DNA from: an uncultured Actinomycetota bacterium
GTDB lineage: Bacteria > Actinomycetota > Actinomycetes > Propionibacteriales > Nocardioidaceae
Assembly (NCBI GenBank): GCA_963698945.1
Contig: CAVOST010000007.1
Coordinates: forward strand, 95,362 to 159,361
Direction of reading: 5' to 3'
Length of the DNA stretch: 64,000 nucleotides
Each line of letters opens with the position of its first letter. The first letter of the stretch is position 1. The notes under the pieces are model-generated. The model was not told where the DNA came from and searched no databases. It worked only from the letters and a program-made list of their open reading frames with translations. The position numbers were made by a program, and so were the translations under genes. This document shows positions 1 to 64,000 of this stretch, one piece after another.

Positions 1-452
1 CGACATCGGGCTGAACAGCGAGGCGGCGGCCTTCACGGGCGTGCCGGTCGCGCGCACGAAGCTCACGCTGTTCGTGCTCGCCGGGGCGGTCTCGGCCCTC
101 GCCGGCGTCTACTTCACGCTGCGCTTCTCCAGCTCCCGCGGCGACAACGCCACCGGCCTCGAGCTCCAGGTGATCGCCGCGGTCCTGCTGGGCGGCGTCT
201 CGATCTTCGGCGGTCGCGGGCGGCTGCACGGCGTCGTCGCCGGCGTACTGCTCATCGGCGTGCTGTCCAGCGCCCTGCGACTGCAGGGCGTGACGGTCAA
301 CGTCATCAACATCATCATCGGGCTGCTCCTCGTGGCCTCGGTGATGTCCACCAGCGTCCTGGCGTGGGTCTCGGACGACCGCAGCCAGGCGTCACCACCG
401 GGGCAACCGCCCCCAGCTCGCGCCGGCAGGCGTCGGAAACCAAGAGAGGTAG
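1..452 (+). CDS. Rhamnose ABC transporter permease, C-terminal part (truncated by window; 3' end approximate)
   Basis: Hydrophobic RbsC-type sequence 'GLELQVIAAVLLGGVSIFGGRG'; directly upstream of a sugar-binding protein and the rha genes. The apparent fusion to the next gene is an indel artefact. Confidence 0.8.
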
Positions 453-459
453 TGCTGTC

Positions 460-1498
460 ATGTCCCACTCCAAGGAAGGTCACGGGGCTCCTCGCCCTGA
501 CCGTCGCGCTCGCGCTGACAGCCGCAGGCTGTGGCAAGGGCGAGGGCGACTCGTCGAGCTCGGGCGACTCGGGCTCGAGCTCCAAGAAGACCTCGGTCAC
601 GTTCATCCCCAAGAACCTCGGCAACCCCTACTTCGACACCAGCGACAAGGGTGGCGAGAAGGCGGTCCACGAGTTCGGCGGCACCTACGCCCAGGTCGGC
701 CCGCAGGAGGCCAGCCCGGACGCCCAGGCGCAGTACATCGACACCGAGGCGCAGAAGCACACCTCGGCCATCGTGCTGTCGGCCAACGACCCCAAGGCCC
801 TGTGCGACTCGCTCGACAAGGCCAAGCAGGGCGGCACCAAGATCGTCACGTTCGACTCCGACACCGACCCGGCGTGCCGCGACCTGTTCGTCAACCAGGC
901 CAGCACCGAGGGCATCGGCAAGGTGCAGGTCGACATGATCGCCGACCAGATCGGTGACTCCGGCGAGATCGCCATCCTCTCGGCGGCCGCCAACGCCACC
1001 AACCAGAACGCCTGGATCGACGTGATGAAGAAGGAGCTGGCCGCCAGCCACCCCAACATCAAGCTCGTCGAGACCGTCTACGGCAACGACGACGACCAGA
1101 CGTCCTTCGACAAGACCGCAGCGCTGCTGCAGAAGCACCCGAACCTCAAGGGCATCATCTCGCCCACCACGGTCGGCATCGCCGCCGCGGCGCGCTACCT
1201 GTCGAAGTCCTCGAGCAAGGGCAAGGTCCACCTGACCGGTCTCGGCACGCCGAACCAGATGCGGACCTACGTCAAGGACGGCACCGTCTCCGAGTTCGCG
1301 CTGTGGAACCCCGAGGACCTCGGCTACCTGGCGGCGTACGCGGCCGAGGCACTGGTCAAGGGCGACATCAGCGGCAAGTCCGGTGACAAGTTCAAGGCCG
1401 GCAAGCTCGGCGAGTACACCGTCGGCGACGACGCCAGCGTCGTGCTCGGCGACCCGTTCAAGTTCAACAAGAGCAACATCGACCAGTTCAACTTCTAG
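460..1498 (+). CDS. rhaS: Rhamnose ABC transporter substrate-binding lipoprotein (indel near 5' end)
   Basis: GAGAGG RBS before ATG 460; lipobox 'LTAAGC'; 'FIPKNLGNPYF' periplasmic-binding-protein-1 signature; rha context. Confidence 0.85.
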
Positions 1499-1512
1499 GT
1501 CGAGGAGGCAAC

Positions 1513-1884
1513 GTGGCGGACCTGGAGCGAGTCTGCTTCCAGCTCCAGGTCCGCCCGGACCGGATCGCTGAGTACGTCGAGCGACACCGGTCGGTGTGGG
1601 CGGAGATGGTGCAGGCCCTGGCAGACACCGGATGGCACAACTACTCGCTGTTCCTGCGCGAGGACGGCCTGTTGATCGGGTACTTCGAGACCGACGACCT
1701 GCAGGCCGCCCTCGCCGGGATGGATGCCACCGAGGTGAACGCCAGGTGGCAGGCCGAGATGGCCGAGTTCTTCGTCGACCTCGACGGTGCGCGTCCCGAC
1801 ACCGGCTTCCTGCAGCTCACCGAGATCTTCCACCTAGAGGACCAGCTCAACGCGCTCGACCCGGAACAGAGAGACCAGACATGA
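1513..1884 (+). CDS. rhaM: L-rhamnose mutarotase
   Basis: 'EYVERHRSVWAEM...GWHNYSLF...WQAEM' RhaM motifs. Confidence 0.9.
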   Translation: MADLERVCFQLQVRPDRIAEYVERHRSVWAEMVQALADTGWHNYSLFLREDGLLIGYFETDDLQAALAGMDATEVNARWQAEMAEFFVDLDGARPDTGFLQLTEIFHLEDQLNALDPEQRDQT

Positions 1885-3059
1885 CCAGCTTCGACGACAT
1901 CAGCCGGCGCCTGGAGGCGCTCGCGATCGAGGTCCCCTCGTGGGCCTACGGCAACTCCGGCACCCGCTTCAAGGTGTTCGGAACGCCGGGGACCCCGCGC
2001 GGCGTGCAGGAGAAGATCGAGGACGCCGCCGCGGTGCACCGGTTCACCGGGCTGTCGCCGAGCGTCGCGCTGCACATCCCGTGGGACATGGTCGACGACT
2101 TCGCCGCGCTGCGCTCCCACGCGGAGGAGCAGGGGGTGCGCCTCGGGACCATCAACAGCAACACCTTCCAGGACGATGACTACAAGCTCGGCAGCCTCAC
2201 CCACGTCGACCCGAAGGTGCGCGCCAAGGCGGTGCAGCACAACCTGGACTGCATCGACGTGATGAACCAGACCGGCTCGCGCGACCTGAAGATCTGGCTC
2301 GCGGACGGCACCAACTACCCCGGGCAGGGCGACATCCGTGCCCGGCAGGACTGGCTGGCCGAGGGTCTGGCGGAGATCTACGCGCAGCTCAGCGACGACC
2401 AGCGGCTGGTGCTGGAGTACAAGTTCTTCGAGCCGGCGTTCTACCACACCGACGTGCCCGACTGGGGCACGTCGTACGTCCAGGTGGCGGCCCTCGGGGA
2501 CCGTGCGGTGGTGTGCCTCGACACCGGTCACCACGCGCCCGGCACGAACATCGAGTTCATCGTGGCCCAGCTGCTGCGGCTCGGGAAGCTCGGCTCGTTC
2601 GACTTCAACTCGCGCTTCTACGCCGACGACGACCTGATGGTCGGCGCAGCCGACCCGTTCCAGCTCTTCCGGATCATGGTCGAGGTGATCAGGGGCGGCG
2701 GCTACGGGCCCGCCCCCGACGGTCGGCAGAGCGACGTGGCGTTCATGCTCGACCAGTGCCACAACATCGAGGCGAAGGTGCCCGGGCAGATCCGTTCGGT
2801 GCTCAACGTGCAGGAGATGACCGCGCGGGCGCTGCTGCTCGACACCGAGGCCCTCGAGGCGGCGCGCAGCAACGGTGACGTGCTGGCCGCGAACGAGGTC
2901 TACATGGACGCGTTCTACACCGACGTACGACGTGACCTGGCGGCCTGGCGCGAGGAGCGCGGGCTGCCGGCAGACCCGATGCGTGCCTACCTGGCCAGCG
3001 GGTACCAGCAAGAGATCGAGGGGGCCCGCGTCGGCGGCGCCCAGGCGGGATGGAACTGA
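1881..3059 (+). CDS. rhaI: L-rhamnose isomerase (Streptomyces/RhaI type)
   Basis: 'EVPSWAYGNSGTRFKVF', 'LHIPWD', 'EYKFFEP', 'LDTGHH', 'YADDDL'; ATGA overlap with rhaM. Confidence 0.92.
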   Translation: MTSFDDISRRLEALAIEVPSWAYGNSGTRFKVFGTPGTPRGVQEKIEDAAAVHRFTGLSPSVALHIPWDMVDDFAALRSHAEEQGVRLGTINSNTFQDDDYKLGSLTHVDPKVRAKAVQHNLDCIDVMNQTGSRDLKIWLADGTNYPGQGDIRARQDWLAEGLAEIYAQLSDDQRLVLEYKFFEPAFYHTDVPDWGTSYVQVAALGDRAVVCLDTGHHAPGTNIEFIVAQLLRLGKLGSFDFNSRFYADDDLMVGAADPFQLFRIMVEVIRGGGYGPAPDGRQSDVAFMLDQCHNIEAKVPGQIRSVLNVQEMTARALLLDTEALEAARSNGDVLAANEVYMDAFYTDVRRDLAAWREERGLPADPMRAYLASGYQQEIEGARVGGAQAGWN

Positions 3060-3060
3060 G

Positions 3061-5092
3061 ATGACTGTGGTGACCGAGCTCGTGGAGCGGTCCAACCGGT
3101 TGGGCGCTGACCCGCGCAACACCAACTACGCCGGGGGGAACACCTCCGCCAAGGGCAGCGAGACCGACCCGGTGACCGGCGAGCCGGTCGACCTGCTCTG
3201 GGTGAAGGGCTCCGGCGGCGACCTCGGCACGCTCACAGCCCGATGGCCTGGCGGCGCTGCGCCTGGACCGGATGCGGGCGCTGGTCGGCGTCTACCCCGG
3301 CGTCGAGCGCGAGGACGAGATGGTCGCCGCGTTCGACTACTGCCTGCACGGCAAGGGCGGCGCCGCGCCGTCGATCGACACCGCCATGCACGGCCTGGTC
3401 GACGCGGCCCACGTCGACCACCTGCACCCCGACTCCGGCATCGCCATCGCGACCTCGGCCGACGGTGAGGCACTGACCAAGGAGATCTTCGGCGACGCGG
3501 TGGTGTGGGTGCCGTGGCGCCGTCCCGGCTTCCAGCTGGGGCTCGACATCGCCGAGATCAAGGAGCGCAACCCGCAGGCCATCGGCTGCATCCTGGGCGG
3601 CCACGGCATCACCGCCTGGGGCGAGACCAGCGAGGAGTGCGAGACCAACTCGCTGCACATCATCAACACCGCTGCGGCCTACATCGCCGAGCACTCCAAG
3701 GCCGAGCCGTTCGGGGCCGCGCTCCCTGGCTACGAGCCGTTGCCGGAGGCGGAGCGTCACGCCAGGGCGGCGGCGATCGCGGCCACGATCCGTGGCCTCG
3801 CCTCGCACGACCGACCGATGGTCGGCCACTACAACGACTCCGACGTGGTGCTCGACTTCCTCGCTCACGCCGAGCACCCACGGCTGGCCGCGCTGGGCAC
3901 GTCGTGCCCCGACCACTTCCTCCGCACCAAGGTCAAGCCGCTGGTCCTCGACCTGCCCGGCACGGCGAGCGCGGAGGAGATGGCGACGCGGCTCAAGGAG
4001 CTGCACGAGCCCTACCGCGAGGACTACCAGGCCTACTACGACCGGCACTCGACGCCGGACTCGCCGGCGATCCGCGGCGCCGACCCGCTGATCGTGCTGG
4101 TGCCCGGCGTCGGGATGTTCTCCTACGGCAAGGACAAGCAGACCGCGCGGGTGGCGGGGGAGTTCTACGTCAACGCCATCAACGTGATGCGGGGCGCCGA
4201 GGGTCTCTCGACGTACGCGCCGATCGACGAGTCGGAGAAGTTCCGCATCGAGTACTGGGCCCTCGAGGAGGCCAAGCTCCAGAGGATGCCGAAGCCCAAG
4301 CCGCTCGCGACCCGGATCGCGCTGGTCACCGGCGCGGCCAGCGGTATCGGCAAGGCGACCGCCCAGCGGCTCGCGGCCGAGGGCGCCTGCGTGGTCATCG
4401 CCGACCTCTCGCTCGAGAAGGCGCAGGAGGCGGCGGCGGAGATCGGGGGGTCCGACGTCGCAGTCGGCGTGGCCGCCGACGTCTCCGACGGCGACGCCGT
4501 GCAGGCGGTCGTCGACGCGACCGTGCTGGCGTTCGGCGGTCTCGACCTGGTCGTCAACAACGCCGGGCTCTCGTTGAGCAAGTCGTTGCTGGAGACCAGC
4601 GAGGACGACTGGGACCTGCAGCACGACGTGATGGCGAAGGGTTCGTTCCTGGTCTCCCGGGCTGCCGCGCGGGTGCTGATCGACCAGGAGATGGGCGGCG
4701 ACATCGTCTACATCTCCTCGAAGAACTCGCTGTTCGCCGGGCCGAACAACGTCGCGTACGGCGCGGCCAAGGCCGACCAGGCCCACCAGGTGCGGCTGCT
4801 CGCGGCCGAGCTCGGGGAGCACGGCGTCAAGGTCAACGGCGTCAACCCCGACGGGGTGGTGCAGGGCTCGGGCATCTTCGCCGGTGGCTGGGGCGCCAAG
4901 CGCGCTGAGGTGTACGGCGTGGAGGAGAAGGACCTCGGCAAGTTCTACGCCCAGCGCACGCTGCTCAAGCGGGAGGTGCTGCCGGAGAACATCGCCAACG
5001 CCGTGTTCGTGCTGTGCTCCGCCGACCTGTCGCACACCACCGGCCTGCACGTCCCGGTCGACGCAGGAGTCGCGGCGGCCTTCCTGCGATGA
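3061..5092 (+). CDS. Bifunctional rhamnulose-1-phosphate aldolase/short-chain dehydrogenase (frameshift ~3240)
   Basis: N-terminal class II aldolase 'NYAGGNTSAK...KGSGGDL', 'VDHLHP'; C-terminal SDR 'TGAASGIG', 'YGAAK'. Confidence 0.9.
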
Positions 5093-6526
5093 GCGAGAAC
5101 GAGGTCAGGGTCGTCGCCGTCGACCTCGGCGCCTCCTCCGGCCGGGTGATGGTCGCCCGGGTGGGGGTCGATCCCGACGTCCTCGACCTCGAGGAGGTGC
5201 ACCGGTTCCCCAACGGCGGGGTCCGCGCCGACGACGGCTCGCTGCGGTGGGACATCGAGCGCATCCACCGGGAGGTGCTGGTCGGTCTGCGCCGGGCCGG
5301 CGAGCTCGGGCCGGTCGACGGCATCGGCATCGACTCGTGGGCGGTGGACTACGGCCTGCTCGACGCGGAGGGCCGGCTGCTCGGGTCGCCGTACTCCCAC
5401 CGCGACGAGCGCACGGACGGCATCCCGGCACGGGTGGTCGACGACATCGGCGCCACCGAGCTCTACGCCAGCACCGGCCTGCAGCAGCTGCCGTTCAACA
5501 CGCTCTACCAGCTCGTCGCGGAGGAGGACAGCAGGCTCGAGCAGCGCGCACACGATGCTGCTGCTCCCCGACCTGCTGGGCTACTGGCTGACCGGGCAGA
5601 AGGGGGCCGAGCGGACCAACGCCTCGACCACGCAGTTCCTCGACGCCACGAGCCGCGAGTGGACCACCGGTCTCCTCGAGCGGCTGGGTCTGCCCACGCG
5701 GCTGCTGCCTCCCCTGCGCGATCCCGGGGAGGTCGTCGGCACGCTCCTGCCCGACGTCGCGGGCGAGGTGGGCCTTCCCGCCGACGTGCCCGTCATCGCG
5801 GTCGGGTCGCACGACACCGCCTCCGCGGTCGTCGGCGTGCCGGCCGAGGCCAGCGACTTCGCCTACATCTCCTCGGGCACGTGGTCGCTGGTCGGCCTCG
5901 AGCTGCCCGGTCCGGTGCTCACCGAGGAGGCGCGTCGGGCCGACTTCACCAACGAGGGCGGCGTCGACGGCACCACCCGCTTCCTGACCAACGTCATGGG
6001 CCTGTGGGTGCTGTCGGAGTGCGTGCGCAAGTGGCAGGAGGACGGCGTGCCCGACACCGACCTGCCGACCCTGCTGGACGGCGCGGCCTCGCTCCCGAAG
6101 AGCCCGGCCGTGATCGACATCGACCACCCGTCGCTGCTTCCGCAGGGCGACATGCCGGCGCGGCTGGCTCGGCTCGCGGGCCGCGCGGGCAGCCCCGTGC
6201 AGACCACCCGGCTGATCCTCGACAGCCTGGCCGCGGCCTACAGCGTCGCCCTCGAGACGGCAGCCGGGCTCGCCGGCGTGAGGCCGAGCGTGCTCCACGT
6301 CGTCGGTGGCGGCTCGGAGAACCGGCTGCTCTGCCAGCTCACCGCCGACGCGTGCCGGCTGCCCGTCGTGGCCGGCCCCAAGGAGGCCGCCGCGCTCGGC
6401 AACGTGCTCGTCCAGGCACGGGCCCTCGGCGTGGCGCTGGACGACCTCGGGCAGATGCGCGGGCTGCTCCGTCGTACCCAGACGTTGACGCGCTACGAGC
6501 CGGCCCTCATAGGGTCGGGCTCATGA
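5089..6526 (+). CDS. rhaB: Rhamnulokinase (frameshift ~5550)
   Basis: 'AVDLGASSGRV', 'IGIDSWAVDY', 'SHDTASAV', 'ISSGTWSLVG', 'FTNEGG'. Confidence 0.9.
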
Positions 6527-6536
6527 GGGTGGCCCC

Positions 6537-7275
6537 GTGAAGGTTGCACTGCAGGTCACGTGCGTCAACGACGCGCTCTTCCCGCACGTCGGGCAGGCCA
6601 CCGTCACGCTGCTGCGGCGGCTGGGCGTCGACGTGGAGTTCCCCGAGGGGCAGACGTGCTGCGGCCAGCCGATGGTGAACACCGGCTACCTCGACGAGGC
6701 CGTCCCCGCCGTACGACGCTTCACCGAGGCCTTCGCCGGCTACGACGCGATCGTCACGCCGTCGGGCTCGTGCGCGGGGTCGGTGCGGCACCAGCAGGCG
6801 ATCGTGGCGAAGCGGTCCGGTGACGTCGCGCTGGCCGAGCGCGTGGCCGAGCTCGCGCCGAGGACCTACGAGCTCTCGGAGTTCCTGGTCGACGTGCTCG
6901 GCGTCGAGGACGTGGGCGCGCACTTCCCGCACGTCGTCACCTACCACCCGACCTGCCACTCGCTGCGGCTGCTCGGACGTGGGCGAGCGGCCCCGGCGGC
7001 TGCTGTCGCACGTCGACGGGTTGACGCTGGTGGACCTGCCCGCGGCCGAGGAGTGCTGCGGCTTCGGTGGCACCTTCGCGGTCAAGAACGCCGACACGTC
7101 GGTCGCGATGGGCTCGGACAAGGCGAGGCACGTGCGCGACACCGGCGCCGAGGTGCTGGTGGCCGGCGACAGCTCCTGCCTGATGCACATCGGGGGACTG
7201 CTCGGGCGGCAGCGGGCCGGCGTACGCACGATGCACCTCGCCGAGGTGCTGGCCCAGTCGAGGACGCCCGCATGA
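6537..7275 (+). CDS. lutA: L-lactate dehydrogenase Fe-S subunit LutA/LldE (frameshift ~6975)
   Basis: Two CCG domains 'QTCCGQP', 'ECCGFGGTF'. Confidence 0.85.
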
Positions 7276-8705
7276 CCGCGACGTTCGTCGGCATGCCGCC
7301 GTTCCCGAAGGCCGCCCGCGAGGCCCTCGGCGACAGCCAGCTGCGCCACAACCTGGAGCACGCGACCCACACGATCCGCGAGAAGCGGGCGCGGGTCGTG
7401 GCGGAGGTCGACGACTGGGAGGAGCTGCGCACGCGCGCGGCGGCGATCAAGGACGCCACCCTGGCCGACCTCGAGCAGCACCTCGTCGAGCTCGAGGAGA
7501 AGCTCACCGCCAACGGCGCCGTCGTGCACTGGGCGCGCGACGGGGCCGAGGCCAACGCCATCGTGGCCGAGGTGGCGCGGTCGCACGGCGCCGACGAGGT
7601 GCTCAAGGTCAAGTCGATGGTCACGCAGGAGATCGGGCTCAACGAGTCGCTCGCGGAGCAGGGCATCCAGGCCTGGGAGACCGACCTCGCGGAGCTGATC
7701 GTGCAGCTCGGTGACGACCTGCCCAGCCACATCCTCGTCCCTGCCATCCACCGCAACCGCGCCGAGATCCGCGCCATCTTCGAGGAGCGGATGGCCGCGG
7801 CGGGACGGCCCGCCCCCGACGACCTGACCGACGACCCGGCGGCGCTCGCGTCGGCCGCCCGGCTGCACCTGCGCGAGAAGTTCCTGCACGCCAAGGTGGG
7901 TGTCTCCGGCGCCAACTTCGCGATCGCCGACACCGGCACGCTGGTCGTCGTCGAGTCCGAGGGCAACGGCCGGATGTGCCTGACCCTCCCGGACGTGCTC
8001 GTCTCGGTCGTCGGCATCGAGAAGGTGGTGCCGACCTTCGCCGAGCTCGACGTGTTCCTGCAGCTGCTGCCGCGCTCCTCGACCGGCGAGCGGATGAACC
8101 CCTACACGTCGATGTGGTCGGGCGTCACTCCCGGCGACGGGCCGCAGGAGGTGCACGTCGTGCTGCTCGACAACGGCCGCACCCGCGCGCTGGCCGACGA
8201 GGTCGGCCGCCAGGCGCTGCGCTGCATCCGCTGCTCGGCCTGCCTCAACGTCTGCCCGGTCTACGAGCGGGTGGGCGGGCACGCCTACGGATCGGTGTAC
8301 CCGGGGCCGATCGGCGCGATCCTCAACCCGCTGCTGCGCGGTGTCGGCACCGACCCGCAGGTCGACTCGCTCCCGTACGCCTCGTCGCTGTGCGGCGCCT
8401 GCTACGAGGTGTGCCCGGTGAAGATCGACATCCCTGCGGTGCTGGTCGACCTCCGCGCCCAGGTGGTCGACGCGCACCGCAACGGCCGGCCCAAGGCGGA
8501 GAAGGCGGCCATGAGGGGAGCCGGCGCGACGTTCGCGTCCGCGCGACGGCTGGGCCTTGCCGAGCGACTCGCGAAGCTGGGTACGGCGACCGCTCGCCAC
8601 CTCCCCGTCGCCTCGGCCTGGACCCGCACCCGCGACCTCCCCCCTGCCCCGCGCGAGTCCTTCCGCGCCTGGTGGAAGCGGACCCAGGCAGGGGGCCAGA
8701 AGTGA
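7272..8705 (+). CDS. lutB: Lactate utilization protein B (LutB/LldF)
   Basis: 'KVKSM', 'ETDLAELI', 'ESEGN', 4Fe-4S 'CIRCSACLNVCP'. Confidence 0.9.
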   Translation: MTATFVGMPPFPKAAREALGDSQLRHNLEHATHTIREKRARVVAEVDDWEELRTRAAAIKDATLADLEQHLVELEEKLTANGAVVHWARDGAEANAIVAEVARSHGADEVLKVKSMVTQEIGLNESLAEQGIQAWETDLAELIVQLGDDLPSHILVPAIHRNRAEIRAIFEERMAAAGRPAPDDLTDDPAALASAARLHLREKFLHAKVGVSGANFAIADTGTLVVVESEGNGRMCLTLPDVLVSVVGIEKVVPTFAELDVFLQLLPRSSTGERMNPYTSMWSGVTPGDGPQEVHVVLLDNGRTRALADEVGRQALRCIRCSACLNVCPVYERVGGHAYGSVYPGPIGAILNPLLRGVGTDPQVDSLPYASSLCGACYEVCPVKIDIPAVLVDLRAQVVDAHRNGRPKAEKAAMRGAGATFASARRLGLAERLAKLGTATARHLPVASAWTRTRDLPPAPRESFRAWWKRTQAGGQK

Positions 8706-9305
8706 GCGCCCGCGACGTCATCCTCAACCGCGTCCACAACGCGACCGCCACCGCGACCGCCCCCGACCCCGGGTCCCTGAGGAGGTCGCGCAGCGACCGT
8801 CTCGAAGGGCCCGCGCGCACCGCTCTGATCGACCTCTTCGTCGAGCGGGTCGAGGACTACCGCGCGGTCGTCGAGCGCTGCTCCGCTCGATGACCTCGCG
8901 GCCCGCGTGGCCGCAGCGGTCGAGGGTGGCTCGGTCGTCGTACCGGAAGGCCTCGCGCTCGACCTCCCCGGCGCCGTCGTCGACGACGGCCTCTCGGCCC
9001 TCGAGCTCGACGCCATCGACGCGGTTGTCACCCGCTCGGTGCTCGGCATCGCCGAGACCGGCACGATCGTGCTCGACCACGGCCCCGGCCAGGGCCGGCG
9101 CGCGATCACCCTGGTGCCGGACCGGCACGTCTGCATCGTCGCGGCCGACGACGTCGTCGCCGACGTCCCCGACGCGGTACCCCTGCTCGATCCCGCCCGC
9201 GCGCTCACCTGGATCAGCGGCCCCTCGGCCACCAGCGACATCGAGCTCTCCCGCGTCGAGGGCGTCCACGGACCGCGCAACCTGCACGTCATCGTCGTCG
9301 GCTGA
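8702..9305 (+). CDS. lutC: Lactate utilization protein C (LUD domain; frameshift ~8885; carries in-frame repeat)
   Basis: 'IAETGT', '[21 protein letters not shown]'; GTGA overlap with lutB. Confidence 0.85.
8771..8812 (+). repeat. Palindromic repeat family A, copy 1 (inside lutC)
   Basis: GGGTCCCTGAGGAGGTCGCGCAGCGACCGTCTCGAAGGGCCC; identical over 40-41 bp to copies at 55901 and 57055 (reverse complement). Confidence 0.95.
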
Positions 9306-9312
9306 GTCCGAT

Positions 9313-9439
9313 AGCCACGCCGAGCGGGGGATCCGTGCACGCGCCAGGGCACCGAGCGGGGGTTCCGTGCACAGGTCGCGTACTGCAAACCCCCGCTCGG
9401 CGTCGTACGACGTACCGAAATCCCCCGGTCGGCGTGGCT
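9313..9439. repeat. Nested inverted-repeat element upstream of tRNA-Ser
   Basis: Outer arms 9313-9332/9420-9439 (19/20 match); inner arms 9352-9364/9388-9400 (13/13). Confidence 0.85.
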
Positions 9440-9456
9440 CCGGTAGCCTCTCCCGC

Positions 9457-9546
9457 GGTGGCGTGTCCGAGCGGCCTAAGGAGAACGCCTCGAAAGCGTT
9501 TGTTGGAGCAATCCAACCGAGGGTTCAAATCCCTCCGCCACCGCCA
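9457..9546 (+). tRNA. tRNA-Ser (anticodon CGA)
   Basis: Acceptor stem GGTGGCG/CGCCACC, anticodon arm AACGC-CT-CGA-AA-GCGTT, long variable arm, GGTTCAAATCC T-arm, encoded CCA. Confidence 0.95.
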
Positions 9547-10067
9547 ACTTCTTCCCACGGATCGCTAGCCAGACGGGCGTGCAGGTGCTCGTCGTGGAAC
9601 TCGCCGTCGCCGTAGCGGTACGACGAGCGCAGGGTCCCTTCGACCGGGAAGCCGGCGCGCTCGGCCGCGAGGCAGGAGCCTCGGTTCTCGACTGCGTGGT
9701 ACAGCTGCAGCCGACGCAGCCCCTTCTCCACGAAGATGCGCCGGGCAGCGGTCGCGAGGGCCGTGGTGGCGACACCGCGGCCACGCTCCGCGACCACGAC
9801 GCGGTACCCCAGCTCGCCGATGCCCTGGTCGAGGTCGATGTGGAAGACCGAGATGGTGCCGAGGAACCGGTCGTCGTCGGCGTCGGCCACGGCCCAGGTC
9901 GCGAAGTCGTCGCCGCCCTCGTTCTGACGCGCCCGCCAGGCGGCGAGGTCGGTCTCCCGGTCCGGGTTCCACTTCACCGTCTCGGGATCGTCGAAGAGGT
10001 CGCGCAGCCGGGGGTCGTCGTCCGGCGAGAACGGCCGCAGCCGCACCGTCGCAGAGGCCATCGTCAT
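9525..10067 (-). CDS. GNAT (RimJ/RimL-type) N-acetyltransferase
   Basis: 'GELGYRV...RGRGVAT', 'ENRGSCLAAERAGFPVEG'; GGGAGGAG RBS before ATG 10067. Confidence 0.85.
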   Translation of the reverse strand: MTMASATVRLRPFSPDDDPRLRDLFDDPETVKWNPDRETDLAAWRARQNEGGDDFATWAVADADDDRFLGTISVFHIDLDQGIGELGYRVVVAERGRGVATTALATAARRIFVEKGLRRLQLYHAVENRGSCLAAERAGFPVEGTLRSSYRYGDGEFHDEHLHARLASDPWEEVGGGGGI

Positions 10068-10106
10068 CTCCTCCCGATCTCTGGCTGACAGTCTGACGTG
10101 CTGGGA

Positions 10107-10133
10107 TGTCGAGGACACCTCGACGGCTCCGAC
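10107..10133 (+). promoter_or_regulatory. Putative ECF42-dependent promoter
   Basis: TGTCGA-N17-CGAC upstream of the YciI/DGPF gene and ECF42-type sigma; resembles the reported ECF42 motif (recalled, not computed). Confidence 0.55.
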
Positions 10134-10185
10134 GTACCGGTGAAGGCTGCCGCCCGGGCGCCCGCGACGCAGATGGAGGTCTGCT

Positions 10186-10578
10186 GTGAAGTACGTGATC
10201 CTGATCCACGCCAACCCCGAGCCGTGGGGCCACCCGACATCGCGCTACACCGCCGAGGGCAGGCAGGTGGCGCCGGCGGAGCACGACCGGATGGACCGCG
10301 AGTTCGAAGCGCTGCTCGAGGAGCTCTCCAAGTCGGGGGAGTTCGTCACCGCGGAGGCGCTGGGCGACCCGTCGTCCTCGACGATCTACGGCTGGGACGC
10401 CGGAACACCCGTCCCCACGGACGGGCCCTACGCCGAGGCCAAGGAGCAGCTCGCCGGGTTCTTCCTCGTCGACACCGAGACCCGCGAGCGGGCCGAGGAG
10501 ATCGCCGCCCAGTTCGCCCAGCCGGGCGGAGTGATCGAGCTCCGGCCGGTGATGTCGCCCGGCGGCCCGGACGAGTAG
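10186..10578 (+). CDS. YciI/DGPF family protein
   Basis: 'TDGPYAEAKEQLAGFFLV...IELRP'. Confidence 0.9.
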   Translation: MKYVILIHANPEPWGHPTSRYTAEGRQVAPAEHDRMDREFEALLEELSKSGEFVTAEALGDPSSSTIYGWDAGTPVPTDGPYAEAKEQLAGFFLVDTETRERAEEIAAQFAQPGGVIELRPVMSPGGPDE

Positions 10579-10584
10579 GGACGC

Positions 10585-11793
10585 GTGCCCGAGCCGGACG
10601 TCGCCGGGATCTGGCGGGCCGAGGCGCCGTACGTGCTGGCCGCCCTGGTGCGGAAGTACGGCGACCTCGACGCCGCCGAGGACGCCGCCCAGGAGGCACT
10701 GCTCGCCGCGTCGCAGCAGTGGCCCGGCGAGGGCGTCCCGGACCGGCCAAGGGGCTGGCTGATCACTGTCGCCTCCAGACGGCTGACCGACCACTGGCGC
10801 AGCGAGCGCGCACGGGCCGGCCGCGAGGAACGGGTGCACCGCGAGGACCTGGCCGCGGTGGTGAGCGACCGTGACGACTCGCTGGCGATGCTGTTCCTCT
10901 GCTGCCACCCGGCGCTGACCCGGCCGTCGCAGGTCGCCCTCACGCTGCGCGCGGTGGCCGGACTGAGTACCGGCCAGATCGCCCGCGCCTTCCTGGTGCC
11001 GGAGTCGACGATGGCGCAGCGGATCAGCCGGGCAAAGGCCCGGTTGCGCGAGGTCGGGGCGAGGTTCGCCCTCCCGACCCCGCGGGAGATGCCGGACCGC
11101 GTAGCGGCGGTCGCGCAGGTGCTCTACCTCGTGTTCACCGAAGGGCACACCTCGACGACCGGGCCGGGCCTGACCGACGTCTCGCTCGCGGAGGAAGCGA
11201 TCCGGCTGGCCCGCCAGCTCCACGGGCACCTGCCCGGGGAGGACGAGCTGGCCGGGCTCCTGGCGCTGATGCTGCTGACCGACGCCCGGCGTGCCGCCAG
11301 GACAGCGCCCGACGGCTCGTTGGTCCCGCTGGCCGAGCAGGACCGCTCGCTCTGGGACCGCGTCCGGATCGAGGAGGGGGTGCGGCTCGTCGAGCAGGTG
11401 CTGCCCTCGGGACCGGTCGGGCCCTACCAGCTCCAGGCGGCGATCGCGGCCGTCCATGACGAGGCCGCTCGCGCCGAGGACACCGACTGGGCCCAGATCG
11501 AGGTGCTCTACGGGATGCTCCTCGAGATCGCGCCGGGGCCGCTCGTCTCGCTCAACCACGCCGTCGCCCTGGCCCACTCCGCCGGCCCGGTCGAGGCGCT
11601 GGCCAGCGTCGAGCCGCTCCTGGAGGACCCGGCATTGCGTCGGAACCATCGCGCGTACGCCGTCCACGGCCACCTGCTCGACATGGCCGGGCGGCCCGAC
11701 GAGGCGCGCGCGTCGTACCGCCGTGCGGCGGCGCTGGCGACGAGCATCCCGGAGCAGCGCTACCTCAACGAGAAGGCCCAGTCGGGGACCTGA
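10585..11793 (+). CDS. ECF42-type RNA polymerase sigma factor with C-terminal TPR-like extension
   Basis: 'AEDAAQEA', 'LFLCCHPAL', 'TMAQRISRAK', 'GPYQLQAAIAAVH'; paired with DGPF gene. Confidence 0.88.
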   Translation: MPEPDVAGIWRAEAPYVLAALVRKYGDLDAAEDAAQEALLAASQQWPGEGVPDRPRGWLITVASRRLTDHWRSERARAGREERVHREDLAAVVSDRDDSLAMLFLCCHPALTRPSQVALTLRAVAGLSTGQIARAFLVPESTMAQRISRAKARLREVGARFALPTPREMPDRVAAVAQVLYLVFTEGHTSTTGPGLTDVSLAEEAIRLARQLHGHLPGEDELAGLLALMLLTDARRAARTAPDGSLVPLAEQDRSLWDRVRIEEGVRLVEQVLPSGPVGPYQLQAAIAAVHDEAARAEDTDWAQIEVLYGMLLEIAPGPLVSLNHAVALAHSAGPVEALASVEPLLEDPALRRNHRAYAVHGHLLDMAGRPDEARASYRRAAALATSIPEQRYLNEKAQSGT

Positions 11794-11894
11794 CCGGGCC
11801 GGTGCGACACGCGGAATCGTGGGCAGTGCGTGCTCTGACGTTAAATACGATAAAGTCACTCTACTTACTTCACCAAGAGAGGAGGCTGAGTCTG

Positions 11895-12857
11895 ATGTCC
11901 GAACACCACACCGACGCACCGGCACTCGATGTGCACCAGCACCTGTGGCCCGACGAGCTCGTCGACCGGCTGCGGGCGCGGTCGAAGCCGCCGTACCTGC
12001 GCGGCTGGCGACTCCACACCGACGGCGAACCGCCGTACGACGTGGATCCCGGAGGACACGACGTCGCGGCGCGTATCGCCGCGGACCGCGAAGCGGGGGT
12101 GGGTCGGGCGTGCCTCAGCCTCTCCTCCCCCTTGGGGATCGAGCAGCTGCCGGCGCCGAACGCGCGCTTGCTGATCGACGCCTGGCACCGCGGCGTGCGC
12201 GAGCTGCCCGACCACTTCCGCGCCTGGGCCTCCGTCCCCGCCGACGAGGTGGACGTCCCCGGCCTGCAGCGCCTGCTGGCAGAGGAGCGGTTCGCCGGGG
12301 TGCAGCTCCCCGCGACCGACCTGCTCACGCCGTACGCCTGGGAGCAGGTCTCCCAGGTGCTGCTGCTCGCTGAGCTCGCCGGGAAGCCGGTGTTCGTGCA
12401 CCCCGGGCCGGAACCGCGGCGGGCACTCGCCGGCCGGTTGCCGGAGTGGTGGGCACCCGTGGTCGGCTACTCCGCGCAGCTGCAGGCGGCGTGGTGGGGG
12501 TGGCACGCGTTCGGTGGGCGCACGTTGTTCCCGCGGCTCAAGGTGGTCTTCGGCGCCGGGGCGGGGCTGGCACCCGTGCTGGTCGAGCGGCACGCGATGC
12601 GAGGTGGGGGACGCATCGTGGTCGACCCGGACGTGTTCGTCGACACCTCTGGCACCGGCACGCGCGCCCTGGAGGCGCTGGTCCGGGTGCTCGGCATCGA
12701 CGCGCTGGTGCTGGGCAGCGACCGGCCCTACGGCGACCCGCTCACCGAGTTCCTCGGCGATGCGGCCACGCACGCCGTGCGCGTCGTCAACCCGCAGCGG
12801 TTGCTGGAGCCGACGCACGTCGGAGGAGGTGAGCAGGCATGGGCAGTGGCGAGCTGA
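11895..12857 (+). CDS. Amidohydrolase_2 family protein
   Basis: 'DVHQH', 'VFVHPG', 'VDTS', 'LGSDRPY'. Confidence 0.75.
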   Translation: MSEHHTDAPALDVHQHLWPDELVDRLRARSKPPYLRGWRLHTDGEPPYDVDPGGHDVAARIAADREAGVGRACLSLSSPLGIEQLPAPNARLLIDAWHRGVRELPDHFRAWASVPADEVDVPGLQRLLAEERFAGVQLPATDLLTPYAWEQVSQVLLLAELAGKPVFVHPGPEPRRALAGRLPEWWAPVVGYSAQLQAAWWGWHAFGGRTLFPRLKVVFGAGAGLAPVLVERHAMRGGGRIVVDPDVFVDTSGTGTRALEALVRVLGIDALVLGSDRPYGDPLTEFLGDAATHAVRVVNPQRLLEPTHVGGGEQAWAVAS

Positions 12858-13363
12858 CGTCGTCGTACGTCGACACCGTGGTGGGCGAGGACCTGCCGGA
12901 CCGAGACCTGGAGCGCTCCGAGCTCGAGGAGCTCGTCACCAGGATCGCGGAGCACCCGGAGCGATGGGCCCACCACGTGGCCTTCGACGGCGAGGACCGC
13001 GTCTACGTGTCGCTGCACCGCGACTCCCACGTCGACGTCTGGCTGCTGTGCTGGACGCCGGAGAATGACACCGGCTGGCACGACCACGACGTGTCCTCCG
13101 GTGCCGTGGCCGTCGTCGCCGGTGAGCTCATCGAGAGCAACCTGACGTTGCTGGAGGGGGCCCTCGAGCGACCGGTGGAGGCAGGCGAGAGCTTCTCGTT
13201 CGGGCCGGACCACATCCATCGCCTCACCGGTGCCGTGCACGGGTCGGTCAGCGTGCACGCCTACAGCCCGCCGCTGTGGCGGATGGGGCAGTACGCCGTG
13301 AACGACGAGGGGGTCCTCCGGAGGGTGTCGCTCTCTTACGCAGACGAGCTTCGCCCCATGTGA
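12839..13363 (+). CDS. Cysteine dioxygenase family cupin
   Basis: 'WLLCWTP..DTGWHDH..SSG', 'HIH', 'SVHAYSPPL'. Confidence 0.85.
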   Translation: MGSGELTSSYVDTVVGEDLPDRDLERSELEELVTRIAEHPERWAHHVAFDGEDRVYVSLHRDSHVDVWLLCWTPENDTGWHDHDVSSGAVAVVAGELIESNLTLLEGALERPVEAGESFSFGPDHIHRLTGAVHGSVSVHAYSPPLWRMGQYAVNDEGVLRRVSLSYADELRPM

Positions 13364-14287
13364 GTGAACAATGAGCAGGTGACCCACCTGTTCATCGGCG
13401 AGGAGCCGGGCGTGGTCCTCGAGGTCCGCCACCTCGGGGCGACCGTGCACCGGCTCCTCGTCACGGACGCCGACGGCCGGCGACGCAACCTCGTGCTCGG
13501 ACACCAGGACGACGAGGCCTACCTCGCCGGGACGGACTTCCGGGGCGCGATCGTGGGCCGCTTCGCCAACCGCATCGCCGGTGGCCGGTTCGAGCTGGAC
13601 GGGCGCCCGGTGCAGCTCGACACCAACGAGCGCGGCAATTCCCTGCACGGCGGACCCGACGGGTTCCACCGCCGCGAGTGGGAGGTCGTCGCCCACGAGC
13701 ACGACCTGCTGCGGCTCCGCCTGGTCAGCCCCGACGGGGACCAGGGCTTCCCCGGCGAGCTGACCGCAACGGTCACCTACACCACCACGGTGGACTCGGT
13801 CGCCGTCGAGATCGAGGCCACGAGTGATGCGCCGACCCTCGCCAGCCTGACCAGCCACGTCTACTGGAACCTCGACGGCGCGGCGACCATCGACGGGCAC
13901 GCGCTCCGGGTCGACGCCGACCGGTACCTGCCCGTCGACGCGGCCGGCATCCCGACCGGAGAGCTCGCCGGGGTCGCCGGGACGCCGTACGACCTGCGGC
14001 AGGGCCCGTTGCTCGAGGGCCGCGTCATCGACCACACCTACGTGCTGGACGGCGGTGCTGCTCTCTCCGCCGGGGGATGGACGGTCGAGATGTCGACCAA
14101 CCGCCCTGGGGTGCAGGTCTACACGGGCGAGTTCCTCGACGGTGCGCCGCGCGGCGGCGTCGCCCTCGAGCCGCAGCTGTTCCCCGACAGCCCGCACCAC
14201 CCGGATTTCCCGAGCGCCGTGCTGCGGCCTGGCGAGGTCAGCCGGACCGAGATCGAGTGGCGGCTGGTCAGGGAGCCGGGGCGCTGA
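13364..14287 (+). CDS. galM: Aldose 1-epimerase
   Basis: 'GAIVGRFANRI', 'LHGG', 'DGDQGFPG', 'HVYWNL', 'QVYTG', 'LEPQLFPDSP'. Confidence 0.9.
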   Translation: MNNEQVTHLFIGEEPGVVLEVRHLGATVHRLLVTDADGRRRNLVLGHQDDEAYLAGTDFRGAIVGRFANRIAGGRFELDGRPVQLDTNERGNSLHGGPDGFHRREWEVVAHEHDLLRLRLVSPDGDQGFPGELTATVTYTTTVDSVAVEIEATSDAPTLASLTSHVYWNLDGAATIDGHALRVDADRYLPVDAAGIPTGELAGVAGTPYDLRQGPLLEGRVIDHTYVLDGGAALSAGGWTVEMSTNRPGVQVYTGEFLDGAPRGGVALEPQLFPDSPHHPDFPSAVLRPGEVSRTEIEWRLVREPGR

Positions 14288-14897
14288 CCTCGTCGAGCGC
14301 CCGTCGCGCCACGGCGCGCAGCGCCGCCTGCGCGTCCCAGTCTCCGGTGTCGCGGGTGTCCGGCCAGTCGGCCACCTGCTCCTGGGCCCAGCGCGCCCAG
14401 CGGAGCACGGCGAGCTCCTGCTCCAGCACGAGCGACAGGGTCAGGGCGCTGATGTGGTCCCGCTCGGCGAAGGTGGTCGGCCCGGAGGCAAAGCTGCCGA
14501 GCGACCGCGCCCGCTCCTCGGCCTCGGCGGCGATCTCCGCCAGCGTGGCCCGCAACGCCGCCAGGTCGCCGCTGTCGGCGAAGAACACCTTCACCATCCC
14601 CTCGAACTCGCTGGTGCGCGGTGCCGCGGGCTCGGCCAGCCAGGAACGCAGCGCCTCGCGACCCTCGTCGGTGATGGCGTACTCGCGGCTGCGGCGCTTG
14701 CCCGTGAACCGCTCGGTGGCCACGGCCCAGCCCTGCGCCGCGAGCTGCTTCGGCTCGTCGTACAGCTTGCGCTCCGCCCGTGGCCAGAACCAGTTGAGGC
14801 TGCGCTGGACCTGCTTGGCCAGCTCGTAGGTGGTCCACGACCTCACCGAGAGCAGGCCCAGGACGGCGTACGACGTGGTCGTCGGGAACGAAGGCAT
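14268..14897 (-). CDS. PadR family transcriptional regulator
   Basis: 'YAVLGLL...TTYEL...FWP....LY', 'YAITDEGREALRSWL'. Confidence 0.88.
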   Translation of the reverse strand: MPSFPTTTSYAVLGLLSVRSWTTYELAKQVQRSLNWFWPRAERKLYDEPKQLAAQGWAVATERFTGKRRSREYAITDEGREALRSWLAEPAAPRTSEFEGMVKVFFADSGDLAALRATLAEIAAEAEERARSLGSFASGPTTFAERDHISALTLSLVLEQELAVLRWARWAQEQVADWPDTRDTGDWDAQAALRAVARRALDEVSAPAP

Positions 14898-14910
14898 GTC
14901 GCATCTTGAC

Positions 14911-14951
14911 ATACTGCCGTGGGCAGTATCAAATACTGCCCATGACAGTAT
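14911..14951. promoter_or_regulatory. Two tandem palindromic operators (probable PadR sites)
   Basis: ATACTGCCGTGGGCAGTAT (14911-14929) and ATACTGCCCATGACAGTAT (14933-14951) between divergent genes; TTGACA at 14906. Confidence 0.7.
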
Positions 14952-15679
14952 TCGACTCGCCGGGACGACTGCTCGTCGTGGTGGCTCACCCGGACGACGA
15001 GACGTTCGGGTGCGGCTCCCTCCTGCTGCACGCGGCGGCGTCGGGTATGACCACCGCGGTGTGCTGCGCGACCCGCGGGGAGGCGGGGGAGTGGCCCGAC
15101 GGCCTCGCGCTGCCGGCCGGCGGCCTCGCCGAGCAGCGGGAGGCGGAGCTCCGCGAGGCGGCGGAGGCCCTCGGGGTCAGCCGGGTCGCCGTGCTCTCCT
15201 TCTCGGACTCGGGGATGGCCGGCCAGGCAGGCCCGTCGACGCTCGTCGGCGCGGCCGAGGACGAGGTGACCGCGAGCGTGCGTGGTGTGGTCCAGGACTT
15301 CGGGCCTGACCTGGTGGTGACGCTCGATGCCAGTGACGGGCACCGGGACCACGCCCGGATCCGCGACGTCACCGTGCGGGTGGCCCACGAGGAGGGCGTG
15401 CCGGTGTACCTGTACTGCCTGTCCCAGCGACTGATGCGGCGCTGGGTCGAGGTGATGACCGAGCGCGATCCCGGCTCGGACTACCTGGCCCTGGGCGAGC
15501 TGGGCACGCCGGACGAGGAGATCGACCTCGTCATCGACACAGCTGCTCACCTCGATCGCCGCGAGCAGGCGATCCGGCTGCACCGCTCCCAGGTCTCGCC
15601 GTTCGAGGGCCTCCCGGCTGACCTGCGGCGCGAGTGGCTGTCGGTCGAGCACCTCCTCGGCCCGGTGCGAGAGGACTGA
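14942..15679 (+). CDS. PIG-L/LmbE family deacetylase
   Basis: 'AHPDDE', 'TRGEAG', 'DSGM', 'GHRDH', 'HRSQ'. Confidence 0.88.
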   Translation: MTVFDSPGRLLVVVAHPDDETFGCGSLLLHAAASGMTTAVCCATRGEAGEWPDGLALPAGGLAEQREAELREAAEALGVSRVAVLSFSDSGMAGQAGPSTLVGAAEDEVTASVRGVVQDFGPDLVVTLDASDGHRDHARIRDVTVRVAHEEGVPVYLYCLSQRLMRRWVEVMTERDPGSDYLALGELGTPDEEIDLVIDTAAHLDRREQAIRLHRSQVSPFEGLPADLRREWLSVEHLLGPVRED

Positions 15680-15685
15680 GCCGTG

Positions 15686-16537
15686 ATGGTGCTGCTGCAG
15701 GTGCTGGGGGACGTCAGCGTCGACGGTGCCGTCGTGTCACGCCCGCGGGAGCGCGACCTGCTCGCCCTGCTGGTCGCGGCGCGTGGTCCCGTGCCGGCCG
15801 AGCGCATCCTCGAGGAGCTGTGGTCCGGCGAGCCGTCCCGGGCGGCCATGCAGGTGGTGGTGTCGCGGGTGCGGGCGCTTCTCGCCGGCCGGGGGGAGGC
15901 GGGCATCGAGCGGACGCCGGCCGGCTACCGGCTGGTGGGGGTGCAGGTGGATGCCTGGGAGTTCGAGGACGCCGCCGAGTGCACCCTCGCCGTACCCACC
16001 TCCGCTGAGCGGCTGGTCGCCGCGACGCGCGCCGACGAGCTCTGGACCGGGACGCCGTACGCCGGCAGCGACTCCTCCTCTCTCCACGCCGCGGCCGCCC
16101 GGCTCCAGGACCTGATGCTCGCCGTCCAGGAGGCACGTGCCGAGTCGCTCCTGGCCCTCGGCCACGCCGCTGCCGCTGAACGGCTGCTGGCGCCGGTGAC
16201 GCCGAGCCACCCCTACCGCGAGCAGCTCTGGGCGCTGCTGGCCCGGGCCCAGTACGCCTGCTCCCGCCAGGCCGACGCGTTGGCCACGCTGGCGGCGCTG
16301 CGCGACCGGCTGTCGATGGACCTCGGCGTGGACCCGTCCCCGCTGGTGCGCTCGCTCGAGCACCGCATCCTCGTGCAGGACTCCGAGCTGGGTGGACTGG
16401 GTGCTGCCGCCGGTTCAGCCGTGCGTGCCTCCGACGCGCCCCACCGCCGCGCGTGGACCCGCCACTGCCGTGCCGGCGCACGAGGAGACGTGCTGGGCAC
16501 CCGACTGCCGCGGCTCCAGGACGCGCGCTCCTTATAG
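15686..16537 (+). CDS. Short AfsR/SARP regulator (wHTH plus BTAD)
   Basis: 'LQVLG', 'QVVVSRVR', 'HPYREQLW', 'DLGVDPSP'. Confidence 0.8.
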   Translation: MVLLQVLGDVSVDGAVVSRPRERDLLALLVAARGPVPAERILEELWSGEPSRAAMQVVVSRVRALLAGRGEAGIERTPAGYRLVGVQVDAWEFEDAAECTLAVPTSAERLVAATRADELWTGTPYAGSDSSSLHAAAARLQDLMLAVQEARAESLLALGHAAAAERLLAPVTPSHPYREQLWALLARAQYACSRQADALATLAALRDRLSMDLGVDPSPLVRSLEHRILVQDSELGGLGAAAGSAVRASDAPHRRAWTRHCRAGARGDVLGTRLPRLQDARSL

Positions 16538-16544
16538 TTCCCCC

Positions 16545-19500
16545 GTGCGCGTGGGGATTCTGGGAGCCGCGGAGGCCCGGATCGGCGAGGTGCCGATCGA
16601 CCTCGGCACCCGCAAGCAGCGGGCGTTGCTGGCCGCACTCGCGCTGCACGCCGGCCACCCCGTGCCCCCGGACACGCTGGTCGACCTGATCTGGGGCGAC
16701 CAGCCGCCGACGGCGGTGACCCCCACGCTCCACGGGTACGTCGCGAAGCTGCGCCGCGCACTCGAACCCGACCGGCCACCGCGTGCCCCGTCCCAGGTAC
16801 TGGTGCTCACCGACCAGGGGTACGAGCTCCGGCTGGCCGACGACGCCCTCGACTCGGTGCGGTTCGAACGGGCGGTCCGCGACGCCCGCGAACGGATCGG
16901 TGGGGTCTCGCTGGCCGCGCCGATGCAGGTCGAGCATGCCGACGAGGTCTTCGGCTCGCTCAGCGAGGTGCTCGGGCTGTGGCGGGGGACGCCGTACGCC
17001 GAGCTCGAGGACGCCCCGGCCGCGCAGGCCGAGCGCGCCCGGCTCGACGAGCTGCGTGCCGTTGCCCTCGAGGACCGGGCGGTGGCGGGACTCGCGATGG
17101 GCCGTCACACGATGGTGGCCGGTGAGCTGGAGGTGCTCACCTCGACGTACCCGCTGCGCGAGCGGCTGTGGGGCCTGCGAGCCGTGGCCCTGGCGGGCTC
17201 GGGTCGCCAGGCCGACGCGCTCGAAGTGCTCCGGGAGGTGCGCGAGCTGCTGGCCGAGGAGCTGGGGCTCGAGCCGGGTGCGGAGCTGCGTGAGCTGCAG
17301 ACCGCCGTGCTGCGCCAGGACCCCGCCCTCACCTGGGCCGCACCGGCCTCGGAGGCTCAGCTGGCGCGCCCGGTCGCGACGACTCCGGCGCCGTACCAGT
17401 GGCCGCTCGTCGGCCGCGACGACGAGCTGGCGGCGATGGTCGGCCTGCTCGAGCAGTCGGCAGGGACGCCGCTCTTCGCAGCGGTGACCGGCGAGCCCGG
17501 CATCGGCAAGAGCAGGCTGTGCGGCGAGCTCGCGGCCGTCGCCCGCGATCTCGGCGTGGCCGTCCTCGTCGGGCGCTGCTCGCAGGACGAGGGCGCACCA
17601 CCGCTCTACCCGTGGGCGAGCGTCCTTCGCGAGCTCGGGAACGACCTGCCTTCGGTGGCTGCCGAGGCCGAGGGCGGCGACGAGAGCGGATCGCGGTTCC
17701 GGGCGTGGGAGGAGATCGTGCGCTCCGTCCTCGACGCCGCCGAGCAACAGCAGCTGCTGATCTTCCTCGACGACCTGCACTGGGCCGACGTCTCGACCCT
17801 GCGGGTGCTGCGGCTCCTGGCCGAGACGGCGACGGCCGGACGGTTGCTCGTGGTGTGCACGTGGCGGCACGAGCCGCCGCCGACCGGGCAGCTGGCCGTC
17901 GTCGCGGACATGCTGGCGCGCCGGCACGCGTTGCGCCTGCACCTCGAAGGCCTGAGCGCCGACGAGGCGGCCGAGATCGTCACCTCGGTGGCGGCGACGG
18001 CGCCGACCTCCGCGGAGGCAGATGCACTGCGGTCGCGCACCGAGGGCAACCCGTTCTTCCTCGTCGAGTACGCCCGGCTGCTCGGCGACAGCGGTGACCT
18101 CCCCGCGCTGCTCGCCGAGGAGCACCCGCCCGCGGCGGTCAGCGACGTGCTGACCCGGCGCCTCGGGGCGCTGCCCGACGCCACCGTCTCTGCGCTGCGG
18201 CATGCATGCGTGATCGGCCGCCAGTTCGACGTGCCGACGCTGGCCGCACTGATGACGGGCGACGAGGACGCCGTGATCGACGACCTCGACCCGGCCCTGT
18301 CGGCGGGACTGCTGCGCGAGTTCGGCGTCGACCGGTTCCGGTTCGCGCACGCGCTGATCCGGGACACGGTCTACGCCGGGATCTCGCAGAGCCGGCGCGG
18401 CCGGCTGCACGCGCGCACGGCCGAGGTGCTCAGCGGGGTGCCCGGGCGGGAGAACGAGGTGGCCCGGCACTGGCTGGCGGCGGGGCCGTCGTACGCCGAC
18501 CGGGCGTGGCGGGCGGCGCAGGACGCGGCGCACGCGGCGCGCGAGCTGTTCGCGTACGACGAGGCGGTGGAGCTGCTCACCGGCGCCCTCACGGTCCTCG
18601 ACGACGCGGGTGCCACCGACGAGGACCGCTTCGCGCTGCTGATCGACCTGGCCCGGAGCTACCTGCTCACCGACAACCTCGTCGACCTGCGGCGCACCGT
18701 GCACGAAGCCCTGGGGGTGGCCGGACGCCTCGACGACCTGCATCGCGAGGTGCAGGCAGTGAGCCTGCTGCTCACCAAGGCGTTGTGGCAGTCCGGGGTC
18801 TTCGGCGGGGTGGACGAGGTCGTGGTGGGAGTCATCCGCAGGGCCCTGGACCGGCTCCCAGCGGGCGACAGTGCCGAGCGGTGCCGCCTGATGGTCGCGC
18901 TGGCCACCGAGATCTACTACGCCTCCGCGGTCGGTGAACGCGTGGCGCTCTGCGAGCAGGCGCTGGAGATGGCTCGTCGGGTCGATGACCCGCGGCTGCT
19001 CCTCGACACGCTGCTGGCCGTGCCGCTCAGCCTGTGGAGCCCGGCCTCGGCCGACCAGCGTTTCGAGCTCACGGGTGAGGCGGCCGAGCTCGCGCGCGAG
19101 CTCGGTGACGGCATCGCCCTCGCGACGGCGCTGGCGCTGCACGCCAGTGCGGCCTCGGAGTCCGGCCGGGTCGTGGGGCTGCTCGACCTGGCGGCCGAGG
19201 CGCGTGAGCAGGCCGTCAAGGAGCGCCAGCTCTTCGCCCAGCTCTTCCTGGACGGCCTCGAGATCCCGTGGCTGGCGATGCGCGGTGACTGGGACCGCGT
19301 CCACGCGCTGATCGCCGACATGGTGGTGATGCACGAGCGCGTCGACGTGCCGCAGACCGGCGATGCCCTCGTCGGCGCCTTCCTGATGGACCTTCTCTGG
19401 GGCAAGGAGCCCGACGCGCTGCTCGCGGTCGTGGACCAGGTCGCCGAGGTGAAGGTGATGCCTGTCGAGGCCTCCGTCGCCCTGATCCTGGCCCGAGGGG

Positions 19501-19859
19501 GGCGCCTGGACGAGGCGCGCGAGCGGCTCCGCTCCGTCGGCGCGGAGCTGTCGCCCGACTGGTGGTTCTCGCTGCTGACCCTGGGCCAGGCCGCCGAGGC
19601 CGCGATGCTGACCGGCGACCCGGATCTCGCGGCCGAGTCCTACGAACGTCTCGCCCCGTTCGCGGGGCGGCCGGCCGCGGGCGGTTCCGGCACCGTGATC
19701 GGCGTCGTGGACTTCTTCCTGGCGATGGCCGCCCACGCGACAGGAGAGCGGGACCTCGCCACCCGGCACGCGGACGACGCCGTCCGGTTGTGCACGGAGT
19801 GGGAGATCCCGCTCGCCGCCTCGTGGTTCGCGCGGGTGCGCGAGGAGCACGGGTTCTGA
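16545..19859 (+). CDS. Large SARP regulator: wHTH-BTAD-AAA(STAND-like)-TPR
   Basis: 'KQRALLAALAL', 'YPLRERLW', 'ELGLEPG', Walker A 'GEPGIGKS', Walker B 'LDDLHWAD', 'TEGNPFF'. Confidence 0.9.
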   Translation: MRVGILGAAEARIGEVPIDLGTRKQRALLAALALHAGHPVPPDTLVDLIWGDQPPTAVTPTLHGYVAKLRRALEPDRPPRAPSQVLVLTDQGYELRLADDALDSVRFERAVRDARERIGGVSLAAPMQVEHADEVFGSLSEVLGLWRGTPYAELEDAPAAQAERARLDELRAVALEDRAVAGLAMGRHTMVAGELEVLTSTYPLRERLWGLRAVALAGSGRQADALEVLREVRELLAEELGLEPGAELRELQTAVLRQDPALTWAAPASEAQLARPVATTPAPYQWPLVGRDDELAAMVGLLEQSAGTPLFAAVTGEPGIGKSRLCGELAAVARDLGVAVLVGRCSQDEGAPPLYPWASVLRELGNDLPSVAAEAEGGDESGSRFRAWEEIVRSVLDAAEQQQLLIFLDDLHWADVSTLRVLRLLAETATAGRLLVVCTWRHEPPPTGQLAVVADMLARRHALRLHLEGLSADEAAEIVTSVAATAPTSAEADALRSRTEGNPFFLVEYARLLGDSGDLPALLAEEHPPAAVSDVLTRRLGALPDATVSALRHACVIGRQFDVPTLAALMTGDEDAVIDDLDPALSAGLLREFGVDRFRFAHALIRDTVYAGISQSRRGRLHARTAEVLSGVPGRENEVARHWLAAGPSYADRAWRAAQDAAHAARELFAYDEAVELLTGALTVLDDAGATDEDRFALLIDLARSYLLTDNLVDLRRTVHEALGVAGRLDDLHREVQAVSLLLTKALWQSGVFGGVDEVVVGVIRRALDRLPAGDSAERCRLMVALATEIYYASAVGERVALCEQALEMARRVDDPRLLLDTLLAVPLSLWSPASADQRFELTGEAAELARELGDGIALATALALHASAASESGRVVGLLDLAAEAREQAVKERQLFAQLFLDGLEIPWLAMRGDWDRVHALIADMVVMHERVDVPQTGDALVGAFLMDLLWGKEPDALLAVVDQVAEVKVMPVEASVALILARGGRLDEARERLRSVGAELSPDWWFSLLTLGQAAEAAMLTGDPDLAAESYERLAPFAGRPAAGGSGTVIGVVDFFLAMAAHATGERDLATRHADDAVRLCTEWEIPLAASWFARVREEHGF

Positions 19860-19874
19860 CGGTCAGGCTCCAGG

Positions 19875-20597
19875 TCAGAAGCAGTGCTGGAAGGCCCGGG
19901 CCTGCTGGCGCGCGAACCGGTGCCGCGTCACGTGCCAGATCAGCCGGAAGGCCGGGTCGGTCTTGGCGAAGACGTCGTCCCGGACCGGTCGTGGGAGCTC
20001 CGAGGCGGCCCACGGGACGACTCGAAGCACCTTGCCGATCGTGAGGTCCTCCTTGAAGTACTCCTCGTCGAGCCACTCCCAGTCCTCCTGGGTGAGCACC
20101 CGCTGGATGATCGGGATGGCGCCGGTCTCCTCGTGCTCGAGGTGGCGGGCCAGGCACTCCCGGATCGCGGCGAGCCGGACGGCGAGGGCGGCGCGGGCGT
20201 CGTCGTCCGCGTGACCGGCCAGGCGCTCGAAGCCCTGCTCGCAGGCCTCGAGCAGCGGCTCGAACTCGGCGTGCTCGGCCTCCATCGCCTCCAGGGTCTC
20301 CCGGTCGTCGGCCGTGCCGCGCTCGAGCAGCAGCGGCCAGAGGCCGGCGTCCTCGCCGGAGTGGTGGCCGTGCAACGCCTCGGCGAAGACCGACCAGCGC
20401 TTCTGGAGCAGCTTCCAGGCGACCCGGTCGCCGACCGGCGTGAGCCGGGCCGCCTCGCTCAGCATCCGCAGGTCGCGCCGGAAGGCGTGGTGCATCACGT
20501 ACATCATGAACATGTCCACCGGTCCTTCCGGAGCCGCGGTCTGTCCCGCGAGCCGGATCTGCGTGGGCCATTCGGTCGTTGCGGTGTGGGTGCTCAT
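19875..20597 (-). CDS. Hemerythrin (HHE) domain protein
   Basis: 'MHHAFRRD', 'HHSGED', 'EAEH', 'HLEHEE'. Confidence 0.85.
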   Translation of the reverse strand: MSTHTATTEWPTQIRLAGQTAAPEGPVDMFMMYVMHHAFRRDLRMLSEAARLTPVGDRVAWKLLQKRWSVFAEALHGHHSGEDAGLWPLLLERGTADDRETLEAMEAEHAEFEPLLEACEQGFERLAGHADDDARAALAVRLAAIRECLARHLEHEETGAIPIIQRVLTQEDWEWLDEEYFKEDLTIGKVLRVVPWAASELPRPVRDDVFAKTDPAFRLIWHVTRHRFARQQARAFQHCF

Positions 20598-20646
20598 CTC
20601 GGTTCTCCTGTCGTGATTTCTCGGGCGCTTCTCGGGGTCGGGGTTC

Positions 20647-22782
20647 TCACACGCCGGCGGGCGTGCGGGTCGGAGTGACGTGGTCGGCGGGCTCGTCGAC
20701 GTCGGTGACCTCCGCGCGGACGGTGGGCAGGGCCCGGTCGAGCCAGGCAGGCATCCACCAGTTCCAGCGGCCGAGGAGGGTCATCGTGGCCGGGACCAGC
20801 ACCATCCGGATCAGCGTCGCGTCCAGGGCGACGGCGACCGCCATGCCCAGGCCGAGCTGCTTGATGACGACGTCGACCTCGGTGGCGAAGCCCAGGAAGA
20901 CGGCGACCATGATGGCGGCGGCGGCCGAGATCACCCTGCCCGTGCTGGACAGGCCGCGCACGACGCTGCCGTGGGCGTCACCGGTGTCCAGCCAGTCCTC
21001 GCGGATCCGCGAGAGCAGGAACACCTCGTAGTCCATCGACAGTCCGAAGAGCACCGCGAACAGCAGGATCGGCATCCAGCTCGAGACCGGCATGGCGTGG
21101 TCGAGGCCCAGGAGCTCGGTGCCCCAGCCCCACTGGAAGACCACGGTGAGCACGCCGAACGCCGCGGCGATCGACAGCAGGTTCATCACGGCTGCCTTCA
21201 CCGGGACCACGACCGAGCGGAACACCATCCCGAGCAGCAGCACGGAGACGAGGACCACGAAGCCGACGACCAGCCACAGCCGGGTGTTGAACAGCTCGGC
21301 GATGTCGGCGAACAGCGGGGTGTTGCCGGTGATCTCGACACCGGCCGGGGCCTGCTGCCGCAGGTCCGCGACGAGGTCCGAGGTGCGCTCGTCGGTCGGG
21401 CCGAAGGCCGGCTCGGCCGAGAAGATCCGCAGGGCCTGGTCCGGCGAGGTCGCCACTGGCGTGACCGTGGCGATGTCGTCGCGATCGGCCACCTTCCGGG
21501 CAAGGGCAGCGGTCCCGGTCTCGTCGAGCCGGTCGGCCTGGACGACGTACAGCAGGGGGCCGTTGGCGCCGGGACCGAACTCGGCGGCGACCAGGTCGTA
21601 GGCCTTGCGCGTGGTCAGCTCGGAGGACTGGGCCGAGGAGTCCTGCGGCCAGGTCCGCATGCCCAGCGCGGGGGCAGCCAGGGTGAGCATGACCACGGTC
21701 GCGACCAGGGCCCAGACGACCGGGCGGCGGGTGACGCGGGTGGCCCAGCGCTCCATGACCGGCGTGCCCTTGCGGGCGCGGCCCCGGCGGACCCGGCGCG
21801 GGAGCAGCCGGCGACCGAACAGGCCGCAGAAGGCCGGGACCAGGGTGAGCGCCGACAGGGCGACGAACACGACGGCGATCGCGGTGGCGTAGCCGAAGGC
21901 GTCGTACGTCGGCAGCCCGGCCAGCTTGAGTCCCAGGAGCGAGACCAGCACGGTCGAGGAGGCGAACACCACCGAGCGGCCGGCGGTGGCGACGGCGCGT
22001 CCTGCCGCCTCCTGCTTGTCGAGGCCGGAGCCGAGGAACTCGGCGAACCGCGTGACCATCAGCAGCGCGTAGTCGATGCCGACGCCCAGCGCCACCATCG
22101 AGGCCACCATGGGGGCTGCGGTGCTCACGTCCATGGTGGCCGCCAGCAGGGTGATGCCGGCGGACCCGACCGCGAGACCACCCAGGGCGACCACGACCGG
22201 CACGCCTGCGCCCACCACCGAGCCGAACGCCAGCACCAGGATGAGCAGGGCCGCCGTGACTCCGATGAGCTCGCCGCTGCCCCGCATGGGCGCTGCGGCG
22301 GTGTCCGGGAGGCCGCCACCGAGCTCGACCTGGATGCCCGCGTCGCGGGTGGGCGCCACGGCCCGGTCGAGCGGCGCGAGGTTCTCGTACAGGTCGTGGT
22401 GGGTGACCTCGACGTCGTACTCCACCGCCAGGATCGCCGTGTCACCGTCGGGGCTGATCCGCGGCGGGGAGACGGAGACGACGTGGTCCATCGACTGCAG
22501 CCGCTCGGTCAGCGGAGTGATCACCGAGGCGCCGAGCTTGTTGCCGTCGGGGTCGTGGACGACGACGCGGGCGTCGGCGTTGCCCGCTCCCGGGGTGTGC
22601 GCCCGGAGCTGGTCGATGCCGACCTGGGCCCTGGCGTCCGGGATGTTCCAGTTGTCCTGGGGTGTGCCGCCGAAGCTGGCGGCGAGCGCGAAGACCGACG
22701 CGGCGACGACGGCCCAGGCGGCGAGCGTGCGCCACGGGTGGGCCGCGGTGGTGCGGCCGAGGCGGTGGAGGAACTGGGACAT
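20647..22782 (-). CDS. MMPL family RND transporter
   Basis: 'GVGIDYALL', 'TAGRSV', 'GLSMDYEVFLLSR', 'LDATLIRMVLVPA'; GAGGAG RBS. Confidence 0.92.
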   Translation of the reverse strand: MSQFLHRLGRTTAAHPWRTLAAWAVVAASVFALAASFGGTPQDNWNIPDARAQVGIDQLRAHTPGAGNADARVVVHDPDGNKLGASVITPLTERLQSMDHVVSVSPPRISPDGDTAILAVEYDVEVTHHDLYENLAPLDRAVAPTRDAGIQVELGGGLPDTAAAPMRGSGELIGVTAALLILVLAFGSVVGAGVPVVVALGGLAVGSAGITLLAATMDVSTAAPMVASMVALGVGIDYALLMVTRFAEFLGSGLDKQEAAGRAVATAGRSVVFASSTVLVSLLGLKLAGLPTYDAFGYATAIAVVFVALSALTLVPAFCGLFGRRLLPRRVRRGRARKGTPVMERWATRVTRRPVVWALVATVVMLTLAAPALGMRTWPQDSSAQSSELTTRKAYDLVAAEFGPGANGPLLYVVQADRLDETGTAALARKVADRDDIATVTPVATSPDQALRIFSAEPAFGPTDERTSDLVADLRQQAPAGVEITGNTPLFADIAELFNTRLWLVVGFVVLVSVLLLGMVFRSVVVPVKAAVMNLLSIAAAFGVLTVVFQWGWGTELLGLDHAMPVSSWMPILLFAVLFGLSMDYEVFLLSRIREDWLDTGDAHGSVVRGLSSTGRVISAAAAIMVAVFLGFATEVDVVIKQLGLGMAVAVALDATLIRMVLVPATMTLLGRWNWWMPAWLDRALPTVRAEVTDVDEPADHVTPTRTPAGV

Positions 22783-22839
22783 CGGGATCTCCTCGGGGAG
22801 GGGCGTGGTTCTCGGGCAGGACGAATGTCGGACACGGGC

Positions 22840-22878
22840 CTTGCACCGCACTGGTGCGCGACTTGAATGCCTCTTGAA
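22840..22878 (-). promoter_or_regulatory. 11-bp-period direct repeats upstream of MMPL (candidate SARP boxes)
   Basis: CTTGCA 22840, CTGGTG 22851, CTTGAA 22862, CTTGAA 22873. Confidence 0.55.
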
Positions 22879-22919
22879 CTGCCCGCACCGCCGCGGGACC
22901 CGGCGGGCACAATGACCGG

Positions 22920-23791
<872 letters not shown>

Positions 23792-23795
<4 letters not shown>

Positions 23796-25210
23796 CGCTC
23801 CTCGACCGCCACATCGCCTTCGTCGAGGCGCTCCGCGACGCGGGACTGCCCGTGTCGCTGGCCGAGGGCCTCGACGGCATCGCCGCGATCGGTCGCCTGG
23901 GCCTCGACGACCGCGAGACGCTCCGGACGGCGTACGCCGCCACCCTGGTCAAGCGCCAGAACCACCGCCCCGGCTTCGACCAGGTCTTCGACCTCTACTG
24001 GCCGGCGCTGGTGGGAGAGGGCCACGACTCCAATTCCGGGTACTCCGAGGCTGAAATGTCGTCCGCGGGCCCTCCTGACGACCTTTCGACCTCGGACTAC
24101 CCGGAATTGCGGGACGGGCCGCAGGCACTGGCGGACTTCAGGGAGGCGCTGACGACGGGGTTGGCGATGGGGGATCCCGACGCGCTGACCACGCTGGCGC
24201 GGGAGGCGGTGCAGCGGTTCGGGCTGATCCGGGGCCGCGGGCCGGGGGAGCAGCGCTGGTCGTCGTACAACGTGATGAACCGGGTCGCTCCGGCCGAGCT
24301 GGTCGCCAAGGCCCTGGCCGGCCTGGGGGTCCCCGCCGGCGACGACGACCCGTCGCTGCGGCGGCTGGTCGAGGCGCAGGTGCGGGCGTTCGAGGACCTG
24401 GTCGACACCGAGGTACGACGGCGCGCGGCCGAGGTGCGTGGGCCCCGGCACGTCGCCCAGCACACCGTGAAGCCGGCGATCGAGCAGGTCGAGTTCACCT
24501 CGGCCCGCAAGGCCGACCTGGAGCTGATGCGCCGCGAGATCCAACCGCTCGCCCGGCGTCTCGCGACGCGGGTCAGCAGGGAGCAGCACGCCCGCCGCGG
24601 CCGGCCACTCGACTTCCGCCGGACCGTGCGGGCGTCGATGTCCAGCGGCGGCGTGCCGCTCGAGACCCGCCACCGGCCGAAGCGTCCCGGCCGGACCGAC
24701 CTCGTCGTGCTGTGCGACGTCAGCGGCTCGGTCGCGAGCTTCGCGGGCTTCACGCTGATGCTGGTCTTCGCGCTGCGCGAGCAGTTCAACCGGGTACGGG
24801 CCTTCACCTTCGTCGACGACATCCACGAGGTGACCGACCGCTTCACACCGGGGGCCGACCCCGCCCGGACCATGTCGGACCTGGCGGCGAGCGCGCGCTA
24901 CGCCAGCCTGTGGGGCCGCACCAACTACGGCCGCGCCTTCACCCGCTTCTCCGAGTCGTACGGCGACGCGCTGACCCCGAAGACCAACCTGCTCGTGCTC
25001 GGCGACGCGCGCTCCAACCACTCCGACCTGGCGCTGCCGGTGGTCAAGGACCTCGTCCACGCCGCGCGCCACAGCTGGTGGCTCAACCCCGAGCACCACC
25101 GCAACTGGAACACCGGCGACTCGGCCGCCCGGGAGTACGGGCAGCTGGTGCCGATGATCGAGTGCCGCAACCTCACCCAGCTCGGGGAGTTCGTCCACGA
25201 CCTCGCCTGA
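23792..25210 (+). CDS. CoxE-like VWA domain protein (carries in-frame palindrome)
   Basis: 'LDFRRTVRAS', MIDAS 'DVSGS', 'LGDARSN', 'WLNPE'. Confidence 0.9.
24031..24109. repeat. 79-bp palindrome embedded in the VWA coding sequence
   Basis: Arms 24031-24063 and 24077-24109 match at 29/33; lower GC than the flanks. Confidence 0.9.
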
Positions 25211-25230
25211 GCCCGTCGTACCGTGGAGCC

Positions 25231-26178
25231 ATGCCTCATCGCGCTCTCGGGACGGCCCTGGTCGCTGCCCTCGCGCTGCTCCTCAGCGGCTGCGCGACCA
25301 CGAAGGGCTCCGACCACGACGGCGGCGCCGACCGGGTACGGGCCTATGCGGTGTCGGGCGCGGGCACGGGCTCGACCGTCCGGGTCGTGGCGTCCGGCGA
25401 CATCGCCTGCCAGCCCGACATGCCCACGACGCCGCAGCAGTGCCAGCAGGCCGCCACCGCCGCGCTGGCGCGCCGCCTCGAACCGGACCTGGTCCTGCCG
25501 CTGGGCGACCTGCAGTACCAGAACGCCACGCCCTCGGACTTCGCGGCCTCCTACGCGAAGTCGTGGGGCCAGCTGCTGTCGGTGACCCGGCCCACGATCG
25601 GCAACCACGAGTACCTGACGCCCGGCGCCAAGGGTTACTACGACTACTTCAGTGGCCGGCAGCCTGGGCCTCCCGGGTACTACCGGGTGCACGTCGGCCG
25701 CTGGCAGCTCTACCTCCTCAACAGCAACTGCGACAAGGTGAGCTGCGGGGCGGAGGCCGCCTGGCTCGACCGCCAGATGGCCGCACACCCGGCGAGGTGC
25801 TCGCTCGTGACGATGCACCACCCCCGCTACAGCTCGGGCGGGGAGCACGGCAACGACGCCGCGGTGGTCCCGCTGTGGCGGGCAGCGCTGCGGCACCGCA
25901 ACGACCTCGTGCTGTCGGGCCACGACCACGACTACGAGCGGTTCAAGCGCATGGACGCTCGCGGTCGCCTCAAGCCCCGACGGGGGATGCTCGAGATCGT
26001 CTCCGGGGTCGGCGGCCGCAACTTCTACCCGCTCGGGCGGCGCAAGCGCGGGTCGGTGTACGCCCAGGCCAGCGTCTTCGGGGTGCTCCAGCTCGACCTG
26101 CGACCGCGCTCCTTCTCGTGGGCGTTCCGCGGCATCGACGGCCGGACCCTCGACTCCGGCTGGCGTCGCTGTCTGTGA
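25231..26178 (+). CDS. Metallophosphoesterase lipoprotein
   Basis: Lipobox 'LLSGC'; 'GDIA', 'GDLQY', 'GNHEY', 'HHP', 'GHDHDYER'. Confidence 0.85.
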   Translation: MPHRALGTALVAALALLLSGCATTKGSDHDGGADRVRAYAVSGAGTGSTVRVVASGDIACQPDMPTTPQQCQQAATAALARRLEPDLVLPLGDLQYQNATPSDFAASYAKSWGQLLSVTRPTIGNHEYLTPGAKGYYDYFSGRQPGPPGYYRVHVGRWQLYLLNSNCDKVSCGAEAAWLDRQMAAHPARCSLVTMHHPRYSSGGEHGNDAAVVPLWRAALRHRNDLVLSGHDHDYERFKRMDARGRLKPRRGMLEIVSGVGGRNFYPLGRRKRGSVYAQASVFGVLQLDLRPRSFSWAFRGIDGRTLDSGWRRCL

Positions 26179-26265
26179 GAAAACGAGACTTCCTGCGCGG
26201 CCGGCGACGTGCGTCAGTAGAATCGAGTCTTTGCTTTTGAGTTTCCCCGTCGAAGGGCACCTTCG

Positions 26266-28404
26266 TTGAGCGATGACGTGGCCGCGCGCGAGATCGCGCG
26301 CGAGCAGGAGTACGTCGACACCGTGTACGCCCAGCTCGAGAAGGCGTCCGCGTCGGCGCAGGAGCTGGCGAAGGAAGGTCTCGAGCGCGGCCGCATCGGC
26401 AACGAGGGCGGGCTCGTCGAGCGCGACGCCATGGTCTTCCAGGCCGCGCGCCGGATGGCGAGCCTGGACGCGGCGCACGAGGGCCTGGTCTTCGGACGCC
26501 TCGACATGCGGCCGGAGGTCACCGGCTCGGCCCGCTACATCGGCCGCATCGGGCTGCGCGACGACGCGTACGACGTGATGCTCATCGACTGGCGAGCACC
26601 CGCGGCTGCGGTCTTCTACCAGGCCACCCAGGCCGACCCGCTGGGCGTCGTACGCCGCCGCATCCTGCGTTCCAAGGGCGTCACCGTCCTCGGCGTGGAG
26701 GACGACCTGATCGACCCCGAGAGCCCCAACGCCGAGGAGCTGCCGATCATCGGCGAGGGCGCGCTGCTGGCCCAGCTGTCCAGGGCCCGGGACCGCTCGA
26801 TGCACTCGATCGTGGCCACGATCCAGGCCGAGCAGGACCGTGCCATCCGCGCCCCCAACAGGGGTGTCGTCGCGATCAGCGGCGGGCCGGGCACCGGCAA
26901 GACCGTGGTGGCGCTGCACCGCGTTGCCTTCCTGCTCTACGGCGAGCGTCGTCGCTACGAGTCCGGCGGCGTGCTGGTCGTGGGTCCCTCCGGGGTGTTC
27001 ATGCGCTACATCGAGCGGGTGCTGCCGTCGCTCGGCGAGACGGCGGTGGCGCTGCGCTCGTTGGGCGAGGTCGTCGACGGCGTCCGCGCCACCCGCCGCG
27101 ACGAGCCCGCGGTGGCGGAGGTCAAGGGGTCCTCCGCGATGGTCGAGGTGCTGCGTCGCACCGCCCGCCAGGCCGTGCCGGACGCCCCACGTGAGTTCCG
27201 CGTCTTCTACCGCGACGACGTCATCAGGCTCGGTCCACGTGAGCTCGGCTCGCTGCGGCGCCAGCTGCTGTCAGGGGGTCGCCGCAACCGCTCGACGACG
27301 CGGGTGGCGTCGATGCTCATCGACACCATGTGGCGGCAGGTCCGCAGCGAGCGGGCCCGCGAGCGCACCAAGGACGACTTCGCCGAGGAGATGCGCACCA
27401 ACGACGAGTTCCTCGACTTCGCGACCGCGTGGTGGCCGGTGCTCGACGCCGCGACCGTGCTCGGCTGGCTGCGGGACCCCGAGATGATGTCGCGCGTGAG
27501 CGAGGGCGTGCTCGACGAGGAGTCGGTCCGGCTGCTGTCGAAGTCGTGGGGCGAGACCATCTCCGTGGAGGACGTGCCGCTGCTCGACGAGCTGCGCTAC
27601 GTGCTCGGTGACCCGCCGATCGTCAACACCGGCTCGATCGACGACGAGGACCTCGGTGTCGTCGACGCCGCCCTGCAGGAGGTCACCACCGCCTCGGAGC
27701 GCGAGTACGCCGGACCCCGCGGCTGGACCCCCCCGACCAACCGGGTCGAGGACGACGCGTTCGCGCACGTCCTGGTCGACGAGGCCCAGGACCTGACCCC
27801 GATGCAGTGGCGGATGGTCGGCCGCCGCGGCAGGCACGCCACCTGGACCGTCGTGGGTGACCCCGCACAGTCGTCGTGGCCGGTGCCCGCGGAAGCGGCT
27901 GCCGCGCGCGAGCAGGCGCTTGCCGACAAGCCGCGGCACGAGTTCCACCTCTCCACCAACTACCGCAACAGCGCGGAGATCTACGACTTCGCCGCCGACT
28001 ACGCCCGCCGCGTGGGCCTCGACGCCGACCTGCCGAACGCGGTCCGCTCCACCGGCGTCGAGCCGTCGGAGCTCGGCGTCGACGACCTCGAGTCCGCGCT
28101 GCGCACCGAGCTCGGCTCGCTGGCCGGAACACTTCCGGGCACGATCGGGGTGGTCGTCCCGATCGCGCGCATCGGCGAGGTCAGCCGGTGGGTCTCCTCG
28201 TGGGAGGAGCTCGCCGCGGAGACCAGGGGCCAGGACAGCCGGGTCGTCGTACTCGCCGGGCTGGACACGAAGGGCCTCGAGTTCGACGGCATCGTCGTGG
28301 TGCAGCCGGAGGAGATCGAGGCCGAGTCGCCCACCGGCCGCGCCACCCTCTACGTCGTCTACACCCGCGCCACCCAGCGGATGGTCACGCTCACCCAGCG
28401 CTGA
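26266..28404 (+). CDS. HelD-like SF1 helicase/ATPase
   Basis: 'YIGRIG...LIDWRAPAA', 'IVATIQAEQD', 'GGPGTGKT', 'VDEAQD', 'KGLEFD', 'YVVYTRAT'. Confidence 0.88.
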   Translation: MSDDVAAREIAREQEYVDTVYAQLEKASASAQELAKEGLERGRIGNEGGLVERDAMVFQAARRMASLDAAHEGLVFGRLDMRPEVTGSARYIGRIGLRDDAYDVMLIDWRAPAAAVFYQATQADPLGVVRRRILRSKGVTVLGVEDDLIDPESPNAEELPIIGEGALLAQLSRARDRSMHSIVATIQAEQDRAIRAPNRGVVAISGGPGTGKTVVALHRVAFLLYGERRRYESGGVLVVGPSGVFMRYIERVLPSLGETAVALRSLGEVVDGVRATRRDEPAVAEVKGSSAMVEVLRRTARQAVPDAPREFRVFYRDDVIRLGPRELGSLRRQLLSGGRRNRSTTRVASMLIDTMWRQVRSERARERTKDDFAEEMRTNDEFLDFATAWWPVLDAATVLGWLRDPEMMSRVSEGVLDEESVRLLSKSWGETISVEDVPLLDELRYVLGDPPIVNTGSIDDEDLGVVDAALQEVTTASEREYAGPRGWTPPTNRVEDDAFAHVLVDEAQDLTPMQWRMVGRRGRHATWTVVGDPAQSSWPVPAEAAAAREQALADKPRHEFHLSTNYRNSAEIYDFAADYARRVGLDADLPNAVRSTGVEPSELGVDDLESALRTELGSLAGTLPGTIGVVVPIARIGEVSRWVSSWEELAAETRGQDSRVVVLAGLDTKGLEFDGIVVVQPEEIEAESPTGRATLYVVYTRATQRMVTLTQR

Positions 28405-28414
28405 GCGGGACTGC

Positions 28415-28504
28415 CGGTTTCCCATGCGAGGAAGGGTTTCTGCCTCCTTGCACAGGAAACTTCCTGTGGTCGGCGGCAATTCGGGTTCCTCCCATGGGAA
28501 ACCG
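28415..28504. repeat. 90-bp nested palindrome between convergent genes
   Basis: Outer arms CGGTTTCCCATGCGAGGAA / TTCCTCCCATGGGAAACCG (18/19); central CACAGGAA-AC-TTCCTGTG. Confidence 0.85.
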
Positions 28505-28522
28505 TCCCCCCGGCGCCGCTCC

Positions 28523-29000
28523 TCAGAAGGGCGGCGGGCCGAGGATCTCGATCGCACCCGTCTGCCTGGCTGCGTCCGCGATCCGGTCGAAGTCGACGGG
28601 GATCGGCTGGCTGCCGGGCGGGGCAGGTTCGCTGGCCATGCGGAAGAACGCCTCGTCGGCTACCAGGGGTCTGGAGGGTCAGCAGACGCGTCTCGGGCGA
28701 GGTGACCATGAACGCGTGCGGCACCCCGCGGGGGACCACCACCACTCCTCCGGTCGACAGCTCGCGTCGTTCTCCCGCGAGGTCCAGCAGGATGTCGCCG
28801 TCGAGGACGTAGAACGTCTCGTCCGACGCGGGATGGATGTGGACGGGCGTCACCTTTCCCTGTTCCCCCTCGAACTCGAACAGCAGGAAGGCGCCACCGG
28901 TCTCCTCCGAGGTGGCAAGCCAGGTGTGCTTCCCACCGCCACTGAACCAGCGCTGCTCGCCCTCGCCGCTGTTGCGGATCGTCGCGCTCAATGTCTCCAT
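28523..29000 (-). CDS. Cupin domain protein (quercetinase-like; frameshift ~28660)
   Basis: 'PVHIHPASDETFYVLDG', 'VPRGVPHAF'; C-terminus 'IEILGPPPF' continues in another frame. Confidence 0.8.
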
Positions 29001-29020
29001 GGTGGTTCCTCACTGTTTCG

Positions 29021-29036
29021 TGGGACTTGAGTCCCA
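29021..29036. promoter_or_regulatory. Palindromic operator (probable TetR site)
   Basis: TGGGACT-TG-AGTCCCA between divergent cupin and TetR genes. Confidence 0.65.
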
Positions 29037-29054
29037 TAAAGAAACTACGGTACC

Positions 29055-29693
29055 GTGAGGACTGTGTCAACGGCGTACGAGGAGTCGGGTCGGACCCGCC
29101 AGAAGCAACGAACACGCAACGACCTGGTGGCCGCTGCGCGTGACCTGATCGCGTCGGGGGGAGCTGCCCCGACCGTCGAGGAAGCAGCAGCAGCGGCCTC
29201 GGTGTCGCGAACGACGGCGTACCGCTACTTCCGCAGCCAGCGTGAGCTGCTCGCCGCCGCCCACCCCGAGGTCGAGCTGACCTCGCTGCTGCCGCCCGAC
29301 ATCGGGGACGATCCCGAGGCGCGGATCGAGGCGGCGGTCCGCGGCTTCACGGCGATGGTGGTCGACACCGAGTCCCAGCAACGCACGATGCTCCGTCTCT
29401 CGCTGGAGGACGACACGTCACCCAGTCAGCTGCCACTGCGGCAGGGGCGGGCGATCGGCTGGTTCTCCGAGGCTCTCGACCCGTTGTCAGGGCGGCTCGG
29501 GACCGAGGGCGTCCGCCGGCTCGCGATCGCCGTGCGCGCGGTGACCGGCATCGAGGCGCTGGTGTGGCTCACCGACGTGGCCGGCCTGACCCGGGAGGAA
29601 GCGGTCGAGCAGATGGCGTGGTCCGCAGTCGCCCTCGTGCGCCGGGCCTCCTCCCCGAACCAGCCGGCAGAGGAAGGGGACGTGCTCCGGTAG
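29055..29693 (+). CDS. TetR/AcrR family regulator
   Basis: HTH 'PTVEEAAAAASVSRTTAYRYF'. Confidence 0.88.
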   Translation: MRTVSTAYEESGRTRQKQRTRNDLVAAARDLIASGGAAPTVEEAAAAASVSRTTAYRYFRSQRELLAAAHPEVELTSLLPPDIGDDPEARIEAAVRGFTAMVVDTESQQRTMLRLSLEDDTSPSQLPLRQGRAIGWFSEALDPLSGRLGTEGVRRLAIAVRAVTGIEALVWLTDVAGLTREEAVEQMAWSAVALVRRASSPNQPAEEGDVLR

Positions 29694-29702
29694 CGTCGCC
29701 GC

Positions 29703-31592
29703 ATGCCCGAGCAGCCCGCCGTCCACGAACTCCTCGAGGAGCTGGTGGGACACGAGGCGTGGGCGGTCATCCGGCTGCGGGACAGCCCCACCGTGACGCT
29801 GGTCGGCGGTTCGCTGAGCCACCTCGAGCGCCTGGCCGAGATCCCGCTCGAGGACGGGGCTCCGCCGGAAGGGCGACGGTTCGACCGCCTGGTCGCGGTG
29901 CCGTTCCGGCAGGTGACCGAGCGCGGCTTCGTCGCCCATGACGACGGCACCCCGTTGGCCGTGGTGGACATCGACCTCGAGCGCGAGGTCCCGCTCGAGC
30001 AGCTCCTCGAGGCGCTGCCGGACAGCGACGTCGCCTTCGTCGACGAGGGCGGGTTCGAGACGAGCGACGACGACTACGCGGCCGTCGTACGACGCATCAT
30101 CGACGACGAGATCGGCAACGGCGAGGGGGCGAACCTGGTCGTCGGGCGCCACTACCGGGCCCGGCTCCGCGACTGGGACCGCGACAAGGCGCTGACGGTG
30201 CTGCGCCGGCTGCTCAGCAGCGAGCGCGGCGCCTACTGGACGTTCTGCTTCTGGACGGGTGAGCGCTTCCTGATCGGCGCCTCGCCGGAACGGCACGTGA
30301 GCGTGCACGGCGGTGACGTGCGGATGAACCCCATCTCCGGGACCTTCCGGCTCCGCGGTGTCGCGGACGACGAGCGCAAGCAGCGGCTGCTGGAGTTCCT
30401 GGCCGACGAGAAGGAGATCTTCGAGCTCTTCATGGTCGTCGACGAGGAGCTGAAGATGATGTGCGACATCTGCCACGAGGGCGGCCAGGTCCTCGGGCCG
30501 TTCCTCAAGCCGATGACCCACCTCGTCCACACCGAGTACCTGCTCGCCGGCCGTACCCACTCCGACGTGCGCGACGTCCTGCGCGACACGATGTTCGCCG
30601 CCACGGTCACCGGTGCGCCCGTCGAGAACGCCTGCCGGCTGATCCACCAGTACGAGAGCGAGGGCCGGGGCTACTACGCGGGGGCGCTCGCGCTGCTCGG
30701 CCGCGACGAGGCCGGTGCTCCGACCGCTGACTCCCCGATCGTCATCCGCACCGCGGACGTGAGTCCCGAGGGCGAGATGCTGGTGACCGCCGGCGCGACC
30801 CTGGTGCGCGACTCCGACCCCGACCACGAGGTGGCCGAGACGCTGGCCAAGGCCGGCGGCATCCTCTCCGCGTTCGGGCTGGCCCCGGGAGCGACGGGTA
30901 CGCCGGACGCGATGACCGACCTGATGCAGGACGAGGACGTGCTGATCGCGCTGAACTCGCGCAACCAGCGGCTCGCGAAGTTCTGGCTCACCGACCAGGC
31001 CGGGGCGGCGCCCGCTCCTGCCCTGGTGGGGAAGAAGATCGCGATCCTGCACGGCGAGGACGACTTCGTGAACATGCTGGCGCACGTGTTCTCGGTGCTC
31101 GGGATGAGCTCGCGCGTCGTACGCCACGAGGACAGCGCGAACGACACCTTCGACGACGTGGACCTCGTCGTCGTGGGGCCGGGACCGGGCGACCCGCGCG
31201 AGCACGACCACCCGAAGATCGCGGCCTACCGCGTGGCCATCGACCGCCTGCTGGCCAGTGGCCGGCCGTTCCTCGCGGTCTGCCTGGGCCACCAGGTGCT
31301 GTGCGACCGGCTCGGGATTCCCCTTGCCTACAAGGACATCGTCTTCCAGGGGACGCAGTCATCGGTCTCCATCGACGGGCGCGAGGAGAAGGTCGGCTTC
31401 TACAACACCTTCGTCGGCCGCCGTGGCGACGACCTCCCCGACGGCGTCACCGTCGAGGCGGACGAGGCGACCGGCGACATCCACCTCGTGGCCGGGCCGA
31501 CCTACCGCGGCGTGCAGTTCCACGCCGAGTCGATCCTCACCGAGAACGGCTTCGCCCTGCTGCGCGGCCTGCTGCTGGACCTGCTCGAGTGA
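29703..31592 (+). CDS. Fused anthranilate synthase/PhzE-like TrpE(G) protein
   Basis: 'GEGANLV', 'GASPERHV', 'MNPISGT', 'ELFMVVDEELKMM', C-terminal GATase 'GPGPGDP..VCLGHQ..QFHAES'. Confidence 0.85.
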   Translation: MPEQPAVHELLEELVGHEAWAVIRLRDSPTVTLVGGSLSHLERLAEIPLEDGAPPEGRRFDRLVAVPFRQVTERGFVAHDDGTPLAVVDIDLEREVPLEQLLEALPDSDVAFVDEGGFETSDDDYAAVVRRIIDDEIGNGEGANLVVGRHYRARLRDWDRDKALTVLRRLLSSERGAYWTFCFWTGERFLIGASPERHVSVHGGDVRMNPISGTFRLRGVADDERKQRLLEFLADEKEIFELFMVVDEELKMMCDICHEGGQVLGPFLKPMTHLVHTEYLLAGRTHSDVRDVLRDTMFAATVTGAPVENACRLIHQYESEGRGYYAGALALLGRDEAGAPTADSPIVIRTADVSPEGEMLVTAGATLVRDSDPDHEVAETLAKAGGILSAFGLAPGATGTPDAMTDLMQDEDVLIALNSRNQRLAKFWLTDQAGAAPAPALVGKKIAILHGEDDFVNMLAHVFSVLGMSSRVVRHEDSANDTFDDVDLVVVGPGPGDPREHDHPKIAAYRVAIDRLLASGRPFLAVCLGHQVLCDRLGIPLAYKDIVFQGTQSSVSIDGREEKVGFYNTFVGRRGDDLPDGVTVEADEATGDIHLVAGPTYRGVQFHAESILTENGFALLRGLLLDLLE

Positions 31593-32158
31593 CCTCGCGC
31601 GTGCTGGTGGTCGACCACTACGACTCCTACACCTGGAACCTGGTGCACCTGGTCGCAGCGGTCACCGGCGAGCTGCCGGAGGTCGCCCAGCACGACGCCC
31701 CCGACCTGCCCGGCCGGCTCGGCGAGTTCAGCCACGTCGTGCTCTCGCCGGGGCCCGGCCGGCCGACCGACCCCGCCGACTTCGCCCTGGGCCCGGACGT
31801 CTTCGAGCGCGGTCGACCCGTCCTCGGCGTCTGCCTGGGGATGCAGGCGCTCGTCACGTCGTACGGCGGGACGGTGGCACGCGTCGAACCGGCCCACGGC
31901 GAGGTCGCCGCCGTCACGCACGACGGAGTCGGCGTGCTGGCGGGGATCCCGTCGCCCTTCGACGCCGTCCGGTACCACTCGCTCGCCGCGGTCGCGGTGC
32001 CCGACGAGCTGGAGGTCACGGCCCGCGCCGACGGCGTGGTGATGGCCGTCCGGCACCGGCAGCTGCCGCTCGAGGGCGTGCAGTTCCACCCGGAGTCGAT
32101 CCTGTCGCGGTACGGCCACGAGATCGTCGCCAACTTCCTCGGGATCCGTCGTGGCTGA
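31589..32158 (+). CDS. pabA: Aminodeoxychorismate/anthranilate synthase component II (GATase)
   Basis: 'DHYDSYTWNL', 'SPGPG', 'GVCLGMQ', 'RYHSL', 'GVQFHPES'. Confidence 0.85.
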   Translation: MTSRVLVVDHYDSYTWNLVHLVAAVTGELPEVAQHDAPDLPGRLGEFSHVVLSPGPGRPTDPADFALGPDVFERGRPVLGVCLGMQALVTSYGGTVARVEPAHGEVAAVTHDGVGVLAGIPSPFDAVRYHSLAAVAVPDELEVTARADGVVMAVRHRQLPLEGVQFHPESILSRYGHEIVANFLGIRRG

Positions 32159-33435
32159 CCCCGTTCCTGGCGTCGTCGACGTCGTGCGCGACGGCTTCGC
32201 GCGCAGCGACCGCGTGTTCTGGCTGGACGGTGGCGGCTCGCGCAACTGGTCGGGCCGCCGCTCGCTGGTCGGCGTGCTCGCCGACGACGACGTCTCGCTG
32301 TCCTTCGACGCCGGCCGCCGCGAGGTCACCCGGCACCAGGGCGGCCGGGCGGAGGTCGTCGGCGACGACGTCTTCGGCGTGCTCGAGGAGGAGGTCGCCC
32401 GCGACGACGGCGACCCGGCCGTGCACTGGGTCGGCTGCTTCGGCTACGCCGCGCGCCCGGAGCTCCCCGCGAGGCCGTGGGGCGTCGGACCGGACGCGTC
32501 TGGATGCGCTCGCGGAACGTCCAGTTCTTCACCCACGAAGCGAGTCGGGTTCCTGAGGAAGGACGAAGTCCTCCCTCGAAGGGCCCGACCCACGGATTGG
32601 TACGCCGACGCCTTCGCCCGCGTCCAGGAGGAGCTGCACGCGGGCAACACCTACGAGGTCAACCTGACCTACCGCGACGAGCTCGGCCCGGCGGCCGACC
32701 CGCTCGAGACCTACCTCCGGCTGCGCGCCACCAACCCGGCGCCGTACGCCGGCCTGCTGCGCCACCGGGGCACCCACCTGCTCAGCAGCTCACCGGAGCG
32801 CTACGCCACCGTCGACGCCGGACCGGGTGCTGGAGACCCGTCCCATCAAGGGAACGACGCCGCGTGGTGCGACGGCCGAGGAGGACGAGCGGCTGCGGCA
32901 CCGGCTGGCCACCGACCCGAAGTACCGCGCCGAGAACCTGATGATCGTCGACCTGCTGCGCAACGACCTCTCGATGGTGTGCGAGGTCGGCTCGGTCGAG
33001 GTGCCGAGCCTGATGGCGGTGGAGTCCTACGCCACGGTGCACCAGCTCGTCTCGACCGTGCGCGGGCGCCTGCGTGACGACGTCTCCACGGTCGGCGCGC
33101 TGTGGGCACTGTTCCCCGCCGGGTCGATGACCGGCGCACCCAAGCTGCGGACGATGCAGGTCATCGACGCGGTCGAGGCGACGCCGAGGGGGCCGTACGC
33201 CGGCGCCTTCGGGTGGATCTGCGCCGACGGCCGGGCCGACCTCGGGGTGGTGATCCGTTCGCTCTACGCCGGCCCCGACGGCGTCTGGCGCCTCGGCACC
33301 GGCGGCGGCATCACGGTGCGCTCCGACGTGGACGAGGAGTGGGCGGAGACGCTGTGGAAAGCACAGCGTCTCCGCGCCTCCGCTGATCAGCTGACCCTGG
33401 AGCTGCTGAACCAGGGGTGGTGCAGGTCGAGGTAG
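32151..33435 (+). CDS. pabB: Aminodeoxychorismate synthase component I (several frameshifts; end approximate; carries in-frame repeat)
   Basis: 'AGNTYEVNLT', 'SSSPERY', 'PIKGT', 'AENLMIVDLLRNDL', 'FPAGSMTGAPK', 'GGGIT'. Confidence 0.8.
32547..32586 (+). repeat. Palindromic repeat family A, copy 2 (inside pabB)
   Basis: GGGTTCCTGAGGAAGGACGAAGTCCTCCCTCGAAGGGCCC; conserved ends, inner hairpin AGGAC-GAA-GTCCT. Confidence 0.88.
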
Positions 33436-33999
33436 GTCAGGTCCTGGACCTGGGACATCTCTTCCTGGAACTCCTGCTGGCGATCGGCCGGCATCTCCAT
33501 CTTCTCGCCCTCGCGGGCCTCTTCCTCGGTGCGGAAGGCGATGGTCTCCGTGAACGTGCCGTCCTCGGAGATCGCGACCGTGCCGCCCATGATGTCCGGG
33601 CGCGCCTCGGCGAGGGCGTCCATCGGCTGCTCCATGAACTTCCGGAACCGCTCCGGGTCCGAGAGCCGGCCCTGGATGATCTGCACGAAGCCTGCCTGCG
33701 TCCGACCCGCCGCCGAGGAACATCGTCACGTCGTCGCAGTCGTGGAAGGTGACCGGCCCGTCGAAGAGGGCGGACATGCGCTGCCACCAGTCACCCTGCT
33801 CGGGGCGCTGCGAGTTGCGCTCTGCCGCCTCCTTCGAGTCGAACCGCACCACGCCTACGAACTCGCCCGCGTCGGTGATGCCGTAGGTGCCCCCCAACCA
33901 GCCGTCGGCGCCCGGTCCGAGCTTCTCCACCCACTCGTCACCGATCGCGCGCATCTGGTCCGCGTCCTTGCAGTGGCCCTGGATGACCTGGATGAACAT
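33387..33999 (-). CDS. Hypothetical protein with two internal repeats (frameshift ~33700)
   Basis: Halves start 'MFIQVIQG' and 'FVQIIQG'; both contain 'GGT' and 'F.(S/T).E.A..'; GAGGAGG RBS. Confidence 0.7.
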
Positions 34000-34124
34000 C
34001 GCGTCCTCCTCACTCCGAGAAGCCGCTCCACCGCGGAGCGGTGCACCTTCGGACGCTACGCCGCCGAGTCGGCCGTGTCACCGCCACGAATCGGACCACT
34101 TTGAGGCTGGTCCTTGACGCGGGC

Positions 34125-35418
34125 TCAGCTGTTCTGGTTCCCCTTGTCGGAGCCGAGCACGGCGGTGGTGGTCGAGGTCTTGCCGTCGCGCTGGTAGGTG
34201 ATGGTGACCTTGTCGTCGGGTCGGTGACCGCGGACGGTGGCGACCAGCGACTCCGAGCCGTCGACGACCTGGTCGTCGACCTTGACGATCACGTCGCCCT
34301 TCTCCAGGCCGGCCTTGTCGGCCGCGCCGCCCGGACTGGACCGACTGGATCGTCGCACCCTGGGTGAGGGTCTTGCCGTCCGCGTCGGAGACCTCGACAC
34401 CGAGTCGCGCGTGGGTGGGCGTCTCGTGGTCGGTGATCTGGTTGACGATCGGGAGCACCTCGTCGACGGGGATCGCGAAGCCGAGGCCGATCGAGCCGCC
34501 GGACTCGGTGCTGCCGCTGCTCGCCGTACGGATGGAGGAGTTGATGCCGACCACGCGTCCGGAGAGGTCCACCAGCGCGCCGCCGGAGTTGCCGGGGTTG
34601 ATCGCCGCGTCGGTCTGGATCGCCGGGTAGGTCGTGCTCGAGGTCTGGCCCTGGCTCTCGCCCTGCTGCCCGAAGGGGTCGACGCCGCCGCCGCCGTCCG
34701 ACTCCTCGCTCGAGACCGAGACCGGGCGGTTCAGCGCGCTCACGATGCCGGAGGTGACGGTGGCGTTGAGGCCGAACGGCGAGCCCACGGCGACCACGGA
34801 CTGGCCCACCCTGAGGTCGCCGGACTTGCCCAGCGCCGCCGGGGTCAGGTCGGAGACGCCCTCGGCCTTGATCACCGCGATGTCGGTCATCGGGTCGGTG
34901 CCGATGATGGTCGCCTTCTTGGTGGTGCCGTCGTTGAAGTTCACCGAGATCGTCCCGTTGTCGCCGGCGAGGGCGACGACGTGGTTGTTGGTCACGATCT
35001 CGCCGTCCTTGCTCAGCACGATGCCCGAGCCCGACCCGGCCTGGCTGTCGCTGGAGACGTTCACCTTCACCACGGAGGGAAGGACCGTGTTGGCCACCTT
35101 CTCCACGGTGCCGTCCTGCACGACGGAGGTCTTGGTCGCCTGGAAGTCGCCGGCGGTGTTCGTCGAGCCCGACGAGCCGGACTCGTCGTTGAGAGCGGAG
35201 TACGCCGCTGCGCCGCCCACGCCGGCTGCTCCGCCGAGGAGCAGGGCGCCGGCCAGGACGCCGGCGGTGAGGGTGGTGCGCCGGGCACGCGGCTCGGTCG
35301 GTGTGACCTGGGTGGCCTGCGTGGTCGGGTAGTACGGCGGGAGGGGCCGGGTGTACTCCTCGTCGGCCGGCGCGGGTTGCTGCGAGGGGCCGAAGACAGG
35401 CTGGTTTTCGTCATCCAT
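34125..35418 (-). CDS. HtrA-like membrane serine protease with PDZ (PepD-like; frameshift ~34340)
   Basis: 'TNNHV', 'DIAVIK', 'QTDAAINPGNSGG', PDZ C-terminus; downstream of mprAB. Confidence 0.9.
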
Positions 35419-35462
35419 GCCGCGAGTCTTGCTCGCGATCCTGAAGAGATGCCGTGAACTCG

Positions 35463-36857
35463 TTACGACCGTGCCAAGACCTCGGGCGGCGCCGGCGTGC
35501 CCGGCACCTCGAACCAGAACCTGGCGCCGCCGTCGGGTCCCTTGCCGGCGCGCGCACTGCCTCCGTGGCGGTCGGCGACCGCCTTCACGATCGAGAGGCC
35601 GAGGCCGGATCCCGGCATCGTGCGGGACTCCGCGGACCGGTAGAACCGGTCGAACACGTGGGGCAGGTCGCCCTCGGGGATCCCGTCGCCCTCGTCGGTC
35701 ACCATCACCGTGCCGCGACTGAGCTCGACCTTCACGCGCCCGCCCGGCGGGCTCCACTTGGCGGCGTTGTCGAGCAGGTTGGTGATGGCCCGCTCGAGGG
35801 CGTTCGGGTCGCCGGTGACCCACCACGGCTCGGTGTGGACGTCGAACTCCACGGTCGTCGTACGTCGCCGTACGCGGGTGACGGCCTGCGTCACGACCGC
35901 CGCGAGCTCGACCGGCTCGACCGACGTGGTGGCCGGTCCCTCGCGGGCCAGCTCGACCAGGTCGCCGATCAGCGTCGTCATCTCCGAGATCTGGGCGCGG
36001 ACGTCGGCCATCAGCTCACGACGCGAGGCCGCGGTGAGCGCGGTCGAGCTGTCGGCCTGGGCCAGCAGGTCGAGATTGGTGCGCAGCGAGGTGAGCGGTG
36101 TGCGCAGCTCGTGGCCCGCGTCGGCCACCAGCTGGCGCTGGCGGGCCTGGGAGGCGGCCAGGGCAGTCAGCATCGCGTTGAAGGCCACGGCGAGCCGGGC
36201 CACCTCGTCGTTGCCCTCGACGGGGATCGGCTCGAGGCGCTCGGTGCGGGCGATCTCCTCGACGGCTGTGGTGAGGCGTCGGACCGGCCGGAGACCGTTG
36301 CGGGCCACTGCCCAGCCGGCCAGGCCGGCCGAGATCATCCCGGCCAGGCCGAAGAACAGCATCACCAGCCCCAGCCGGTCGAGCATCTGCTGGGTCGGCG
36401 CCAGTGACTGCGCGAGGATCAGCGCCTCTCCCCGGTCGGCGGGGACGGCCACGACGCGGAACTGCTCGCCCCCGATGGTCACGGTCCGCGCCGACCAGTC
36501 GTCACGGCCCTCGGCGACTCGGAACTCGGGAGACCCGATCGTCGCCGCCGCGTTGCGACTGCCGCCGCGGATGGTCTGGTCGAAGGCGTTGAGGAACATG
36601 ATCTTCACGTCGGCCGCGCCCAGCGCCCACGGCGGGATCTCCTGGCTGGAGAGGGCATCGAGGGTGTCGGCGTGAGCGGCCTGGGCGGCGCGGGTGTGCA
36701 ACGAGGAGTCGAGCGACTCCATCGACTGCATCCGGACGGTGGCGTAGGCGGCGAAGGCCACGACCGTCACGGCGAGGCCCACCGCCATGGTGGTGAGGAG
36801 GGTGACGCGGCTGGCGAGCGAGTGACGGTACTTCTGCGGGACGAGTCGCAGGGCCAT
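35463..36857 (-). CDS. mprB: Sensor histidine kinase (MprB-like)
   Basis: HAMP; 'DAGHELRTPLTSLRTN', 'NLLDNAAKWSP', 'GSGLGLSIV'. Confidence 0.82.
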   Translation of the reverse strand: MALRLVPQKYRHSLASRVTLLTTMAVGLAVTVVAFAAYATVRMQSMESLDSSLHTRAAQAAHADTLDALSSQEIPPWALGAADVKIMFLNAFDQTIRGGSRNAAATIGSPEFRVAEGRDDWSARTVTIGGEQFRVVAVPADRGEALILAQSLAPTQQMLDRLGLVMLFFGLAGMISAGLAGWAVARNGLRPVRRLTTAVEEIARTERLEPIPVEGNDEVARLAVAFNAMLTALAASQARQRQLVADAGHELRTPLTSLRTNLDLLAQADSSTALTAASRRELMADVRAQISEMTTLIGDLVELAREGPATTSVEPVELAAVVTQAVTRVRRRTTTVEFDVHTEPWWVTGDPNALERAITNLLDNAAKWSPPGGRVKVELSRGTVMVTDEGDGIPEGDLPHVFDRFYRSAESRTMPGSGLGLSIVKAVADRHGGSARAGKGPDGGARFWFEVPGTPAPPEVLARS

Positions 36858-36901
36858 GCTGTTCCGGGTCCGGTCCCGCGTGTCGATGGGTGGCGCAGGC
36901 C

Positions 36902-37615
36902 TCACGACGCCTCGCGGAGGACGTAGCCGACACCGCGCACGGTGTGGATCAGTCGCGGCTCGCCCTCCGCCTCGGTCTTGCGACGCAGGTAGCCGACGTA
37001 CACCTCGAGGCTGTTGGCGGTCGTGGGGAAGTCGAAGCCCCAGACCTCCTCGAGGATGAACGACCTCTCGAGCACGCGCCGGGGACGGCGCAGGAACAGC
37101 TCGAGCAGCGTGAACTCGGTGCGGGTCAGCTCGATGAGCCGGTTGCCGCGGCGGACCTCGCGCGAGGCGAGGTCGACGGTGAGGTCGGCGAAGGCCAGGT
37201 GCTCGTCGGGGTCTCCCGGCGCGGTGGAGACGCGGCGGAGCAGCGCGCGCACGCGGGCGAGCAGCTCCTCGAGCGCGAACGGCTTGGTGAGGTAGTCGTC
37301 CGCGCCGGCGTCCAGTCCTTCGACGCGGTCCCCGACGGCGTCGCGCGCGGTCAGCACCAGGATCGGCACGCTGTTGCCGACCTTGCGCAGGGCGCGCGTC
37401 GTCTCCAGGCCGTCCAGGCGCGGCATCATCACGTCCATCACGACGGCGTCGGGGTTGATCCCGCCGATGCCCGCGAGCGCCTCCGCCCCGTCGGAGGCCG
37501 TCGAGACGCGGTAGCCGTTGAACTCCAGCGACCGTCGCAGCGACTCGCGCACCGCGCGGTCGTCCTCGACGACGAGTACGTGCTGGGTCGTTCCACTCTC
37601 GTCGCCGGCGCTCAC
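36902..37615 (-). CDS. mprA: OmpR-family response regulator (MprA-like)
   Basis: '[15 protein letters not shown]', 'DVMMP', '[10 protein letters not shown]', '[13 protein letters not shown]'. Confidence 0.85.
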
Positions 37616-37637
37616 GCCCCAAGGGTGCCACTAGGAA

Positions 37638-37654
37638 CTGAGCAATCGCTGAGT
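37638..37654 (-). promoter_or_regulatory. Candidate MprA box (CTCAG direct repeat, 11-bp period)
   Basis: Minus strand ACTCAG-CGATT-GCTCAG just upstream of mprA; resembles the mycobacterial TCTCAG repeats. Confidence 0.55.
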
Positions 37655-37682
37655 TCAGCGCACAACTTCGATGAGCGGCGCC

Positions 37683-37856
37683 TCAGGCGTCGGCAGCCAG
37701 CGCCTCGAGCACCCTCCCCTCGAGGGCCTCGGTGAGGAAGCTCGCGACCTCCTCACGTTCGCGGCGCAGGCCGGCCAGCTCGAGGGTCGCCTCCTGGGCG
37801 TTCGCGAGCGCACGACCCGAGCCACTCCACTGCGTCATCGCTTCCCATACCGACAT
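37683..37856 (-). CDS. Small 57-aa hypothetical protein (not in ORF track)
   Basis: MSVWEAMTQWSGSGRALANAQEATLELAGLRREREEVASFLTEALEGRVLEALAADA; GGGAGG RBS; AT-rich upstream region. Confidence 0.65.
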   Translation of the reverse strand: MSVWEAMTQWSGSGRALANAQEATLELAGLRREREEVASFLTEALEGRVLEALAADA

Positions 37857-37949
37857 GCTGCCTCCCGATCACGATGAATCTAGAGTAAGCATAGCGAATA
37901 AATAGGCTTTCACGCCAGCACTGTTTCGGGACGACCCACGTACCTCATC

Positions 37950-38813
37950 TCAGGCGCGGAGGGCGCGCTCGGCGGCCTCGGCGGCCTTGGAGCCGTAGTG
38001 GCCGCCGAACATCGCGGCGTGCACCAGCAGCGGGAAGAGCTGGTGGAGTGGCTGGCGCTCCTCCCAGCCGTCGGCCAGCTCGGTCTCGTCGCGGTAGGCG
38101 TCGACCAGACGTTGCAGGTGGGGTACGCCGAACAGCGCGAGCATCGCGAGGTCGGTCTCCCGGTGACCGCCGTGGGCCGCGGGGTCGATCAGGGTGCCGT
38201 GCTCGGTCGACCAGACGATGTTGCCCGACCACAGGTCGCCGTGGATGCGCGCGGGCGGCTCCTCCGGTCCGGCGAGGTCGGTGAGCTTGCCGATCACCGA
38301 CTCCACGATGTCGGCGTCGCCGGACTCGATGTGCTTCCGGTCGGCCGCCAGCTTGAGGTAGGGCAGCACCCGTCTCGTCGCGTAGAACTCGGGCCACGTG
38401 GGGGCGGTCCGGTTCGGCAGCGGCAGCGTGCCGATGAAGCCGTCCTCCTCGGCGCCGAACATCTCGGCCCCGCTCGCGTGCAGCCGCGCCAGTGCCCGGC
38501 CCAGGTCGGTGGCGGTCTCCGCGGTGGGCTTGGTGGGTTCGACCCAGCGCAGCACGAGGCAGTCGTGGTCGGCCGCCATCACCTCGACGACGGGCGCGAC
38601 GCCGGGTTCGGCCAGCCAGCGCAGGCCGCGCGCCTCCGCCTCGAAGAACCCCTCGGGTGCTGCGGCTCGCGTCTTGACCAGTGCCGAACCGCCGTCGCTG
38701 AGCCGCACCCGCGTCGACGTGCAGACGTCGCCGCCGGCCACCGGAGTGGTGGCCACGACGGCCTGGCCGAGCAGCTGCTCCACCCGGTCGGCGATCCCGC
38801 GCATCCGCGCCAC
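37950..38813 (-). CDS. Fructosamine kinase family protein
   Basis: 'FEAEARGLRWL', 'IHGDLWSGN', 'LIDPAAHGGHRETDLAML'. Confidence 0.9.
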   Translation of the reverse strand: MARMRGIADRVEQLLGQAVVATTPVAGGDVCTSTRVRLSDGGSALVKTRAAAPEGFFEAEARGLRWLAEPGVAPVVEVMAADHDCLVLRWVEPTKPTAETATDLGRALARLHASGAEMFGAEEDGFIGTLPLPNRTAPTWPEFYATRRVLPYLKLAADRKHIESGDADIVESVIGKLTDLAGPEEPPARIHGDLWSGNIVWSTEHGTLIDPAAHGGHRETDLAMLALFGVPHLQRLVDAYRDETELADGWEERQPLHQLFPLLVHAAMFGGHYGSKAAEAAERALRA

Positions 38814-38891
38814 ACCCGCCAGCCTGCCGTGCCCGGGCACGTCGCGCCAGCGAGAACGCCCCGGAGACCAGACCAGCGCGGGACGGCCCGG

Positions 38892-39463
38892 TCAGCGGCG
38901 GCCGAGGTGGGCGAGCAGCCGGGTGCCGGTCGAGGCGGTCGGGGGGACCTCCCGTGCGGGACCGAACCGGCGACCTCGTTCGGAGGGCGTCACCACCGCC
39001 AGCGCGACGTCGTACAGCCTGACGGCGAGGTCCTCCGGCAGCGGCCTGGGGCGGCCGACGGCCTCGGCCACGTCCCACCCGTGCACCGCGATCTCGAGGG
39101 CGCCGACGAGGACGAGCGTGTCGCGGCCGAGGGTGAGGTCGCCGACGGCGACCGGCGCCGAGGTGAGGCGTTCCAGCCACGCGCTGCGGGTGGCGCAGGC
39201 GCGCTGGACGATGCGGTCGACGATGCGGTCACTGCCACTGCGTTGGGGCTGGTCCTCGACGGCGACGTGGCCGAGCTCGGCGGCCTCGCCGATCGCCTCG
39301 AGCGAGTCCTCCATGTGCAGCAGGCAGGTGGCCGAGGTCCCAGTCGGCGCAGGGTGTCGGGACGGTCAGGGGGCTGATCCGGGCGTGCTGCAGCACGGTG
39401 TGGGTGTAGGCGACGGCACTGTCCAGCACCGCCACCGAGGCGCGGCGGCGAGGTGGTGGTCAT
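38892..39463 (-). CDS. TIGR03086/MDMPI (DinB superfamily) metal-binding protein (frameshifted)
   Basis: 'PTPCADWDLGHL..HM', 'EIAVHGWDVA', 'LLAHLGR'. Confidence 0.75.
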
Positions 39464-39466
39464 GTC

Positions 39467-40495
39467 TCAGGCCGGCGAGGAGGGCTCGTACGACGCAGGC
39501 AGGCAGGCGGGCAGTCCGAACGTCTCGAACAGCCGCTTGTCGAAGAAGGCGCCCACGTGGGTGACGCTTGCCCGTCGACGATCTGCAGCACCTGCAGGTG
39601 GAACGGCTCGAAGTGCCCGTCGGGCTGGCGCATGTAGAGGCCGTACGCCGGCTGGCCGTTGGCCGTTCGTGCGGAGCATCGGCATGTCGTGGACACCGCC
39701 GGGGCACTGGGTGTCGATCAGCTCGGCGATGTTCTCCACGCCGGCGTACCAGCCGGTGAACGGCGGCATCTCCCAGACGGCGTCGTGGGCCAGCATCGTG
39801 ACCAGCGAGTTGACGTCCTTGTCCCAGAACGCCTGCACGTAGCGGTCGAGCATCGACTCGAGCTCGGGCGTCAGCTCGTCCTCGACGGTGCCCTGGGTCA
39901 GCTGCTTCTCGGCGAGCTGTGCGTGGGCACGCTGCAGTGCACTGTTGACCGCCGCGACGGTGGTCTCCAGAGCCGTCGCGGTCTCCTTGGCCGACCACCG
40001 CAGCACGTCGCGCAGGACGAGGACCGCGCGCTGCCGGGGTGGCAGGTGCTGCAGGGCGGCGACGAACGCCAGCCGGATCGAGTCGCGGTTGCCGACCACC
40101 TGGGCCGGGTCGACGTTGGCCATGTCGACCATGACGTCCGGCACCGGCTCGAGCCAGGGCACCTCGGTCGCCTCGACCAGCTCGTCGCGGGCCTGCGCGC
40201 CCGGCATGCCGAGCCCGGTCGGCAATGGACGCCGGCCCTTGTTCTCCAGGTTGGTCAGGCACACGTTGGTGGCGATGCGGTAGAGCCACGTGCGGACCGA
40301 GGAACGGCCCTCGAAGTCGTCGTAGGCCCGCCAGGCGCGCAGGTAGGTCTCCTGGACCATGTCCTCGGCGTCGTACACCGACCCCGTCATGCGGTAGCAG
40401 TGCGCCGTGAGCTCGCGGCGGTACTGGTCGGCCATCTGCGGGAAGTCGGCCGGTGTCGGCGCGGCCTCGGTCTGGCTGGTGTCGAGCTGCGTCAT
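39467..40495 (-). CDS. ECF sigma factor with SnoaL-like C-terminal domain (SigG/ECF56 type; 3' frameshifts)
   Basis: 'ELTAHCYRMTGS..DAED', 'WLYRIATN', 'WLEPVPD', 'LRDVLRWSA', 'WEMPP'. Confidence 0.85.
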   Translation of the reverse strand: MTQLDTSQTEAAPTPADFPQMADQYRRELTAHCYRMTGSVYDAEDMVQETYLRAWRAYDDFEGRSSVRTWLYRIATNVCLTNLENKGRRPLPTGLGMPGAQARDELVEATEVPWLEPVPDVMVDMANVDPAQVVGNRDSIRLAFVAALQHLPPRQRAVLVLRDVLRWSAKETATALETTVAAVNSALQRAHAQLAEKQLTQGTVEDELTPELESMLDRYVQAFWDKDVNSLVTMLAHDAVWEMPPFTGWYAGVENIAELIDTQCPGGVHDMPMLRTNGQRPAGVRPLHAPARRALRAVPPAGAADRRRASVTHVGAFFDKRLFETFGLPACLPASYEPSSPA

Positions 40496-40528
40496 GAGTG
40501 CTCCTCGGGTCCCAACTGTAGGCACCGG

Positions 40529-40559
40529 TACCGACCACTGGCGACGCCGGAACTCATCG
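40529..40559 (-). promoter_or_regulatory. SigG-type autoregulatory promoter
   Basis: Minus strand CGATGA-N18-GTCGGTA; matches the reported M. tuberculosis SigG consensus CGATGA(N18)GTCNNTA (recalled). Confidence 0.7.
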
Positions 40560-40564
40560 GTGCC

Positions 40565-41074
40565 TCACAGATCGAGGGTCTCGAGCTCCGTGAGCAGCCG
40601 GTTGCAGGTGCGCTCGACGATCGCGACCACCTCGGCGAAACCCTCGTCACCGCCGTAGAAGGGGTCGGGGACGTCGAGGTCCTCGCCGGCCGCGCCGTCG
40701 GGCAGCACCGGGTCGAAGGACCGGAACATCCGGACCCGCTCCGACTCGCCGGCACCCTCGGTGATGTCGACCAGGTTCTTCGCGTCCATCGCGAGGACGA
40801 GGTCCTTGTCGAGCCAGTCCGGCGTGAACTTCTGGGCCAGGTGGCCCGACGGGTCGTGGCCCTCGGCCAGCAGCGCCGCCGCCGCCCGTGGGTCCATCGG
40901 CTCGCCGAGGTGCCAGGTCCCCGTCCCGCAGCTGGACACCGAGACCTTCCCGGCCAGCCCGGCGAGGTCGACGAGGTCGGTGAGGATCACGTCGGCCATC
41001 GGGGAGCGGCAGATGTTGCCCAGGCAGACGAACCCGATCCGGTACGGCGTCCCGGTCGGTGCGGGCAGGGTCAT
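40565..41074 (-). CDS. Low-molecular-weight protein-tyrosine phosphatase
   Basis: 'VCLGNICRSP', 'VPDPFYG'; ATGA overlap with FHA gene. Confidence 0.92.
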   Translation of the reverse strand: MTLPAPTGTPYRIGFVCLGNICRSPMADVILTDLVDLAGLAGKVSVSSCGTGTWHLGEPMDPRAAAALLAEGHDPSGHLAQKFTPDWLDKDLVLAMDAKNLVDITEGAGESERVRMFRSFDPVLPDGAAGEDLDVPDPFYGGDEGFAEVVAIVERTCNRLLTELETLDL

Positions 41075-41809
41075 GACCCGTGGCCGGCCTTCTCCTCGGG
41101 CGTGGCCCGTCGCACGACGAGCCTGGTCCACGTCCCGACGTAGACGCGGTCGTCCTCCCCGAGCTCGCGTCGCTGCCCCGGGGGCACCGGCGTGGTCGGC
41201 AGCGGCCCGCTGGCCGGCGCGACGAAGGTGCCGTTGGAGGACTGGAGGTCCTCGACCCACCAGCGCTGCCCGTCCGTGGTCAGCTGCGCCTGTCGACGGC
41301 TGACGCCGGTGTCGCTGCTGCAGTCGACGTCGGGGTGGATGTTGCGGCTCTTCGACGGCCGCCCGACGAGGACGCTCTGCGAGGTCAGCGGCACGACGAC
41401 GGGCAGCCCCGGCGACGGGCACGGGTCGTCGCTGTTCTGCACGGCGTACCAGTCCGGGTCGACCCACAGCTCGACGACCCACTCGGGTGCGATCGGAGCC
41501 GACAACGAACCGGGGAGTGGCCGCGGGCGCCGGCGCCGGCGCGCTCACCGCCGCGGTGGCGTCCGGGGGACGGGGCAGGCTGCCGGTCGTGAAGTCGTAG
41601 CCGCAGGCCTCGCAGAACAGGGCGGTCGCCGCGCTCGGCGTACCGCAGTTGGGGCAGTCCTGGGTCGCGGGAGCCTCCGGTGCCGCCGTGCCGAGCAGCG
41701 TCGTACCCGACTCGCCGCTGGAGCTGCCGGCAGGGATCGGCACGCCACAGACGTCGCAGTAGTCGCTGGACGTGGACTCGTGCCCCTGCGGACAGGTGAA
41801 CGTGCTCAT
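41071..41809 (-). CDS. Double zinc ribbon plus FHA domain protein (frameshift ~41500)
   Basis: 'CPQGH..DYCDVCG', 'CPNC..FCEACG'; FHA 'VGR..VSRRQA..DLQSSNGT'. Confidence 0.85.
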
Positions 41810-41852
41810 GCAACCTGCCGGGGGCGGCGCGGGGGAACGGCGTTGGTCGTGG

Positions 41853-43129
41853 TCACTTCTTCACCCGGGTCGTCTTGGTGGAGGCGGTGTCGAGCGCCAT
41901 CTCGTCGAGCTTGTCGACACTGCGCCGGAGTCGCACGGTACCGGCGTCGGCGTCGTCGATGTCCACGATCTTGCGGAGCCGGGTCGTCGCCTCCTCGTTT
42001 CCGGTCTCCGCGGCCAGCTGCACGGCCCGGCCCAGCTTGGTGGTCGCAGTCGCGGTGTCGCCCGAGGCCTTGGCGGCCAGGCCATCCTGGATCGCCTCGG
42101 CCAGCTCGGCCTGCCCGGTGTAGTGGGCGACGGCGGGGTCGATGCGGGTCGTCAGGGTGTCGTCGTTGGACCACATGGCCTTGACGAGTCCCTGCGCCAC
42201 GACGTCGTCGCCGAGGGTGAGCTGGACCCGGGCCGCGAGCTGCTCCTGGCCGATCGCCTTGGCCGCCAGGCGTACGGCGACGTGGTAGTCGCGGGCCTCG
42301 TCGGCCCACGAGCCCGTCGGGTACGCCGACGTCAGCGCGTTGACCTCGGTGCGTCGGGCGGTGAGGTCGTCGACGGTGGGGGAGACCTGGCGGACGAAGA
42401 GGATCTCGGCCCCCTGGGGCGCCCACACCCGCAGCCACGCCTCGGCCACTCCGCGAGACATCGACTCGCGCATGATGCGCTGGAAGTCGGCGGCCATCTG
42501 CCTCGGGCGCTGCGATCAGGTCGACGGTCCCGAGCAGGGCGGTGGCGATCCGGCGCACCTCGGCGACCTGCCAGTCGGCGCCGACACCTCGGCAGTCGCA
42601 CTGGAACTGGCCCTGCGCGGCCTGGATGGCCGCCGTCAGCTGCTCGGGCGTCTCGTGCTGGTTGATGCCGTCGGTCAGCAGGATGGCGTGCTTCTGCGCG
42701 AGGCCGGGGACCGAGGCGAAGACGGACGTCGCCAGTCGCAACCAGGTGCCCATGGCGGTGCCGCCGTCGGGCCTGAGCAGGGCGATCGCCGCCTTGGCGG
42801 CCCTTCGTTGCTCGGCGTCCATCAGGACCATGCCGGCGCCTGACGCCGGGTAGAGCAGGCGGGCCTCGTGGCTGCCCGCGATGACGGCGACCCAGACGCC
42901 GTCGTGCACCTCGTCGAGGGCCGCCACCGCGGCCCGCCGCGCCGCGGCGATCTTGTCGGCGCCCATCGAGCCCGAGCTGTCGACGATCACGATCTCGCCC
43001 GGCGGCGCCCTCGCCGGAGCTGCCGGCCGTCCCGGCGTCGGCGCAGGTGACGGTGACGATCGCGTGCACGTCGCTGCCGCCCTCGGGGAGGAACTCGTTC
43101 TGGTAGACCTCAGCTGAGAACGTGGCCAT
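41853..43129 (-). CDS. VWA domain protein (frameshifts ~43010, ~42500)
   Basis: 'MATFSAEVYQNEFL', MIDAS 'DSSGS', 'GGTAMG', 'LTDG', 'RGVGADW'. Confidence 0.85.
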
Positions 43130-44307
43130 CGGGGTTGCCTTCCTGTCGTTGCGGCGTGATGCGCTGCGGTCGTGGCGTCGGGCGGCGGGGTGGTGGCGCC
43201 CCGGGTGTCGATCCGGGCGTCGATCCGGGCGAGCGCCACGGTGATGTTGTCGACACCGCCCTGGGCGTTGGCCCAGTCCACCAGCGCGCCGGCGAGAGGG
43301 AGCGGGTCTGCGGCACCGGCGGCCGAGCTCGTCCACCAGGGCGGCCAGGTCGGTCGGCTCCGAGCAGTAGTTCCACAGCCCGTCGGAGCAGACGAGCACC
43401 CAGCCCGGCCCGTCGAGGTCGAGCGAGGCGGTCTGCGGCTGGTGGTCGGGGGCGTCGCTCCCCAGCCACCGGGTGATCGCGTGTGCCTGGGGCCCGCTCT
43501 CGGCCTCGGCCCGCGGCACTCCCTGGGCGATCTGTTCGGCGGCGTACGAGTCGTCGACGCTGAGGAGGCGGGGCTCGCCCGACGTCTGGCAGCCAGTAGG
43601 CACGGCTGTCGCCGACCCAGCCCACGACGAGGAGGGAGGCGTCGACGACGGCCGCGACGAAGGTGCACGACGCGGGGTTGCCGGGACCGACGACGGTGTG
43701 CGCGATGACGGCGTCGTTGGCGGCATCGACGGCAGCCTCGAGCGCCTTGGCCGTGGCGGCGACGTGTGCGGCCGCCGTCCCGATGCCAGTGGGAGACGAG
43801 CCGGCGAGGACGTCGCGCGCGGCCCGGGCTGCCGCGAGGCTGGCGACGTCGGAGTCCTTCGAGGTCGAGACGCCGTCGCAGACGACGAGCACCGCGTGGC
43901 TCCCCGGCTCGGCCCTGGCCTCGAGTGCCACCGCGTCCTCGTTGCGCGAGTGTCGGACACCGCGGTCGCAGACGGCAGCCACCCAGGCGGCCGGCTGCTC
44001 GGTGAAGTGGTCACGCAGGCTGCGCGCCTTGGCGCCGCACTCGGTGCAGTAGCCGTCGGCGGCCACCGCGCCTCCGCACTCGTGGCACCGGGTCTCCTGA
44101 CCGGTGACGTCCGCGTCGTCGTCGGTCGGGCGCCCGGGAGGAGGCTCGGGCGAAGCCTGGGGGGCGGGCTCGGGCGAGGGCGCGGCCGAGCGTGGCGGGG
44201 TGCAGCGTCGCCCCGCAGGCCTCGCAGAACTGCTCGCTGGGCCCGACAGGCTCGTCGCACGTGGGGCACCGCGTGCTCACGGCTCCGGTCGTGCTCGGCT
44301 GCGTCAT
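43110..44307 (-). CDS. PP2C-family phosphatase with N-terminal double zinc ribbon (frameshifts)
   Basis: 'CPTC..FCEACG', 'CHEC..GYCTECG'; 'RNEDA', 'VCDGV', 'VGDSRAY', 'CSDGLWN', 'DNIT'. Confidence 0.85.
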
Positions 44308-46660
44308 CGCAGCGTCCATCGGCGTACGGCGTTGGCCCGGTCGACCAGGTCGACACGCTCCTCGCGGGTGGGGGCGTACTGCGCGAGGTCGCGGTAGGCA
44401 GCCTCGAGCCCGTCGCGGAGGTTGGGCTCCGAGGCCTCGTGCCCGGCGAAGGAGACCGTGCGATCCACTCCCTGCTTCTCGACGATCGAGAGCGCGGACT
44501 GGAGCACCTCGACCCGGAACCTGGAGCGGTCGACGGGATCGATGGTGAGGTTGTCGAGGCTCTGCAGCGCCGATGCCAGCGAGGCCAGCCCGCCGCCGGA
44601 CTCGGCCAGCAGGGTCGCGCGCCTGCGTCGGGCCGAGGTGAAGGCGCGGCTGGTGCCGGGCACGAGCTCGAGCGCGCTGATGGCGCCGGTGACGTCGCCG
44701 CGGGCCGACCGGATGCGGGCGAGACCGAAGGCCGCGGGCGCGATGTAGGCCGCGTCGGTGCGGGCGCAGGTGACGTAGAGCGACTCCGCGACGTCGCCCT
44801 CACCGCTGATCTCGCAGGCGACCGCGAGGGCCAGCTTGGGCGCGAGCTCGCCCGGGACCTGGCCGTAGACCGCGTTGAACGCACTCTGCGCGTCCGCAGT
44901 CCTGCCGCGGGACAGCGCGACGAGGCCGGACATCCACGCGGCCCGCCACTCCCAGGGGTCGTCGGCCAGCAACGCCTGGGCGGCCTGGTCCGCCTGCTCG
45001 TGGTCACCTGACTCCAGGGCTGCGCGGGACCTCGCCAGCAGCACCTCGGGGCTCACCTCGGGGGCACCCTCGAGGGCGTGCAGCCGCTGGGCGGGGTCCT
45101 CGATGCTCAACGTCCGCAGCCAGGGCGCCTGCGTGTCGCTCTCGTCGACCCGCAGCGACGGCAGGTCCTGCCAGTCGAAGACGTCCTCGGAGACCGCCGG
45201 CGACCCGAACAGCAGTGACGAGGCGGAGTGCTCGGCAGCGTCGCGACCCAGTGCGACGACCTCGCGGAGCACGCCGAGCAGCTGCACGCGCAGCTCGTCG
45301 GCGGAGACGAACCGGTCGGCCGGGTCGGGGGCGCAGGCCTTGAGCAGCAACCGGTAGAAGGAGTCGTTCGCCTGGAACAGCGGTGTCTCCTCGATCGGCG
45401 GCAGCGAGGCGACGTAGGTGCTCTGGTAGCCACGGAACTCCATGGCGAGGACGGTCAGGGTCCGCCCGATCGTGTAGATGTCCGAGGCCACCGACGGCCC
45501 GACCATCGGCACCTCCGGCGCCTGGTAGCCCGTCGTCCCGTAGATCGCCGAGTCGAGGTCGTCGAGGCGGCGCACGCCCCCGAGGTCGATGAGCTTGACC
45601 GCGTCGCCGACCTGGATGATGTTGTCCGGCTTGAAGTCGCAGTAGACCAGGTCGAGGTCGTGGAGGTACTGGAAGGCCGGCAGCACCTCGACGAGGAAGG
45701 CGATCGCCTGGTCGACGGGCAACGGGTCGTACTTGCCCCCGGCTGCCTGCATCCGCTGCTTCAGCAGCTGCTTGAGCGAGGTGCCCCCGACGTACTCCAT
45801 CACGATGTAGCCGGCGCCCTCGTGCGTCACGAAGTTGTAGATCTCGACGATCAGCGGATGCTCCACCTGCGCCAGGAACTGGCGCTCCGCGATGGCGGCC
45901 GCGAGGGCATCGGGGTCGCCGGAGTTCAGCAGCCCCTTCAGCACCACCCAGCGGTCGGAGACGTTGCGGTCGCGCGCGACGTAGATCCAGCCGAGACCGC
46001 CGTGGGCGATGGCACCGGCGACCTCGTACTGGCCGCCCACGAGGTCACCCGCCTGCAGCTTCGGTGCGAACGAGAACGGCGTCCGGCACTTGGGGCAGAA
46101 CCCCTCGGTGCGACCCGGCTGGCCGTCACGTGCGCGGCCCACCGGCGCCCCGCAGTTGGGGCAGGTGCGTCGGTCCTCGGGGACCATCGGGTTCTCGAGG
46201 ATGGCCTTGCCGGCGTCCACGGCCGGGACCGCCGGGATCGACGTCAGGCCGGCGCCCAGCCGGGCGCCGCGCAGCCTGGTCGACGACGTGCCGAGGCGTC
46301 GGGTGACCTTGGTGCCACCGGCAGCGGCGCGCGCGGAGCCGAGCGCCGTCGAGGCGAGCCTGTTGGAGGCGCGGGAGACGGTCGACGGCGCACTGCCCGA
46401 CACCGGCCGGTGCGGCGGCCGGCGCACTGGTGCTGACCGCAGCGGCAGCGGGGGTGCCGCAGACGTCGCAGTACCCGTCGACGATGGTGCCGCCGCAGCC
46501 GGGCTGCCCGCAGGGCCCGCCGGCCGCCCCGATGCTCGGGGGCGGAGCGGTCGCCGGCTGTCGCTGCCGGGGCGGCGGCGGCCGGCGATCCGCAGACGTC
46601 GCAGTACCCGTCGAGGATCGAGCCCGTGCAGCCGGGCTGGGTGCACGCAGCGGCCGTCAT
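44304..46660 (-). CDS. pknG: PknG-like Ser/Thr kinase (zinc ribbons, rubredoxin-like CxxC pair, kinase, TPR; 5' frameshifts)
   Basis: 'IAHGGLGWIY', 'VVLKGLL', 'YCDFKPDN', 'LIDLGG', 'PGELAPKLA', 'LVDRANAVR'. Confidence 0.85.
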
Positions 46661-47848
46661 GGTCTGCCTCCCGGGGGCCGTCTGGCTGCTGCGCCTCGCG
46701 GCTGGCCAGGTAGCCCTGGTACGCCGCGAGCAGGGCGCGGGCGCGCGCGAGGTCGGCGGGCGAGGTGTCGAGGACCTCGGTCGCGCGGCGCTCCAGGTCC
46801 TGGAGGTCCTCCCCGGCGGCGCCCACGGCGGCGGCCTTGGCGGCGTACCCCTCCAGCCGGCCGCGCAGCTCGTCGCGCTCGCCGAGGGCGGCGGCGTACG
46901 CCTCCTGCGCCACGGTCATGGCGCGTCCGACTGCGTCGAGCCTGGCCAGGTAGGCGTCCACGGCTCCGGGCCCGTGGGGGACCGGGCCGAGGACGGTGAC
47001 GTCGGGCACCGCGAACCGGGGCGCCGGCGCGACCTCCGCGACGCAGCGCGTCGCCAGGTCGCGGAGCGCCGCGCCGCGGGCGAGCAGCTCGTCGCGGAGT
47101 GCCCGTGCCCTGGCTTCGTCGTGCGCATGGGCACGACGGGTGGAGGCAGCGACGATCAGGTCGCGCTCGCCCCGGGCGACGTCGTGCTCCAGCGGGCCGA
47201 GCAACCCCTCGACCGTTGCTCCGCGCTTCGCCCGGGCGGTCGCGTCGGTGACACGGGCGTCCAGCTTGGAGAGCAGGATCGTTTGCGGCGTCGTGGCTGG
47301 CGGCCGGCTCCCGCTCGACGAGGTCGCGCACCCGCTCCACACCGGCCCGGAGCTGGCGAAGACGGGCCGTGGTGTCCGCCTCCGACGCGTCGATGCCGAG
47401 GCGGGCGCGCAGGGAGGCGGCCAGCGCGTCCGAGAGCCGGCAGGCCTCGGGCAGCGAGACCGCGAGGGCCCCGACGGACTGGAGCCTGGCTGCGTCGGGT
47501 GCGCTGCCGGGGAGCTGCCGGGTGGCGTCCAGCCGACCCCACACCAGCGTGCTGAGCCGTTCGAGCTCGTTCTGGCCGACGCGACCGGAGTCCCAGGTGA
47601 CCAGGAGCAGGTCGAGCCGGTCGGCGGCCGCCTTCCACAGCGCCATCGACAGGAGCAGGTCGTCGGTGAGGGCGGAGGTGTCGGAGGCCTCCAACACGGC
47701 CTGGTCGAGCTGGTCGAGCTCGGCCTTGCGCCGGTCGCGCCAGCTGGTGAGCGCCTCGAGGTACCGCAACGCCTCGTCGGCGGCCATCGCCCGGCCGAGA
47801 CGACCGGGCGCGATCGGTGCGCTCGTCGTCGGCGGCGGCGGCGATCAC
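46657..47848 (-). CDS. Conserved hypothetical helical/coiled-coil protein (frameshifts)
   Basis: High-GC3 frames 'EALRYLEALTSWRDRRKAELD...' and '...ERDELRGRLEGYAAKA'; overlaps both neighbours. Confidence 0.7.
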
Positions 47849-48864
47849 GGCGTCCGCCCGTACACGGCGTCCGGCGGAGCCGGGGCAGGGCCCAGCGCGT
47901 CGGCCAGCCACTTCTTGTAGCTGCCGGCCCACCGCCCGTCACCCTTCGTGTTCTCGACGACCCGGTTGACGAACCTGACGAAGTCCACGTTCTTCTGGTT
48001 GATCCCGAGTCCGTAGGGCTCCGCGGTGAACGCAGGTGCCTGCACCACCTCGGCGTACGGGTCCTGGGCGGCGAGCCCGGCCAGCACCGTGTCGTCGCCG
48101 GTGATCGCATCGACCTTGCCCTCCTGGAACAGCACCAGGCAGCCGGTGTGCGCGTCGGCGCCGACCGCCTCGACGTCCTTGAAGGTCCGCAGCTTGTCCA
48201 TGCTCGTCGAGCCGTTGGGGGCGCAGACCTTCTTGCCCTTCAGGTCCTTCATCCCGGTGATGGGGCCGCCGGTCGGCGGTCTTCTCGCCGAGACGCACCA
48301 GGACCTTCTGGCCGGAGCGGTAGTACTCCCCGGAGAAGGCGATGAGCTTCCACCGGGCGCAGTTGATCGTCATGTTGCGGGCGACGATGTCGACGCTGCC
48401 GTCCTGCAGCACGGGAGCGCGCTGCGGCGGCGGTGATCACCCGGAGCTCGATCCGGTCGGGGTCGCCGAAGATCGCGTCCGAGATGGCGTGCAGCATGTC
48501 GATGTCGAAGCCCTCGATCTTGCCCGAGATCGGGTTGCGGGCCCCCAGGAGCAGGGTGTCGGCCGAGACTCCGGCGATCAGCCGACCGCGCTTCTGGATC
48601 TTCGCCATGGTAGGATCCCGCGGGCATCTCGCGGGGAGCGGGCAGCGTCTGGTCGGGGGCGTAGGACCGCAGGCAGTTGGCGGTCGTGATGTCGGAGCCG
48701 CCGGGCGCGGCCGGGGCCGCCGGGGCGCTGCTCGCGGACGGTGAGGGCGAGGGGCTCTGGGTGGGAACGGGCGTGGCCGCGTAGTCACCCGCCGACGAGC
48801 AGGCGCCCAGCAGCGAGGCCGTCGCCACCATGGCGAGGACGACCGGTGCCAGGTGCCTGCGCAT
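47845..48864 (-). CDS. GlnH-like glutamate/glutamine-binding lipoprotein (frameshifts)
   Basis: Lipobox 'LLGAC'; 'IEGFDID', 'MTINCAR', 'CLVLFQEGKVDAITGDDTVLAGLAAQDP', 'EPYG'. Confidence 0.85.
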
Positions 48865-50240
48865 CACCGGTACTCCTCCAGCCGCTGCGCGACGCCCCAC
48901 CAGGCGAGCAGGCCCGCGATGATCCCGGCGAGCAGGCCGAGGACCGCGGCGAGCGGCAGCCAGCCGCCGGCCTGGTCGAGGTCGGTCGCCGTGTCCTTGC
49001 CGAGCGACGAGAGCTGGGCTCCCGAGCTCTCGTCGAAGTCGGCGAACGTGACGTTGCCCGACCCGGACGTCGTGGACGTCGCCAGCGCGACGGCGCGCTC
49101 CCAGTTCCCGCTGTCGTCGAGCGCGCGGATCTTCTCGTGCACGGTCGCGTAGGGCGTCCCACGGCAGCGGATCGAGGCCGTCGGCCGCCGAGTTCTGCCC
49201 GAGGTCGTGCGAGCTGGCGCTGCACGACGTCGTCCGATGCCTTCCAGGCGTCCTCGAAGGCCGCGCCCGAACCGCGGGCGATCAGCGTCAGGCTCTCGTT
49301 GGACTTGGCGTCGAAGCCGGCGATCCGCGCCTGCGCCGTGGACAGGGTCGCCGCGTAGACGCCGTCCTGCACGGTCGTCGACCCGGTTGCCGACGCCGAA
49401 CAGGCCGATGGCACCGACCACCAGGGCCACGAACACGATCACGGCTGCTGCGGCGAGCGGCACGTTCACGTAGCGCCGCGTCCGGCGCGCGAGCCAGACC
49501 AGGGCCAGGCCGAGGACCAGGAGGGTGAGCACGCCCGCGCACGACCAGCCAGAGGGCAGCGTTCCCGGCGTTGTCGAACTCCTCGGCGGCGCGCGCGTTG
49601 TTGGCGTCCACCAGGTTCTTGAGCGGAGGCAGGGCCTCGGCGCGGAGCTCGGCGCTGGCGTCCTTGAGGTACTGGGAGCCGATCGGGAGTGCCTGGCGGT
49701 TGTTGGCCCGCGCCTGCTCGATCGTGCTCGCGTAGGTGACCAGGGCCTCGTTCAGCGCGCCCAGCGCCTCGCCCGTCGGCCGGCTGGCTCTTGGCGGCCT
49801 CGGCGATCAGCTGCGAGGCCGAGGAGATGGAGTCGGTGTAGTCGGCACGCTGCTCCGCCGGCTCCAGACCGCCCACGAGGAACGCGTTCGTGGCGTCCGC
49901 GTCGGCCTGTACGACGTGGTTCTGGATCGCCTGCACCCGGATGAGCTGGTCGGTGTTCGCCTGCGCTCGTGCCAGGGCGCCGTCCGCCGCACGGAAGGAG
50001 TAGCCCGGCCACCAGGCCGAAGATCACGGCGGCGAGGACGGTGACGGCGGCGACCGCTCGCATCCGCCCGGGGGTGCCCTCGAAGCCGGAACGCATGGAC
50101 GCGGCCAGCGAGCGCAGCCGGGTGCCGACAGTCGCGGACGTGCCGGGTGCAGGCGCCGGGCCGGGTGCCGGCGCCGGGCCGGGTGCAGGCGTCGGCGCAG
50201 GCGCCGTGGCTCCCGCCGTACCGCTCCTGGTCACCGTCAC
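48864..50240 (-). CDS. GlnX-like membrane protein (multiple frameshifts)
   Basis: 'GTPGRMR', 'ADADATNAFL', 'ARANNRQA.P.G..YL', 'RRTRRYVNVPL', C-terminal 'QRLEEYR'. Confidence 0.75.
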
Positions 50241-51693
50241 GAGGCTCCTCCCGAACTCGGGCCGGGGGTGCCGGGCTCCGTCGAGGCATCATCCCGACCG
50301 GAGGTCGACGGGGGAACCCCCTCGTCGATCGGATCCTCGTCGAAGTCGCGGGCGACGAGCTGGCGCAGCTCGTCGCGGGTGGGTGCGGCCGTGTCGCGCA
50401 GCCGCCAGGCCTGGTGCCCGATCGCCGACTCGAGGGCGTTGCGCGCGAACCGCCCGTTGCCGAAGGCCTCGCCCCGTGGGGTCCGCCCCAGCGTCTCGCG
50501 GAAACGCTCGACGGCCTCGGGCACGACCTCGTAGTCGGCGCCGTCCGCGAGCTGGAGCAGGATCGCGACGAGCTCGTCGTCGGTGTAGTCCTCGAACTCG
50601 ATCGTGGTGCGGAACCTGCTGGCCAGACCGGGGTTCGCGCTGATGAAGACCTTCATCGGTGCCGGGTAGCCGGCGACGATGACGACGAGGTCGTCGCGGC
50701 GGTCCTCCATCTCCTTGACCAGGGTGTCGACGGACTCCTGGCCGTACTGGTCGCCCAGCGGACTCGTCCCGGTCAGGCTGTAGGCCTCGTCGATGAACAG
50801 CACCCCGCCGGCGGCGGAGGCGACCACCTCGGCCGTCTTCGTGGCCGTCTGGCCGAGGTAGCCCGCCACCAGCTCGGAGCGGTCGACCTCGACGAGCAGA
50901 CCCCGGGAGAGCAGGCCCAGGGCGCGGTAGATCCCGCCGACCAGCCGGGCGACGGTCGTCTTGCCCGTGCCCGGGTTGCCGGTGAACACGAGGTGCCGGG
51001 TCAGCGTGGGACTGCGCAGCCCGGCCTCGCCGCGCAGCTTCTCGACCCGCAGGAGCGCGACCTGCCGGTGGATCTCGCGCTTGACCCGCTGGAGGCCGAT
51101 CAGGGCGTCGAGCTCTGCGAGCAGCTCGTCGAGGGTGCGTTCGTGCTGCTCCGGGGCGGGTGGCGCCTGCTCGGCCTGGGCCGCCGCGGTGGCGGTGCTC
51201 GCAGTCGCGTCAGCGGCGGGGGCAGGCGGCATCGCCTGGCATGGCTGGGGTCGACTGAGGGCGGTGGACGGCACCGAGCTGGGCGGCGGCCGCGACCGAG
51301 GCGTTGCCGATGACACGCATGGTGGGTTCGCCGAGCTGGCAGGCGGCCGAGGCCACCTCGGCGAGCAGGGTCGCGTACCTCTCGGCGTCGGGGGAGCCCT
51401 GGGCGGCCAGCGCGCCGAGCACGGCGGTGGGCGAGCCGCGCCACCGTCGTCCCCGGCTGGCGGCGTCGAAGAAGTCCTGGGTGGTGGCGCCGGGGCCGGC
51501 CGCCTCGGCCCAGTCGGCCGCTGCCCCGGGGGCCGACTCGGCGACCGCTGCGGCGAGGGTGAGTCGCCTCGTCGCGGGCGGCCTGCTGGTCCGCGCCGGC
51601 CGCTGCGGCCACCTTGGCGAGGGCCTCGACGGCGTCGCTCAGGGTCAGCGTCGAGGGCGGGTTCGAGGGCGGGCTCGGCTTGGGTGCGTCCAT
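50237..51693 (-). CDS. CbxX/SpoVK-type AAA+ ATPase with helical N-terminal domain (frameshifts)
   Basis: 'LDALIGLQRVK', 'GNPGTGKTTVAR', 'LFIDEAY', 'NPGLASRF', 'FGNGRFARN'. Confidence 0.85.
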
Positions 51694-52331
51694 CAGGCAT
51701 CACGGCCGGCGGGCGGCTGCAGGCGCAGGCCACCGGGGTCCTGACCCTCCGCGGCCCCCGCGCCGGTCCCGGGTCCTGGCGGTTTCGACGCGTCCGGCAT
51801 CGGTGGCAGCGGGGCCGAGCCGACGTTGAGGACGCCTCCGGTCGAGCCGGCTCCGAACTTCTCCTCGAGGAAGCGCCCGTGCGCCACCAGTGCGGCCGCG
51901 TCCTCCCGGCACACCGCGTCGAACACCTTGTCCATGGTGGCGGCCAGCAGGTCGAGCTGGTCGATGAGGAGCATCAGCGAGGACTTGCCCCGGTCGACCG
52001 GGCGGTTGTCCGCGAACTGGCGTGGCAGCCGCAGGTAGCCGCCCACCGCCTCCGGCAGGTAGTCCGTGGCGGTCGCCATGACGGAGTAGGCCTGCGGGCT
52101 GCCGGCGCCGAGGTTCTTCAGCCGGGGGATGGTGTCGCGTACGACGCGGTCGACCCGTCGTACGCGCGACGCGACGGGTGCCGGGACAGCGCCGGCCGAG
52201 ACCATCGTCTCGACGCGCGTCAGCGCCGCGAGCAGGTCGTCACTGGTCGGCACGCGTGACACGGCGGACGAGTCACTGCTCTCCGCTCGCTCAGGTCGGC
52301 CGAAGAGGCGGCCGAAGAACCCGCGTGCCAC
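51693..52331 (-). CDS. Hypothetical protein (partner of TelA; possibly XpaC-like)
   Basis: 'TDYLPEAVGGYLRLP', 'LVAHGRFLEEKF'; strong RBS; adjacent to TelA. Confidence 0.7.
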   Translation of the reverse strand: MARGFFGRLFGRPERAESSDSSAVSRVPTSDDLLAALTRVETMVSAGAVPAPVASRVRRVDRVVRDTIPRLKNLGAGSPQAYSVMATATDYLPEAVGGYLRLPRQFADNRPVDRGKSSLMLLIDQLDLLAATMDKVFDAVCREDAAALVAHGRFLEEKFGAGSTGGVLNVGSAPLPPMPDASKPPGPGTGAGAAEGQDPGGLRLQPPAGRDA

Positions 52332-52370
52332 GCGACCACTCTCCCCTCATGTCTGTGGACGGCCGGACGA

Positions 52371-53597
52371 CTACGGTGATCCGCCGAGGTCCAGCGACCC
52401 GTGTGCCACGCCCTGGTCCTGTCGCTCGACCCGCCCGAGGTACTCCCGGGACTTCGTCACCTCGGTCTCGAGCGTCCCGATGGTCGCGGCCATGTTGTCC
52501 AGGGCCTGCACCTTGAACGTGTCGATCGCGTCCATCGTGGCGTAGATGTTCTCGAAGGCGGCCTGCAGCTGGGGCAGTCCCACCGTGGCCGACGCGGCCT
52601 GCTCCTGGATCTGGGCCGAGTTGTCGCGCAGCATCTCGCTGGTGCGCTCGATCATCCCGGACGTGGTCGTGTTCAGCGCCGTGATCTGGTCGAGCACGAG
52701 CTTCTGGTTGCCGAGCGCCTGGGCCACGATCACGGCCGTGCGCAGCGCCGAGATGGTCGTGGTCGACGCGCGGTCGACACCCTTGACCAGCTCGATGTTG
52801 TTCTTGATGACGATGTCGATCGCCAGGTAGTTCTGGATGGAGACCGCGAGCTGGGTCAGCAGGTCCTGGTGCTTCTGCCGCACGTAGAACAGCACGTCCT
52901 CGCGCAGCGCCTTGGCCCGCTCCGGGTCGGTCGCGTCGAGGTCGGCGATGGCGGCCGCGAGGCGCGCGTCGAGGCGCTCGCTGACGTAGACGTACTGGTT
53001 CAGCCGGGCCATCGCCTCCCACAGCTGCTGCTTCTCGAGGTTGAGCGCCGCGTTGTCCTTGCCGAGCTCGTCCTGGCCCTCGCGCAGGGCGTGCAGGATG
53101 CCGTCGAGGTGCTTCTCAGCCGACTGGTACTTGCGGAAGTAGTCGGTCACCTTGTCCCTGAACGGGAGCATGTCCAGGAGCTTCTTGGCCCCCGTGGCCT
53201 CCTTGGGGTCGAGGTCCTCGATGGTCCTGCGGAGGTCGAGAAGGGTCGAGCCCACCTTGGACCCCTCGGAGAGACCGCCCTCCTGCAACGCCTTCACGGG
53301 CGACTTCAGGAGCCGGTTGGACGTCTCGGCAGCCCGACGGATGTCGGCGTCGCCCATCGTGCGCACGTCGGTGGCCTTGGACGCGAACTCCGGCGAGCGG
53401 GGTGCGGCCGTCATCAGGCTGGTGAGGAAGGTGTCCACCTTCGCGTCGAGGCCCGGCAGCGCAGCGGCCTCGACGGCGGGTGCCATCCGCGGCGCCGAGG
53501 TGGCGGCGACGGGCTCCGGTGCGGGTGGAGCCACCAGCTGCAGCGATGACGCGGTGGCCGCGGGTGGCTGCAGCGGCGCCGACTCGGCATCGGTCAT
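52371..53597 (-). CDS. Toxic anion resistance protein (TelA family)
   Basis: 'YFRKYQSA', 'L.KDNAAL', 'RQKHQDLLTQ', 'NNIELVKGVDRA..TT..AL'. Confidence 0.88.
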   Translation of the reverse strand: MTDAESAPLQPPAATASSLQLVAPPAPEPVAATSAPRMAPAVEAAALPGLDAKVDTFLTSLMTAAPRSPEFASKATDVRTMGDADIRRAAETSNRLLKSPVKALQEGGLSEGSKVGSTLLDLRRTIEDLDPKEATGAKKLLDMLPFRDKVTDYFRKYQSAEKHLDGILHALREGQDELGKDNAALNLEKQQLWEAMARLNQYVYVSERLDARLAAAIADLDATDPERAKALREDVLFYVRQKHQDLLTQLAVSIQNYLAIDIVIKNNIELVKGVDRASTTTISALRTAVIVAQALGNQKLVLDQITALNTTTSGMIERTSEMLRDNSAQIQEQAASATVGLPQLQAAFENIYATMDAIDTFKVQALDNMAATIGTLETEVTKSREYLGRVERQDQGVAHGSLDLGGSP

Positions 53598-53689
53598 GAT
53601 CGGTCTCCCTCGAAGGCTGTGAGCGTTCTGGCACGCAGGTGGTGGCGGCAAATCTACGCGCCTCGCGCCGCCACGAGCCGCGGAAAGGA

Positions 53690-54067
53690 TCAGCGACGGC
53701 GGGAGGGAAAGACCGCCTCGAGGACCATCAGCGAGATCGAGATGACGATCGAGCCCCCCAGCGCCGTCCAGAAGCCGTCGACGTGGAAGCCCAGGTCGAG
53801 GGCGCCGGCGATGGCGCTCGTCAGCATCAGCATCAGTGCGTTGATGACCAGGAGCATCAGCCCGAGCGTGAGCACGATCAGCGGGATCGAGACGAAGGTG
53901 ACGAACGGCCGCACGAACGAGGTGATCAGGCCGAAGATCGCGCCGACCACGACGAGGGCCACGAGCTCGGAGGTGCGCGTCTTGCCGCTCAGCGTGATCC
54001 CACCGAACAGCCACACCGCGGCGCCCAACGCCAGGGCGTTCACGGCCAGCCAGCTCAGGAATCTCAT
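53690..54067 (-). CDS. 4-TMS 'phage holin family' (YvlD/DUF360) membrane protein
   Basis: 'VRPFVTFVSIPLIVLTLGLMLLVINALML', 'VDGFWTALGGSIVIS'. Confidence 0.85.
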   Translation of the reverse strand: MRFLSWLAVNALALGAAVWLFGGITLSGKTRTSELVALVVVGAIFGLITSFVRPFVTFVSIPLIVLTLGLMLLVINALMLMLTSAIAGALDLGFHVDGFWTALGGSIVISISLMVLEAVFPSRRR

Positions 54068-54093
54068 GCGCGCAGCGTAGTGAGGGCTCCCCG

Positions 54094-54774
54094 CTAGGCG
54101 CGGGAGGTCACCTCGTCGACCATCGACTCCTCCGCCTCCAGCAGGTGCGCCGTCAGCTCGCGCGCTGCTGCCTCGAGGTCACCGGCCTCCATCAGGTCGA
54201 TCAAGGACGAATGCGAGTGCACCTGCTCGGCCGCGTTCCCGCGGGTGCGGTCGACCTGGGCCAGGGCGAGCCGGACCTCGGAGTGCAGCGAGTCGGCGAA
54301 GGCGACCAGGCGCGCCGAGCCCGACAGGGCCGTGAGGGCTCGATGGACCTCGAGGTGGGCCGCGGTGAACTCCGCAGTGGTGCAGTCGCTCGTGCGCAGC
54401 TCGGAGTAGGTCGCCAGAGCCTGGCGTACGCCGTCGCGCTCGGCCTCGGAGGCCTCGGCCCAGCGCCGTACGCCGGCCGTCTCGATCACGCGCCTGGCCC
54501 GGCACACGTCGGAGACCTCGGCCGGGTCGAGTCGGCGGACCTGGGTGCCCTTGTTGGGCACGCGGTCGGCCAGACCCTCCGCGACCAGCATCCCCAGGGC
54601 TTCGCGCACGGTCGAGCGCGAGACGCCGAGCGCCTCGGTCAGCGCCACCTCGCGCAGCCGGGTCCCCGGCGGCAGCTCCCCCTCGAAGAGCGAGCGCCGC
54701 AGCTCCTCGGCCGCGCGGTCGACGGTGGAGACCGGCTCGAGGCTGAGCGAGGCGAACGGGCGTGTGGCGCTCAT
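54094..54774 (-). CDS. GntR (FCD) family regulator
   Basis: 'PGTRLREVAL..ALGVSRSTVREAL'. Confidence 0.9.
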   Translation of the reverse strand: MSATRPFASLSLEPVSTVDRAAEELRRSLFEGELPPGTRLREVALTEALGVSRSTVREALGMLVAEGLADRVPNKGTQVRRLDPAEVSDVCRARRVIETAGVRRWAEASEAERDGVRQALATYSELRTSDCTTAEFTAAHLEVHRALTALSGSARLVAFADSLHSEVRLALAQVDRTRGNAAEQVHSHSSLIDLMEAGDLEAAARELTAHLLEAEESMVDEVTSRA

Positions 54775-54782
54775 GACATGTC

Positions 54783-54853
54783 GATTGTCCGACAATCAGT
54801 TGCTTCCCGGCAATCCGTGCCGCACACTGGGATTGCCTGATTGTCAGACAATC
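54783..54853. promoter_or_regulatory. Two palindromic GntR operators
   Basis: GATTGTC-C-GACAATC (54783-54797) and GATTGTC-A-GACAATC (54839-54853). Confidence 0.75.
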
Positions 54854-54865
54854 CGAGGAGGGGAC

Positions 54866-55753
54866 ATGAGCACCGAACTTGCGTGGGGCCGGCACTACCT
54901 GCTGACCGAGCCGAACCACTTCCGCGTCGACTACGCGATCAACCCGTTCATGCACCTCGACGACCAGCCTGACCCGACCCGCACGCGCGCGCAGTGGCTC
55001 TCACTGGTGGCGGCCATCGAGGCGGCCGGCGCCACGGTCGAGGTGATCCCGCAGCTGCCGGACGCGCCGGACATGGTCTACGCGATGAACCTCGGCATGC
55101 CCCTGGTCGCGGCCGACGGCACCCGCCAGGTCGTGCTCTCGCACATGCGCTACCCGCAGCGCCGGATGGAGACGGCGGCGGCAGAGGAGTGGTTCGCCGC
55201 TCACGGCCACACCAGCCGGCGGATCGGCCGCGACGGGGTCGGCGCGTACTTCGAGGCCGGTGACGCCTTCGCCTTCCGCGGTGAGCTCGTCGTGGGCTAC
55301 GGCCCGCGGACCGAGGAGCTCGCGCTCAAGCACCTCGCCACCGACCTCGGTGTCAGCGTCCGTGGCGTCCGGATCGCGCACCCGGGGATGTACCACATGG
55401 ACCTCGGCTTCTGCCCCCTCGACGACACCCACGCGCTGGTCTGTCCGGAGGCGTACGACGACGCCAGCGCGGCCGCCCTGCTGGCGCTCGTGCCCGAGCC
55501 GCTGGTCCTCAGCGAGGCAGAGGCCATGACCTTCTGCGCCAACTCGGTCGTGATCGGCCGCACGATCCTGATGCCGGCGTGCCCGGACAGGGTGCGGACC
55601 CAGCTCGAGGCGTGGGGCTTCGAGGTCGTCGTCGTCGACGTGGGCGAGTTCCTCAAGGGTGGCGGCGCCGTCCGCTGCCTGAGCAACCCCCTCGACGTAC
55701 GGCTCGGGCGTGACCTCGAGCCGGTGCCCGGCGGGCGCGTCGTCCTCCCCTGA
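54866..55753 (+). CDS. Amidinotransferase/DDAH family protein
   Basis: 'YAINPFM', 'PDMVY', 'FEAGD', 'YHMD', 'KGGGAVRC'. Confidence 0.88.
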   Translation: MSTELAWGRHYLLTEPNHFRVDYAINPFMHLDDQPDPTRTRAQWLSLVAAIEAAGATVEVIPQLPDAPDMVYAMNLGMPLVAADGTRQVVLSHMRYPQRRMETAAAEEWFAAHGHTSRRIGRDGVGAYFEAGDAFAFRGELVVGYGPRTEELALKHLATDLGVSVRGVRIAHPGMYHMDLGFCPLDDTHALVCPEAYDDASAAALLALVPEPLVLSEAEAMTFCANSVVIGRTILMPACPDRVRTQLEAWGFEVVVVDVGEFLKGGGAVRCLSNPLDVRLGRDLEPVPGGRVVLP

Positions 55754-55761
55754 GTTGGGGC

Positions 55762-55845
55762 GGGCCCTTCGAGCGGGCCTTGCAGGCCCTCCTCAGGGAC
55801 CCGATCTCCGTCCCTTGCAGGCCCTCCTCAGGGACCCGATCTCCG
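55762..55845 (-). repeat. Palindromic repeat family A, copy 3, plus a 33-bp tandem partial duplication
   Basis: GGGCCCTTCGAGCGGGCCTTGCAGGCCCTCCTCAGGGACCC (55762-55802); 55778-55810 repeated exactly at 55813-55845. Confidence 0.9.
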
Positions 55846-55900
55846 CGCGTTGCCAGGCCCCTTCTTGGACGAGATCTAGGTTGCGAATGAGCGTGACGCC

Positions 55901-55941
55901 GGGTCCCTGAGGAGGTCGCGCAGCGACCGTCTCGAAGGGCC
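55901..55941 (+). repeat. Palindromic repeat family A, copy 4
   Basis: Identical to copy 1 over 41 bp. Confidence 0.95.
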
Positions 55942-55956
55942 GCCTAACCTGCTGGC

Positions 55957-57033
55957 ATGACCGCTCCCAAGCCGCGCTCGAGCGTCGCCACCATCCCGGC
56001 GTACGTCGCGGGCAAGCCGCCGCAGCCCCGACCGGGCCTGCCCGTGTTCAAGCTGTCCTCCAACGAGAACCCCTACCCGCCGTTGCCCGGGGTCGTGGAG
56101 GCCGCTGCGAAGGCGGTCGCGGCGATGAACCGCTACCCCGACATGGGCAACACCGCGCTGTACGAGGCCCTGGCCCGGCGGCTCGGGGTGCCGCAGGAGC
56201 GGCTGGCCGCCGGCACCGGCTCGGTCGCCGTGCTCTACCACCTGCTGCAGGCCTACTGCGAGCCCGGCGACGAGGTCGTCTACGCCTGGCGCTCCTTCGA
56301 GGCCTACCCGATCGCGGTCTCGGCGACCGGCGCCACGTCGGTGCAGGTGCCGGTCACCGCCGACGGTCGCCACGACCTCGAGGCCATGGCGGCGGCCGTC
56401 ACCGACCGGACCCGCGCGGTCGTCGTGTGCACGCCCAACAACCCGACAGGGCCCTCCGTGAGCCGCGCCGAGGTGCGTGGCCTGCTCGACGCGGTCCCAG
56501 GGCACGTGCTCGTGGTGCTCGACGAGGCCTACCGGGAGTTCGTGCGGACCAGCGACCCGGTCGACGGGCTCGAGCTCGTGGCCGACCGCCCCAACGTGGT
56601 GGTGATGCGCACCTTCGCCAAGGCCTACGGCCTCGCCGGCCTCCGGGTCGGCTACCTCGTCGCCCACGAGGAGGTGGCCGCGGCCGTGCGCGCGGTGGCG
56701 CTGCCCTTCGGCGTCTCGGGCGTCGCCCAGGCCGCGGCTGTCGCGAGCCTGGCCGCGGAGGACGAGCTGCTGGAGCGGGTGGCGGCCATCGTCGGGGAGC
56801 GCGAGCGAGTGGTCGCGGGCCTGGCCGGGCAGGGCTGGCAGGTCCCCGAGGCGCAGGGCAACTTCGTGTGGCTGCCGCTGGGCGAGGCGGCGCTGGACTT
56901 CGCCGCGGCGGCCGAGTCCGCGGGCATCACGGTCCGGCCGTTCGCCGGCGACGGTGTGCGCGTCAGCATCGGTGAGCCCGACGCGAACGACGTCTTCCTC
57001 GAGGTCGCGGCCGGCTGGCTCACCTCGCGCTGA
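55957..57033 (+). CDS. Histidinol-phosphate/phenylalanine aminotransferase (Pat/HisC2 type)
   Basis: 'KLSSNENP', 'NRYPD', 'WRSFEAY', 'PNNPTG', 'DEAY', '[16 protein letters not shown]'. Confidence 0.9.
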
Positions 57034-57054
57034 GCCCTCTGGGCCGCGAGGCAC

Positions 57055-57094
57055 GCCCTTCGAGACGGTCGCTGCGCGACCTCCTCAGGGACCC
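57055..57094 (-). repeat. Palindromic repeat family A, copy 5
   Basis: Exact reverse complement of copies 1 and 4 over 40 bp. Confidence 0.95.
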
Positions 57095-57122
57095 TGTCGG
57101 TGGTCGGGTCCATGCTCGCGAC

Positions 57123-58001
57123 ATGGCCGGCTTCACCCTCCACCCCCAGGGCTCGTTCGCGCTGAAGGAGTCAGTCGAGTTCGGCTTCGGGCAGCGGCAC
57201 TCCGAGCGCTTCACCGGCTCGATGCGGCTGGCCTTCGTGCTCGACGGCAACGTCGAGCAGGTCGGTGTGGTCCTCCGCCAGGACCCTGACGCCGAGGTGG
57301 GGGCGGTGCACGGCGACGTGCACGGTGACGCCGACCCGGTGCTGGTCGAGCGGCAGGTCGCCCGGATCCTGTCGCTCGACCACGACGGCCGGCCCTACGA
57401 CGAGGTCGCGGACCGCGACCCGGTGGTCGCGAAGCTGCAGGCACTCCACCCGGGGCTGCGACCGCCGCTGTTCCACTCGCCCTACGAGGCCGCGGTGTGG
57501 GCGATCATCTCCACCCGGCGCCAACCCGAGGCGGCTGCCTCCGTGCGGGAGGCGCTGTCCCGTTCGGCCGGGCGGGTCTTCGAGCTCGAGGGGGAGGAGC
57601 TGGCCGCCCTCCCGACCCCCGACCAGCTGCTCGAGGTCGACGCCGTGGCGGGGCTGCCGCAGGAGCGTCTCGCGCGGTTGCACGCTCTCGCGGCGTTCGC
57701 GCGCGACGGTGGCCTCGACGCCGACCGCCTCCGTGCGATGGGTCCCGAGCAGGCGACCGAGTGGGTGCAGCAGGCCAAGGGGATCGGACCGTTCTACGCC
57801 TCGCTGATCGTCGTACGCGCCGTCGGCTTCACCGACGTGCTGGTCGACCGGGAGCCGAGGCTGCTCTCCCTGGTGCAGCGGCTCTACGGCCTCGAAGGGC
57901 CGCCCGACCCGGGGCGGCTGGCCGACCTCGCCCAGCCGTGGCGGCCGATGCGGACCTGGGTGGCAGTGCTCGTGAGGCGGGCCGGGGCGCAACTGGTCTG
58001 A
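57123..58001 (+). CDS. DNA-3-methyladenine glycosylase II (AlkA-like, HhH-GPD)
   Basis: 'PGLRPPLFHSPYEA', HhH 'KGIGPF', 'WRPMRTW'. Confidence 0.82.
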   Translation: MAGFTLHPQGSFALKESVEFGFGQRHSERFTGSMRLAFVLDGNVEQVGVVLRQDPDAEVGAVHGDVHGDADPVLVERQVARILSLDHDGRPYDEVADRDPVVAKLQALHPGLRPPLFHSPYEAAVWAIISTRRQPEAAASVREALSRSAGRVFELEGEELAALPTPDQLLEVDAVAGLPQERLARLHALAAFARDGGLDADRLRAMGPEQATEWVQQAKGIGPFYASLIVVRAVGFTDVLVDREPRLLSLVQRLYGLEGPPDPGRLADLAQPWRPMRTWVAVLVRRAGAQLV

Positions 58002-58099
58002 GCCAGTCGCCGGATTGACTCTTCCCCTGCGGGGGGTTCCGTCCTACTGTTTCCACTGAAAACCGCGGGATCCGTTGCGTATTCGAGAGAGATCACGCC

Positions 58100-59785
58100 A
58101 TGACCACGACGGAATCAGTAGAACGCGAGAGCAAGGGTCTCAAGGCCGGCGCCCTCGGCCTGATCGGCAGCATCGTCATCGGCATCGCCTCGACGGCCCC
58201 GGCCTACAGCCTCGCGGCCAGCCTCGGCTACGTGGTCATCGTCGAGAACGGCGACGGGATCGTGGGCGTGAAGGCGCCGCTGATCATGGTGGTGGCGTTC
58301 GTCCCGATGTACTTCATCGCGGTGGCCTACTCCGAGCTCAACAAGGTCGAGCCCGACTGCGGCACCACCTTCACCTGGGCGGCTCGCGCGTTCGGCACCC
58401 GCACCGGTTGGTTGGGTGGCTGGGGGATCATCGCCGCCGACGTCATCGTGATGGCGAACCTCTCCCAGATCGCCGGCTCCTACTCGTTCGCCCTGGTGGG
58501 CGCCGACACCCTGGCGGCGAGCACCTTCTGGAGCACGGTCGCCGGGATCATCTGGATCGCCGTGATGACCTACATCTGCTATCGCGGCATCGAGGTCTCC
58601 GCGCGGATGCAGTACTGCCTGCTCGGCATCGAGATCGTGACGCTGGTGGCGTTCGCGCTGTTCGCCCTGGTCAAGGTCTACAACGGCACCGCCCCGGCCG
58701 GCCTCAAGCCGTCCCTCTCCTGGCTCTCGCCGTCAGGGTTGAGCATCACTGCCATCGTCTCGGCCACGCTGATCGCAGTGTTCATCTACTGGGGCTGGGA
58801 CACCGCGGTGGCGGTCAACGAGGAGTCCGACGACCCGGGCCGTACGCCGGGCCGGGCCGCGATCATGTCGACGGTGCTGCTCCTCATCACCTACGCGCTG
58901 GTCTCGGTCGCCACCATCGCCTTCGCGGGCGTGGGTACCACCGGCATCGGACTCGGCAACGTGGACAACGCCGACGACGTGTTCGCGGCGATGGGCCACG
59001 AGGTGTTCGGCGGCGGCACCGTCGGCTGGCTCATGGTGCACCTGCTGGCGATCTGCGTGCTCACCTCGGCTTCCGCGTCGACCCAGACCACGATCCTGCC
59101 GACCGCCCGCACCAGCCTCTCCATGGCCGCGTTCAAGGCGATCCCGGGCCGCTTCGCGCGGATCCACCCGAAGTACCTCACGCCCACCGACTCCACGATC
59201 TGGATGGGCGCGGTCTCGATCATCTTCTACGTCGGCCTGACCCTGGTCAGCGAGAACATCCTGGCCGACACCATCGCCGCCGTGGGCCTGATGATCGCGT
59301 TCTACTACGGCCTGACCGGCTTCGCCTGCGTGTGGTTCTACCGCAAGACCATGTGGGACAAGCCGCGCGACATCCTGATGCAGGGGATCATCCCCCTCCT
59401 CGGCGGCCTGATCCTGGTGGTGTTCTTCTTCATCGCCTGCAACACCTACGCCGACCCCGACTACGGGTACACCAGCATCGGCAACATCGGCGGTGTGTTC
59501 ATCATCGGCATCGGCTCGCTGCTGCTCGGCGTGGTGCTGATGTTCGTCTACCAGGCGATCGCGCCGGCGTACTTCCGTGGCGAGACGCTGCCGAAGCGCG
59601 ACTCCGGTGACCTGGTGCTCGTCGGTGGCGGCGGCAAGCCGACCGGCGTGCGGCTGCCGGACTCCGCCGAGCGCACCGTCATCGCGCCGGACCTCTCCAA
59701 CCTGCCGCCCGGCGAGACGGCGATCGACCCCGCCACCGGCGAGAAGATCCAGCGACCGGATCCGGAGGACCAACCGGGGGACTGA
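58100..59785 (+). CDS. APC family amino acid/polyamine permease
   Basis: About 12 TM segments; 'ASTAPAYS', 'PDCGTTFTW', 'YWGWD', 'IHPKYLTP'. Confidence 0.9.
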   Translation: MTTTESVERESKGLKAGALGLIGSIVIGIASTAPAYSLAASLGYVVIVENGDGIVGVKAPLIMVVAFVPMYFIAVAYSELNKVEPDCGTTFTWAARAFGTRTGWLGGWGIIAADVIVMANLSQIAGSYSFALVGADTLAASTFWSTVAGIIWIAVMTYICYRGIEVSARMQYCLLGIEIVTLVAFALFALVKVYNGTAPAGLKPSLSWLSPSGLSITAIVSATLIAVFIYWGWDTAVAVNEESDDPGRTPGRAAIMSTVLLLITYALVSVATIAFAGVGTTGIGLGNVDNADDVFAAMGHEVFGGGTVGWLMVHLLAICVLTSASASTQTTILPTARTSLSMAAFKAIPGRFARIHPKYLTPTDSTIWMGAVSIIFYVGLTLVSENILADTIAAVGLMIAFYYGLTGFACVWFYRKTMWDKPRDILMQGIIPLLGGLILVVFFFIACNTYADPDYGYTSIGNIGGVFIIGIGSLLLGVVLMFVYQAIAPAYFRGETLPKRDSGDLVLVGGGGKPTGVRLPDSAERTVIAPDLSNLPPGETAIDPATGEKIQRPDPEDQPGD

Positions 59786-59814
59786 CGGGGGGACACGGGG
59801 GAACGGGGGAAACA

Positions 59815-59862
59815 AGTCGAGTGCCGAGGTGGTGCCCAGAGAACCCACCTTGGCACTCGACT
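59815..59862 (+). terminator. 18-bp stem hairpin after the permease (terminator or REP-like)
   Basis: AGTCGAGTGCCGAGGTGG / CCACCTTGGCACTCGACT, 17/18 Watson-Crick plus one G-U; no U-tract. Confidence 0.6.
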
Positions 59863-59997
59863 CTCCTGTCCGGTTGATCCCGCGATAAGTTGTGGTCCGG
59901 CTCACAGGGCGAGCCACCCATTCGCCCGAGTGAGCCCAGGAGACAACGGAGCCAGCGGCGGAGACCCCGCAGCGCGCCCACCGGACAGGAGCGACCC

Positions 59998-61149
59998 ATG
60001 AGCCAGCCCATCGGGCCCGACCTCGTCGAGGTCTTCGGGCCCTCCCAGCAGGACGGCGGTCCCCAGCTCGTCCAGCTGCTGACGCCCGAGGGCGAGCGGG
60101 TGCACCATCCCGACTTCGACCTCGAGTTCACCGCAGAGCAGCTGCGTGGCTTCTACCGCGACATGGTGCTGACCCGGCGCATCGACACCGAGTCGACCGC
60201 GCTGCAGCGCCACGGTGAGCTCGGCATCTGGGCCCAGCTGCTCGGCCAGGAGGCGGCCCAGATCGGCTCCGGTCGCGCGCTGCGCCAGCAGGACTACGTC
60301 TTCCCGACCTACCGCGAGCACGGGGTCGCCTGGTGCCGCGGCGTCGACCCGCTGAAGCTGCTCGGGCTGTTCCGTGGCGTCGACCAGGGCAACTGGGACC
60401 CCTTCGAGCACAACTTCGGCAACTACACGATCGTGATCGGCGCCCAGACCCTGCACGCGACCGGCTACGCCATGGGCGTGCAGCGCGACGGGGCGGTCGG
60501 CACCGGCGACCCCGATCGGGACACCGCCGTCGTGGCCTACTTCGGTGACGGCGCGAGCAGCCAGGGCGACGTCAACGAGTCCTTCATCTTCGCGGCGTCG
60601 TACAACGCGCCCGTGGTGTTCTTCTGCCAGAACAACCAGTGGGCGATCTCCGAGCCCATCGAGCGCCAGACCAGGATCCCGCTCTACCAGCGGGCCCTCG
60701 GTTTCGGCTTCCCGGGCGTGCGGGTCGACGGCAATGACGTGCTCGCGACGTACGCCGTGACGCAGGCCGCCTTGCAGCGCGCCCGCGAGGGGAGCGGCCC
60801 GACCCTCGTGGAGGCCTACACCTACCGGATGGGTGCCCACACCACGACCGACGACCCCACGCGCTACCGCCTCTCCGAGGACGTCGAGACCTGGAAGCTC
60901 AAGGACCCGATCGCCAGGCTCGAGGTGTACCTGCGGCGCAACGGCCTGGTCGACGACGACTTCATCGGCACGCTCCAGCAGGAGGCTGCCGACCTCGGCG
61001 CCCACCTGCGCGAGGGCTGCAAGGCGCTGGTCGACCCGGACCCGCGACTGGTCTTCGACCACGTCTTCGCCGAGTCGACGGAGGAGCTCGCGGCGCAGAA
61101 GGCCGGCTTCGCGGAGTACCTCGACTCCTTCGAGGAGGCCCACTCATGA
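59998..61149 (+). CDS. pdhA: Pyruvate/branched-chain 2-oxoacid dehydrogenase E1 alpha
   Basis: 'GQEAAQ', TPP motif 'FGDGA...NN', 'YRMGAHTTTDDP'. Confidence 0.92.
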   Translation: MSQPIGPDLVEVFGPSQQDGGPQLVQLLTPEGERVHHPDFDLEFTAEQLRGFYRDMVLTRRIDTESTALQRHGELGIWAQLLGQEAAQIGSGRALRQQDYVFPTYREHGVAWCRGVDPLKLLGLFRGVDQGNWDPFEHNFGNYTIVIGAQTLHATGYAMGVQRDGAVGTGDPDRDTAVVAYFGDGASSQGDVNESFIFAASYNAPVVFFCQNNQWAISEPIERQTRIPLYQRALGFGFPGVRVDGNDVLATYAVTQAALQRAREGSGPTLVEAYTYRMGAHTTTDDPTRYRLSEDVETWKLKDPIARLEVYLRRNGLVDDDFIGTLQQEAADLGAHLREGCKALVDPDPRLVFDHVFAESTEELAAQKAGFAEYLDSFEEAHS

Positions 61150-62123
61150 GCAAGGTGACGCTGGCCAAGGCCCTGAACTCCGGGCTGCGCAAGGCCATGG
61201 AGGACGACCCCAAGGTCCTGATCATGGGCGAGGACGTCGGCAAGCTCGGTGGCGTCTTCCGGATCACCGACGGCCTGCAGAAGGACTTCGGCGAGGACCG
61301 CGTGATCGACTCGCCGCTGGCCGAGTCCGGCATCCTCGGCACCGCCGTGGGGCTGGCCATCCGCGGCTACCGGCCGGTCTGCGAGATCCAGTTCGACGGC
61401 TTCGTCTACCCGGCCTACGACCAGATCGTCAGCCAGGTCGCGAAGATGCACTTCCGCACGCAGGGCAAGGTCCGCATGCCGATGGTCGTCCGGATCCCGT
61501 TCGGCGGGGGCATCGGCGCGGTCGAGCACCACTCCGAGAGCCCCGAGGCGCAGTTCGCCCACACGCCCGGCCTCAAGGTCGTCGCCTGCTCGAACCCGGT
61601 CGACGGCTACTGGATGATCCAGCAGGCCATCGCGTGCGACGACCCGGTGATCTTCCTGGAGCCCAAGCGGCAGTACCACGCCGACAAGGCCGAGCTCGAC
61701 GAGGGCGCCACCCCGCTGCCGCTGTTCTCCACCCACGTCGTGCGCCGCGGCACCGACATCACCGTGATCGCCTACGGGCCCACGGTGAAGACGGCGCTCA
61801 AGGCGGCCGAGGCCGCGTCGGGCGAGGGCCGGTCGATCGAGGTGGTCGACCTGCGCACGCTGTCGCCGCTCGACATGGGGCCGGTTCTCGAGTCGGTACG
61901 ACGCACCGGGCGCGCCGTCGTCGTCCACGAGGCCCACGTCAACCTCGGCATGGGTGCCGAGGTCGCGGCCCGGATCACCGAGGAGTGCTTCTACTCGCTG
62001 GAGGCGCCGGTGCTGCGCGTCGGCGGCTTCGACACCCCGTACCCGCCCTCCCGCATCGAGGAGGAGTGGCTCCCCGACCTCGACCGGGTCCTGGACGCCG
62101 TCGACCGGACCTTCACCTTCTAG
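61146..62123 (+). CDS. pdhB: 2-oxoacid dehydrogenase E1 beta
   Basis: 'GEDVGKLGGVFR', 'DSPLAE', 'EIQF', 'EHHS', 'DLRTLSPLD'. Confidence 0.92.
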   Translation: MSKVTLAKALNSGLRKAMEDDPKVLIMGEDVGKLGGVFRITDGLQKDFGEDRVIDSPLAESGILGTAVGLAIRGYRPVCEIQFDGFVYPAYDQIVSQVAKMHFRTQGKVRMPMVVRIPFGGGIGAVEHHSESPEAQFAHTPGLKVVACSNPVDGYWMIQQAIACDDPVIFLEPKRQYHADKAELDEGATPLPLFSTHVVRRGTDITVIAYGPTVKTALKAAEAASGEGRSIEVVDLRTLSPLDMGPVLESVRRTGRAVVVHEAHVNLGMGAEVAARITEECFYSLEAPVLRVGGFDTPYPPSRIEEEWLPDLDRVLDAVDRTFTF

Positions 62124-62132
62124 GAGCGTGGC

Positions 62133-63600
62133 ATGAGCTTCGAGTACAAGCTGCCCGACGTGGGCGAAGGCCTCACGGAGGCCGACATCGTCTCGTGGCG
62201 CGTCAAGGAGGGCGACGTCATCGAGATCAACGACATCGTCGTCGAGATCGAGACCGCCAAGTCGCTGGTCGAGCTCCCTTCGCCGTACGCCGGCACGGTG
62301 CTGGCCCTGCTCGTGGCCGAGGGCGAGACGGTCGACGTCGGCACCCCGATCATCCGCATCGGCGACGAGGCGGCTGACCGGGTTCCTGAGGAAGGCCCCC
62401 CGGGGCCCGTCTCGAAGGGCCCGGAGACGGGCCCGGAGCCTTCAGAGCCCGAGATCGACCTCTCCAACCCCGCAGCCAGCGGCGGCGGTGAGGGCGAGAG
62501 CCTGGTGGGCCGCAACAAGGCCGACCGCGGCCCCACGCGGCGACCGCGCCGCGGGTCGGCCAGCCCGTCGAGCGAGGCGGGGGCGGCCACCCAGATGCAG
62601 GTCCAGGGCGCGTTCAGTCCGGGCGGCGCCCAGTCGCAGCCGGTCGTCGAGGCCGACGAGCCGGCGGTCCCGGGTGCGGTGGGGGCGCAGGAGCCCGCGC
62701 CGGTGGGCGAGGTGCGCGCGCTCGCGAAGCCTCCCGTGCGACGACTGGCCCGCGACCTCGGTGTCGACCTGACCTCGCTGACCGGCTCCGGTCCGTCCGG
62801 CTCGGTCACCCGCGACGACGTACAGGCGGCTGCGCAGGGCGGTGGCGGGCCCTCGAGACGGTTGCTGCGCAACCTCCTCAGGGACCCGAGGAGCGGGAGC
62901 GGCGCGAGCCGATCAAGGGCGTCCGCAAGATGATGGGCCAGGCGATGGTCGACTCGGCGTTCACGGCGCCCCACGTGACCGAGTGGGTCACCGTCGACGT
63001 CACCCGCACGATGGAGTTCGTCGAGCGGCTGCGCGGCCACCGCGACTTCCGCGACGTCAAGGTCTCCCCGCTCCTCGTGCTGGCCCGGGCCTGCATGCTG
63101 GCGATGCGTCGTACGCCGGAGATCAACTCGTTCTGGGACGAGGCAGCGCAGGAGATCTGCTTCAAGTCCTACGTCAACCTCGGCATCGCCGCGGCCACCC
63201 CGCGCGGGCTGGTCGTGCCCAACGTCAAGGACGCCGAGCGGCTCTCGCTGCGCGACCTGGCCGAGGCGCTCGCCGAGCTCACTGCGACCGCGCGCGATGG
63301 CCGGACCCAGCCCGCCGAGATGAGCGGCGGGACGTTCACCATCACCAACGTGGGTCCGTTCGGCGTCGACGGCGGCACCCCGATCATCAACCCGGGCGAG
63401 TCCGCGATCCTCTGCTTCGGCGCGGTCAAGCGGCAGCCCTGGGTGGTCGGCACCGGCAGGACGAGCGGCTGGAGATCCGCGACGTGTGCACCCTCGCGCT
63501 GAGCTTCGACCACCGCCACGTCGACGGCGAGAAGGGATCGCGCTTCCTCTCCGACGTCGCAGCCATGATGGGAGATCCCGCCGCGGCCCTGCTGTTCTGA
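62133..63600 (+). CDS. Dihydrolipoamide acyltransferase E2 (frameshifts ~62853 and ~63460; two in-frame repeats)
   Basis: Lipoyl 'ETAKS', PSBD 'AKPPVRRLA..GSG..G.VTR.D', catalytic 'FTITN', 'FDHRHVDG'. Confidence 0.9.
62380..62422 (+). repeat. Palindromic repeat family A, copy 6 (inside E2)
   Basis: Conserved ends GGGTTCCTGAGGAA ... CGTCTCGAAGGGCCC with inner hairpin GGCCCC/GGGGCC. Confidence 0.9.
62847..62887 (-). repeat. Palindromic repeat family A, copy 7 (inside E2)
   Basis: GGGCCCTCGAGACGGTTGCTGCGCAACCTCCTCAGGGACCC; one T short of consensus. Confidence 0.9.
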
Positions 63601-63677
63601 CCCAAGGGGTGAGAACAGGGGGCGCGTCAGGGAGTCACCTGAGGCGCTCGCTGGCACGAGGCCGTAGCGTCTTACCC

Positions 63678-64000
63678 ATGGTGGGTCCCGGTCGCGTCTA
63701 CGCCGATGCCTCGCGCGAGCGCGTGCTGACGTCGGCCACGGTCGTCACCGCGATCCGGACCGTCGCCTCGGTGTCGATCTCGGCGGTCGCCGCCTGGCAG
63801 GGCAGCCTGACGTTGCTGTGCGTCGGACTGGTCGTGCACTGGGTGGGTGACTCCCTCGACGGCTGGGTGGCGCGGGTCCGCGACTGCGAGACCCGCACCG
63901 GCGCTGTGCTGGACATCCTGAGCGACCGGCTGTGCGCGGCCGCCTTCTACATCGGGCTGGTGTGGCTGGAACCCCATCTCGGGCCGGCGGTGTTCGTCTA
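63678..64000 (+). CDS. CDP-alcohol phosphatidyltransferase (truncated by window; not in ORF track)
   Basis: 'GDSLDGWVAR...TRTGAVLDILSD' = D-x2-DG-x2-AR...G-x3-D-x3-D motif. Confidence 0.85.
   Translation, partial: MVGPGRVYADASRERVLTSATVVTAIRTVASVSISAVAAWQGSLTLLCVGLVVHWVGDSLDGWVARVRDCETRTGAVLDILSDRLCAAAFYIGLVWLEPHLGPAVFV

What the first reader, a model, noticed from the sequence alone, without database searches (positions are those of the whole stretch)
8771..62887. Dispersed 40-43 bp palindromic element with a covarying inner hairpin, translated in frame in several housekeeping proteins
Seen: seven full copies at 8771(+), 32547(+), 55762(-), 55901(+), 57055(-), 62380(+) and 62847(-). All share the ends GGGT(C/T)CCTGAGGA...CTCGAAGGGC(CC); the copy at 62847 lacks one base. 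The centres differ in sequence but always form a hairpin: GGTCGC-GCA-GCGACC (x3), GGTTGC-GCA-GCAACC (compensatory C-G to T-A), GGGCCT-GCA-AGGCCC, AGGAC-GAA-GTCCT and GGCCCC-CC-GGGGCC. Four copies lie inside CDSs and are read in three different frames or orientations ([24 protein letters not shown] twice; [14 protein letters not shown]). The one forward frame containing TGA is never used. Known: GNA triloops stabilise ssDNA hairpins; REP/REPIN elements and Rickettsia palindromic elements (RPEs) show similar behaviour; from memory, a similar CCTGAGGAG...CGTCTCGAAGG repeat exists in alphaproteobacteria. Inference: a structure-recognised, non-autonomous mobile element family that supplies new peptide sequence to actinobacterial proteins. 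Its mobilising enzyme is not in this window.
Basis: partly seen in the sequence, partly recalled or inferred. Interest (0 to 1): 0.85.

Follow-up and report, generated by a model that had tools for sequence, protein, structure and literature searches.

The report
Mobile DNA hairpins rewriting protein linkers
A short DNA hairpin is scattered in about 60 copies through this soil bacterium's genome, lands in frame in loops and linkers of housekeeping proteins, trades places there with an unrelated repeat, and flanks a tiny DNA-cutting gene that likely spreads it.

Summary
The seven copies are real, plus one partial copy. The genome holds 58 strict copies against 0-1 in shuffles. The element is a REP-like hairpin: a covarying outer stem, a fixed GAG/CGA core and an exchangeable inner hairpin. 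Its partner is a ~95-aa GIY-YIG nuclease gene, not a RAYT. 74 of 91 homologous genes carry hairpins on both sides (0 of 80 control windows), the cassette sits at 12 different sites in relatives, and Y1 transposase was found in 0 of 56 genomes. The layout is like Ssn/SRM, but the SRM test fails and the protein branches separately. In-frame coding copies are confirmed by orthologues. But the assembly is indel-prone, two of the four peptides need frame corrections, most copies are intergenic, and the TGA frame is used as a stop codon. E2, LutC, PabB and LeuRS linkers are re-colonised in separate lineages, and E2 linker 2 swaps between this hairpin and an unrelated palindrome. That the nuclease cuts or moves the hairpin is untested. 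This scan has noted GIY-YIG/hairpin pairs and E2-linker palindromes before on other genomes. New variant of a known kind.

The parts
8770..8813 (+). Full hairpin element inside the N-terminal region of lutC (LUD domain), read as [14 protein letters not shown]
   Evidence: site empty in G017, other variants in G116, G012, G024, G108
8702..9305 (+). lutC host gene; one extra base near 8885 relative to all six orthologous loci (probable assembly error, outside the element)
32546..32587 (+). Degenerate hairpin element in the linker ahead of the chorismate-binding domain of pabB; frame ambiguous as assembled
32151..33435 (+). pabB-like host gene, with several frame breaks in the assembly
55761..55803 (-). 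Full intergenic element, 8 bases after the stop of a DDAH/ADI-family gene
55809..55837 (-).
55900..55941 (+). Full intergenic element just upstream of the aminotransferase gene at 55957; inverted partner of 55761; relative G108 has a whole nuclease cassette upstream of the same gene
57055..57095 (-). Full intergenic element; not seen next to either flanking gene in G024, G012, G116, G108
62379..62423 (+). Full element in E2 linker 1 (after the lipoyl domain), read as RVPEEGPPGPVSKGP; relatives carry the same ends with a different inner hairpin
62846..62888 (-). Element in E2 linker 2 (after the E3-binding domain), one base short; intact and in frame in G024; replaced by an unrelated palindrome in G108, G116, G012
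62133..63600 (+). E2 dihydrolipoamide acyltransferase host gene (PF00364, PF02817, PF00198), in three frames as assembled

Best explanation
The repeats are gene-less members of a REP-like hairpin family whose gene-bearing form is a ~95-residue GIY-YIG nuclease gene bracketed by two inverted hairpins, and that nuclease likely spreads them. SHOWN: the anatomy (covarying outer stem, fixed GAG/CGA core, exchangeable inner hairpin); the bracketing; cassettes at many unrelated sites; lineage-specific blooms; in-frame copies in linkers, loops and tails; repeated occupation of the same spots by different variants and by an unrelated palindrome. INFERRED: (1) the strand folds so that the core forms two tandem sheared G.A pairs (a pyrimidine-GA-purine motif; recalled chemistry, no call) and this is what the nuclease reads; (2) by analogy with SsnA it nicks single-stranded DNA beside the hairpin; (3) host repair then copies a hairpin into the break and overwrites a few local bases, which would explain replacement without a target duplication; (4) selection removes copies that break proteins, so survivors sit between genes, supply stop codons, or encode Pro/Glu/Ala/Gln-rich peptides in flexible linkers.
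For: Bracketing: 74 of 91 distinct homologous loci have the hairpin within 350 bp on both sides and 88 on at least one; control windows 1.1-1.45 kb away 0 of 80 both sides, 20 of 80 one side; 67 of 85 two-sided loci are inverted the same way. Core versus stem: 441 canonical matches near the genes against at most 65 for any single change in GAG/CGA, while the outer stem takes many complementary forms. Copy number: at least 100 pattern matches in 23 of 28 nuclease-bearing genomes against 4 of 27 without; medians 175 and 63 (threshold chosen after seeing the data, kin not independent, background of chance matches included). Mobility: 16 of 39 cassettes map with both flanks to this genome, at 12 distinct sites; six have a gap of only 13-338 bases here. 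The genome's own cassette is flanked by the same CCCT/AGGG type as its dispersed copies. Consensus keeps two Tyr and the Glu at positions like those mutated in SsnA (PMC11893778). No Y1 transposase in 56 genus genomes. Empty and swapped sites. No target duplication in 42 single copies. Frames: 17 of 22 coding copies use two of the five open frames (p about 0.004 after post-hoc correction, copies not independent).
Against: No binding, cutting or movement was tested. G017 (complete, one contig, 76 copies) and G023 (621 matches) have no nuclease found, so blooms can outlast or not need it. The genome's own nuclease gene has four extra bases against its intact G116 orthologue, far above the background error rate, so it may be dead. 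SsnA, the only characterised analogue, is shown to restrict incoming DNA, not to move repeats. GIY-YIG enzymes are hydrolytic and have no known joining step (established knowledge), so insertion needs host repair. Nearest relatives are only 83-91% identical, so junctions are blurred and the direction of the swaps cannot be fixed. None of 80 viral loci with the element had the gene within 600 bp.
Confidence: 0.6

Rival explanations
1. The nuclease is a host-kept, Ssn-like ssDNA restriction enzyme that recognises the hairpins but does not move them; copies spread and swap by ordinary recombination, gene conversion and slippage.
For: This is what SsnA was shown to do (PMC11893778). Tandem partial copies (21 of 37 adjacent pairs are same-strand) look like slippage. 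Inner hairpins swap while the ends stay (E2 linker 1). Nuclease-free genomes with many copies exist.
Against: It does not explain cassettes at 12 unrelated sites with empty alleles, arrival at sites with no homology such as the LeuRS loop, or the patchy presence of the gene (28 of 55).
Confidence: 0.25
2. The hairpins are selected RNA elements (mRNA stabilisers or terminators) and the nuclease link is incidental.
For: Most copies are intergenic, often within 20 bases of a stop codon; Di Nocera et al. argue this for REPs (PMC3733652).
Against: No strand bias (27 +, 30 -), no Rfam match, occupancy differs between close relatives, and tight bracketing of one gene family. A secondary RNA effect is not excluded.
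Confidence: 0.06
3. The in-frame peptides are selected functional linkers and the DNA palindrome is a by-product.
For: The E2 linker-1 copy is shared by five related genomes; frame use is biased.
Against: Orthologous sites hold different peptides from different strands, frames and even repeat families, or none; the same DNA is mostly intergenic.
Confidence: 0.04
4. A RAYT or IS200/IS605 Y1 transposase moves the element, as for GTAG REPs.
For: Inverted dimers with a fixed polarity (15 back-to-back, 1 face-to-face) resemble REPINs; no target duplication.
Against: PF01797 found in 0 of 56 genus genomes while it rings in 6 of 14 controls; no GTAG end.
Confidence: 0.05

Closest known systems
Ssn nucleases (SsnA, CDD cd10448) with NTS/SRM hairpins, Chenal et al. 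2025, PMC11893778
   Same: Single-domain ~95-aa GIY-YIG gene bracketed by a directional hairpin that is also dispersed in tens to hundreds of copies; 35-39% identity between L010 and three NTS-flanked proteins.
   Different: The hairpin does not match the SRM pattern (0 of 74 elements, 0 of 105 loci); NTS-flanked proteins form their own long branch; the paper's table gives strict cd10448 'NO' for all 30 Nocardioides rows seen of 123, loose 'YES' for 16; coding copies are 5-19% here against 2% for NTS.
REP/REPIN elements with RAYT, and CGTC-tagged REPs (Di Nocera et al. 2013, PMC3733652)
   Same: Small dispersed palindromes, singles, dimers and arrays, mostly intergenic, some in frame in genes (tRNA synthetases and DNA repair genes among them), some supplying stop codons.
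   Different: No RAYT; no GTAG end; nested two-stem structure with an internal GA/GA core instead of an 8-9 bp stem with a 4-5 nt loop; Actinobacteria and this sequence are not in the text. Figure 2 with the CGTC consensus sequences was not visible to me.
Rickettsia palindromic elements (Ogata et al. 2000, 2002; seen only as summarised in PMC10969869)
   Same: In-frame insertion into unrelated housekeeping genes.
   Different: About 44 nt rather than about 150; several frames and both strands rather than one conserved peptide; a candidate partner enzyme; repeated turnover at the same site.
UPF0213 small GIY-YIG proteins (PDB 1zg2, 1ywl; E. coli YhbQ)
   Same: Best solved-structure hits of the nuclease (E 4.7e-13 and 7.6e-10).
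   Different: E. coli YhbQ is only 29% identical and has no such hairpins within 350 bp; the subfamily of the hairpin-flanked clade was not resolved.

Membership tests
Ssn/SRM | Single-domain GIY-YIG protein under 150 aa | tested here: met
   PF01541 over residues 1-73 of 95; median length 102
Ssn/SRM | Gene flanked on both sides by a dispersed hairpin | tested here: met
   74 of 91 loci
Ssn/SRM | Hairpin fits the SRM pattern | tested here: not met
   0 of 74 elements, 0 of 105 loci
Ssn/SRM | Protein falls in the cd10448 clade | tested here: inconclusive
   CDD not available; three NTS-flanked proteins form a separate long branch whose root position is unresolved; the paper's strict column is NO for 30 of 30 Nocardioides rows seen
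Ssn/SRM | Binds and cuts ssDNA beside its hairpin | not testable with these tools
   needs purified protein
GTAG REP/REPIN with RAYT | RAYT (PF01797) gene in the genome or genus | tested here: not met
   0 of 56 genomes
GTAG REP/REPIN with RAYT | Terminal GTAG tetranucleotide | tested here: not met
   flank profiles in four genomes
GTAG REP/REPIN with RAYT | Dispersed, mostly extragenic, inverted dimers | tested here: met
CGTC REP families 1-4 | Terminal CGTC, 8-9 bp stem, 4-5 nt loop, CCA tail | tested here: not met
   CGTC is internal and the element has two nested stems; text criteria only, the paper's figure not seen
MITE | Target-site duplication and TIRs matching an IS transposase | tested here: not met
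   best excess 6 of 42 against 1.9 expected for a 3-mer, over 363 settings tried
Rickettsia palindromic elements | In-frame insertion into unrelated genes with empty orthologous sites | tested here: met
Rickettsia palindromic elements | About 150 bp, one conserved peptide, expressed protein | tested here: not met
   44 nt and several frames; expression not testable here

The most novel reading that the evidence does not exclude
A second, unpublished clade of ~95-aa GIY-YIG nucleases acts as a transposase substitute: it reads a tandem G.A core in folded ssDNA, moves its own 400-500 bp cassette and gene-less hairpins, and does so by overwriting, preferentially where a hairpin of any family already sits, so that protein linkers are rewritten again and again by competing selfish palindromes.
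Probability: 0.3. Interest if true: 0.85.

Novelty: new variant of a known kind. Interest (0 to 1): 0.58.

Why it matters
How non-RAYT palindromic repeats spread is open: Di Nocera et al. found no dedicated transposase for CGTC repeats, and Chenal et al. only raised mobility as a hypothesis for Ssn. Here a different hairpin and nuclease clade show cassette mobility, empty sites and a copy-number link, and give named intact proteins with their cognate substrates, so the question can be tested directly. It would also be a second source of small site-specific ssDNA nucleases. For protein evolution it shows that the variable linkers of E2, LutC, PabB and LeuRS in this genus are partly written, and overwritten, by mobile DNA.

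Tried and rejected
Rfam: only a tRNA in the window at gathering scores; four weak miRNA-precursor matches below threshold on two cassettes. Read check of the frameshifts: no run held more than 12% of the words. RAYT: rejected. Target duplication: one 4-base repeat at the LeuRS copy, but no general signal. K-turn reading of the GA/GA core: rejected by inspection, there is no 3-nt bulge. NCBIfam has no model for the nuclease above cut-off. The narrow pattern alone gave a weak nuclease link (at least 10 copies in 11 of 28 against 4 of 27, counted) because variants differ; the wider patterns were then used. Phylum draw: none of 300 other genomes had more than 5 matches to the long variant (tally includes unpublished G119, G166, G206; no other claim rests on them or on G085). 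One pattern hit (G000:C8:117426) is a chance match and was dropped before counting. Twenty of 105 nuclease loci gave no clean ORF and were left out of the profile; 45 of the remaining 85 were drawn for the tree. Partner gene of the second palindrome family: none evident in 16 loci. No structure was predicted. Literature searches that found no description of this hairpin or pair; the library lacks most subscription papers.
Full report
OBSERVATION. The genome (G000, 3.36 Mb, 75% complete) has 58 strict copies against 0-1 in three shuffles, and 91 profile hits in 57 loci. The exact pattern occurs in 13 of 24 same-genus genomes, at 0 to 109 copies, and in none of 16 genomes of other families in the order. 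None of 300 other genomes across the phylum has more than 5 matches to the long variant. The closest named homologues of the partner gene are mostly from Nocardioides; the genome itself is unnamed.

ANATOMY. The element is outer stem + Y-GAG + inner module + CGA-R + outer stem. Near homologous nuclease genes the canonical core gives 441 matches, while any single change in GAG or CGA gives at most 65; the outer stem appears as GGTT/AACC, GGTC/GACC, CGTC/GACG, CCCT/AGGG and other complementary pairs. The inner module ranges from a 5-nt loop (137 of 455) to nested hairpins of 17-29 nt. That the core forms two sheared G.A pairs is my inference from recalled DNA chemistry; ViennaRNA draws another register. 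There is no Rfam match and no target duplication. Inverted neighbours have a fixed polarity, 15 back-to-back against 1 face-to-face.

THE PARTNER GENE. Between copies at G000:C9:157.2-157.6 kb lies a frame-broken small GIY-YIG gene; G116 has an intact orthologue at the same site. Using an intact relative (L010, 95 aa, PF01541) I fetched 110 loci, 105 distinct. Of the 91 with full flanks, 74 have the hairpin on both sides and 88 on at least one; control windows give 0 and 20 of 80. Most two-sided loci (67 of 85) have the same inverted layout. They include Actinomycetota, Pseudomonadota, Anaerolineales and a Bacteroidetes bin. Among 55 near-complete genus genomes, 23 of 28 with the gene have at least 100 pattern matches against 4 of 27 without; the threshold is post hoc, kin are not independent, and G017 and G023 are clear exceptions. 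Of 39 cassettes, 16 map with both flanks to G000, at 12 distinct sites, six with a gap of only 13-338 bases. In G108 the cassette abuts the orthologue of the window's gene at 55957, where the window has only hairpins. No Y1 transposase was found in 56 genus genomes.

CODING COPIES. The assembly is indel-prone: 14 of 43 orthologues are frame-broken, and lutC, pabB and E2 all are. Coding copies are a minority: 4/75, 3/31, 5/30 in three high-quality genomes (all listed loci fetched for G017; 30 of 111 matches for G061 and 30 of 75 for G065) and 10/54 here. The TGA frame ends genes in 5 cases, 3 confirmed by homologue length. 17 of 22 coding copies use the two frames that give Pro/Glu/Ala/Gln-rich peptides. 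Of nine other host proteins scanned, seven carry the insert outside their Pfam matches (linkers or tails of TrmH, a hydrolase-CMD fusion, RibBA, a peptidase S9, NuoH, GrpE, a methyltransferase) and two inside (LeuRS, a carboxyltransferase).

REPEATED COLONISATION. LeuRS: 117 nt here against 93 in the four nearest relatives, and short variants of the hairpin in the same loop of G104 and G008, with decayed forms in four more of the 30 loci. LutC: single copy here, tandem in G116, reverse variant in G012, inverted dimer in G024, empty in G017. PabB: this type in G024, another variant in G116, empty in G017. E2 linker 1: 7 of 32 rows carry the family, with the inner hairpin swapped between close relatives. 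E2 linker 2: 5 of 30 rows carry this family in four different forms and 16 carry an unrelated 42-46 nt palindrome, itself dispersed (13 loci in G000, 38 copies in G047). In the five-genome clade, G000 and G024 have the first and G108, G012 and G116 the second, and G024 nests with G012 and G116 at 100/99 support (tree built without the linkers). At least two swaps, or one transfer of the linker, are needed. Linker length barely changes (125-133 nt), so this is replacement and not addition; at LeuRS a 41-nt element adds only 24 nt. Relatives are 83-91% identical, so later drift could mimic overwriting, and selection alone could concentrate survivors in linkers.

MECHANISM. Most likely the nuclease reads the folded core and nicks ssDNA beside it, as SsnA does with its own hairpin, and host repair copies hairpins or whole cassettes into breaks, overwriting local bases; purifying selection leaves intergenic, stop-codon and linker copies (0.6). 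The main rival is a restriction-only enzyme with spread by recombination (0.25). Neither cutting nor movement was tested.

COMPARISON. It works like Ssn/SRM in layout, but the SRM pattern matches 0 of 74 elements and 0 of 105 loci, three NTS-flanked proteins form a separate long branch although they score well against the profile (56-67 bits against 49 for E. coli YhbQ), and the Ssn paper's strict column is NO for all 30 Nocardioides rows I saw of 123. It works like REP/REPIN and RPE in dispersal and in-frame insertion, which are published. What I saw of each paper: PMC11893778, parts 1-6 of 11 of the text, passages, and part of Supplementary Data 4 (files 13 and 14 not searched; figures not held); PMC3733652, abstract, first part, passages and section 15 (figures and supplements not seen, and its Figure 2 could bear on the CGTC comparison); PMC10969869, passages; Ogata 2000 and 2002, not read. 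Searches found no description of this hairpin or pair. This scan's own notes hold 101 findings with the same words on other genomes, and two on E2-linker palindromes; these are unchecked AI notes, and I had found the gene, the Ssn paper and the E2 swaps before reading the respective notes.

VERDICT. A real mobile hairpin family with a well-supported GIY-YIG partner; the in-frame peptides are real but a tolerated by-product. New variant of a known kind; interest 0.58.

Noticed in passing
L134, L135, L163 (E2 linker 2); G000:C5:1561-1661, C6:51442-51541, C10:22334-22433, C23:22083-22182 and others: A second, unrelated 42-46 nt palindrome family with CGTCATACG ends and a variable centre, mostly as tandem pairs between convergent genes; read in frame as TSYE...SYD in E2. 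No SRM-type or partner gene identified.
   Followed up: partly
G000:C2:93900-95363 (L206): About 1.2 kb with no called gene next to a pair of the second palindrome; holds frame-broken ORF pieces that could be its partner gene.
   Followed up: no
G000:C9:157.2-157.6 kb (L001, L459): The genome's own small GIY-YIG gene has four extra bases against the intact G116 orthologue, about thirty times the background break rate; pseudogene or local assembly error.
   Followed up: partly
L265 (G065) and G000:C5:65842-66951: A RecF-like protein (named from recall of the sequence, not scanned) has a full in-frame element in G065; G000 has only GFET at the same spot, a possible remnant.
   Followed up: no
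L186/L185 (G024, gene after the aminotransferase): In-frame short-variant hairpin, 30 nt in place of 9 nt in G012 and G116.
   Followed up: partly
G000:C16:18993-19406: Element copies interleaved with two repeated pieces that look like the end of a tRNA gene, and a CCACG-spaced tandem unit.
   Followed up: no
G000:C12:131776-131841 and C14:321803-321870: A short-variant hairpin nested inside the inner module of a long-variant element.
   Followed up: no
L482-L561 (viral contigs): At least 142 viral-contig stretches carry the long variant, mostly with CTCAT/ATG-type outer flanks as in alphaproteobacterial loci; none of 80 had the nuclease gene within 600 bp.
   Followed up: partly
window:9457-9543: tRNA gene just after lutC; G108 and G116 have element copies near the orthologous position.
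   Followed up: no
whole window: Many genes are split by single-base indels (for example 5105-6526, 6537-7275, 42332-53022), in line with an unpolished assembly; frame-based observations in this genome need care.
   Followed up: partly
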